A DNA stretch of 56,925 bases, counting the filler, from Sluysia triapertura (taxonomy: Eukaryota): NCBI GenBank assembly GCA_046118255.1. It is 4 parts of 4 records of this genome, joined end to end, with 100 filler letters (N's around TTAATTAATTAA, not from the genome) between each part and the next. Parts side by side here need not be neighbours in the genome. Positions count along the whole stretch, not along the records: positions 1 to 15,018 come from JBJNIA010241215.1; positions 15,119 to 30,387 come from JBJNIA010232899.1; positions 30,488 to 45,074 come from JBJNIA010254523.1; positions 45,175 to 56,925 come from JBJNIA010173476.1. One strand, written 5' to 3'. Made by a program: the position numbers and the translations under genes. A model generated the notes under the pieces. The model saw only the letters and a list, made by a program, of their open reading frames with translations, had not been told where the DNA came from and ran no database searches. Below, in pieces: positions 1-56,925 of the stretch (positions are counted from its first letter, which is position 1; the number at the start of each line of letters is the position of its first letter).

Positions 1-44
1 TTTCATGGCAATTAGTGAAATTAGAAAATCAGAAATCGAACAAG

Positions 45-127
45 ACGGAAATTAAAGCTGTCGATTTTCTTTTAGTCTGCAATAAGTCGACTAATTTCGC
101 CGATTAAATGTCGACAGCAATTTCCGT
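45..127. repeat. Imperfect inverted repeat / MITE-like hairpin
   Basis: ACGGAAATT(aaa)GCTGTCGA at 45-64 pairs with TCGACAGCAATTTCCGT at 111-127; there is an inner TTAGTC/GACTAA stem. Confidence 0.55.
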
Positions 128-3100
128 ATTTGCTCAAATTTATTATCATTCCAACTATCTAAAGATAATGAGATTTGTGGAAAATAATCCCCTTATCTTC
201 TTAATATCACCTAATCAAAATTTAAAAGTATTGACACATTGCTTTTATAATAATAACGCAATTTGTCAACTTAATTTATCAATAAAATTAATAAATTTAT
301 TTCTCACAGGAGTGTTCTGCATTAATACGTTACACGTCCAGTTCAATAACATATTTGAATTGGTATCTTTATAAGCATTAATTTGATATATATAATACTT
401 AGACATCAATTATAAATTAATTGAAGAAATTTAAGTTAATTATTGTTATATATACAGTAAGGTATAAGCAAAAAGTTTTGAAGTTCTTAAGTTAAATATA
501 AGCTATAAAAATCCTAATAATACGTCTCCAACAGTGGTATAAATTGTATATATTAGGCGAACCGACTCATCAGATATTTTGCAAGTAGGTTACTTTCTTT
601 TAAGAAAAACACTCGCATATTTCTTAATATATAGTAGTACTAAATACAATAAATTTGAAAGAGTCACTCTGAAAATATAAATAATATTTTAAAAATGGTA
701 GCATTTATTCTGCAGATCAAACCATAAATGCCTCCTAAAGAACCATTAATTATATATAATCAAATCAAGAAAAATTAATAAAAATCCAATGGTCAATGTG
801 CAGCTTATGGACACTATGATTATTTTGATGACTTTATCATTTTTTGATAAATGTATTTATTTGTTTTTTTTCATGGTGTTTAAGTATTTAATATTAGCAA
901 ATTTGTGTACTAATAATATACAATTATTACAAACACTAGAGTTTTTACAAGCGTTTACAATTTGTGATTATATTTTAAGAATGTGAAGGCAATTGTCTAT
1001 TAATTTTAAAATGTAATCATAGTCTTAAATATATAGATTTCGTGACGTTGATTTTCCGTTTTTATTTAGTTATATTTAATATCGATTAGCAACAACATCA
1101 TTGCAATATTAGGTTTTATCATTTGGAAAGAGAGATTTCTTCCGATTGTCATAAAATCGAATGATACTCATTTTTTGTATAGATAGGTTTGTGTGATAAC
1201 GATGAATGCTGTTTAAGGAGATGGATATTTATTCGAATGATCGTACAATCGCTTCAAGATTTGGTATACATTAGAATATGTGAAAAGCATACAACTATAG
1301 CAACCAGAGAACCATCATGGATATGTAAGGTATAATATTATGTAATACATTCTTGCATAAATTATGTAAATATGGTTGACAAACATAATTAATTTAGAAG
1401 TTTCAAATTTTTGACCTCTCAAGAACTTCTTTAAGTATTTGAATAATCGAAAATAATTCGGTGCCAAATCATAACATTTTGTTTTACATGATTCAAGTTA
1501 CTTTTGAGTGTATGTAGTAGTATTTAATGTATTTAATATTCGATGATCCTTTACGATGCGTTTGGATAGTTTTTCTTCGAATTCATCCTCAATTCGATCA
1601 ATTCTGTCTTCATTAATAACCCTGATTCTTCTAATTTTAACTTGTGTACTTCGTCACTCAATAGTTGCAAATGATTAGCATACACAACTTAATTCTTTGA
1701 ATATTATTTTTTTTGTCTTTGCTTTTAATACAAACCACTATCACTGTGTTTTCTCGAAGTACACTTTTATTATATTTTTACATTATTTATTTTATAATAG
1801 AATTCATAAAATATTAAAACTGATTCAGAATGAATCGAATCAAATTTTCTTTTTCCTATAGCTTCATAATTTTAATATTTGATTGACTTGCATAAAAACA
1901 CATCATAAAGTTATTGTTTTTAATATTTTATTACAGGACGTCAAATTTTCATCGCTTTATTCTCAGTTTTTAATATTGTACAATTTATTTGATCTCATCA
2001 ATTCTATTTGATATTATTTTAATAAATTGTAATTTGTTAAAATTTGTTTTTGATGATTTTTATTATTCAGAGTAATTTTAGTTTTAATAGCTTTTTAATT
2101 ACCAATTTAAAATATAGTTGTTTTTATATAAATATTTAATTTTGAAAATTATTCAAAAAAAATTATTGGAAATTTACTAAATAAAATACAAGTAAATTTT
2201 AAATAATGGTTTTATTTAAAAATTTGTTAAGGATTTTATTTTTTAACTGTCTTTACTCACTTGATTTTAATTTCTAAAACCGATTTATATTGATAATTTA
2301 AACTTTGTTTCAATCACAAAATTACTAAATGGTTATACGTTATCGTGAGTACTTTTGACCCTCCTCATGCTTACTAGAGATGAAAGTGCAACGTTTATTG
2401 TGAATTCGAGATTTATAAATATAACTACAAGCTTCATATTGAATTTTTTATTTGCCAAAATCATTTAAATTATCAAACCCGACTTACAAATTCAAATTAA
2501 TAATATGATATACTTAGAAGAAAAGAAAACCATTGATTTAATTTCACTAAATTATTATTATTTGACATTTTATTCAATGGTGATTGGTACGATCACCAGA
2601 ATTTGAATGCACTAACACCAGACCAATACCGGAATTTTAAATGTTTAATAAATGTAACCACAATTTTGTATATTTATTTAATAATATATAATAATATCGG
2701 AATTTAAAATATTTATTTACTATTTTCTCTATTCAGAACTTGTGGCCAATAACTATTCAATTTTTATTGTATGTTATCTTCTCTATAATCATTTTCAATT
2801 TACTAACTAGCCAATTTACTTTCATAACAATTCATGATAACAATACACGTTATCATTTTGGTAATACATTTTCACTAAGAATTATTCGTATTATATTTCT
2901 GACTATGTACTTTATTTATTTATATCCGCTTTTCTAGTTAATATTTACTTAAATGTGTTTGTATTCACTTTTAGTGGATTTTTTTGTTTCGTTGATATTT
3001 GCGTAATGTTTGAAGCTGTTTCTTAGTATCTTTGGTGTTTATGAATATATTTTTGGAGTTTTGTAACCAGTTTTTTAAGTTGTAAAGTGAATGTTCGTTA

Positions 3101-4559
3101 ATATTTAGATATTTAAAATAAATAATTTTATTTAAAATGTTTTATTTGCATATTATTTAAACAATATTTCAGATTATTTTCTTAATGTTTTTAATAGAGT
3201 TCTTACAGTATTGTATATACGAATTATTTTTATCATTTAAAAATAATATACAAAGATACAATCATTATAAGGTTTAAACCCAATCGTATTTTCATAAACT
3301 CCAATGTTTTGATGCTAGAAAGTATTTGTTTTTAATTGTTCTTTCTCATTTAAGATGAGGTGAAAGAGTGGTTTAATAAAATCATAGAACATCGTAATTG
3401 TAAAAAACAGAAGTTTACGAGTTGGTTTAGAATATTCAAATTAAGAAAATTGAATATGCTAAGTATTGATTAAAAGTTTACCCAATCTACATATTAACGA
3501 TTTAGTTCAGAATATACACTGTGAATGAATGTAAACTCTATTTTAATATATAAACTGATGTAATATAATTCGATATCGTGACAGTAATAAAAAAAGTTTT
3601 GACAAATATAACGCATTAATGGCATACAATCTTATAATTAATTGAGTATTTATTATTTTTATCAAGTATTGATTAGATTGGTAGACAGAGTAATATTGAC
3701 AATTAAAGAAATGTTTTTGAGCACTTCAGAAACATGTTGATTCAGTAACAAATAATAAAAAATTAAACAAAAAATAAAATTAAATAAACTTTAGTGGTCA
3801 CATTTAAAATCAATTTGCACAATGAAAAGTTTTATTGCGTGTTAAAGGTTTTTAAACATTAATAATTAAGGTTAAAAATAACTGAGTTAAACATTTAAAC
3901 AATACTTGATATCAGAAATGCAGTATTTGGTCATATCGGATTCCAGATGCCATTTTGATTAACCTGTTGACTGACAAATGTTAATTTATAAAAGCTATAT
4001 ATTGTTATTCTTCAATAACTTCAGTTCGATGAACTGAAGTGAAAACTTCTATTTTACAACAAAAACAAGTGTGTACATTAATAGGATACATAATCAAATA
4101 ATATGGAATAATAGATATTAATAAAAGGATCACATTTATATAAAAATAGTAGTTAATATAATAAAGCTGGTACTAATTGTTGTTCGTGCTGCTGGTGATA
4201 AGGAAAATGCTAATAATTGTTGTCGAAGTATATGGCCACAAGCTTACCAGTGATAAGTCAGAACGAACAAACATACTATAAACATATATTGAGATAGGTG
4301 AAAGTATACAAATCACAATCATACCAATAGTAAAACACAGACATAGAATTAAGTGGTGAAATAAAGAAATGAGAATATAGGAAAATAAAGAAGGAAAAAA
4401 ATAAAAATTAAAGAATATAAGAAAGAAATAAAAACATTCAATACAAAATGAAAAGAAGAAGTAAATGTGAAAATGTGAAAGAGAATATCAGTTGTAAATA
4501 TATTGATTATTTACAAAGACTTAATTCCCCAAAACAAAAGATTAAAAATTAAAAGGATA

Positions 4560-5560
4560 AACAAATGCATAAATTGAGTAGAGTCCCAAGATTAAGTCGC
4601 ATAAGGTCTTTGTAGATATTAAAGGAGGATTCAGTGGAAAGTTTGATACTCTGGCGTTCTAAACCAGTAATATTGGGCCTATGGAAGCCTTGTTTTTCAG
4701 AAGGATGTCATTTTCAAGATCTCAAGAACCAAGTGCTCCAACTACAAATGTGTCAAGGGAAACCCGACATTTAAGTTACATTTGGAGCTTATCTCAGGTC
4801 GGAATATTTCGTAATATTGAAAGTTCGTGCCGCCTTAAATTTCTCATAATAATCAATCGGCGACTTGACGTCAATTGGTACTTTGCGCTTATATATCAGG
4901 TTTTCGAGAGTCACCATTAAGGAAGATGTGCGCATCCCTTTTGACTGAGAGCCCATTTATTTAAGTTTACTATGTAAGCATTCGAGAATCTTATTATGTC
5001 TCACTGTACGGCCAATGTTCGAGGACAAAGACATAATACGTCAGCAATTGTTTCCCGTTCAAAGCCGCACCAGCGACACTTAATAAGGATGTTTTGTGAA
5101 GAAAAATTAAGCTTAAGAATACCATTCCTAGCATTAATCATAAAAATCCAACTCTGGTTGTTTAATTGTAAGGACCAGATAGAGGACTTGGATTTTGTGG
5201 GATTTCCAAATGTTGGTATTGGAAGTGTTAATTAGTTACTTTCTCTTTATGAAACCGATTTAATACGATGTCGCATTTGATATTTAATTTTATTTGGTCC
5301 GCAGAATAAAAGAAGCCTGCAGAAATTCGGTAGTTTCGGTGCAAATTGAGGATAAATTGTCGAATTTTGGTCTGCCGTGTCAGAAGTTGTGCATGCTTAC
5401 CGAGTTTGCCGCCATTCAGCCAAGATAGAGCATCAGAAAAATTCTCGACATGATTTAATCTACTAACAATGGCGACATGAAGAATTTTATGCAAGGAAAT
5501 GATACGAATAAGGTTTGTTCGATTGTTAAATATGTGGAAGGTGCAAATTATATTTTAGCA
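4560..5560 (-). mobile_element. 3' fragment of a restriction-like-endonuclease (RLE) non-LTR retrotransposon (R2/NeSL/R4-like), degenerate
   Basis: Minus-strand translation across stops and frameshifts gives the CCHC-type motif CRWCGFERETIADVLCLC followed by RHNKIL, then IDVKSPIDYYEKFKAARTFNITKY and TFVVGALGS*D. This is the standard knuckle plus RLE C-terminus of early-branching non-LTR elements. Confidence 0.85.
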
Positions 5561-7480
5561 CATATAGTCATCGTAAGATGAAATCAAGCTTAAGTCAGAG
5601 GTAGACTAAGGCCTAGGCAATTTTTTTTGAGGCCCGAAACTTAGGTTTTTAATTTTCTAATTTTTATAATTAATTTTTATTTTTATTTAACAGACTAACT
5701 TGATATTCATAATTATTGCTGAAATGTATCCAAATTATACCGAATCGTTGATTGATAAAGTCGTCAAGTGTGGACGAGCGTTCCCGTTCTTATTCATCCA
5801 CGCTCGTGAGTGTCGATGTTGTAAATACGATCGAGCCTTGTGCCTATAAAGCCTTTACTATTTCTTAATCTAAAATCTAACCTACAACAAAATAAATTAT
5901 TATTCTGAGTCCGTTTAAAATATACGACTTACTAATGGCGTACATGTAAAATTACGTGAAAAAACAATTATCAAAATTAATCGTACAAAAAATATTCTTT
6001 GCCTTAACTTGACAATGTAGGTAAATCATACAAAATTCATCACAGTTCATCACATAAAAATATTTCACATGTACACAGATTATTAAACAAATTAAACTCA
6101 TTCGGAAAACAAACCTAATCATAGCACATAATTATCATGAACTACCGTTATTATTATTACAATTCAAATCGTATTAAAAATATGTATAATAATTGTCATT
6201 TTTGTTAAATAATATGATTATCAAGTAATAACTTTATAATAACTTTTATAATAAATTTCATAACGTTTGTAATAAATATCATCATTATTCTAAATTATAT
6301 AATAATTACGTTGTTGTTATTTTCCTTTATCCTTATTATCAACCTTTTTATTTTTTTTGTTTTCCCAGTTTATGTATATATTTATTTATGTGTTTAGTAT
6401 CTGTTATAAAATTTGATCTCTTAACAACTCCAAGATTTCAGTCGAACTGTCTCATATAATATTATCCTCCTCAGTGTCAACTGAAAGAGTCTTCCTTTAA
6501 TTGTAGAGTTGTCCGTACGAAATCAGAACGACCGAACTTAAAATCCACGGTATTCGAAGTAGTTATAATTCAATAATTTGTTCGAAATCTCTGCCACTTC
6601 AATTAAAGAATCGCTCCTCTGGTTTATTTAATGCTAGATCCTTGGTAATTATGAGTGTCGCTAATTCATATAGTTCTAACTTAAATATAGTACCTAATAC
6701 TAACATATCCAACCCAGCATATTCAAAAGAAACGTCGAAATCACTAAAATGCTTATTAAAATAAGCACGAATGTCATTTTTGTATTGTTCATTAATATTA
6801 TTAATTATGTCTATAATACGAATTATAGTACAGAGACGTATTATTTTAAAAAGTTAGTTACAATCGAATTCGATATGTTTACAATCTAATCTATTTGTCT
6901 GCATATATATTTTGGAACAATCTCTGAATTATTTAGGAATTTAAATGCATCCTTTATCTAAAACCGTATTATCTATCCTAACTCATAAACAAAACCTTGT
7001 TTGAATTGAATGCGCTTAAATGATTATTTATCTTTTTATTATTCAAAATTCTTGGAATTATATTTAAAATTACCTTTGGTTTATTTAATATACTTTTCAT
7101 AAATTATTGCTACTTTTATCACCATCTTTTAATTCATCTTTATAATCAGTAAAATGTCATCATTTATATCTATAATAATTAAATCATTATTAATTGTTTT
7201 TCGTCAAAAAGAATCTTTTTGTGCTTTTAATAAGATCAAAAACAAATTTAATTATTCAAACAATTTTTATTTTATAATGATTAAATCTATATAAATTCAG
7301 TTTTTTTTCATTCACACTTAACATTAAATTTACCACTTTCCGTTTTAACAATCAACTTAACTAAATGTATATTTTAAATTAAAACAGAAATTAAAAAATA
7401 ATAGTAAAAAGATAAAAAAAATCAATATTATAAATGTAGATATGGTAAAAACTTAGACAACCGAAATTCTAAGTAATTTA

Positions 7481-8060
7481 ATGTCAATATCGTTATTATT
7501 TACTGCTCCATTTATACAACATAATATGTCTGTCGAATGCTTCACATGTAAAAATTACAATGGAACACCTATACCGGATAATTTCATTACCGTCCCTAAT
7601 CGTGACAGCTGTTGGAAGTGGTTCATTGAATTCCACATTGACAGGATTTGTTCAGATATAAAGTGTTGTCACATTTCATCACTCGAAGAGTTCTATATCG
7701 TCCGATATCCACAAAAATAGAAAATATGAGACTTTTGTATGAAGATATCTTTTTAATTGGAAGTTATATTACTAAATGTGTATATACTGAGAGTATTTTT
7801 ATATTATTCTTTGTTCTATTTTATAGTTTCCTAATAAAAAAGTTTTATCTAGTTGGGTTTAATGTATTATTCTTTAAAGGCCCTAAGCCTGGTTTGTTAG
7901 TTTATAAATTTAATAGCTTTTTAACATTGTTAAAATTAAATGTTAAGTGTTGCTTTTTTGTCGAAAGTTTTATGTTTAAATTTAGAAATATAAAATTAAA
8001 TATTAAAGAATATAATTTAATAACTGTTTTGAAGTTTAAACTCCCCATTTACTTCCGCGC
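7481..8060 (+). pseudogene. Diverged member of the small Cys/His (CCCH-related) gene family plus its shared downstream segment
   Basis: ORF contains CWKWFIEFHIDRICSDIKCCHISSLEEFYIVRYP, compared with ...SHRFYEFKNVLRYP in the 9595-10052 gene. Candidate 34-nt GT-AG intron at 7793-7826. The downstream sequence resembles that of the 9.6-10 kb copy. Frameshifted. Confidence 0.5.
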
Positions 8061-8076
8061 TCAATTTGACATTTTT

Positions 8077-8229
8077 GGTGAAATTTTATCAAATTATCAA
8101 AGAACATAAGTTGAACATGTTTGTAGAAGATTAAAATTAACATCACTAGTTTATTTATGGCAAAGAGATCAGAATGAGTTATTAGATACAATGGTTAAAT
8201 GTGACATAAATGCAATAATGCTTAAAATA
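8077..8229 (+). pseudogene. DPH6: Diphthine--ammonia ligase fragment
   Basis: Translates to GEILSNYQRT*VEHVCRRLKLTSLVYLWQRDQNELLDTMVKCDINAIMLK, matching the conserved DPH6 block GAILSxYQRxRVExVCxRLxLxxLxYLWQRxQxxLL. One in-frame stop; no flanking DPH6 exons recognised. Confidence 0.9.
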
Positions 8230-9594
8230 TTAAACAATTATCTAAAAGTATGGATTAAATCCTTATAGTGAAAGAGGTTGAATAAATGGATTAATCATTT
8301 GCAATTATGCAATACTGTTGTGGATGACACAGAACCTTTGGCCAAAGTAAGAAAGAGATCCTTCAAAATATCTTACAACGATCCAATGAAAGAAGCACAA
8401 CTTATAATTGACCAATCAAGATTTTATCAGAAGTATTATTCAATATATATATCGAAAGAATTTTATGAAATAATTTGCGGCTTCTTATTCGACAACCACA
8501 AATTCAAATTCAATCATTTAGAGTTTGAACTCCAAAAATTTAAAATTTTTATCCAAGAAGTCGATTAGAAACGTTTATCATGCAAACAAAATCCGTCTCC
8601 ACATTTTCGACCATCAAAATAACATTTGAATTGGAAGAAACGATTATGAAGTATAAAGTAACAAAAACTGGTTCATCAATTCATCGAAATGTTTGGAATA
8701 AATATGATTTATCACACACGGAATATGTCGGTTATTCACAATCAGTAAAATCAGAATTATCATTAGACTACAGTCACACGTCTCAGAGTATCAGAAAGAA
8801 AATTCATTGTCAAACACTGAATATACGCGTTGAAAAAAATTAATCGAATAAGAAGTAAAATCTGTATTAATGTAACATGATGTATTGAAAGAACTTGTAT
8901 ATATTTTGAAGTATTTTAATCCGGATTTGGATAGTGCCAAATGTGAAATGGGAAGACAATTAGATGAATGAGAAAATTTCAGTAATAATACATTCTCCAA
9001 AATCACTATAGAAACATTACTACTAACAAACAACACTCTTCCATTTGTACTAAACAGATATCAGTCTGATTTATTCGATCAAGAAACAAATGGTCTTACA
9101 AAAGGTGAATTAATTGCAATTATACTAGCAATCATTTTAGCTATCACAGATGTAGGAATAGTATTCTAGTTAATACTTCGTAATTATGGTATATATAGAA
9201 CAATCACTAATATCCAGTATATGCAGCATTCTACTGCTAACTTAGGAAACAAATCTCAAAGTGCATGCAGTGATAAAACATGCCCATCTGAAGTAATACT
9301 ATGAAGACTGGTGTATATTTATTTAGTTTATAGTCATTCAAATTATAATTTGTTGAAATATTATATCTATTTAAGAAGTTCTTCAATAAATTCAATTTAA
9401 ATTCTTTAAGGTTCGTTAATAGCGATTGATTATAATTATATTTTTTTAAATTTATTATAACTAATTTCGAATTCTCAATAACAAATAATAAATAAAAAAT
9501 ATAATAACATTTAACTTTTTTAATTTTAACATTATAAAAATGGGAATTTTTTAAGATATTGTTCAAATTTCTTAGGCTATGACACGAAAGGAGT

Positions 9595-10052
9595 TTAAAG
9601 ATTGTTCTAAAAGAAATCAGACATAAACAATAATTAATAATTACTTTTGGCTCCTCGTATGATTCGGAGGCGAGTGGCACACTGTTACCAATATCGTCAC
9701 TGACTTCAACGTCTGCAATAGATAACTGCTGCAAATTGAAATTGATTCCAAGATTTGACAGAAGTGAATTTATTCTGTCATAATGAATACTGAAATCTGC
9801 TGGATAGCGAAGAACATTTTTGAACTCATAGAATCTGTGGGAATATCGACAATTCTTCCCATAGCTGGAACATTCCCCAGTTTGTGTAGTTTCATACAAA
9901 CAAAGGGCCATCTTGTAGCAATTGTATTCATTAACATAATTCAATGAATTTATCTGCAAAGGTTTGCTGCCACTATAGAAGAATTTAAAACGAACAGCTT
10001 TTGATTTATCATTTGACAAGTTTGTCTTTAATAATGTTACTTTATTTGTCAT
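9595..10052 (-). CDS. Small single-CCCH zinc-finger protein (139 aa if spliced: exons 10052-9645 and 9606-9595)
   Basis: YKMALCLYETTQTGECSSYGKNCRYSH is C-x9-C-x6-C-x3-H with a TIS11/ZFP36-like YKxxLC leader. A phase-0 38-nt GT-AG intron (9644-9607) is followed by NNL-stop. ATG start, no disablements. Confidence 0.7.
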
Positions 10053-10792
10053 GACAAATGAATCGACATCTCTTTAATAACTAATTTGTGAAACACAAGA
10101 AATATATTAACAAAAGTTTCTATAAATGTTAGGTTTAATCTACCAATACGTTTATCTTCTTTTATCATTTTATAGTCCAATGAATTGACTTAAATAAACT
10201 TGAAAATATGACTTTTTCATAATTTTTACAAATTATAATAATTTCTTTCGACACAGATAGATAAAAATAAACTGTTATTTTGTACTTGCACTAATTTAAC
10301 ATAAATTTCATTAGTTTGATAATTCAAAAACTTTAAAATTTTCGGTTATACTATCTAAAAATAAAGTACTATCTAAAACTAAATTTTTGTTTGTAGTTAA
10401 CTTTAGATCAACAAATTTTATCTTTACAGCATTTCAATACATCACTTCCATCTTTAAATATATTATCTTTTATTTGCTTGACGTTAACAGAATAAATAAC
10501 ATGATCATTTTCATAATCTTTTTCACTAAAGTCGATTATAATATTTCTATCAACATATTTGGATGACACATACGGTTTGTTTTATTCATATACATCGTTG
10601 GAATGCAATGACTATAATATCTAAAACAAACTGATTCATTTAATGTAAGCATCAACAAAATTGTTTCATAAAATTTTTAATTTTTTACTACTAATTAAAT
10701 AAGTCACTGTTATGATTTTTAAAAACACTTTTCAAATTACTATTTTTCTTACAAAAATTTTATGATTATTTTTAATTTTGTGCTGTATGTTG

Positions 10793-10841
10793 ATTGGACA
10801 TCCAATCGAATACATAAAGTAGACCTGAATGGATGTCCAAT
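10793..10841. repeat. Short inverted repeat (MITE remnant or hairpin)
   Basis: ATTGGACATCCA (10793-10804) and TGGATGTCCAAT (10830-10841) are exact reverse complements. Confidence 0.55.
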
Positions 10842-11012
10842 ACAATAATTTGAATTAGTGTCTATCATAGGTAGGTAGTAGAGGTGGAATGCAGAATTAG
10901 TTTTAATTAATCTGTCTACCCATGGCAGACAATGAATTAAGTTTAATTTCCAAGTTAATAAGATAATGACAATAAAATGATGATAATGAATACAACAACA
11001 GTAACAATAATA

Positions 11013-11017
<5 letters not shown>

Positions 11018-11078
<61 letters not shown>
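11018..11078. repeat. (AAT)n microsatellite
   Basis: Pure AAT run. Confidence 0.95.
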
Positions 11079-11080
<2 letters not shown>

Positions 11081-11279
11081 ATAAAATAAAGACAAAGAAA
11101 TTACATAAATCTTTTCTTGATGTCTTTTATTCTTACATGTTCTTTTATATTTATTCATTTTAAAATACAAAATTATTTCTTAGACTAAAATTAAATAAAA
11201 TTCTTTTCAATAAAATTTCTAAAATAAAACTCCTTTAGTTATATATGTTTGTGTTTAATAAGTGAACGATGATACAGAG

Positions 11280-11540
11280 TTATAGATATTGAGGGAATTC
11301 TGTTTTGGTTGAATGTTAAAATGGTTTTGAAGTGTGGATATAATGTTTTTCGGTGATATTAGAAACTGATGTTAAATGATTGTGAATTTGAAATGTTTTG
11401 CATTTCTTTTTGAGATGTGTATTTGATAGTGTAAGATGTAAATTGTAATTCTGATGTTATGAAGTTGTGGATAAAAATGTTTTGAATGAAATTTAATGTG
11501 GGTTAATGGTTTTGAATGTAGCGTGGTTTTGGTGACAACA
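11280..11540 (-). repeat. A/C-rich dispersed repeat, copy 1 (unknown family)
   Basis: Minus strand reads SKHFYPQLHNIRITI, similar to SKHLNLQSHNIQTIM (15.8 kb, +) and PYLQFHNIQITI (20.9 kb, -). Strong strand skew. Confidence 0.5.
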
Positions 11541-12828
11541 TTATGTCAATATATTTTTGTATTATATATATTATAAATATTATTACTTGCTCGATTGGAA
11601 TTAAAATATGGATAAATTTGTCTGATGCATTTATAGTGTATGAAACAAGTGACGATGATTTAGAAACCTCTATAATAGATGATGTATATGTGGCACTTGC
11701 AATTCTTCAATATGGTTTATATCAATGCCACAAAAATTTTACAATAGTTAAATCTGTTAGTTTAATAAAGCCAAAATTTTCATTTTTTAATAATAGTTAT
11801 GTTACAAATTTATTGCATTATTACATTTTTCAAAAGGACAATCGAAAGAGTCGTTTAATTTCTAACTCCGTTTCTAGTGAATCAGCAGTTATTAATTCTG
11901 ATCATGTTTTATTAAAGTTAATATTATTATTAAAGTTATTTATATTTTTATAACATTTGTTCTTGTTAATATAACAAAACTTAATCTTGTTGTTTCATTT
12001 ATTAAATGCTTGTTTTTAAAAGGCCTTAAGCCTATTTTGTTAATCATTTGTATGTTGAGTTTAAATTGTTTCATAGTAATTGAAATTTTTAAGGTTTTCA
12101 ATAAAGTTTTAATCTTAAAACAGAAAAGGCCCTCCTCAAATTTAGTTATTTTTATTATAAATCCAATTGTATAAAAATATATAATAATCATTATGATTAT
12201 TGTTATATAATATAATTGTCATGATTATCATATAATAATTCTTATAATAATTTCATAATAATTCCTACAATAATATTACAATATCATCAACATCATTGTT
12301 TTAAAATATATATAATTATGTTATTGTTATCATTATTATTCCTTATATTGTTGCAATTCATCTTCTTTTGTTTGTTTTATAGTCTTTTGAGATTAATTGT
12401 AATTACATTTTTATCACTTAATTTTCAAAATGTAGCAATAATGCAAATATTATTTATCTGTGTAGTTTAATTTTATACGTCTAAATTATGATGTACGACA
12501 ATATTTCTAGATGCAACCTTGCAAGTTCTGAAAACATAGTTTCGAAATGCATACTAAAACTTCGATAAATAGTTATGTAACATTTAACAACGAAATAAGT
12601 AAAATAATTATGGTAAATTTTCAAATGTACAGAAAAATCAGTATTTCCATAAATAAAACATATTTTAAATAATCATTTTAGTTCTATTGTAGTAATGAAC
12701 TCATAAATAATATACTACCGAATTAGAAATGATTTACAAATCAAAAATTTAGATTAAACTTCAACATAATGGCATTTCTTCATTGAATAATAAATAAAGG
12801 CAGCACATCACAGTATTATACTCTAGAT

Positions 12829-12900
12829 CAGTGGTGTCAAACCTTTTTGCTTTACGGGCCGCATGATTTGCCTCCGCGGGTCGCCACTTTGACACCACTG
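12829..12900. mobile_element. 72-bp hAT (Charlie-like) MITE
   Basis: TIRs CAGTGGTGTCAAA ... TTTGACACCACTG, with a perfect 8-bp TSD CTCTAGAT at 12821-12828 and 12901-12908. Confidence 0.95.
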
Positions 12901-13487
12901 CTCTAGATATATTTCAATAAAATAAATGAATGTATTTTTAAACCGACTTCAAATTAATTAATTTGTTTTATTTTATTCAAATAAACTTTATCACAAACAA
13001 ACTTGACGAATGCGAACGAAATTCAAAATGTTTTAATGCAACTTTTTTGTGTTTTGCAATTAGTCGATTCTATTCAGTTTTTTTACCAACATATAAAATT
13101 AATAATTTATAATTTTGTTTTGTATATACAAAAATTGTTCGAAATATTTATAACATTGATTATTTGTCTCATTTTATTAGGATTTTAATAAAGATAAAAG
13201 TAACGTTGTAACTGCATTAAAAAACAATGTTATTCACATATATTGATTTAAACTCAAAAAGTGACGGTTTAATTTGTTACCATTGGATTTCAATATTTTT
13301 CTCATCATAAAGCAACTTATAATAATTAGAAATATTGTCGGTATGATAATGTTCATTGCTAAATCACACACATCAGATATGGTTAACTACGATAACGAAC
13401 CTGAAAATGTAAAACAGAATTAATGAAAAATTAATATAATTGATTTTATGTACAAATGTTTTAATTATTCTTACTTTGTTGATTGAA

Positions 13488-13776
13488 ATGGATATTAAAG
13501 TTAATTCTGATTTTGCTTATGTGATGTACGTTGTTATTGCAAGTTTTTTTACTAAACTTATTTAATGATGAAAGTCGGAATTGTTAGAAAGAAATACTCT
13601 GAAGACAAACAAGGATTTAATCGTATTCAGAGATGCCATCAGAATTATTTAGAATTATTACCATTTTTTATGTGTTTCTTTTACTTGGTTCATTTTATTG
13701 CTGTAAAGTAGCTGTAGGTTTTGGTGTGGTTTATTGAGTAGGTCGATTGATCTATAAAGTTGGTTATTCTTCTGGA
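13488..13776 (+). pseudogene. MGST3: Microsomal glutathione S-transferase 3 (MAPEG family) pseudogene
   Basis: MDIKVNSDFAYVMYVVIAS / KVGIVRKKYSEDKQGFNRIQRCHQNYLELLPFF / LLLGSFYCCKVAVGFGVVY*VGRLIYKVGYSSG matches the MAPEG motifs FNCIQRAHQNxLE and GRxLYxxGY. Frameshifts, a stop and an internal deletion; no intron seen. Confidence 0.88.
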
Positions 13777-15018
13777 AGGATACATGAAGAAGTATGTAGT
13801 GATACATTTGAATACCATTTCCATTATTTCCACATGATGTTAAAGCTTATAATGATCGCATATGGAATCAAATGTGTTATGTACCGCATCGAAAGTCGAA
13901 TAAAATAATTTATGAAATGGGTTTTAACATAGATATAGAAGATGAAATGAAAGAATGTCCATATTTGACATGTCGTTCGACCAACAATACTACATTAGCT
14001 AATTTAGTCTTGAGTGATTTCAATTCCATATCCAATCTTGTGAAATCAACATCAAGCAAATCGTTTTTAAAAGAAACTCTAACGAATGTCATCAGTTATA
14101 TGCGTGATATTATATATTTTTTGTTTTCGAATATAAAATTAAGTTTTGTTGGTTTGGTTTTAAAATTTTTTTAAGGCTATTTTATTAACTTGTTCATCAG
14201 TTGTTGAAAAGTTTAATATTTTGTTAATTAGTATTTAATTAATTAATATTTTGTTAATTGAAAGCCTAAATATAATTATGTTTCATAGTTTTATTATAAA
14301 ATTCAACATTTTTAATGATAAAAATAAAAAGCCCTACGAAGAGAGTATAACACATTAATCATATTACGCGTAGGTTGTCGTTATTATTATTCTTATTAAA
14401 TATTACTAGTAAAGTGTGGAGGGCGTTACAATTTTGCTAATTTTTTTAACTTTAATTTTTATGTTATTTTTACTTATAAAAATATTTAACTTTAAGACAA
14501 ATCTAATTACAATGAAATAATTAAATAATTCTAACTTAAAATTTAACAAAAAGGGCTTAAGGCCCAAAACAATTATAAACAAATAAATAAACAAAACAAG
14601 TAAGGAGTCCACGAGATTTATTAACGACAAATTTACGTATAATTCTAATAAATATAAAATTTTCAATGTTAACAGGATGAACAAAAAAATATTAACGTCT
14701 TTAACATTTAACATATTACAGAAAGTACTATTGATGAGCAGAAATATAAATTTTATTATAGTATATCTTATTAGACAGAAGTAAGTAATAGATTTCCAAA
14801 TTTCTATAGCAATTATCATAGATACTGTAATTATTAAAAATAAAAATAAGCTCAATTTTAGATTCGTTTTCATATTAAATAATAGAGACGCTAAGTATAA
14901 TAAAATTGTCGTTACTATAGTAACTATACTTTCAAACATAAATATTTTCTTGGTGAAATAAATATTTGTTTCTTGTATATGATCGAAAGTACGAGTTTGA
15001 TAATGCCATTCTATTTCT

Positions 15019-15118
15019 NNNNNNNNNNNNNNNNNNNNNNNNNNNNNNNNNNNNNNNNNNNNTTAATTAATTAANNNNNNNNNNNNNNNNNNNNNNNNNN
15101 NNNNNNNNNNNNNNNNNN
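15019..15118. other. Assembly gap with artificial TTAATTAATTAA linker
   Basis: N-run with a central six-frame-stop linker; the same structure occurs at 30388 and 45075. Confidence 0.95.
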
Positions 15119-15449
15119 TTTATTTTAAAAATAGTTTACTTAGCTACTTTACTTAAATAGTAGCTGGAAAAATTTACTAAAATAATTTTTCGTATATTTT
15201 ATAGATGCAATCTTAAATATTGCGAAAACTTATGTAAATTAAACTAACTATGCAATAAACAAAATGGATGAAGATCTCGATTCTTTGCAATTTCAGATGA
15301 ATAATTTCGTCGAAGAATTGATTAGGTTGATTTCAACGTTTTTTACCAAGACGTATTAAAGATTTATAAAATGTTATTAAAAATCTTTTGTGTAAGTTTA
15401 CTAGAACCTTTGTTTTATATATTACAAATATGACCTTGAAGGTCAAAAT

Positions 15450-16350
15450 TTAAACAAAATTTTATTAAAAGGTTTCTTTCAAAAAATTATAAAACTACAT
15501 ATACCTTCAAAATATACAATATGCATTTTCAAAAATTCATTATATAACCCTATACATTATACATTTTATAAAACCCTATGTTAACATAATCAAAATCATA
15601 TGTTTCAATATAACACTTATCCTCAAAATATACAACTCACATGTTTAAATTCATAATTCAATATAAATATAACTAAAATTATATCTTTTTCAACGCCGCA
15701 CCACAACCTCGCAGAATTCGTTAAACAGTTCCTACATCTTATTACTTTTCAGATCCCCCAAAATCAACTCTCATTTTTCAAAACATTTAAATCTACAATC
15801 TCATAACATACAAACCATAATGACATTAAAACAATTCATCAAATATATTTTATTCCTCATTTCATAACAATCCGACCACAACCAGATTCGAAATCAACTA
15901 CCAGATACCTTCAAATCAATTCAAATATTCTAAATTTATCATTTAATCCCTAACAGCACAGAAAGACAATATTACTTAAACATATCAAGAAAATAAATTA
16001 TATTTTTAACATTGTATGATCATCTTTCGAACATACCAAAAGCTAGACTATAACTTATCTCCTTTTCGTACACCAAACTATACTCTTTTCAACGCATTTT
16101 TAAGTCACAATCCTAACATTATTTTCATTCTAAACACCAGTGTACATTTATAATCCATTTCAAACATCTATGTTACTTCAAAATACTCAAGCTCATCTTT
16201 AGTTAAAAACATTAATTAGCATCTAAAAATTCATCGTAAACTTTCTACACATTATCTTACAGCATTATAACCATAATCAAGCAAACATTTAAAACTAATT
16301 CAAACCATTTTTCATTTAAAGATATCTAGTTCTGCATAAATTTAAATATG
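15450..16350 (+). repeat. A/C-rich dispersed repeat, copy 2 (unknown family, possibly decayed coding sequence)
   Basis: HNNPTTTRFEINY here versus HNNPTTNTFEIIY at ~20.8 kb (-), with mostly third-position differences. Preceded by the palindrome TGACCTTGAAGGTCA (15431-15445). Confidence 0.55.
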
Positions 16351-16407
16351 TTCAGAAATTAAAAAAATAAAGACAGATCTTGAATTATAGAAAGAATTTA
16401 TGCAGTT

Positions 16408-16409
<2 letters not shown>

Positions 16410-16473
<64 letters not shown>
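16410..16473. repeat. (AAT)n microsatellite
   Basis: Pure AAT run. Confidence 0.95.
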
Positions 16474-16478
<5 letters not shown>

Positions 16479-16620
16479 GCCCTATTATTATTATTATCAC
16501 TGTTATTTCTTATTATTTTCAAATTTTAAATGTGTTAAGAAATTGAAGATGCAATTTAAATTTTTAAATTTAAAATTTAAATTCAAGTTAAATTTTTAAG
16601 AGTTTATGTGGTTTAATTGC

Positions 16621-16656
<36 letters not shown>

Positions 16657-17885
16657 CATTTTTAATTTTTAAAAAATTTTATCTGCTCACTAAACCAATA
16701 ATTACCACTATCAATGTTGACATTTTGGTCACTATGTACAAATTCTCATCAACATTGATAGTGGCTTTAACTGTCAATCAAATTGTTTTTGGCGATTATT
16801 ACTGGTTGTCCAACCCAAGTGATTCTGCTTATTATTTTTATATCTCTGGTTGGACAACCAATCCAGACAAAGTAAAAAAAATACTATTCACTGTAAAATT
16901 TGTTATTAGTGTTAGCAAAAACTTTTATGTGAAAATAAAATAAGAAAAGAATTTGCAAAAAAATTATTGCTAAAAAAATTTTCAAGATAAAATTAAAGAA
17001 ATGACTGCAAATTTTCAATGTGAACTTATTAGTGAAGATATATTAATTTTAAATGATAATGAGATAAATACATTTGAAATATAGCTATTAAATTCAATTT
17101 CCGAATACGATCGTGTCATTAATCATAAAGCTGTTGATAGAAATAATTTAAAGTATATATTTCCTTTACAAACAATTAAATAAGGTTATCATCATGTCAG
17201 TACTAAACATAACAGTAGTTTTACTTGCATTAAACGACAGACTAATGTAATTGTAAAAAAATGAAACAGAATGTAAAACTAAAGACTTCAGATATGTTAT
17301 TGAGACACAGAACAATGCGATCGAAACCTACAGAATTAATGAATTTAAATACAATATCGAAGAAATAATTGACTGTTTCAAAACAGCATTTAAACCCCAT
17401 GAATATAAAATGGGAACAATTTGTGGGGTTGCTTACGCAAAACAAACATAGATTAGGTTTCAGTGGAAAAATAAACTGAATGGATTTGGTGAAGATAAAT
17501 CTTTCAGATTTGGAGTTGAAACTAATGATTATCATTCCCATGGCACTAACGTTACATTTTACGATAAATCATTATTCTCTTGCAAATTCAGATATGAGGT
17601 TTTAGCACAGTCAAATTTGTTTTTTATGATGATAGATGTTTTGGTAAACTACAATTGAATGTTGTAACAGATTCGTTAAATTTAGTTTACTTGTATTTGA
17701 GTAAGAGCTCCACTTACTCTTTCAAAGATCTTAATATTGATAATGAGTCTAAGAATGTGGAATCTATTATAATTAGTGATGATGCGTATAGTTTATCCTA
17801 AAGTACACATATTCAACCTCTAATTCTTGTCAACACTGTGGCAGATGTAAATAAGCCTATAATCGATACAAAACATTGCCAATCA

Positions 17886-18303
17886 ATGTCACATAATTAT
17901 GATATATCAAATAGTAAAGTGGATAACAAGAATCTTTCTCAAAGTTCTCACTACAAACCAAACGAAGATAATGCGAAACCAGCAAGTAATTATCCTAGTC
18001 TAATGCACCTTTATCATAATACAATCAAACGTATACCAATTTCTAATCGGCGTATTGGAATAGCATTGTGTCCTTATGGAAGCGATTTCAATGGTAATTG
18101 TGCAAAATCTGGAAGAAAGTGTCTACATGCTCACACTATTGGTCAAATGACGGATCTATATTTACATCAAGATAACTTGGACCATCTTTCCAGACTCACA
18201 AGTTTAATGCGATCGGTCAGCATTCCTGTTCAGTCGAATAATACCAACCTTAGTGACTTTACAAACCTTAATTTTATTTATTTTTATTGTAGTGATAACT
18301 TAA
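17886..18303 (+). CDS. Small single-CCCH zinc-finger protein, paralog (candidate intron 18253-18292)
   Basis: IALCPYGSDFNGNCAKSGRKCLHAH is C-x9-C-x6-C-x3-H. The downstream HLSRLTSLMRSVSI resembles HYDRINSLLSNLGI of the 9.6-10 kb copy. A 40-nt GT-AG candidate intron is followed by a micro-exon and stop. The start codon is uncertain (first ATG at 17886). Confidence 0.62.
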
Positions 18304-19477
18304 CTATTGATTTTACTTTAGGTAGGGAAGTAAGGACATCATAAAATAAAGAAGACGTTAGATATATTTGGAATAATGATAAATTATAAAATTTTATGTT
18401 AAATAAACTTTTAGTGTGTTTAATTTTCACATTTTTAATCTGAAAGTTTAGAATCAAAATTTGAATTTTAATGTTAAAGTAACTATTTTTAAAACCACAA
18501 ATAAAAGATTTATTGTAAATTGTGTATTAAATAAGATAATTTTACATATTACAAACGCCTTTCAACTACTACAGTTCCGTTGTGTGTTCATAAATGTATT
18601 TACAATTAAAATCAATTCAATAATTTGTGTGCACTTACAACAGTGTGTATTTACAACAGTGTATTTACAAAGATGCATAAGACTGAACATAAATTTTAGC
18701 AAATTTTGGAAAATTCCTTATTCCTGACGATATAGCGAACAGTACTTGTAGTTATTCTGAATAGAAGCTTTGTGCACTTTGTTTACCTTTTTCAACTTAA
18801 AGTACGCTTCTTTGAAATAAGTGTCAAAAATATTTATTGATAAAAAATAATCGATAGAAATATTTCTTATTGTTTTATTAAATTTTCAAAAACTCTAATT
18901 TCTTCTAATATTCTCGAAATGATATTGCTCGTATTAATTATAAATCAATACCAATACAAGAACTACACAAAGGCAATTGGATTAAGAAATAACAATTAAT
19001 TAGTAAATTATCCAATGAATGTCAAAAGGTATTTCAAATGAGCTTTTGAGACAAATTATTTTTCACTAAGTTATGTCATAAGTAATTCAACAAGAAATGT
19101 GTATTGTTATTTTAAAGAAAATTATAAAAATAATTTATCACGGCAATATTTAATATATCGTATTTTCAATGTTTGTGTTATAGCAAATAAATTTTTGTAC
19201 TACGTATGGTGACCAGACTTAATGCACAAAATTTTTACACTTCACAACTACATAACAACCAAACAACTTAAAATATTAAATTTTAACAACTTAAAATCGT
19301 TTTAGTTAAAATTCAAAAATCAGTTTAAAAAAGAATTTTCTATAAAAAAAATAAGTTCAACAATCTTTCTTACTCACTCTCACTTCTTCTTAACCTCCTA
19401 TCTATTTACCTTCTAACTTATATTTTTTAACTCCTGCTCCAATTCTCTTCCTACCACAAATTCAATAAACGAAATGC

Positions 19478-19735
19478 TCTACTCATAATATTGTAAGGCA
19501 GTTTCGAATCCAAACAAAAGATTACCAAATTATACAGACAAAATTGTTGAAGTCTCTAAAAGCAAAAAACTACATGAAATGCCGCATCACATATATTCCG
19601 TCCCCGATGATGCTTATAGGATTATGCTACAAGAACAAGAAAATCGATCTATCTTAGGCATTTGTGAATCAGTTGCCAGTAAAACTAAAGATGCTAAAAA
19701 GTTATTTAGTACCTTTCCTCAGTAGCTACATCAAT
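19478..19735 (+). pseudogene. Myosin II heavy chain motor-domain fragment
   Basis: NPNKRLPNYTDKIVEVSKSKKLHEMPHHIYSVPDDAYRIMLQEQENRSILGICESVASKTKDAKK matches NPYKxLPIY...GKKRHEMPPHIY...AYRxMLQDRExQSILxTGESGAGKTENTKK. The P-loop is destroyed and a frameshift follows. Confidence 0.92.
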
Positions 19736-20298
19736 GAGGAAAGAAAAAACAACGACTGTTGGATATGTGAATTCTGAGTTGAAAAAATAAAACAAATCTT
19801 ATGCAAATTAACAATATCTTTCTTAAAAACTTCAATTATTTAAATGGTACATTTATTTGTCTGAAAGAAATAGTTGCTAAACTTGATAGATATTCATACA
19901 ACCCAAAAGCAACAGAAACAACAGAAACATCTAATCTAACTCTAGATTTTGTACAAGTAAGATCATCCACATAGATTATCATAGTGCTTCGATTATGTTC
20001 ACCAAAATGTTAAAAATTAATAATAAAATATTTAAAATATCAAAATCAAAATATATAAAACAGTTATTTACAAAATTCAAATAATACACAATAAAATATT
20101 TAAAATATAATCAAATAATATAGGTTATAATGTCATTAAATGTAATTTGATGGTTTTACAAAGTCGATCACGACCATGACAATAATTTATAAATGTTTAC
20201 AATATGGAAGACTTGAATATATCTTGGAAATAATACAAAAACACAAATAATACAAATAATACAAAAACTTGGAAACTAAAACTGATATACCATTAAGG

Positions 20299-20455
20299 TA
20301 CAATACGTTTTACAGAATGCATATTAATAAGATATATAATAGTTTATATACCGTTATATACCAGAGAACGATAAATTACTAAAAGATTATGAAATATTTA
20401 AGAACAAGACAAAATTCTTTCTGCTTTAGAAATATTATAGTGAATGATTATTTTA
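20299..20455 (+). mobile_element. 3' end remnant of a CR1/L2-group LINE
   Basis: KLLKDYEIFKNKTKFFLL*KY resembles the L2/Crack ORF2 C-terminus; homologous to 42899-43075. Confidence 0.5.
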
Positions 20456-20529
20456 GCAATTTTATTCCCACAACATACAAAAATAATATTAATAATAATA
20501 ATAATAATAATATTAATAATTATAATTTT

Positions 20530-21000
20530 GGGGGTGTTATTGTACTGTGTTGTTGATGATTGTGCACAGATGAATAGTGAATTTGAAATGTTGTAATTGA
20601 TTCGAAAATGTGAAGTAGGTATATTATATGTTTCAAGTAGATTTGCTGGTGTTGTCGAATGGTATTAAATGCAATTGTGGTTTATGTATTATAATTTTGA
20701 TACTGTGATTTAGTTTAAGCAAATAAACTATTGAATAAATATTATTAAATATTAAGTATTAATTGTTAAAGTGTAGTGTAAGATGAAGGGTTCGAAAGTA
20801 TTGAATAAATTATTTCGAATGTGTTTGTTGTTGGATTATTGTGAATGTCGAGTACATGTTTTTGGTGGGTTAGTTAATGTAAATTGGTAATGTTGGGTTT
20901 AATTGTGATTTGAATGTTGTGGAATTGTAGATATGGATTAAATTTAAAAGGTATGTAAGAGATGAATATATGAGTATTAAAGTATGATGAAAGGAAAAAA
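20530..21000 (-). repeat. A/C-rich dispersed repeat, copy 3
   Basis: Visible nucleotide similarity to 15790-15920, in inverted orientation. Confidence 0.55.
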
Positions 21001-21739
21001 TATTAATTTTTTAATAAAACTTTAGTGGTTGTCAAGGTTGGCCACTACACTTAGTAACTTATATCCTGTTAAAGAGTTAGTCTTAAGAAGTTTATTTACT
21101 GACTTATTATTGGACATTATAGTAAAAGCGTCTCGAGATTTGTTTGTATCACATTCGTCATGAAGTTTCGGTAAAATTTGGTACAATTGTTCAACAACAT
21201 ATTTACCTCTATTATCCACTAAGACAATGTTATCAACATAGGTATATTAGCATAATGAAGACACTGAGAAAAGTTGCAAAGTGTACATGGCTTTCCTATT
21301 AGTAAGGGTTTGAGATAGATACAATGAATTAATAGTGAACGTCTAAGAATTTTCATCATATGATTCATTCTTAAGCAATAATGCTTGTTCGAGACCATAT
21401 CGTAATGCTTTTCTAGTGTTTCTCATATCTTCTTCGATTTCAGCTAAACATGTGGGACTCGTGATTCGGATAAACAGTAGCAAAATTAAGAAAAGTAATC
21501 TTAAAACAGACAGTAATTTTATCCAGAATATTGTATTTCTACTATGCGTTGAAATCAGCATTATATTGGCTGATCTGATTCAATTCAGGAAGAAACTGAT
21601 GTTACATCTCAATTATCTATATTATCGGATGAAGATTCGGATGTCTGGAACAACTTTTTTTGTAAACCAGAGCGTTTCCAAGTACTTTGTAGATTTTCAT
21701 GCATTAAAGTAACATAATCAGGAATTTCTAAGTACTGTG

Positions 21740-24300
21740 AAGTTGGTGGTATCCACTCTAAGTCAACTGGCATATTTTTATGTCAACCATACATTAAATA
21801 AAAAGGTGTGAAGTTAGTAGCAGGATGTACAGAACTACTGTAAGCAAACAAACATGGAGCAATGCATAAATCCCAATAGGTTTGTCTATCATTTACAAAC
21901 TATTGTAGCATGTTAGTTAAAGTTCTATTAAATCTCTCGACGAGACCGACAATTTGTGGTGCCTTTGCTTTAACATCTGTATTTTTCTTCTGCGACAAAC
22001 AGCATAGTCATTACACCATTTCTTTATATCTTCTTCTACACCATCCCAATAATATTTATCTTTTATTCTTGACAATGTTTTTCTATGGGAAAGGTGACCA
22101 CCTAATTGTCCATCGTGAAATTGAATGATAAGTGGAGTAACTAAGGATTTTGGAATTAAAGTCCTCCTTTCATCTTTAGAATTCTTAAATCTTAAAACTC
22201 CATCTCTTAATGTCAATTTCTCAGCTAACTTTGGATTAATATCTCCTTTAATGAGTTGCTCTAACGCAAGCGAAATTTCTTCACCGTCACGTTGATGTTT
22301 GATTATTTCTTTTGGATCTACAACCTTACCCGATATATTCATGATGTCTATAAATTTTATATTTCCTTGTTCGTCGACGTTTGTTAATCTCGACATACAG
22401 TCTGCACCGTTATTTAATGTACCGGGTTTATAGATTATATCAAGAATAAAATTCGGATAACCACCTATTTAATCAACTTACTTCGTCTCTATAATTATAC
22501 AATGAAGTTAATGGCTTATGGTCGATATATAAAAATACTTTTTGTCCTAATAAATAATGACGAAATAATTTACAGGCGTATAATTCATTTATGCTTGTTC
22601 AATCATCTACTTGAGTATGCTATTACTCCTTCTACGTTATCTCTGTCTTTTTGACCTAGTTTTGCGCCTACTATTGCGTCGGTTGTTAATGTCAGGAAAG
22701 AATAAAATTGGTGAAGTTGTTAACTTTTCTTTTAATTATTATTTGCTGTAGTTTGTGTATCTGTTCATTTAAATTCGACATCTTTTTTAATTAACATTCT
22801 TAACGGATATGCGAAATATCTAACAAATCTATGGTAATAATTGGCTAAACTCAAGAAACTTTGTACTTGTTTAACATTATTATGTTGCGAAAATTTAACT
22901 ACTTTCTCAATATTCCGCTGATTTAGCTTTATTCAATCCTTCGGTAAAAATTCTACTTGTTCTTCTGCCCATAGATATTTGGTAGATTTAACTTTTAACC
23001 CAGAAACTTGTTCTTAAAATATTTTCTGTTATATTATAGTATCATCAATATATACCATCACATTCTCACAACCTGAAAAAACGAAATTCATACAACTTTG
23101 GAATGTTGCTGGTGCTCCTGTTAAACCGAAGAGCATTTTTTGCATTCATATAATTCATCTCCACAAGTAAGTGCAGTTTTGTGTTTATCCTTTACTGCTA
23201 TTTCTATCTGCCAGTAACCACTCTGCAAATCTAATTTAGTAAAGAATCTTGCGTTTCCTAGCATTTCATCAATTCTTGATAACGGAGAAACATCTCTTCT
23301 AGTAGTTTAATTCAAATCTCTAAAATCTATACAAAATTGCATAGTATCATCTTTATTTTTCACTAATAGAACTGGAGAAGATAATGGGGAAAGCTTGGTC
23401 TTATTATACCTGCACTTTTCATAGTTTCTATTTGTTCCTTCATTTCCTTTTGATTGATAGTGGAATTCTGTAAGGTTTCTTTCGGATAACGTTTTATTCT
23501 GTCAATGATATTTCGTGTTTTATTATTACTGAATCTCCTATATCATATTTATTACGAGAAATAGCCTGAGAGTATTTTCTTATTACGGCATATAATTTTT
23601 TTATCTGTTTTCTCTTTAAATTAATTTTAATATCCTCGTAATTCTCATCAATATTTCTCTGTAATTTAATTGTGTTATTTTTATGTTTTCTTCAGTTACT
23701 ACACTGATATGAGATTCAACTTTATAGTTTACAACTCATCACTAATCTTCTTCAGTATAATTATGAATTCTTATTGGAATTCTTCCTTCGCAAATATTAC
23801 AAATAGAATCCGCTATTCCTATATTTAACTTTTCCTGATTAATTTCGATGCTATCAACATTATTGATCCTGTTAACAAACTATTTGTCCTTCTTGAATAA
23901 TATATTCTACCCAACTTAATAACCAAAACGGTTTATTTACAATAACATCGTTATCATCTCCTGTACGATTTGTATAATTGTCCATTAGTTTAGCCTTGTC
24001 AAAATCTAATATGACACCTTCAAGATGTGACAACACATCCATACCCAAAAACATGTCTTCTGGACAATTTCTCATAACTCTCAATTTTATTTCAAGCTTA
24101 TTTTGTCATAATTCATAAAATACTTTTATTACTCTTACTATTTTATCGCATCTCTTGTCTCACCTGCAAAATTGGAAACGTGGTCAGCTAGATTCTTAAG
24201 TTCTTAACTTGTTAGGAAAGCTCCGGTATCGATTATTGCTGAAATAATTCGACCATTAGTTCTAATTTTGACCACTTGGCGTTTCGCATGATAATAATTG
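21740..24300 (-). pseudogene. pol: pol (protease, reverse transcriptase, RNase H, integrase), disrupted
   Basis: Protease AIIDTGA (~24230); RT motifs SPVLLVKNKD, FCIDFRDLN, KLDLQSGYWQI, FGLTGAPATFQ and YIDD (23052-23041); ADCMSRL (~22400); integrase HDGQLGGH...WCNDYAVC, GLVERFNRTL and TPFYLMYG. Confidence 0.93.
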
Positions 24301-24399
24301 TTGTTTGCAAAAATCATATAAACTAAGTTCTTTAGGAACTGGATATAAATGATTTTTATCGTCTTTAGGTTCTTTATTTTCTTCAATATCACCTATGTT

Positions 24400-25821
24400 T
24401 CCTTCCTACTACAGAAAACATTTGAGAAGCGGTCAAAGCTATTACTTTAATAATAATATAAATTCCTATTAGACTAAAACAACTACCTAGTACTAAAAGA
24501 ACTACCCCAAAATTGTTTTAATGTATTTTGAGCAGCTTTCTTAAAATGATTCGATCCTAATAACAGTTCAAAATTCACTTGATCATCTTTTTCTACTATA
24601 ATTTTATCTACAATATCTGCTAAAACCTTAAATCGCTTAATTGGGAATAAAATTTCATACCATGAGGCTTTTATATCATCGTTAGTATATTCTACATTCA
24701 GATGCCATGAAATTGGAGCAGCACATGGGTTTTGGTTCTAAACATGTCTTTAATTTTCCGTAAGTCATAGGTAATTCATTGGTGCACTCTGATTCTTGTC
24801 ACATTTTCACTTCGATTTCTTACATTAGTCTGTCAAATACGACTTCTAAAGGTAAAAGTGGTGTAACTAGATTAGGATTAGTAATCGCAATTGCTAACTT
24901 AGTTCGTAAAATTTCTTTATTTAGTTGGCAATCTTTTATTATTATTGCTTGATAAACTTTTTCTGACATTAATCCTAAATGATAATAAAAGTCAATATTA
25001 TTGTTGAAGTATGTATTCAATCCCCTTTTCTGCTTGTGGAATTACATGTTCAGACAAATAAATACCTTGGTAATTAGTTTCCGTTACTTCCTTACCACAC
25101 CTAATGATTAAGTTTTTCTTTAATCTTTTTCTTTCTAAATTTTCTTATTTGTTTCTATTTGTTTCTTATTTAATTCCTCATTGGTAACTCATAATCATTT
25201 TGGAATACAAATCTTGATACAAGATTAAACTTAATTTGTTTTAGAAATATCAAAGAACACTGAAACTTATTTAATTCCTAGAGGAATATAGACTCTCCTG
25301 CGTCACAACTGGTTTGATATATTTTAAAAAATGAACGTGAAATCATATCAAAACTTTATTTGAAGGATTTTAAACTTATTACATATGTTTTTTGTGTGAC
25401 AACATTATTATTATTATTATTTTACCTTCGTATTCTATAGAACCTCATTCTGCAGTCCTTACATTATAAATTATTTTTTAATTATCGTTTATCTCATTAA
25501 TTAAACTTATATAACCATTTCAAATGCATTCCTACAATTACTGGGTGATATTTTAAAAGGTTTGAAAACACTTTATATATCTATAATTTACGAGTGACTA
25601 TGGTGTCCACAACTGATCGTTTTACCGTACATTCTCTTACTAGAGTTGTTATTAAATTACCTCCTTGATAAACATTTAATACTTTACTATTAGGTCTATT
25701 AGAAAATCCTCTGTGTCGAGCAGTGAAAATTCGCTACCTATTTGAGGTCTACTGGAATCAAATGCTTTAATTCCATTTGTCTTATACCAAACATAGCAAG
25801 TAAAATAATTACGAATAACAT
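24400..25821 (-). pseudogene. env: env: class III fusion glycoprotein-like (chuvirus G / herpesvirus gB-related), disrupted
   Basis: Hydrophobic signal MLFVIILLAMFG, then IKAFDSSRPQIGSEFSLLD, CGHHSHS (25611-25591), CQLNKEILRTKLAIAITNP, CTNELPMTYGKLKTCLEPK (~24786-24730) and a C-terminal hydrophobic segment (~24500-24430). These motifs occur in the same order in chuvirus-like glycoproteins (recalled from memory, not searched). Confidence 0.75.
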
Positions 25822-27760
25822 GTCATTAATAGAATTACTTAGTCTAAGTAATATATTATTTAATAGGTTATTATTTTCTAATATATCTAATTTATCTCTT
25901 TTTTTAATTATACTTTCGAAACCACCTTGAGTTTTTCTCCATGAAATTTATTATCTAATATCTAATTTCTCATTAGTAAGAAATTTTGCTTTATCACATT
26001 GGAACAATATATAGGCAATAATAATGTTGAGCTTTAATTATTACTAATTTATATTGTCCCGTATCTATATACTCGCGTACATCCTTATCTCTATACTTCT
26101 ACAATCATTGCGTTATTTGAATAATTGCACTTCTACAATCCTTGATCTTAGGTAATAATACTTTATACTTATCAAGATTATTAAACTTATGCGACAAAGA
26201 TGCATAAATTAAACTTGCTGCACCTAATTCAATTTTTTGCTATCGTAAATAATTTTCGTTAAATCTACGGTATTTCTATTAGCATAATTAGGAGTTACTA
26301 ATTGATCAATGTATTCTTCTTTTCTTGTTCTATCTGTTTCCTTATTCAATGTTTCAACATGTGGGTTGTCATTTAAATCTATTATGTAATTAGGTTGTTC
26401 ATTATCTCTATCAATAGTAATATTATTCTTATCTTTATTATCATTTGTAACTATACTTGGATGGAGAAAGCAATCCATATTATTTTTATTAACTTAATTG
26501 GGAGTAGAATAATTAAGAGGTACATCATAAACAATAGTTACTTTAATATATCATTGTGAATTCCAAGAGGGTAACCATAATCATTTAAAAATTCATTGGG
26601 CGCCAGATTTCTATCATTAAAATATAAGTTGACAACCGTAGTATTAGAGTCATTCATTTTAATTAAATCTATAATTTCTTTAACTCTCGTAGTGACAGGC
26701 AGTTCCATTACTGCATTTATTGAATCATTAATTAATTCATTTTTTCTTTCTATTAATGCTATTTTCTTTAGTTTTTTTCTTTCTTTAATTTTACGAGAAC
26801 TTTAATTTCGATGACTTCTATATCTAGTCGGTCCTTTATTTGTAGTCATCTCTAATGTGTTTGTTTGTATAACTCTCATCGTTGGCAGATACTATTATTG
26901 GTTCCAGTTAATTTTGCTTTCTAGACTAACTTCGTCATTTACATTCGAATTACTATCTTCATTTGTATTGAATTTTCATATTCATTGATTGTTGAATTTG
27001 TTTCGAGATTTTCACTTGTTATTGATTCCACTTCTATTAAGTTGTTTGTTTCTATATTGAATTCGGTACTATTATCAGTTTCCTCAGTGGTAATCGAATC
27101 AGTGTCGGTATTCTCATCTGATGTTAAACTCAAATTGTTACTTTTTTAATATTTAATTCAAGTGTATTTTTCTGTTTCTGTAACTCCTTTTCTTTCAACG
27201 CTTGTTTTTTTTAAATATTTAAGATAATACTCGTACATATAATTTATAAATGCGTCTTTTTCTTCTTTTTGTCTATTATATCTATCTTTTTGCATCATCA
27301 TCGTCACCATCTAACTTTATTCTAGAAAATTCATTGATAAATCCATCATTATAATGTCTTTTAGAGCACACTCTATCTTCTATAATTTTCTTCTTCAAAT
27401 TCATAATCTCCGTGTAATTATAATAAGTGTGATCATAATTATTGTAACCCTTGCTCGTGTTCTTACTGTCGATAAACCTTATTTTTCTATCTGAACTTGT
27501 CCCTCTCGTACAATCTTGTATTTTAGTAAGATTTTGGTTGAAAGTGTCTGATCTTAACTTCCTACAATTTCTAACATAGTGACCTTGCTTACCACAGTTA
27601 CTACATATTACATTTGATTGAGTCTTACAGTTATTATTAATATCAAATTTAGCAGGAGTCTTATTTCTAATGTCACTACTATTATTTTTCTATCAAAATA
27701 TTCACTAACGCAATGCATGTTTTTGTTCTTAACCATTGAAGCCTTATCGGTAAAGACACC
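25822..27760 (-). pseudogene. gag-position ORF with CCHC zinc knuckle, disrupted
   Basis: CSNCGKQGHYVRNC (C-x2-C-x4-H-x4-C) at ~27605-27565, followed by acidic and unrecognised segments broken by stops and frameshifts. Confidence 0.7.
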
Positions 27761-29170
27761 TTATTAGTTTGTAAAGAATGATTTTTTTTATCCTTTTTCT
27801 TATCCTTAGTAAATTCAATTAGACTAGGTGTATCAATTGTGAAGGCTTAAAAACTTAAATGTAAAGGTATATAAACGTATTCGAATATCGGAACTTAATA
27901 ACTTAAATTCAGTTGGGTTAAAAATTCAAATCGGAATCAATTATGTTAAACTTAAATCAAGAAAACTTAATAAAATTCAATTAAACTTGGAAAGGATCAA
28001 AATCTTATGAAACATAATCGGGAAGCTTTTATCAATAAACTTAAACTTAATACCAATAGAATAAACTTATAATCAAACTTAAAACTTATGTAACATCAAT
28101 CTTATTATCTAAATTAACGTAACTTAGTAGGATAATGTTAAAAATCGCACAAATCTCTTACAATACTTAACGAAATATCGAAAAACTTAAACTTTTACTT
28201 ATCAAATCAAGAAAACTTATAAACAAAATGATACTTATAAAATTCAAAATGATACTTTAACTCGATAAAATCGTACAAAGTCGTAATTATAAACTTAACT
28301 TTCATTAAAATTAGGGGTATAACTTACTTAAAACTTATGTAAAATCATATAATCAACTGAAACTTAATGAAATTCTTATAAAATAACTATTAAACTTATA
28401 TAACTTAATGTCAAACTTATAAAAATCGTACAAAACTAATTAAATTAGCGCAAAAACTTAATAAACTTATAAATGTTTACTTAAATGAAAAACTTATAAA
28501 AATCAACTATAACTTATCAAATACTTAAGGGGTAATCAAAATATTAATTTATAATAGCTTAAACTTAACGGAAACCTAACTTATTTAACAAAATATTCGA
28601 TAAACTTAAACTTATAACATAAGAAATTCAAAATTTAATACTTAAACTCTTTAAAATTCACAATTCGGAGGCTTAAACTTAATCTTAACTTATTACATAT
28701 CCAAATAACAATATAATTCAAACTGATAACCTTAAACTTAACAAATTCTTATCAAAATAACTTGGAAAACAACTTAAAAAATATAAACCTTATAGAAATT
28801 CAAACTTAATGCATAACTTATTACTTAAAACTGTCAAAGATTCAAATGAAAATATCAAAATATGACTTATATTGTCGAAAATGTAACTCAAAGAATCAAA
28901 ATTTAATCTTATTTTTAAAAGTATGAAAACTTGAAAATTATCAAACATTTTCAAACATTACCAAAACTTCTCAATTGGCACAATCGAAACTTAAAATTCA
29001 ACACTTTAATTCATTTAATACTGTCTAAATGAAGTTTAACTTAAACATTGTTAACACTTAAATTAACTTTATAATGTCTAAATACTCAAAAAATTCACCC
29101 CTGAATGATTTATTTATCATCTAAACTCAAATTATCTCAACAATTTAACGTTATGTCTTAACTTATGCTG

Positions 29171-29188
29171 GTCCCAATTCTGGAACCA
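29171..29188 (-). promoter_or_regulatory. Primer binding site of the LTR element
   Basis: Minus strand TGGTTCCAGAATTGGGAC starts with TGG, complementary to a tRNA CCA end. The implied ...GGAACCA tRNA end is Glu-like (inference). It sits at the boundary between the LTR and the leader. Confidence 0.7.
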
Positions 29189-29189
29189 A

Positions 29190-29917
29190 ATTTTCTTAAA
29201 TTTAAAACCTACGGCAAAATATAAATTAAGCAGGGTTCGGTTATAGTAAACGACTTATATCGTAAAGAAGTCGTCTCTATAACTATTCGCACTTAAAACT
29301 TAATTAAAAGAAGTTTATCTGTGAGGGTTCAATCAATTTGCTTCTTAAAAATAATAATTAAAAACCACAAAACTTTTTAATAGCACTAAATAGCTTATAA
29401 AACAGGCAATAAAGATTAGACAATTTAAAATTAAAATTCGATAGAATATTTAATTTATTATTTGATTTTAATTACAAAATTCCCTCAGCAGATCGGAGCA
29501 AAAACTAATTTACAAAAATATTTTACGTAAAAATTTATTATTTTTATCTTCTCTAGGAAGGTAAAAACTCCTTCCAAAAATAACATACCGTATTCATGGA
29601 AATAAAAAATTTGCTCGAAGAATAGTCCAAAGATGCTCAGATATAATTGCTAAAAAATTGATACCAATGAAATAGAAACGATCGCAGAAATTAAATAACT
29701 AAAACAAATAGCAATTAAATAAATGGCAAAATAGTAAAATTGATTCTAGTTTATATATTAGTCATCAACCAGCAGAAAGTGATAGAATGTTCTAGAATGT
29801 TCTTTTCTATTTTTAATAAGGAATTTTCTTTTTTAGAAATTAAGTTATTTTATTGAAAAATGGTGTTAGTGCAATGCGGTAAATTGTTTTTGAATTTTTA
29901 ATAGGTTTGTGATGACA
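29190..29917 (-). repeat. 5' LTR (approximate)
   Basis: Lies upstream of the PBS, starts TGTCATCACA on the minus strand and contains AGAACATTCTAGAACATTCT. Its 5' part resembles the sequence from 48385 onward. Confidence 0.6.
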
Positions 29918-30119
29918 ATTTGACACTACTACTACTACTACTATGTTAAAGATTATTAAAATGGTTATTTAATCTTGCAGAATAAAAGCACATAAGTGAG
30001 TTCACCAACGTATCTAGGCTGAAAGGTTATAGCTAGACCGTTAGATTTTTTAAAATAATGATTTACTGGAGGTTAATTTTAGTCTTTAATACTTTTGTAA
30101 TCAACGCTTGGCAGTGCAT

Positions 30120-30387
30120 ATTGCTGTAATATGTATGCAATAATTTATAATTTATAATTTTATAAACGATTTTATAAATAATTTTATAATTTTACTTTTA
30201 TAATTTATTAAATGAAAACCTTAACAAAATTCAGTTTTTAAAAATTTTTAAATCGTCGAGTTATTATTAAATGAAATCTTTTACAATTCGTTTAAATTAT
30301 TTTAGATTAGATTTTATGAAAGACAATTCAATGTTTACGAACAAAGACCTGCATCGAGTTGGTGAATATTTTGATAGAGAAAATAAT
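30120..30387 (+). mobile_element. Fragment of a second, related gypsy element (leader plus start of first ORF), cut by a gap
   Basis: TTCAATGTTTACGAACAAAGACCTGCATCGAGTTGGTGAATATTTTGATAGAGAAAATAAT matches the minus-strand sequence at ~27740-27680, TTCAATGGTTAAGAACAAAAACATGCATTGCGTTAGTGAATATTTTGATAGAAAAATAAT. Confidence 0.65.
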
Positions 30388-30487
30388 NNNNNNNNNNNNN
30401 NNNNNNNNNNNNNNNNNNNNNNNNNNNNNNNTTAATTAATTAANNNNNNNNNNNNNNNNNNNNNNNNNNNNNNNNNNNNNNNNNNNN
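30388..30487. other. Assembly gap with linker
   Basis: N-run with TTAATTAATTAA. Confidence 0.95.
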
Positions 30488-33400
30488 CCCCGTCTAACAA
30501 TTTCATTTTCAATATATTCAATTATACTACTTGGCACTTTTTAGGCCTTTTACCCCAACAATATGTTAAGAAGAATTAAAGAAAAAGAAAGAAAAATCGT
30601 GAAAGTTTAACAAGAATTTATGTATTTTTTTAAATATTCTTAAATATTTTACATTTAATTAATGTTAATAATAATAGCAACATTATTGTTATTATTATTA
30701 TTAACATTGAACTTCATAATGTTATACGACAATAAAGATTTAGTCACATAATATATCAAAAGAATATAAACATAAACCAATTGATTATTATCCGTCAAGC
30801 CTACCAAAGGCCAGCACTATAATGCGAAAAGATATAATCGAATTGTTCCTAGATGCGGCAGTACAATACTTTAGTTCAATATCAAAATTTAATGCTTCGG
30901 ATGATTTTACGAATTATTATTACAAGTTTATTCTACTTCGAATTAAAGAGTCAACAGTTGAAAATGTCATCAACACTAAATCAAGGGATAGATAAATTGA
31001 TGAGTAAAGTGAATCTATACAGACTAATGAACTATACTCTTTGTGGTAAGATATTTTATGTAAGTTTTTGTTCTATATCTTTTCTGATTTATATTTTAGT
31101 CAACCAAATTAAAGAATGGATCAATAAAGAGCAACTGGCCTTAGTGTCAGAAGAAAAATCAATAAGAGAAAACTTTATGCTAAAATTTAAAATTAACTTT
31201 TCATATAATAAATGTATTGTAATTAGAACTTTTATATTTATTTTAGAAATTAAAATGTCAATGTTAAATCTATTGTTTCTAAAAACATAATGTATCATTA
31301 CATGCCTTTTGGTAACTTTGAAGGTCAAATTGTACCTATATACGACTCATAACCTAATAACATTTCACTCCGTCATTCGTCTGATTCTTGTATAAAATTT
31401 TATTATTAACGCAATTGAATTACTTCCTAGATCCGAACTTAAGAATCTAAAGTCTAACATAAACTCCTTATCTAAAACAGCTCGATTCTGTCTCTATGAT
31501 GCCGAATTATTAAGGACATATCTTGTTAAAGATCCAAAAATCTACAAGTTAACATTTCAAATTTTTAAAATCTTTAAGTTAATATTACAACCAAAAAAAT
31601 AAATTTTCCAAATTGGTGTCTAGAGTTTACCTCCACAGTATGTTAATAGTATTGCAGATTGTTATTTTAATGTGAGAAGTAATTTAAGTAAAAATAGATT
31701 GAGTAGAGTAAAAGTGATGGTTAATAATAAATCAGATTTCTATGTTTTGTACCTAATAAGGTTTGACAAACTGTACTATGTGTGTGTCGGATTAATTCTC
31801 AAAGAATGTTGCAGTGATATGTGTGAGAAAATGTTTAATCACAAAATTGGAATTTATTGGATGCTGCGAAAATATAAAAAGGAAAACTTAAAAATTTTAT
31901 TACACAACGACAATACAACAATAATAATTAGTGATGCGAATGAGTAAATCAAATGATTTGATTTCCAAGAGCTTAATTTTGAGGTGAATAATTATTGAGA
32001 TTAAATAAGAGAATTATTGAAAAATTTATATTTGATGTAGTGAATACTTAAATAATTGAGATTCTTTTTAAATTTGTATTTATTTAAATAATTTAATAAT
32101 TTTCAAAGACGCAACAAACTATCCATGAAAATATTTTTTGTTCACTTGCATGCCATCATAAATTGAGAAATAATCACAAAATCGATATAAATATTTTCGT
32201 AAATTTAAAAATAATCGTAAAAAAATAAATACTTTTTTGAAAAGTAATCATAAAAATAAACATAAAATGAACATAAATACTTTTTGAAAAATATTTCAGG
32301 TAACAATAAAAATTTATGTAAATGCAAATTTAAATTGATGACGATTTTTATCTTCCTTCGACAACGTTTCGGACGATTTCTCATTCTAAATTCGTCATTA
32401 CATCATTACTTTATGCTATATTAAGATGTCATCCAAATCATGATTCATGTATTCATTTTTTTAAAAACCAATTTGGCACCTCCTGTTTTTACTAAGCATT
32501 GAGTCATTTTGGCCAGATCATGTCTTCATACCAATTTTAACTAAATCTTCCAAAGAGAAAAACACATTACAATTACATTTGTATCTAGAAACATTCGATC
32601 AAAATATTCTCGAACAGCTGTTTCGATACGTGTTTAATTTACTTGTTTCACATATATTTCACTATTTGTTACGTAATTCTCAAATATAGTTAGAACATAA
32701 ATTTTGGGAAATTGATGTATACTAAACATCAATAAACACATTTTACCACAAAGTCCGCAATCTTTACTATGTTGTGTCTTTTTTACTTTTATTTTAAATT
32801 ATCAAATTATAACCCAATAACTAAACAAATTCTGAAACTCAGTATAATCTTTACACTGTCACAATTATACAACAAAAAGTTCTTTTACAATAATGCATTT
32901 CTAATATGTATAAAATCAACTGTAATTTAAAAACAACATGCCTTCAATATTTACTTTTATTATCAAATTCAAAGTTAAAAATTTTAATTACAAAACTCTA
33001 AATATTCTAAAATTAATAACAGGGTTGACAGAACATAAATTAATAAATGTTGACACCTATTAATAACAATTAAAAATAACAAAAAAGTATAACACAAGTT
33101 ACTAACCTTGATGAATTCCATTACTATTTATTTTTAATCAATTGCTAAACCTCTATTTCACTGTTTTAACATCTTGTAATCTTAACATCACTGAATATCA
33201 TAAGCAGAACACAACGAATGTAATAATGGAACAGAGTGATACGATGTACGTTGACTTATTCTTAGTTTCTACACTCGTTTTTATTAATACTCTCATAAAT
33301 ATTTAATTGTTTATCTTCATTTTTATGGTATTTATTTATTTTTTAATTATGAAATAAAATTGCGTCTTAGTATATTCCATAAAAAGGATAGTAAGATTGA

Positions 33401-35133
33401 ATTAAAGAAAGAATTTACTTATCAAAAAATAAACTTTTTTAATGTAGAAATTTTTTTACGATCAGTAAAAATTATAATAAACATTCCTCGATCAATAAGA
33501 AGATACGTAAACCGTAACTTATAGATGTAATTATAAAAGAACTGTTGACAAATTTAAGTATCGATAATACAAATGAAGATCATATTATACAAATTCAACA
33601 TGCATTAATAAACCTAATAAAAGATTTTTAACAAATCATGTTCCATCGTTTACGATCTTAACAATCTTCTGTCATGAAAAATGAATCAAATATTGAGTCA
33701 CAAATTTTCAATATTTAATCAATATTCAATCATTTACACTTTAACCGACGAAACAAAAGCATTAAACCTCACACAAATTCGGACATACAGGCTTCTCAGA
33801 AAACATTCATTCATCTTGTCTCATTTCAACAAAATTTTGGACAAAAATTTCTCATTACATATACCCAATAGAATAATCTAACTTCCTTGTATTTAGTGAA
33901 CTTTATTTTTGTTTGAAATTTTTATTTGAAATATTAATTCACTGAATCGGTAATTCTGAAAATAACAAATCGATTGAAAGAGAAATGAAGACCAATATCT
34001 ACTATCTATTAATACAAGTTACAGAAGAGAATAAATTTCTGTTACATGTCCGATTAAAGGAAGATCAGAGTTCCGGTGATTTTTGTTTTAAAACTGAGGT
34101 ATGCGGCTATGAATTGTTAATATATGACAATTACTTCATTTATTAAAAGTGATCCTCGTAATAAAGTATTTCTTTGTTAAAAATGACTAATGACTAATTA
34201 CTGGATGTGTGTTCGTATTGATATGAGATGACTAATATATCGTTAACTTATTTGATTATTGATTTGTAATATTTGTTTATATTATTAATATTAGCTAACT
34301 ATTTTTAATTCATTTTACATTTCTTTGTATTCAAATTTTTATGTAATTGTAATTCATTTAATTTTGGAAATAAATCTTATTAAAGTAAGAAATTATATAC
34401 TGTTAATTAAAAAGTATATTTTAATTAAAAAAATTATATATTAATTAAACTAACGTGATAAATAAATATTTTGTTTCAATAAACTAAATTTTAATCTTTT
34501 GTTTTAATCTGAAGGTCAGATTAAAAACAAGTATAGATAAAGTCAAATTTTGTAAACATTTCACAATTTTCTTAACAATTTTTTAACTTAATCAGCTCAC
34601 TGTTTACAAACTCTTTTAGTGTTACGTTACTTTAATTATTGTAAGATACGATATTAATAATAATATCCTTATTATTAATAATAAATCTTAAAATCTTTTA
34701 TTAAATATTTGGATCTTATAATGGATCCTACGAAAAATCATTGATAAACTAACTGAACTTTTAAAAATTTTAACACTTATTGAGTTAAAACAGGTAAATT
34801 AATATTATTGTATTATACATTTCTTCTTATTATTACGTCATAACTGTTTCATAATAAATTATTAAAAAAGAGTTTTGTTATTTAATTTCTATAGATATAA
34901 ATTATAAAATCAACAGACGAAAGTGCTTTCAACAATTGGAATTTAAATCCAATTACATAAAATATTTTTTAAGATTTCATTTCAAGGAATCTACGTAAAA
35001 TAACTCAAGTAACATTACCATTACTAATTTTTTGATAAAATCTCATAAAATTCCTTAATATCAAAAACTTACCTCCAGACATATTTAGTTCGACATTTAA
35101 GGATAGCGAAGCCCTTTTATCATCCTTCAAGCC

Positions 35134-35723
35134 TAAGGTGACCAGATTTTTAGATGGGCAAAGCGGTACAACTCTGAAGGAGGGGAAAGTATCAACAGAA
35201 TAAAAATAATATCATAATTTTTTTATTTTTAACATAAGTACAAATTATAAATATTAATAAATGTATAATATTTTATTCCTTGACATATTTTTTATTTGAG
35301 TGAATTTGTTTCAGTAGATTTTTTATTCGTAAAGTTTATTTGTATGTTTCTTTCTAAAATTTCTTTTAAGGTTAAGGTCGGTGATATTCTTTTTGTCATC
35401 AATATAAAATATGAAGACTACGAGTATTTTAAGCTAAGTTTAAGAAAATTTATGTATTTATGAAATATTAATTTTCTATGGTAAGTAGCATATTTGTAAT
35501 ATTTATTTGTTTAATTAGCTTGCTAGAACGTAGTACGAGCACTAAGTGTATCATCTGGTTAGCAAAAGCAATATGTTAGTCGTCGTAGCTCATTGGATTC
35601 TTAGAACGCAAAACAATGATTTTCATATATATAAAATTTAACTTAATTCTATAAGTCGGGACGCAGGACAAATTGTGAAAAATCGGGAATGTCCCGCCAA
35701 AAGCGGTACGTCTGGTCACTTTA
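35134..35723. mobile_element. 590-bp non-autonomous hAT element (Blackjack-like TIRs)
   Basis: TIRs TAAGGTGACCAGA ... TCTGGTCACTTTA; 8-bp TSD TTCAAGCC / TTCAAGAC (one mismatch); subterminal CGGGAC/GTCCCG motifs. Confidence 0.9.
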
Positions 35724-36024
35724 TTCAAGACTCTTTTATTCACAAATCCAACGACTGGCCCTAACAGGTAATCCCAGTACGTTGGTGAACTCACGTAAAA
35801 CCGTCTCTTTATTCTATTAATATACTTTAAATATTTTCCACAGTTTATATATTTTTATTATTTTAATTGAATACAAATGTGAATAAGTTTAAAATCTGTA
35901 ATAGTGAATATATCAATTGTTAATTTATTGTTTAGTTTATCTTTTAATTGTACCTTTAAATATAAATGTTAAATTTGAATTTATTGAGTTGTCAGGAATC
36001 GGTAATCTAACAATAAAATAATAT

Positions 36025-36206
36025 NNNNNNNNNNNNNNNNNNNNNNNNNNNNNNNNNNNNNNNNNNNNNNNNNNNNNNNNNNNNNNNNNNNNNNNNNNNN
36101 NNNNNNNNNNNNNNNNNNNNNNNNNNNNNNNNNNNNNNNNNNNNNNNNNNNNNNNNNNNNNNNNNNNNNNNNNNNNNNNNNNNNNNNNNNNNNNNNNNNN
36201 NNNNNN
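36025..36206. other. Assembly gap
   Basis: N-run. Confidence 0.95.
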
Positions 36207-36302
36207 GTTAAAAATCTTCGGAAAATTAATATTTTAAATTAATTAATTTATTATTATGGTTCCTTATTTTATTTGAATATGTGATGAAAATAATAATTTC
36301 AG

Positions 36303-37455
36303 ATGATTATCAACGAAACCTTATCAGAAAATTGCGTATGGCACCGATCTCGACAATCAAACGGTTATATGAAATTAATACAACTTAGCACGTTGTTGGT
36401 TCCAACATTTAACCTATCATATTTATCAACCAATTCAATTTATTCCAATTATATTACCAAATCCAATTGGGCATTCATATTATCACCTCAGAAGTTATCT
36501 CGAGATATCAACAACGAGTCGAGATCGAATTTAAAATTGAATATTAATAATTTTTTAAATAGTAGTACAAATTTGAAATTAGTTTTCAGACTTTATGATA
36601 AATGGCGACAGTCTGTTATACCCAAAATATGTTACGATATCGATCAAAATATTCGTAAATTGCAACAATTTAAACAAAACATCTTCAATCGGATTGGTCG
36701 AATTTGTCGTAAAATTTTAACCAATCAAAATTACTCTATTTCAACAAATGATATTAATAAAAATAATCAGAAAATGAATCTAATTCATCTTTTCAATAGT
36801 TATTTTTATCATCAACAATTGGTAACACGCTATTGGTTAGTATATTTTGATTTAATCCAATTAAAAATGAGTACTCACAATTTTAATTTATATGAAAATA
36901 AAATATTATTTAAGTACATAAATACATTTCCCATTATAATTCAGGTTCCTATATAACATCTATTATTCGAATTTGCAGCTGGCAGTAAAGTATAACTACT
37001 TTCATCGTTCACATAAATTCCAATTAAAGATCGACAATATCAATAAATCGTACAAAGAAATAATTCTTAAATTCCATCGACTTCGTCATCGTATATGTCA
37101 GTTATTAACACCGGAATCTGTCGAAGTTTGTTTCTGTTTCGGTAATATACAATTCAGTCAAATTAATTGTGCTAATTTTAATTCAACAATTACTAAATTA
37201 AGCAATCAGCAATCAAAATCGATTTATTTCGGATTTAAAAATTTTGATTGGTTCATATCAAACAGTGTTCCTGATTGGTTCAAAATGCCAACTAATACAG
37301 AAATCAGTCGTGCCGTGGAAATTAATCGATTGTATGATGCTAATAAAAAATCGATTATTCAATTGCGTCAAGTGTATATTACGAAAGAATTAATGAATGG
37401 AAATCGCATCCACAACATGGCTAGTGATGCTTGTAAAGCCAGTGTTTGCTTGTAA
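36303..37455 (+). CDS. Uncharacterised host protein, last two exons (36303-36944, 36979-37455); further 5' exons may lie in or before the gap
   Basis: Two long open frames joined in frame by a phase-0 34-nt GT-AG intron (36945-36978). A TTTCAG acceptor immediately precedes 36303. No disablements; family not recognised. Confidence 0.75.
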
Positions 37456-38112
37456 ACTTGAGGAGTTATATCTAGTTATTAAAATCATTTTTCAAATATC
37501 ACAGTTACTAAGCGACATAATTATATTTTTAGAAATTATTTCGAAATGTAAAATTAAAAATTAATCGAAATTATTAATAATATTCCAAACTGCGTTTTCG
37601 CATTTATAAAATGTGACTTTGTCAAGTAAAACATCGCAAATTGATTCTAATTGTTTGCGAATTAGAACGATATATGACTCGTTTATTAAGAAGAATTAAA
37701 ATATGCTTTGTATTCTCTACACAGAATTGAATGGCTGCCTTTTCTGTCTTCGTTTCTGTAAATAATTCGTCTTTCATCCGATTGTGTTCGTATATAACAT
37801 ATTTATAATTATATAATTATATAATTTATAATTTTATTTTTGATTATTTTTGATATGTGACATCAAATATTTAATATTATTTTATATACACACAAGAATT
37901 TACAATAATTTATTTTGCTTAGTAATAATAATAATAATTAATTATAAATTACAGATTCTCTCTTGAACAACTCACTTTTTGATTGTACACAATTTCAATG
38001 TTTTCTTTTTCTCATTTTTTATTTATTGTTTTTGATGTTATTCCAAATTTTGCACTCATTCTTTACAACAATCATTCATTTCTCACTTGTTTTTGTGATG
38101 TTGTGTCTTGTG

Positions 38113-38171
<59 letters not shown>

Positions 38172-38187
38172 CATTATTATTATTATT
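38113..38187. repeat. (ATT)n microsatellite
   Basis: Near-pure ATT run. Confidence 0.95.
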
Positions 38188-40380
38188 AAAATGAACCATT
38201 CATTATTTGCATCTTTATTTTCCATTGCAAACTGTCTTAATAACGAAACATGCCCCGTCGTTAAAACTGAATCAATTATCAAAATATTAACTTCTAAAAA
38301 TATTCATTAAAATTCTGTTTGAAATAAAAGAAAGTAAATTTTGTTTGGATCGCTTTGAGAAATAAATCCAGTATATGTATACATGTATTCATTTTGCGTG
38401 TGGAGGGCAATTTGTTTTGTTTAAATAATACTTGACAAAAATAAAATGCAACTGCTTCTCGAATTCGAATTCATCGTACTTTCTTATTCAATAATTTTAT
38501 TATATAATCGAGATGTTGGAATTTTAACTAAAACATATTTTCTGAAAACATATATTAAGAATTAAGATATATAAAAATATTGTTTGAAATTTTTATATTA
38601 TAATTTTCTTATTAAAATAACTTCATAATAATTATAATAATAATTTGGATTTGAGACACTCGAAAATTATATGGAATAATCGATTATTAATCGTGATATA
38701 ATAGACTAAACATTTGGTGTAATTTTTGAAAGAAGATCTAAAATGCTTTTAATGTGGTGTTGTGCAAGTTCGATGGTTATTTGAAAATGAGAGTAATAAT
38801 AATTTTTACAAGTTAACAATTCGAAATAAGTTTTCGAATACAATTCATAACTTTTCCGTGAGGTAACTGTGGTGTCCCAGACATTTGTAATACTTATATT
38901 ATCACGCACATTCATAAACTTACACAAAACTCATCCAAAAATACATCTTATATCTCATCATCTCATGACATTTAAAACAACATAACTTATACATTCAATT
39001 TAAATTACAAATATTATAATTTATTATTACTGAAATTATGAAATATATTTTATATTGCATGTAATTCTCAATAACGCCCTTATCGAGTGGTTTACCCTTC
39101 TTACATTCTTATCTAAACGTTTTTTCTATTTAAGTTTTATTTTGTTGCTTCATAAGGTCTAATAGTCTACATAATAAATCTAGCATGAATAACCAATAGA
39201 AATCTTATTGTTCAATTCAAAGTTGTCTGTTCTATCGTAAGCCTAAGACAGAGCAGCCTTCAGAAAGTCTCTATAAACATAAATCTGACGAAAGAGTTCT
39301 TAAAACAGAAATAAGCGAAGTTGAAAAAGGTCTGAAAGAAACATCAAATACTCAGACAGCCTAGGATCGGATTCATCAAATTAATACAGTAAATAAACAG
39401 TCAACAGTTGCATCAGTTTTACTGTGCTAAATCAATATTTATGTGGTTACTTTTACATTATTATATGCATATTGTTTGTATTTAAAATTTTCATTCTTGT
39501 GTTTTTTTGTAACATAATGCTTTGCAAAGTTCTTAATTCTGCAGGTACAATAAAGTAAACGCTCTGTTATTACCATATTTCTACTGCGTTTGATTCCGCG
39601 AATTTGGGTTTGAAAAATATTCGAGTTGTACCTGCAATATGTTAATTAAATTTTGTTTAATGTAAATTGATGCTTGTATTAAGTTCCATTTTCAATGATG
39701 TGCTATTTTTTTGTGCAAAAATCACGAATTTAAAAAACGATTGGCTATGTGTTCCCGAAGAGAATCTCCAAGATATTTTATAGCTAAAAAGTCAGACCCA
39801 AACTATGCGAGTACTCATTGGTAGAGAAGTGCTCTTTGGTTTAAGAGCGTTCCTTCGTCGGTGGATGTTGAAACTATTCTTGTTATCGGTGAAGATATTG
39901 AATTATCTCAAGAGAAATTGGAATAATTTAAAGATTAAGATGATTTAGAGGGTTGCGAGGGCAGCTAGCAAGATTATCATCACAAATTAGTATCAACAAA
40001 ATTTGATGAAAAGCTTATTCTTATTAAATTATATAGACGTACTTCTGAAACCTGTTATTTATCATTTATTATTTGTGTTTAATTGAATTTATATTTATTG
40101 TTTTATTTTCTTTTTGAATTAATTAGACAATTAAATTGTTGTTTTTGACAGATCCTAAATAATAGAATTAAAAATTGCCTTGAAATGTATTATTAATAAT
40201 TTAGATTATAGAACAATTGATAATAAATCAAATTTTATAGAACTAAGGAAAGTTAGAATAAAAAGGAATTAAGAACGAAATTCATGAGCATTGTTCACAA
40301 TATTGAACAATCACTACATGATAATTATCGTATTTATTATATCACAATATTAATTTTAATTAGAAATAATTAATAATAAT

Positions 40381-40384
<4 letters not shown>

Positions 40385-40430
<46 letters not shown>
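40385..40430. repeat. (AAT)n microsatellite
   Basis: Pure AAT run. Confidence 0.95.
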
Positions 40431-40433
<3 letters not shown>

Positions 40434-42061
40434 TTGTTAATATTTATCACTTTAAAATATTAAAGTATGATGAATATTTTGCAGATGATTGATTTGGCGA
40501 GTGTTTATTTTCTGAATATCAAATCAGAATTGTAGAACATTTTGTTGAATGAGAATATCCCATTTGATGAAACGATAACAATGATTATTTAGAAAATATG
40601 GAAAACAATTTGTTTTAAAATATAAATAAACAATGAAAATAATAAACAATGGGTTTAATCGTTTAGTTTTCACCATAATGTAAGATTGAAGTATAAATAG
40701 ACTCTTATTTCAACAAAATTCAATTCGACGTTGTACTAATTGAAATTAAATGAAACAATATCAATAACGATTAGTGCAAATGTTTCAAAGATCAAAATAA
40801 TTAAATTTAGTTTTATATTTATTTAATTAATTAAATATTAATTGTATTGTTAAAAAGTGTAAATATCAATTAAATAATATATCAAATATTCGAAAATTTA
40901 TTAATAAAGGATCAGCTAAACTTATTGTTCATTCATTGATTTTAACAATGGCTTATTGTACTCAATTTCATATAGAAAAGTGAAAAATTACACTTAGTAA
41001 TTAATCAAGCAGCAAAACTAATTCTCCTCCAAGTTGGAAGAACATCTCATGTAACACCTTATATCATAAGGAATTTCATTGGTTGCCAATAAAAGCAAGA
41101 ATAGAATTCAAAATCATGACAATAATTTACAAATGCGCTTACATTACGGAAGTTCTGGATATCTTTTAGAAATAATAAAAAATCCTTGGAAATGAAGATG
41201 AATATTTCATTGAGACATAATAATTGTGGTGGCCAACTCAATATTTTAATAATGTACAATAAAATAACTTTTCAGAACATTTCACAATTCTTAATACTTT
41301 CTAACATATACTTAAAAATTAATTCAAAACATTGCAAATTTAATTCAACATATTGCTCATGAAACCACATTCCATAACGCTTTACCTATTATACTATTAA
41401 AACCTTTTATATTTTACTTCTTTTAGATCCGTTAAAATCATTTTCATATCTCCAAACATTTTAAATCGCCAGCGATATTAATAAGACAAATGATGTTTCA
41501 ACGAATTATTAAACCCAAAATTCAGAAACTTAGTTTATCTAAAAAAAATTTATCTGTTTGATAAAATATATGTTTACTATTCATTTAGTAATAATTGTAC
41601 TATGGAGAAAATTTTGAAAGATGAATTCAACGAAGTTAGGAAAGTAATATTTATTAAAAGAAATTGTTATCCTGCTTTGTTAAAAGATATAACGAAATTG
41701 ATGCAAACGAAATTTAATATCAATGATGAGCATTTTAAAACTTGCCTATTCAAAATTATAACATATAATTTAATGAGTATTCATTTGACTTGTGTGGATT
41801 ATAATCTTGTCCGTTATTTAATATCATCATTGGACATAAGACATCGTCAGTGTTCAGAAAGCAAATTAAAAACATTATCTATTAATAAATTAATACTTTG
41901 TCATGTTAATACTTGTGGATTAGCATATAAGTGAGATGTTCAAAACATTAGTAGAAGAAATTCGATGACAGTATTTTTTCCAACTAAATTTAAACTATTT
42001 AGTTCAATTCCTGTTCGTACCTTGAAGTATAGAATGACTAAAGAAAATAAAATTATAGATA

Positions 42062-42183
42062 CACCTATCCCCCGATTTATACGGTAGATACGTTCCTGAG
42101 AAAAACGTAAAAAAACTTATTTGGAAAAACGATAAAAACAAAAAAAACTTATTTGGAAAACCGTGTAAATCGGGGGATAGGTG
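42062..42183. mobile_element. 122-bp Tc1/mariner-superfamily MITE
   Basis: TIRs CACCTATCCCCCGATTTATACGG ... CCGTGTAAATCGGGGGATAGGTG, flanked by TA on both sides. The internal motif AAAAAAACTTATTTGGAAAA occurs twice. Confidence 0.92.
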
Positions 42184-42256
42184 TATTTCTATCGATATAA
42201 TTTTAACATTTCGTAAATTAGCTATTGCAAATATAGTAGATATCCATTCATTAGTT

Positions 42257-42610
42257 ATGACCAACGAAATGAAATCATTAGAGACATTGCCAAACGATCA
42301 TTCAAAAGTTGACTGATTTAAGTCGTTGAACAATATTAACAAAATTCTACAAGTTGCTCTCTATCCCTATATGCCCACTCCGATCGGTATATGTTACAAA
42401 TACGGCAAAAACTGCGTTTACGGCCAAAATATTTTAGAATTCCGTGATGTTCATATTATCATATTTATGAACATCAACTTTAGGAGTCGAAACTTGCTTG
42501 CAGAATCTAGTTTTCAATGACGAAAACAATGAAATGGTAATACTTGTATATTTTTACATGAATTTTAATAATCTAAATCATTTTTATTTCTTATATTTTT
42601 GTAGAATTAG
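42257..42610 (+). pseudogene. Decayed paralog of the single-CCCH gene
   Basis: MTNEMKSLETLPNDHSKVD*FKSLNNIN...ALYPYMPTPIGICYKYGKNCVYGQNILEF aligns with MTNKVTLLKTNLSNDKSKAVRFK...ALCLYETTQTGECSSYGKNCRYSHRFYEF. GT-AG intron at 42537-42604, then N-stop. Similarity continues to ~42840. Confidence 0.75.
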
Positions 42611-42898
42611 TCATGAACATCCTGAGTGGCATAATCGGAAAATAATGAAACAATTAATAAATATAAATTTGTTGAAATTACATTTTGTAGAAATAAATAA
42701 AGTTAGCTCTTACTTTTTATCAATAATTTTTGAAAGAAATAATTTAAACTTTTTTGTAAAATTCTTAAATAAATATAAATTTAACACTATCTTTCAAGTA
42801 TTTCCCATATTTTTATTTAAAATTAAATTAATTCTCTCGTAAATAGATTATAAAATACATATTGTAATATTTAATAAAGAATTAATCACAGCAACATT

Positions 42899-43075
42899 AC
42901 AATAATAATCTGTACAGAATCCACATTGATAGTAAGAGCTAGATGATAGGTTATATACAGTTTATGTTTCAAAAATATACAACCAGGTATGTCAAATTAC
43001 TGGAAGATTATGAAAAATTTAAGAAAAAGGCAAAGTTGTTTCTGTTTCAGAAATATGGTGAATGATTTATTTTAA
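42899..43075 (+). mobile_element. 3' end remnant of a CR1/L2-group LINE
   Basis: SKIYN..VKLLEDYEKFKKKAKLFLFQKYG; homologous to 20299-20455. Confidence 0.5.
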
Positions 43076-43352
43076 ACGCTTTTGAGTACTTACTTTGTAG
43101 TAGATATGAGGGCAATATAAATTAATATATTATTATGGTTATTATCTTTCCAGCATAAATAATGTTATATTTTATTGTATCCATGTTCCATCAAGTTGAA
43201 ATAAATTTAAAATAAATCCAACTCCAAGTTATCAATCTTGACAGTGTAATTAATCTGGTAATCAGAATTAATTCCCCATCACATATTTATCAAACTCATA
43301 CCTTACAAATTGACACCAAAATATTATCGGCCAATGTAAACATGATATTTTC

Positions 43353-43432
43353 TGACTGATCAATGCACAGACCATATAATTGCACAGTTGTGAGGTAAAA
43401 GGTTCTGGGTTCGAATCCCGGTCAGTCCATTT
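43353..43432 (+). repeat. tRNA-like repeat (SINE head or tRNA pseudogene)
   Basis: B-box GGTTCGAATCCC in a T-arm, then TCAGTCCA-TTT. The 5' half is degenerate. Same 3' end as the copies at 50150 and 52152. Confidence 0.6.
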
Positions 43433-44092
43433 AATGAGGTTTAATAATATCATATGTAATTAATGATCTTTTCATCATTCTAAATATGAATAATTCAACA
43501 TTCCACAATTAAGAATTTATTAAATTTGCCTTTCCTTGCATGAACTCGGTCAAACCGTACCTTCATTGAAAGGTCTTCTTATAATAAATACATAAACAGA
43601 TTCAAATTTAACATAGTAGGACGGACAGTTTTTGATTTTCACGGACAGATTTACGAATTTACAATCAACCACTGGACTTGGATGATATTTGAGAAGAAAG
43701 TTAGTAGCTATATACATGTTTCAAGCATTGTGGAAAGATGTTATTTATCATCAAGTTGAAAATATTCTAAACTGCGGACATGATATACTGAAGATTGAAG
43801 AGCTTGTTCAAAATATAGTCATGCCTTGTTATCAAGATTAGGAGGTTCTACAGTGTGACCAAATTATCAGACCATTTTTCAAGGATACTATGAAACTATT
43901 AATCAAAAGTGCGTATAAAAACATTGTCACAGAAAATGTAAAATGTTGGAAAATAACTACTTTCTCCAAAAAATTATGGTGAAAGTAAAACAATAGATAA
44001 AAATACTGAGATCCAAAACATACAGAAATTTTATTCATGTAGAATGTGATAACACAATTTACCGCAAGTCAAATATGTACAAACAGTTGTAT

Positions 44093-44330
44093 CAGTACTT
44101 TGTTTGCCCTCCTTTGTTATCTAATAATTTCCTGATCCTTAAAGGCATGCGACAAATCTTTGATCTCTTCATCGTGATGCCATACTTTTATCAGGGTTTC
44201 AATGAAGTTGGTTTGTGGGTAGAGTTTCCAGGCCAGAGTAGCAAATATTAAGAAAAGCAAAGAAAAACATATTTTTCCTGTTTTAGTCTAATAATTTGGC
44301 CACCACCTTCACCGTCTGATTCCTTTTTCT
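44093..44330 (-). mobile_element. Tc1-like transposase C-terminal remnant
   Basis: Minus strand gives WPGNS, LIKVW and MPLRIRKLLDNKGGQTKY*, typical of the Tc1 motifs WPxNSPDLNPIE and SMPxRxxxVxxxKGGxTKY. Confidence 0.75.
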
Positions 44331-45005
44331 ACTTCTTTATATTAACAAATGTATCTATTTGTCATTTTTTCTTGACATTTAATATTTTAATATTAGTAAA
44401 TTTGTATACTGTGCAGTTTTAATAAGACTGCATCTTTCACAGTCGCTTATATATTAAGGATGAGAAGGGAGTTGTCTTAAATATGCATGTTCCATGATCT
44501 TGATGATTATCTGTCATTATTTGCAGTTCTTAAATAGTGGATTAGTTATTTAATTTAGAGTACGTGCACTGCACAAAGCATAGAACCTTCTTAGGAATAA
44601 CCATGGTAACCATGTAATATTACACAGAACATTCTTCTATTAATTATGTAAGTATGGTTGGTTGTCATATTAAGTGATAGCAGATCGTAAGAGATGTTCT
44701 AATGATTCGTGACACGTTTCGCATTAATTGACCATTAAAACCCTCGTAGGTACCTAAGTTTCATACATACGCAAATACAAATAATCATCTTTTGAATGAA
44801 CAGTGAAAAATTCATTTTCCAATTAATTAACACCAAATCCCAATTTAATACAATATTCACTTTAGCCAATAAAATCACTCTAACATTCGTCAAACTAATT
44901 CGATATAGATGATAAAAACGTATTTTAAGTGAGATATATTTGAAGGAGATGGAAATAAATAACAAATGAATTATAATTGGAGTTGATTTTAAATTAAAAA
45001 ATAAA

Positions 45006-45007
<2 letters not shown>

Positions 45008-45074
<67 letters not shown>

Positions 45075-45174
45075 NNNNNNNNNNNNNNNNNNNNNNNNNN
45101 NNNNNNNNNNNNNNNNNNTTAATTAATTAANNNNNNNNNNNNNNNNNNNNNNNNNNNNNNNNNNNNNNNNNNNN
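45008..45174. repeat. (AAT)n microsatellite running into an assembly gap (45075-45174)
   Basis: AAT run followed by an N-run with linker. Confidence 0.95.
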
Positions 45175-45908
45175 AAGAAATTTTTCTTATAAATTCTAAA
45201 TTTGATACATCAGAATTATAGGATCCTTTGTTGAAAATAATGTACTTTAAAGAGACAAATCTCAAACTTCGGAACGAACTATGGTGGTAAAATCCATTAG
45301 TTCTTATTATATTACAAAGTCAGTTGACAATAATATAACTTTCCCTCGTAATACAATTAACAATTCATTATCTTGCTATAGTTAACATTTTAAAACTTTC
45401 GAATTCGATTTTCAACAGTATATAGTGATAATGAAATTCGCATATATAAACCTGTATATATCTGTAATACACATTTTATGGATATTAAAAGGATTGAAGC
45501 ATGCTACATCTGGTCCAATAAAAAAAGCCAATAAATGAAATACAACTGCCGAAAGCCATTGTATTACAGAAACTATTTACTTATCACAATTTGATTATAT
45601 TAACAAAGCATTTCTTCGAATTGGATATGCAATCAAAATCATCGAACATTATTTCGAACATTATAACTTATTTTCTAATATTGTATATATTGTATCTGCT
45701 AGTCAAAAACTTACAAATGATTTAATAATGATTTAATTATTTTTGCAATCGACAACATGAATAAGAAAATTTACATCGCTTATCTGAAAATAGAAAGTTA
45801 TCCAGCTTGTAGCAAATTATCATTGCGAAGGTTTTTTCATTACTACTTTTCAAAAGATTAACTAGATTACATTTTATGATGAAAAAATATGATTGATATT
45901 ACTAAAAA

Positions 45909-46089
45909 AGAAGAAACAGTAGTAAATTATTAGGAACAACAGTTGAGATAGCTAATAAAGTTGGTGCTGTTGTTGATCATTTAAAAGATGATTCTGAACC
46001 ATACCGTAAAATGGTTATTGAAATGATAGGAAAAATTACAGAAACTTAAGTTGTTGAAACTATTGATATCAGATTAGAAATTAGATTAA
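45909..46089 (+). pseudogene. SF3B1: Splicing factor 3B subunit 1 HEAT-repeat fragment
   Basis: [56 protein letters not shown] matches [20 protein letters not shown]..IVDDLKDExExYRKMVMETIEK, with a short in-frame deletion and a stop. Confidence 0.9.
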
Positions 46090-48019
46090 AATTAGATTGG
46101 AGAATTTTCAAATGTTAACTGTGAAGAAAATTAAGAATTTTGTTAATTTTATTGTGAAGAAAAGTTGGATCACTACAATTTTAGAAGTTTTGTATCATTT
46201 AAAACGTTTTCAAAAATTATTTATTCATTATAATACTTTAAAAAGAGCTGTTTTATCAAGAAAACCAATTTAGGACAATATAAAATTCAAATTGCATTCA
46301 ATGACATTCTTCTATTAATCAACCCAACAAAAAAAGTATTATTAAATTTTGAAAAACGAATTTATGATTGGTGATCTATTATAATCATTTTTATTGGATG
46401 TTTCAGTTGCGTTTAAAACATTGATAATTTCATTTTCCATTAGTTTATGAAAATTAAATCAAGAGACCAATTCGAAATTTCGATACTTTCTTTATCAAAA
46501 TGATTATGAGATAGATTATGATATTATTTAAAAAATTATTTCAGAAACATGTTCAATTAATTATATAGTGGTATTATATAGTGGTATTTGGCTATATTTT
46601 AAAATTAAATAAACGCTTAATATTTTAAATAAAGTTAATACATCTCTTTCACAAGAAAAGCACGAATAATATCTTCTTTGAAATTATTAGAAGTTCAGAA
46701 CACTATAGTTAATATCAGATGAAAATGGTATATTAACAAATCGAAATTCAAGAATTTTTTGGTTAATACATTTTTGAAGAAAAATAAATATAAAATCGTT
46801 TCCGAATGTAATAATGATTCAACAGAAGCAAATTTGAATGTTAAATAATACATTTCCGGAAATTAATTTTGTTCTTCATAAATGTTAGATTAACCATATC
46901 TATCGTTTTTATAAAATTGAAGTTGATGTTGATTTTTTGTTTTTTATTGGTTGAACTGCAATAAAATTTTGCAAAATGTTTCACAAGGCCGACTTTGCAT
47001 TCAAAATTTGTGTTAAAATAATAAATTTTCAGCAAAACAACAATGAGGATAACATATGCAACTTAATGTATAATACATACAGGATTAGAAAAGATAATAG
47101 ATTTTGTGATATTATTGGGATGAGTGAGAAACACATAAGAACTATAAAATGAAGGAAAAACTGATACAAAATGATAGATTGAACATTATTAACATTGTTG
47201 AAATAAGAATCATTAAAATGAAAACATCTACAGTAATATTAACAACTAAAGAATATATTCGAGTTCCAAAGATCTGTATAAGATGTTGAGACCTTGTGGA
47301 AGTTTGAGATGTACTTTGAAAACATTTAAAGGCAATAGGGTATCTTTGAACTTCTGAACCTTGAGATCATTTTAGACCTTACTGACCTTTATGTAATGTT
47401 GAAACATTGATAAGCATTTAAGATCTTTTAATAACCTTATAAATTAGTTTAAATCTTTAAAATACTAAAGAAATAAAATTACTGTTACTAATATTAAAGA
47501 TAAATTTGATATAATAATAATTAACATAAATAAATAGAGAAGGAATCAGGGAGGTGAAGGTGAAAACATCTAGAGCCTCCTGAATTCCTTATAAAGTACT
47601 GACAAACTTTAGGACCTTAATAAAACATTTAAACATAATATAAGTTTAAGTCTAAAAATAGATTAATTAATTAAAAGTTTAATTAACTTAATTAAGAAAA
47701 AATGCGTTTTTGTGAATAACGTTTGAGTGCGGAATGCTATATTAAATTTGAAACTGCGTATATATTTCGATGAAAGTATGGTTTGATCGAGTTCATGCTA
47801 GGAAAGCCTTAATATTGAGCAATGTCAAATTTTAATTAATTCATAATTGTGGAATGTTAATTTTTAATACTTAAAATGAGGAAATTGTAATGAATTGAAT
47901 ATGAGATTACTGATATGAAAGAGGGAAATGTAGAAGTGAATTTGAAATGTCTGTAGAGTGGTTTGTTTGAGAATAAGAATCTTAAACATTTTCTTTATTA
48001 ATGCTTATTAATGCTTTTT

Positions 48020-48354
48020 GATATTATCGCAAACAGTATTATAGCCAACACATTGATATCTGGGCTTAATGTGTTACATTGTATGCCAGCGCAACAAGCA
48101 AAGGCAAGACTGTAAGCATAATATGTATTTCATACTTACCATTCCCACTAAGACCTCGCTTAAGACATGTTGATAGTAGATAGTGGGTTAGTGGGACCAC
48201 TCCTGCAATACATATTTGCACTCAAACACGAAAATATTAAATAATAAATGTTACATAAAAAGGGCCAATTAAAAATTGAACAAATCTGCTCTAACAAAAT
48301 AAATTGTCGAGTTCGTTTCTCGATCAGTTCACTTTTGGGATTGTTTGTTTCCAT
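48020..48354 (-). pseudogene. Unidentified gene fragment retaining a 30-nt intron
   Basis: Consensus G|GTAAGT...TTACAG intron at 48139-48110 lies between coding-like segments, the upstream one containing stops. Confidence 0.4.
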
Positions 48355-48384
48355 CCTTTTGTTATTAAATTAAATTTGTTAGGT

Positions 48385-49380
48385 TGTTATCACAACCTTT
48401 AAAATTATATGATTTCTACAAAAGAAAATAATTTTATATAAAAGAAAATTAATTCCTAAAAAATGAAAATAGTTTGCGAAAAAAGAAAATAGTATTTTCT
48501 TAAAACTTTTTAGAATATTCTAGAAAATTATAGAATTCTAACCGATTATGATTGGCTGCTAATCACAAACGACAATTTAATTATACAATTCAGTGATATA
48601 ATTTTATCGATTTATTTATAATTTTGAAATTTATTCAATTTAGTAAAACAATAAAATTGGTACGTTTTATTTATTATAAGATCGATTGCACCCTTTGAAT
48701 GTAAATCTTAAAATTCGGGTCAAATTTTTAATGATAGGAATTATTTATATTTAAACTTCCAAGTACAAAGAAATTAAAGACCTTCAAATGATTTAATGTT
48801 AAGATATTACCTTTTATTTTATTATTTGCTTATGTTCTCATTCCATCTTATCTATATATTTGTTTGTTTATATATTCCTTTTTATTGTATTAATCTTGAT
48901 TGACATTAGGTTTGTGAATTAATCAAACTAAATTAATTAAACTAAATTAAATTAATTTAAATTAAATTAAGATTTAGTTTAAAATAGAAAGGTTTAATCG
49001 TATTATTGCACAAATTGGATGATAATAATAAGGTCAAATAATTCAAAAAAGATCTAAATCTCTAATAATTTGCCATAAATTATTAAAGCAATTTGTGTAG
49101 AATTAAAATTAGACCGTCAATCTGAGATCAAGTAGATTAGAGACAGGTACGTCCCCTCTACACCATAAGTTATGTGCTATAATTGGACCTTGCTAAAAGG
49201 TTAAGGATAAGAAAAATCACAACATGTATAATTCATGAATATACTTTAGAAATTAATATTTAACTTCAATTAAAATCATAATTAGTTAAATAAGAAAAAT
49301 TAACCTAAGAAATTTTTTTTAATCTATAATAAATCCTTTCGAAATTGAAACAAAAAATTACGGAGCTGTTTTATAGTACA
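48385..49380 (+). mobile_element. Possible solo LTR related to the 29190-29917 LTR
   Basis: Starts TGTTATCACAACCTTTAAAA (compare TGTCATCACAAACCTATTAAAA) and carries AGAATATTCTAGAA at a similar distance. The 3' end is uncertain and no TSD was found. Confidence 0.45.
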
Positions 49381-50149
49381 ATATATAATTATAACCAGTT
49401 GACAATATTCTGTTTATATATAATTTAATTGTCATATATATAATTTTTATTTTATAGTTGGTTTATTCATATTTTTAATGAATATGTTACAATATTATTT
49501 TCAATTATTTATTTATTAATGTAAGTATTTACAATTATTAAAAAATGTTATACCAACATTGTATTTGTTGGTACAATTTCTGTATTATTATTTTGCATAT
49601 ATTATCAATGTTTTTCTGTCAATAATATTATATTTTTATATTTTAATTATAGATTAAATCTACAATTTTGTAAATAATCGAAAATCAATTATTTCAGTAT
49701 TAAAATTGTTAAAAACTATAAGAATTGTAAGAACTTATGATATTTGACAGTCTAATATAAAATGATCATGAAACTATGTATCAAACATTGACTACTTATA
49801 ATGACCTTGGCTTAATCCATCATTATCACTACTAACTACCTGACGCCATTTACATTAATGATATAAAACATTGTCTTTAAAGTTGTTTGTCAATTGTATT
49901 AGACTTTCTTCTGTTCTAAAACGGTTTGGAGAATAATATATAAACTTATATAAGAACAGACCATACAAAATGAATTATATCTAAATATATTTGTATTTTC
50001 GAATTGTACTTAAAATTTATAAAAGTTTTCCAATTTTCTTTCAGAAAAGTGTTATCCTTTTTATTATTTTTATATTTTTATATTATTAAATGCGATTTTG
50101 TTCGAAACTCTCACATACAATACAATTTCTCAAACTACCATTCAATAAA

Positions 50150-50614
50150 TGGACTCATCGGGAATCGAACCCGGGACCTCAAAGTTCGATGATTCCATTT
50201 TGTCATTTTGATATTTATAATGAAGTTTAGCAACATCACATTGTTCAATAAATTTCCATCCATTCTTCGGTATGTGGTACAACACCACCTGATGCAGCAC
50301 CTCGATAAGTTGCATTTCTTTATCATTCACATCGAATGATGTGATAAGTGTCTGGAACTCCATAAGCAGACAATGCTTAGATAACATTATTTCCCCGAAT
50401 AAACAATCTGCTGCACCTCCTGCCATTGTTCCTAATAAATATTTCGATAACTTTCTTCAGTTTTTGCGATGCAATATAAAGTTGTTGTTCCTTGAGCAAT
50501 TTTTAATTGAATAAATATCGTGAACAATAAGTCTTCTTTGGGTAACCAAAACTTTGATTTTTGTTATCCTTAATATGCATTGGAAGGCTGTCTGACCACT
50601 GAGCTATCAGCCCC
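50150..50614 (-). repeat. tRNA-like repeat split by a ~400-bp insert
   Basis: 5' half GGGCTGATAGCTCAGTGGTCAGA (A-box) at ~50614-50592 and 3' half AGGTCCCGGGTTCGATTCCCGATGAGTCCATTT (B-box) at ~50180-50148. Confidence 0.7.
50200..50510 (-). pseudogene. PSMB5: Proteasome subunit beta type-5 pseudogene, internally deleted
   Basis: KIAQGTTTL|YIASQKLKKVIE / YLLGTMAGGAADC ... ATYRGAASGG / LYHIPKNGW...DVAKLHYKY are the beta5 motifs from the N- to the C-terminus of the mature chain, with large internal deletions and frameshifts. Confidence 0.92.

Positions 50615-56925: not shown

Follow-up and report, generated by a model that had tools for sequence, protein, structure and literature searches.

Single-CCCH-finger genes in the AT-rich genome of Sluysia triapertura and a transposed segment that carries one of them

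Results

A family of genes with a single CCCH finger

The window, by which we mean the entire stretch of 56,925 nucleotides analysed here, comes from Sluysia triapertura, an animal with an AT-rich genome, and contains four loci (A to D, Table 1) that a preliminary description had united as a dispersed family of tiny zinc-finger genes. The open reading frames and coordinates of the two intact-looking genes, A (9595-10052, minus strand) and B (17886-18303, plus strand), were confirmed, and a scan of all six frames of the window recovered the full CCCH pattern at these two loci only. Locus C, described as a pseudogene, is indeed a decayed homologue. As none of 2000 shuffles reached the observed score for A-B, A-C or B-C, these three loci almost certainly represent one real family of related single-finger genes. 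A and B are only about 24% alike over the finger region; both nevertheless have an open frame, with the four ligands, the helix and the terminal intron layout in place. Of the helix-like block said to be conserved throughout, the part common to A and B stands, while it is mostly absent from C. The predicted products are 125-139 residues long; in structure predictions of low confidence (pLDDT 35 and 44) the helix after the finger is the only recurrent feature.

Table 1. Features of the four loci and their surroundings, in window positions
Feature	Position	Strand	Basis
Gene D: exon, short intron, tiny last exon; frame broken near 7712	7481..7834	plus	sequence signals
Gene D candidate intron, 34 nt	7793-7826	plus	sequence signals
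Unit A, inferred extent 1,533 bp (ends inferred)	9312..10844	minus	end alignment
Gene A last exon, 3 codons + stop	9606-9595	minus	candidate splice model
Gene A candidate intron, 38 nt, phase 0	9607..9644	minus	sequence signals
Gene A exon 1 (136 aa): lead-in YKMAL, finger, linker, amphipathic helix	9645..10052	minus	pattern, Pfam, alignment
Gene A finger C-x9-C-x6-C-x3-H	9902-9837	minus	six-frame pattern scan
Upstream block common to A and C (C: 42022-42051), TATAAA in A	10151..10180	minus	6/500 shuffles
Unit A, likely left end: TGT followed by a 12-bp inverted repeat containing paired TTGG-N4-CCAA	10793..10844	minus	sequence
Unit B, likely left end: a 13-bp inverted repeat containing paired TTGG-N4-CCAA	16803..16860	plus	sequence
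Broken upstream reading frame of unit B	17257..17655	plus	no family match
Gene B exon 1 (122 codons): finger, amphipathic helix	17886..18252	plus	pattern, Pfam, PDB match
Gene B finger C-x9-C-x6-C-x3-H	18069-18134	plus	six-frame pattern scan
Gene B candidate intron, 40 nt, phase 1, weak donor GTGACT	18253..18292	plus	sequence signals
Gene B last exon	18293-18303	plus	candidate splice model
Uninterrupted copy of split repeat ('empty site')	20168..20454	plus	alignment
Repeat split by unit C: left part (right part 42902-43072)	41108..41224	plus	alignment
Unit C: inserted segment of 1,677 bp with TGT...ACA ends, lacking any terminal inverted repeat (TIR) longer than 3 bp	41225..42901	plus	long-gap alignment
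ORF of 110 aa upstream of pseudogene C within its unit; searches gave no relative	41602..41934	plus	ORF, relative search
128-bp miniature element, 27-bp arms, between C promoter block and ATG	42059..42186		sequence
Pseudogene C, with codon 20 a stop and two zinc ligands replaced	42257..42610	plus	homology
Pseudogene C candidate intron, 68 nt	42537-42604	plus	sequence signals

That D is a more diverged finger gene was not confirmed: 102 (against A), 1042 and 1759 of 2000 shuffles reached the observed scores, comparison with A, B and C by tblastn and blastp gave no match in the finger, and neither a CCCH pattern nor a Pfam match was found in it. Its 3' trailer (7919-8021) is weakly like that of A, and its membership in the family is weak. 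The last exon of D ends at 7834 and not, as first given, at 7830. A candidate unit around it (6138-8091, with an 8-bp repeat) is within chance expectation.

GT-AG candidate introns are present at all four loci, as reported, with lengths of 38, 40, 68 and 34 nt, but the phases in A and B do not bear out a single common position. GC content drops in them from 0.32-0.35 to 0.15-0.20; comparable candidates followed by a stop occur in 92 of 3000 random 150-nt segments, and unspliced readthrough stays open in A (271 residues) and B (152 residues). None of the contig joints listed (15 of 20) skips the gene A intron, an observation of a kind that contigs cannot turn into proof of absence.

No relatives were found among 1.84 billion proteins. 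Further searches returned 6, 3 and 2 candidates, none of them scored; none of the 140 and 62 pattern matches was confirmed; and 47 loci compared by blast gave no match to the units. The titles and abstract openings of the best 20 of 170 literature matches mention no such gene family.

Relationship of the finger to known CCCH proteins

The spacing shared by A and B had been called non-canonical; it lies within the published class definition, C-X4-15-C-X4-6-C-X3-H (PMC2478707), and equals that of Unkempt finger 3. D falls outside the definition, and C keeps two of the four ligands. TIS11/ZFP36 proteins have two tandem C-x8-C-x5-C-x3-H fingers, and A and B have no second finger; the earlier comparison, confined to TIS11, overlooked Unkempt finger 3. 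A aligns without gaps to residues 94-129 of Unkempt, in finger 3 (PDB 5ELH, Pfam PF25427; 20.2 bits), and for B this structure is the sole match in the PDB (E 0.73). The Unkempt-type family zf-CCCH_UNK is the best Pfam match of both A (E 3e-5, 24.3 bits) and B (E 6e-4, 20.1 bits), under the cut-off of 31.1 in each case. The lead-in of A and 12 residues after its histidine align slightly better, at 22.1 bits, with finger 1 and linker of TIS11d (PDB 1RGO), an alignment that requires two one-residue gaps and has no counterpart in B. With A slightly nearer to the one and gap-free to the other, either may be the donor of the finger. Aromatic residues at positions that we take to be base-stacking are kept in A and absent from B.

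In Unkempt itself, six tandem fingers are combined with a RING domain (PMC4358403), unlike in A and B, where one finger per locus, with none other in six frames, lies in a small product of a multicopy and probably mobile gene. The report on Pan3 (PMC4158885) describes a single N-terminal CCCH finger (ligands Cys14, Cys23, Cys30 and His34) that binds RNA in a dimer, a precedent for a lone finger acting in this way; its x6 second gap recalls A and B by analogy only, as Pan3 is a large single-copy pseudokinase and gave no sequence match.

Pseudogene C lies in a transposed segment

New here is the observation that pseudogene C lies in a 1,677-bp TGT...ACA segment that splits an older repeat and is flanked by the 8-bp target duplication ATAATAAT (41217-41224 and 42902-42909). 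Long-gap alignment to the empty site gives offsets of 20917 and 22602, an extra 1,685 bases that equal 1,677 + 8. The left flank matches the empty site at 26 of 40 positions and the right flank, read with an 8-bp duplication, at 18 of 30, as against 4-12 of 30 for 12 other lengths. Only one of 40,001 random junction pairs combines TG..CA with an 8-bp duplication. The ends by themselves prove nothing, since TGT...ACA with an 8-bp repeat at 1-2.5 kb spacing occurs three times in the window. A Pfam search of the repeat, presumably the tail of a LINE, gave no match. We conclude with high confidence that unit C was inserted by transposition. The earlier proposal of DNA-level spread as mobile-element cargo is directly supported at C by the duplication, the split repeat and the retention of promoter block and intron candidate within the insertion; for A and B such spread is probable.

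One might alternatively regard the unit as a solo LTR, or as a fragment of some larger element, virus-like or giant, to which the finger gene is an accessory, which we consider the least probable of the explanations weighed here. TG...CA ends without inverted repeats fit LTRs, and both ends of unit C fit the TGTNR rule that Gypsy ends follow (PMC2836005). Giant-virus CCCH clusters also stand among the Atlas look-alikes at 0.84-0.86, to be taken as leads only, all look-alikes being below 0.9. However, the duplication is 8 bp, while LTR-like ends are described with 3-5 bp (the 5-bp reading matches at 7 of 30 positions against 18 of 30), and an RNA cycle would remove a sense-strand intron. The Gypsy-like element at 21300-27850 is not flanked by a second copy, no paired copy, such as surrounds gag-pol in an LTR element, occurs in the window, and neither viral contigs nor PHROGs gave a match. 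A LINE or DIRS ORF1, which would be followed by a reverse transcriptase (and recombinase) in its own unit and have no sense intron, is ruled out: units A-C contain no reverse transcriptase, and an intron candidate and stop trailer are present.

Comparable units around A and B

A and B probably lie in the same kind of unit as C. The 3' trailer of A aligns with that of C as far as the junction of C; the alignment of their right ends was matched by 12 of 1000 random 100-mers, and that of the left ends of A and B by 13 of 1000. TTGG-N4-CCAA has 17 matches in the window, and its only two close pairs are these left ends, end-like hairpins 750-1,080 bp upstream of the genes; the shuffle test of the paired motif (1/100) is partly circular, A and B having served to define it. 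The block upstream of A and C is likely a promoter. The left end of C is not significantly like those of A and B (matched by 130 and 91 of 1000 random sequences), nor the right end of B like those of A and C (107 and 82 of 1000). The right ends proposed for A conflict: 9312 aligns to the end of C and has no duplication, and 9351 has one of 6 bp, as do 2407 of 20,000 random segments. For B, a candidate at 18546 has a 6-bp duplication (412 of 20,000). The upstream reading frames of the three units show no visible relatedness. A left-end-like match at 21049 was rejected as falling within a frame read by the Gypsy-like element.

Copy number and coding constraint

In run X1, which may be the window's own source, 944 contigs align to 7400-10250 and cover all 30 bins: 79 are at least 99% alike, 147 are 95-99%, 308 are 90-95% and 410 are below 90%. 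With 718 of the 944 below 95%, the stretch is multicopy; this, with the failure to find a relative among the proteins searched, excludes a conserved single-copy gene. Summed contig depth (113-3849 over the stretch) is not a copy number, and runs X2 and X3 (11 and 7 contigs) are uninformative on other species, being short, mostly low-depth pieces. Forty-four contigs depart from A at 10071 and continue with letters that resemble C upstream (18 of 20, by eye). A broken gene lies at about 8270-9300 within this stretch.

Six of seven differences between A and its close copies fall at third codon positions and four are silent (P 0.007, from the matches listed, 40 of 297). Between A and C the differences by codon position are 10/13/24 over 33 codons, 24 of 47 at the third. 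These patterns go part of the way to showing that coding constraint on the gene persisted during the divergence of its copies.

Segmental duplication of a host family of small CCCH regulators in a repeat-rich region, with C once picked up by an unrelated element, appears improbable to us, though it is the strongest of the alternatives. It would explain why all of 7400-10250, with D and the broken gene, is multicopy, as large duplications give, and agrees with the codon-position bias, which fits host function, and with the lack of clear target duplications at A and B. Against this, A and B share end-like hairpins, the trailer of A follows that of C to the junction, and the flanks outside the units are unrelated. 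Passive hitch-hiking, whereby a Pack-type element took up a CCCH exon that is now functionless and owes its codon bias to the donor gene, is more doubtful still. Other isolated host fragments do occur in the window (a myosin II head at 19489-19722 and SF3B1 at 45906-46046), C and D are broken, and six of the seven differences listed for D alter a residue. Yet A and B, for all their divergence, keep ligands, frame, helix and terminal intron layout, and the third-position bias between A and its close copies also speaks against it.

Discussion

A possible cassette and its maintenance

We regard the chances as evenly balanced that the family consists of 1.5-1.7-kb non-autonomous DNA-transposon cassettes without TIRs, each carrying a constrained, putatively RNA-binding single-finger gene. 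A small element would have captured one finger from a CCCH gene of the host, Unkempt finger 3 being the simplest source. The element would then have moved as DNA, as at C and presumably at A and B, taking promoter block and intron candidate along, a staggered cut leaving eight duplicated bases. As the unit contains no enzyme, we place the mobilising DDE transposase or integrase elsewhere; it would act in trans, using the paired TTGG-N4-CCAA motifs close to the left end together with the TG...CA termini. The gene would remain constrained as copies diverge, single copies such as C and D then decaying. It seems rather likely that some copies make the protein, and RNA binding by the predicted product is as likely as not. 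Tentatively, and with clearly less assurance, the product would bind RNA through the finger, the amphipathic helix adding avidity in a dimer or with a partner, and would be kept by favouring the element's own transcripts or by competing with host CCCH regulators. The broadest version, an undescribed class of animal cassettes (TGT...ACA, 8-bp duplications, no TIRs, a variable first gene) in which an Unkempt-type finger has been domesticated as the element's own anti-silencing or decoy protein at the RNA level and has reached copy numbers from tens to hundreds, is unlikely as a whole. Were the family merely a host family or a hitch-hiker, it would be an ordinary lineage-specific expansion.

Comparison with known elements

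Ginger1/2, IS481EU and PlavakaA share TGT...ACA ends with unit C. The TGTNR ends of Ginger are found at both ends of unit C, and Ginger genes can hold introns; Ginger has, however, TIRs of 40-270 bp and 4-5-bp duplications, whereas unit C has a 3-bp match and 8 bp. Duplications are of about 4, 15 or 25 bp in IS481EU and 2 bp in PlavakaA. Helitrons leave no duplication and have a 3' hairpin before CTRR; unit C has a duplication, and a scan of the window gave a single hairpin site, at about 52200. Pack-MULEs and Pack-CACTA elements of plants resemble the proposed units as non-autonomous DNA elements carrying host gene pieces; the long TIRs that surround the captured pieces in Pack-MULEs are absent from unit C.

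Zisupton and Dileera make 8-bp duplications, as unit C does, Kyakuja lacks TIRs, and cargo of this KDZ group is thought to counter silencing (PMC12730594). Zisupton has TIRs, unlike unit C, Kyakuja has CA..TG ends and 7-bp duplications, and the cargo differs. No transposase was found within units A-C, and the combination of ends and duplication in unit C fits none of the superfamilies checked; supplementary tables of element termini may list one that does match. VANC21 of the plant element VANDAL21 (PMC8616336) is an element-encoded silencing suppressor that acts on DNA methylation, whereas the predicted ligand of the A and B products is RNA. Non-autonomous DNA elements that carry genes, like silencing suppressors encoded by elements, are known mainly from plants and fungi. 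The cassette, if real, would provide an animal in which the action of an element on host RNA control could be tested, as well as a small single-finger protein with which to ask how one CCCH finger attains useful affinity.

Two single-finger genes and a broken homologue

Over all six frames of the window, the genes A and B are the sole loci with a full CCCH pattern, both with the C-x9-C-x6-C-x3-H spacing reported in the preliminary description, and the pseudogene C is a broken homologue of the same family. In tblastn comparisons C was matched by A (E 4e-7) and B (E 0.007), and the scores of A-B (71), A-C (106) and B-C (62) were each reached by 0 of 2000 shuffles. A profile built from the three sequences found no fourth copy within the window, and no relatives emerged from the protein or contig collections searched.

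The spacing, earlier called non-canonical, is in fact a known one: it lies inside the published CCCH definition, in the portion available of that source (PMC2478707), and residues 94-129 of Unkempt align with A gap-free (20.2 bits). Finger 1 plus linker of TIS11d aligns with A with two gaps (22.1 bits). Unkempt is also the sole match of B (E 0.73); the top Pfam family for A and B was zf-CCCH_UNK (E 3e-5 and 6e-4, both below the cut-off), and the three-sequence profile matched TIS11d at E 0.0047 and Unkempt at 0.008. Judged from these alignments, finger 3 of Unkempt is the simpler candidate for the donor. By hydrophobic moment, the block following the finger ranks 6th of 126 11-mers in A and 2nd of 112 in B.

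Features of the finger-gene family and its surroundings
Feature	Position	Strand	Remarks
Gene A	9595-10052	-	single CCCH finger
Gene B	17886-18303	+	single CCCH finger
Pseudogene C	42257-42610	+	within unit C
Unit C	41225-42901		110-aa ORF, promoter-like block, nested 128-bp miniature element, gene C, trailer
Doubtful copy D	7481-7834	+	frame stop at 7720
Broken multicopy gene	8272-9301	+	between D and A; hydrophobic segment near 9100-9166; indels at 8243-8888 in other copies
Sequence like unit C left end	31623-31637	-	3 mismatches in 15; upstream of short unknown ORFs
Miniature element, hAT-like	12829-12900		72 bp; 13-bp arms starting CAG; perfect 8-bp duplication
Myosin II head fragment	19489-19760	+	isolated, broken; E 5e-18
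Decayed Gypsy-like element	about 21300-27850	-	zinc knuckle, RT, RNase H, integrase zinc finger
TAAGTT-rich long stretch	27850-29400	-	upstream of Gypsy-like gag
TGT...ACA pair with 8-bp repeat	35918-37036		overlaps the next feature; possibly chance
Two overlapping ORFs	36297-37452	+	219 and 171 aa
SF3B1 fragment	45906-46046	+	isolated; E 1.6e-8; internal 6-residue deletion
Mariner-like transposase remnant	54117-54665	+	HTH_48, E 0.077, weak

Insertion of unit C and the probable units around A and B

Self-comparison revealed two repeat pieces that are adjacent at 20175-20455 and 1.8 kb apart around C, where an alignment allowing one long gap placed 1,685 extra bases. The junctions of unit C, the proposed transposon cassette carrying C, read ATAATAAT, TGT...ACA (1,677 bp), ATAATAAT. 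If the duplication is taken as 8 bp, the right flank agrees with the intact repeat at 18 of 30 bases, as against 4-12 of 30 for 12 other lengths, and only one of 40,001 random junction pairs had such ends plus the duplication (470 had the duplication alone). The ends form an inverted repeat over 3 bases only; that they delimit a solo LTR or a piece of a larger element is, in our estimate, quite improbable. The interrupted repeat, which we take to resemble a LINE 3' tail, had no match in a Pfam search, and no relatives of the 110-aa ORF were found. A promoter-like block is common to unit C and A (6 of 500 shuffles). The sequence at 31623-31637 could mark another unit.

Upstream of A (~750 bp) and of B (~1,080 bp) lie inverted repeats of 12-13 bp, which contain the only two close pairs among 17 TTGG-N4-CCAA hits; that of A starts 4 bases past a TGT. 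The alignment between the left ends of A and B outscores 987 of 1000 random 100-mers, and that between the right ends of A and C outscores 988 of 1000; the remaining four end comparisons were not significant (82-130 of 1000). These repeats and alignments make it probable that A and B belong to related units, whose ends are less secure than those of C. Six-base duplications occur 244 (A) and 243 (B) bases past the stops, with chance rates of 12% and 2% of segments. The earlier suggestion of DNA-level spread as mobile-element cargo is supported in part, directly by the insertion of C into a repeat and more weakly for A and B. Alternatively, the genes might form a host family expanded by segmental duplication, which we regard as unlikely.

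Copy number and codon-position bias

The stretch 7300-10900 is present in three sequencing runs (X1, X2 and X3), none recorded as RNA. In X1, 944 contigs align to 7400-10250 and cover 30 of 30 bins, 718 of them being under 95% alike. A single difference within A's finger is common to up to 31 of these contigs, while 44 depart from A at 10071 with letters resembling the C upstream sequence. We infer tens or more of divergent copies, contig depth being no copy count. The X2 and X3 contigs on 7400-10250 are short (depth 2-4), some window-identical and some diverged A copies, a pattern expected from trace DNA of the same organism.

Exon 1 of A holds seven differences (among 40 listed of 297), six of them third-position and four silent (P 0.007). 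Over 33 finger codons, first-, second- and third-position differences number 10/13/24 (A-C), 14/13/21 (A-B) and 14/14/21 (B-C). A rival reading takes the genes for functionless hitch-hikers, in favour of which the window also contains isolated pieces of myosin and SF3B1; we consider it improbable.

Candidate terminal introns and copy D

The four short GT-AG intron candidates described earlier are present in A-D, with GC of 0.15-0.20 (53-65% T) against 0.32-0.35 in the exons. Of 3000 random segments, 92 contain a similar candidate with a stop behind it (247 if the stop rule is dropped). From this rate and the compositional contrast, the layout of exon, short intron and tiny last exon exceeds chance; the introns, in phase 0 in A and 1 in B, remain candidates.

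D has this same layout but no CCCH pattern, and its proposed status as a finger gene is unsupported. Its scores were reached by 102 (against A), 1042 (B) and 1759 (C) of 2000 shuffles. X1 contigs carry a one-base insertion near 7712 (two contigs) and a 14-base deletion at 7728 (one contig), and other D copies therefore differ in frame there; downstream, the frame continues to the intron candidate. Among the differences listed, six of seven change the residue, as in a decaying copy. The 3' trailers of D and A align weakly (34 of 500 shuffles), and a single X1 contig connects position 9459 with 7989, at most 3 bases off the register of that alignment. D might represent a distant unit of the A-C kind. 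The broken gene between D and A had no family match.

Surrounding sequence

The window has a GC content of about 25% and numerous (AAT)n runs, and decayed elements, miniature ones among them, are abundant. No LTR pair was found around the Gypsy-like element, in which weak hits to viral fusion glycoproteins (E 0.003 and 0.074) sit between zinc knuckle and RT, an unusual order. The myosin fragment is closest to the animal smooth/non-muscle class, which makes an animal the most probable source, with no further myosin exons seen beside it. The overlapping ORFs had no Pfam match.

Proposed mechanism and comparison with known elements

Alongside the observed homology, finger pattern, multicopy state, insertion of C and third-position bias, we envisage that one host finger was captured, that the unit moves as DNA with an enzyme supplied in trans, and that the gene is expressed with its short terminal intron. 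The predicted product would bind RNA with the help of the helix, through which it would dimerise or touch a partner; such a contact is proposed because a lone finger is considered too weak and the Pan3 finger functions as a dimer, as stated in the extract of PMC4158885. The weakest step, a benefit to the element, is doubtful, and that these are a new cassette class bearing an RNA-level anti-silencing finger is rather unlikely. In the limited literature collection searched, no description of such a family turned up.

The Unkempt protein combines six fingers with a RING (PMC4358403, in part), whereas A and B carry one finger each. In the portions available of the respective sources, TGT...ACA ends accompany a 4-5-bp duplication and long TIRs in Ginger (PMC2836005), duplications of about 4, 15 and 25 bp in IS481EU (PMC10045372) and a 2-bp duplication in PlavakaA (PMC12730594); 8-bp duplications occur in Zisupton, Dileera and hAT (PMC12730594). 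In those portions, none of these combines TGT...ACA ends with an 8-bp duplication and no TIRs, and the part seen of the Repbase overview (PMC4455052) contains no terminal table. Unit C did not qualify as a member of any family tested. In its manner of working, unit C resembles the Pack-type or KDZ-type cargo elements, as these are outlined in the available part of PMC8616336.

Follow-up and report, generated by a model that had tools for sequence, protein, structure and literature searches.

Five disabled housekeeping-gene fragments in a spacer-divided genome window of Sluysia triapertura, one of them interrupting an abundant tRNA-like repeat

The window analyzed here is a 56,925-nt stretch of DNA from Sluysia triapertura (GCA_046118255.1), made of four pieces of 15,018, 15,269, 14,587, and 11,751 nt. 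It contains fragments of DPH6, MGST3, myosin II, SF3B1, and PSMB5 genes; profile and homologue matches bore out all five identities and places given in the initial annotation.

8071..8244, + strand, piece 1: DPH6 (diphthamide synthase) pseudogene piece with one in-frame stop (Pfam PF01902 positions 90-147, E 1.2e-9)
13488..13781, + strand, piece 1: MGST3-like (MAPEG) pseudogene piece running from a likely start ATG, with frameshifts and a stop (PF01124 in two frames, at E 2.8e-6 and E 0.014)
19480..19707, + strand, piece 2: myosin II motor-domain piece containing a stop, its P-loop decayed (phmmer E 2.3e-18; PF00063 E 1.1e-16)
45906..46088, + strand, piece 4: SF3B1 piece containing a stop, with an internal gap of 6 codons (phmmer E 1.7e-9 to residues 826-892 of a 1304-aa chain)
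50196..50503, piece 4: PSMB5 match (E 5.1e-10)

Translations contain a stop codon and/or frameshifts in 5/5 fragments, in keeping with the earlier statement that all are disabled. An altered genetic code was rejected, because frameshifts are frequent and the residues at which stops fall differ in kind. Contigs from X1, the one sequencing run listed as containing this DNA (no RNA run was listed) and possibly the source sample itself, show 0 differences from the window over SF3B1 and PSMB5, so the lesions in these two fragments are not assembly errors. The myosin piece aligns by phmmer as 76 codons without a gap to residues 115-190 of smooth/non-muscle myosin II. The MAPEG piece, which had no match among solved structures, is presumably MGST3 within that family. 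A homologue search with the DPH6 ORF returned no candidate. A Pfam screen of 212 further ORFs gave four weak matches below the cut-offs and no additional host fragment; SF3B1 and PSMB5 themselves escape this screen, which makes five a minimum. The initial annotation saw no introns, and this holds for the fragments, although it says little without parent genes for comparison.

The fragments had been described as concentrated in one 42-kb tract. This span crosses three identical 100-nt spacers and includes a 14.6-kb piece (30488-45074) with 0/5 fragments, and it is not confirmed as one locus.

15019..15118, no strand: artificial spacer 1 (44 N + six-frame-stop 12-mer + 44 N)
30388..30487, no strand: artificial spacer 2, identical in build
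45075..45174, no strand: artificial spacer 3, identical in build
36025..36206, no strand: ordinary scaffold gap of 182 N within piece 3, lacking the 12-mer

Spacers carrying the same 12-mer core are in use for concatenating scaffolds, according to excerpts of PMC7907477 and PMC3421443; those spacers are longer than the 100-nt ones here, and the origin of the latter is therefore inferred. On balance, the pieces do not appear to be true neighbors in the genome. Pieces 1-4 carry 2, 1, 0, and 2 fragments, which is compatible with an even spread (exact P 0.49); their density is one per 11 kb (95% range 5-35 kb). With a background of one per 50 kb, finding five in 56 kb would have P 0.006, so that this count is hardly expected without a background above roughly that rate. 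No invertebrate with such a fragment density was found in the literature searched, a weak negative.

If the joins were real, the region could be a true local sink above background, such as a heterochromatic graveyard or a piRNA-cluster-like trap. The high local density and the + strand of 4/5 fragments are in line with this, as is a perfect 17-nt inverted match (29996-30012 / 35778-35794) that faces inward across spacer 2, where 0.04 such matches are expected by chance. The two copies could be the ends of one element, in which case the spacer-2 join would be real. However, the two are alike over about 50 nt, a hairpin fold is seen for one of them (z -2.6, versus z -0.8 for its partner), and no exact target-site duplication (TSD) was found beside either. 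DNA matches between pieces lean towards adjacent pieces, in small numbers. Against a local sink, no sequence bridges the joins, each of which carries an artificial spacer, piece 3 has 0 fragments, and the flanks of SF3B1 are near-unique; this reading is quite unlikely. Ascertainment during assembly, in which contigs were joined since each has a conserved-gene match and housekeeping scraps were thereby gathered, is extremely unlikely. A conserved-gene scrap does lie on 3/4 pieces, and some finishing tools join contigs via regions conserved in related species (PMC11225021). However, the passage of that paper describing the joining names no spacer, the spacer here is not tied to such a tool, piece 3 is without any scrap, and there is no known reason for these five genes to be neighbors in a reference.

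The fragments lack the usual marks of insertion, as the initial annotation had noted for poly(A) tails and TSDs. The longest A-run within 60 nt downstream is ≤6, and direct repeats in the flanks are 6-8 nt long, a length matched by 35-92% of random pairs. A LINE route is without support, because neither poly(A) nor TSD was found. Another possibility is capture of the gene pieces as cargo by an element of the Helitron or Pack-MULE/Pack-TIR sort, possibly from the family to which the orphan CCCH and other ORF units belong. Such capture of fragments is known in animals from excerpts of PMC6431247 and PMC8277862, and orphan ORF units do surround DPH6 and MGST3, some with a common short 3′ motif (7879+, 12022+, and 14564-). 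These ORFs gave only weak leads, from PHROGs and ESM Atlas, and 0 of 460 candidates were homologues of the CCCH ORF. This element-cargo reading is very unlikely on the following results. No Helitron 3′ end (GC-rich hairpin + CTRR + T) occurs on either window strand in a strict perfect-stem scan, which misses decayed ends. No pair of terminal inverted repeats (TIRs) with a TSD encloses a fragment; of six TIR-like pairs in the window none lies around a fragment, and a TSD accompanies just one, an empty 72-nt element at 12829-12900. A separate scan gave AT-rich chance arms only. No RepHel or MULE transposase was found among 229 screened ORFs of ≥42 aa in the window outside the gypsy element, agreeing with what had been reported, and PSMB5 and SF3B1, the 2/5 fragments measured with X1, are not multiplied with any element.

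Two associations with neighboring units could not be confirmed. DPH6 had been said to abut a CCCH-family unit, but the nearest CCCH ORF (9240-10073) lies about 1 kb off on the opposite strand, and the ORFs after DPH6 have no likeness to that family. MGST3 had been said to run into a "13.8-kb unit"; no repeat of that length is present at the site, and the unit at 13.8 kb has no DNA or protein relative in the window. One retroelement was recognized on piece 2:

21343..27689, - strand: decayed Ty3/gypsy-type LTR retrotransposon (Integrase_H2C2 E 2.3e-16, zf-CCHC E 1.5e-4, RVT_1 E 1e-4)

The myosin piece lies 1.6 kb outside these remains and is not enclosed by them. An element of this type is the kind of thing that could possibly supply reverse transcriptase.

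The clearest context is that of PSMB5, which, with its surroundings, is laid out as follows.

47065..48009, no strand: extremely abundant dispersed repeat (summed X1 contig depth reaching 1.0 million, where unique contigs have 11-20)
50150..50191, - strand: tRNA-like (SINE-like) repeat, 3′ half with B-box/T-arm (by sequence; X1 bin depth 35,195)
50192..50590, - strand: 399-nt insert whose PSMB5 copy extends from the propeptide's end through the C-terminus (by block mapping; same strand as the repeat)
50591..50700, - strand: tRNA-like repeat, 5′ half (A-box/D-arm) and upstream part (X1 bin depth 165,909)

The label tRNA-like rests on A- and B-boxes read by eye, because ARAGORN detected no tRNA in the window and Rfam matched the T-arm only, at E 0.2. 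A sister copy of the repeat lies near 43340-43410, and flank matching the 50591-50700 part also occurs at 30488. X1 depth, compared over 45175-50840 only (SF3B1 and PSMB5), is a sum across contigs and not a copy number; it is 32 over the PSMB5 core, close to the 11-20 of exact unique contigs, whereas the repeat halves on either side have 35,000-166,000. Among the joint rows listed, 7/15 skip 410-421 nt at the PSMB5 site, with 2-6 contigs each, and the loose-end consensus of other tRNA-like repeat copies in X1 matches both halves. A near single-copy PSMB5 insert thus interrupts a continuous, very abundant repeat of which empty copies exist elsewhere. The insert is in sense orientation to the repeat, and ≤1 base was lost at the insertion site. 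In gene order, its blocks cover some 630 nt of coding sequence and finish where coding ends; block mapping puts the internal gaps at about 60, 8, 210, and 30 nt. As mapped to homologues rather than to parent DNA, neighboring blocks either abut or share 1-5 nt, and window gaps between them are ≤1 nt, which leaves no intron-like filler. A homologue search returned 77 relatives at 35-64% local identity, the parent not among them. A flatworm origin, raised by a few residues in common, was not upheld: identities were 66-67/106 with coral and mite PSMB5, at least as good a score as that of fluke, whose 50 is an underestimate from a misplaced final block.

The initial annotation had all fragments fused directly to repeat sequence. 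This describes PSMB5, within an abundant repeat, but not SF3B1, which lies on a single unbranched 1038-nt contig (45219-46256; depth 16, 0 differences). Summed X1 depth is 26-55 over SF3B1 and 26-79 over its flanks, versus 11-20 for exact unique contigs; SF3B1 is near single-copy and in near-unique DNA. Copies of the 47065-48009 repeat show skips of 88-190 nt in 7 joint rows, a weak hint of general deletion decay.

A dedicated local capture process (Helitron, Pack-MULE, or trap locus) is not supported, because the joins are artificial, the spread is even, 2/2 measured fragments are unmultiplied, and no element ends enclose a fragment. The reading preferred here, with a probability of about 0.5, is that the five fragments are independent background pseudogene debris, likely mRNA-derived and eroded by deletion, in a repeat-rich genome. 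The retroelement remains and the occurrence of dispersed families (CCCH ORFs and the tRNA-like repeat) on more than one piece count in its favor. An RNA route was probably taken rather than a DNA route. Debris arising at the DNA level, by short duplications or break gap-filling that copied exons or gene parts, with deletions taking the rest including introns, is rather unlikely. The missing poly(A) and TSDs would suit it, each 180-235 nt piece could equal one exon, and the deletions behind the large gaps in PSMB5 could have taken out introns of such a copy. PSMB5, near single-copy in a repeat that lost ≤1 nt, also resembles the gap-filling model for single-copy Pack-TIRs in an excerpt of PMC8277862. 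Against this, PSMB5 covers its coding stretch without non-coding filler and ends where coding ends, and Pfam ORF screens, of low sensitivity, found no second piece of any parent gene nearby. Animal myosin and MGST3 stretches of this kind usually span introns, which would also count against a DNA-level origin.

Under the preferred reading of mRNA-derived background debris, cellular mRNAs would likely have been copied one at a time by retroelement enzymes of this genome, joined into repeats or sites of breakage, and afterwards eroded by point changes and internal deletions. Later deletions may have cut longer copies down to 180-400 nt, and tails and TSDs would then have been lost too. For PSMB5, a cDNA was likely copied into the repeat, whether through two template switches while repeat RNA was being reverse-transcribed or as filler at a double-strand break. 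Template switching, as raised in the initial annotation, fits PSMB5 only (sense, without TSD or poly(A), and within a single repeat copy), and break repair by gap filling also fits. The apparent clustering would reflect background debris in scaffolds that are short and rich in repeats, singled out by a reader in search of oddities.

Known systems were compared through excerpts of the published accounts. Processed pseudogenes and partial retrocopies (PMC5470649) are alike in being disabled, apparently intronless housekeeping copies in a retroelement-rich genome; unlike them, the window fragments have no poly(A) or TSD, and PSMB5 and SF3B1 have internal deletions. Template-switch retrocopies in LTR retrotransposons (Tan et al. 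2016, PMC5131818) share with PSMB5 a partial, mRNA-like insert within a repeat, without tail or TSD. There, however, the insert replaced part of the element, whereas the PSMB5 site loses ≤1 nt and is flanked by complementary halves of a tRNA-like repeat instead of a recognized LTR element; later spread of the PSMB5 insert was not seen. Single-copy gap-filled Pack-TIRs (Tan et al. 2021, PMC8277862) likewise hold single-copy filler inside a repeat copy with little host loss, but the host of PSMB5 is not a TIR element and its filler looks spliced. Helitrons and Pack-MULEs (PMC6431247) also place several unrelated gene fragments close to repeats; here, neither element ends nor a transposase were found, cargo is not multiplied where measured, and the fragments do not share a single contiguous stretch.

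Draft animal assemblies can yield windows composed of separate pieces, and clustering across stop spacers flanked by N therefore carries no meaning. The PSMB5 insert is a clean case of an mRNA-like copy in a tRNA-derived repeat. Should the four pieces represent the genome fairly, it would hold tens of thousands of housekeeping mRNA copies that lack tails and TSDs and are riddled with deletions, at a frequency of about one per 5-35 kb, well beyond that of therian mammals. Reverse transcription or break repair would be the route, placing cellular mRNA in the anticodon arm of a super-abundant tRNA-like repeat as well as elsewhere; this extrapolation is unlikely. Such a density, if genome-wide, would far exceed reported invertebrate levels. 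High retrocopy accumulation is known only from therian mammals in the passage of PMC5470649 cited here, while this genome is AT-rich and probably invertebrate; heavy build-up would then no longer be peculiar to therian mammals, and thousands of natural junctions would be at hand for comparing template switching with break repair.

Five disabled fragments of housekeeping genes are present in the Sluysia triapertura window, and all five claimed in the initial annotation are borne out by protein matches and lesions. Taken as a whole, that observation is partly confirmed.

8071–8244, plus strand, DPH6 fragment
13488–13781, plus strand, MGST3-like fragment
19480–19707, plus strand, myosin II fragment
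45906–46088, plus strand, SF3B1 fragment
50192–50590, minus strand, PSMB5 insert
12829–12900, hAT-type miniature element of 72 nt, bearing TIRs and flanked by a perfect 8-nt TSD

Translations of all five contain stops or frameshifts, and the best matches are animal-type proteins. In Pfam searches, the DPH6 piece matches positions 90–147 of PF01902 (E 1.2e-9), and two frames of the MGST3-like piece hit MAPEG (E 2.8e-6 and 0.014). The myosin piece corresponds to residues 115–190 of smooth-muscle myosin II with no gaps (E 2.3e-18), the SF3B1 match (E 1.7e-9) contains a 6-residue gap, and PSMB5 matches at E 5.1e-10. Contigs from sequencing run X1 are identical to the window over SF3B1 (45219–46256) and PSMB5 (to 50237; 50239–50586), which rules out assembly error at these lesions, with the proviso that X1 may be the source sample and is not independent of the window. 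The reported lack of poly(A) tails and TSDs also held: A-runs at the fragments reach at most 6 nt and flanking direct repeats stay within chance. TSDs can survive in this DNA, since the hAT-type element retains one. A Pfam screen of 229 ORFs (17 + 212; at least 42 aa, passing complexity and GC filters, outside the decayed Ty3/gypsy-type element) gave no sixth host fragment. Five is a lower bound, because this screen also misses SF3B1 and PSMB5.

The 399-nt PSMB5 insert cuts a minus-strand tRNA-like head in two.

50591–50612, minus strand, A-box half of the tRNA-like head
50150–50191, minus strand, B-box half of the tRNA-like head

Among the 15 joint rows listed (458 further), seven skip 410–421 nt at this site, in 2–6 contigs each. 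In other copies (279 and 158 records), the consensus of loose ends spans both halves, with one base replacing the insert. PSMB5 was thus inserted into one repeat copy, leaving no TSD and removing one base at most. A contig bridges one junction, reaching 46 letters into the insert; the other junction is absent among the rows listed. The insert is in sense orientation to the repeat. Its seven blocks run from the propeptide end to the C-terminus (residues 70–278 of a 279-aa coral protein), separated by 60, 6, 210, 0, 30, and 3 nt in the reference and by at most 1 nt in the window. In 59 of 74 homologues the five main blocks follow gene order; the weak fifth block is correctly placed in 2 of 4 homologues listed. 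About 630 nt of coding sequence has therefore shrunk to 310 nt, uninterrupted by non-coding filler. A 19-nt, 95% inverted match (49201–49219 / 50555–50573) links the 5′ part of the insert to DNA 1.3 kb off; it could reflect a locally templated patch, or coincidence in AT-rich sequence.

X1 contigs were compared with positions 45175–50840 at 80% likeness, using summed depth, which the tool warns is no copy number. Depth is 32 at the PSMB5 core and 26–55 at SF3B1 (exact unique contigs, 11–20), 35,195 and 165,909 in bins adjoining PSMB5, and as much as 1.0 million at 47.6–47.8 kb. This contrast of four orders of magnitude with neighboring repeats indicates that PSMB5 and SF3B1 were not multiplied along with a repeat. 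Fusion of fragments to repeats holds for PSMB5, inside the tRNA-like repeat, and fails for SF3B1, which sits on a single unbranched 1038-nt contig with no recognizable repeat adjoining. DPH6 does not abut a CCCH unit, as the ORFs after it match none of the three CCCH ORFs, and the unit at 13.8 kb into which MGST3 was said to run is an ORF at 13812 with no relative in the window. The 47065–48009 repeat reaches a summed depth of 1.0 million (unique contigs, 11–20). A diverged inverted copy (43445–43571) lies after a tRNA-like head (43340–43410); head and body may belong to a single, very abundant element, conserved over ~100 nt upstream as well.

The corresponding parts of the myosin and MGST3 genes usually contain introns in other animals. 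We infer that the fragments arose independently from mRNA and eroded later; introns may have been lost within the large PSMB5 gaps. The sense orientation of PSMB5, its stop at the coding end, and the absence of tail and TSD would be explained by a double template switch in reverse transcription, as modeled in PMC5131818. In that model, part of an LTR element was replaced by the insert, unlike the PSMB5 case. Gap filling at a break within the repeat, as outlined in PMC8277862, would instead explain the intact repeat halves and the single copy. Helitrons and Pack-MULEs do capture genes, as the initial annotation held and PMC6431247 describes. The window contains retroelement and mariner remains; scans of it found no Helitron 3′ end and no TIR pair around any fragment. 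A local gene-capture process is unsupported, and the defining features of Helitrons and Pack-MULEs were not found here. The fragments are best read as pseudogene debris of a known kind, among them one tidy insertion into a tRNA-like repeat.

The fragments had been placed in one 42-kb tract. That tract is not shown to be a locus: three artificial spacers interrupt it, and the fragments are spread as expected from piece length.

15019–15118, N-run spacer, 44 N + palindromic 12-mer + 44 N
30388–30487, identical spacer
45075–45174, identical spacer

The 12-mer carries stop codons in all six frames. A fourth gap, of 182 N, lacks this core, and piece 3 is a gapped scaffold in its own right. The pieces (15,018, 15,269, 14,587, and 11,751 nt) carry 2, 1, 0, and 2 fragments, which fits expectation from length (exact P 0.49). 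Scaffolds are concatenated into pseudomolecules with same-core spacers in PMC7907477 and PMC3421443; because the spacers described there are longer, the resemblance does not identify those seen here. The window is probably separate short scaffolds packed together (probability about 0.6). Cross-piece DNA matches are few and tend to link adjacent pieces, which counts against this reading. So would a TIR pair across spacer 2, which an inward-facing perfect 17-nt inverted match (29996–30012 / 35778–35794; 0.04 expected) could represent. However, the likeness extends ~50 nt, one copy folds as a hairpin (z −2.6; other copy −0.8), and an exact TSD is absent. The two stretches (29996–30045 / 35745–35794) may be element ends or a small structured repeat. 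Under either reading, the joins are unsequenced.

All pieces are AT-rich eukaryotic DNA (23–27% GC) with AAT microsatellites, and 89% of sampled words from 45175–54000 were found in X1. A large genome is likely, given that the X1 contigs add up to 735.5 million letters. Other elements include:

9240–10073, minus strand, CCCH zinc-finger ORF
17802–18341, plus strand, CCCH zinc-finger ORF
42239–42517, plus strand, CCCH zinc-finger ORF
42059–42186, 128-nt element whose 27-nt TIRs are 96% alike

The CCCH ORFs, on three different pieces, are mutually related (E 8e-7 to 0.01) and form a dispersed, diverged family. No database relative was found; giant-virus CCCH proteins are among the ESM look-alikes (<0.9), which is no more than a lead. 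Unrelated orphan ORF units at 7879 (+), 12022 (+), and 14564 (−) share a terminal 11-nt motif, and their AT-rich 3′ tails resemble each other. Long open orphan ORFs (107–219 aa, and stop-broken chains) occupy AT-rich DNA at 36297–37455, 41494–41934, 30744–31947, and 17257–17800, with no convincing match in Pfam, PHROG, or Atlas. Decayed mobile elements lie at 4550–5550 (−), 40850–41170 (+), 54252–54760 (+), and 1300–1500 (−). Two are presumably R2-like and L2/CR1-like LINE ends, judged by eye from motifs and lacking a Pfam match. The element at 54252–54760 is a mariner remnant (HTH match, E 1.7e-4), and a second was recognized by eye.

With five fragments over 56.4 kb, the density is one per 11.3 kb (95% range, 4.8–34.8 kb), a figure inflated because the window was chosen for oddness. 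At a rate of one per 50 kb, five fragments would occur with probability 0.006, which falls to 4e-6 at one per 250 kb. Literature searches turned up no report of comparable density in an invertebrate, a weak negative, and the high density is unexplained. Heavy retrocopy build-up, thousands per genome, is known only in therian mammals according to PMC5470649. Should the pieces sample the genome without bias, the S. triapertura genome would exceed the therian level of retrocopies.
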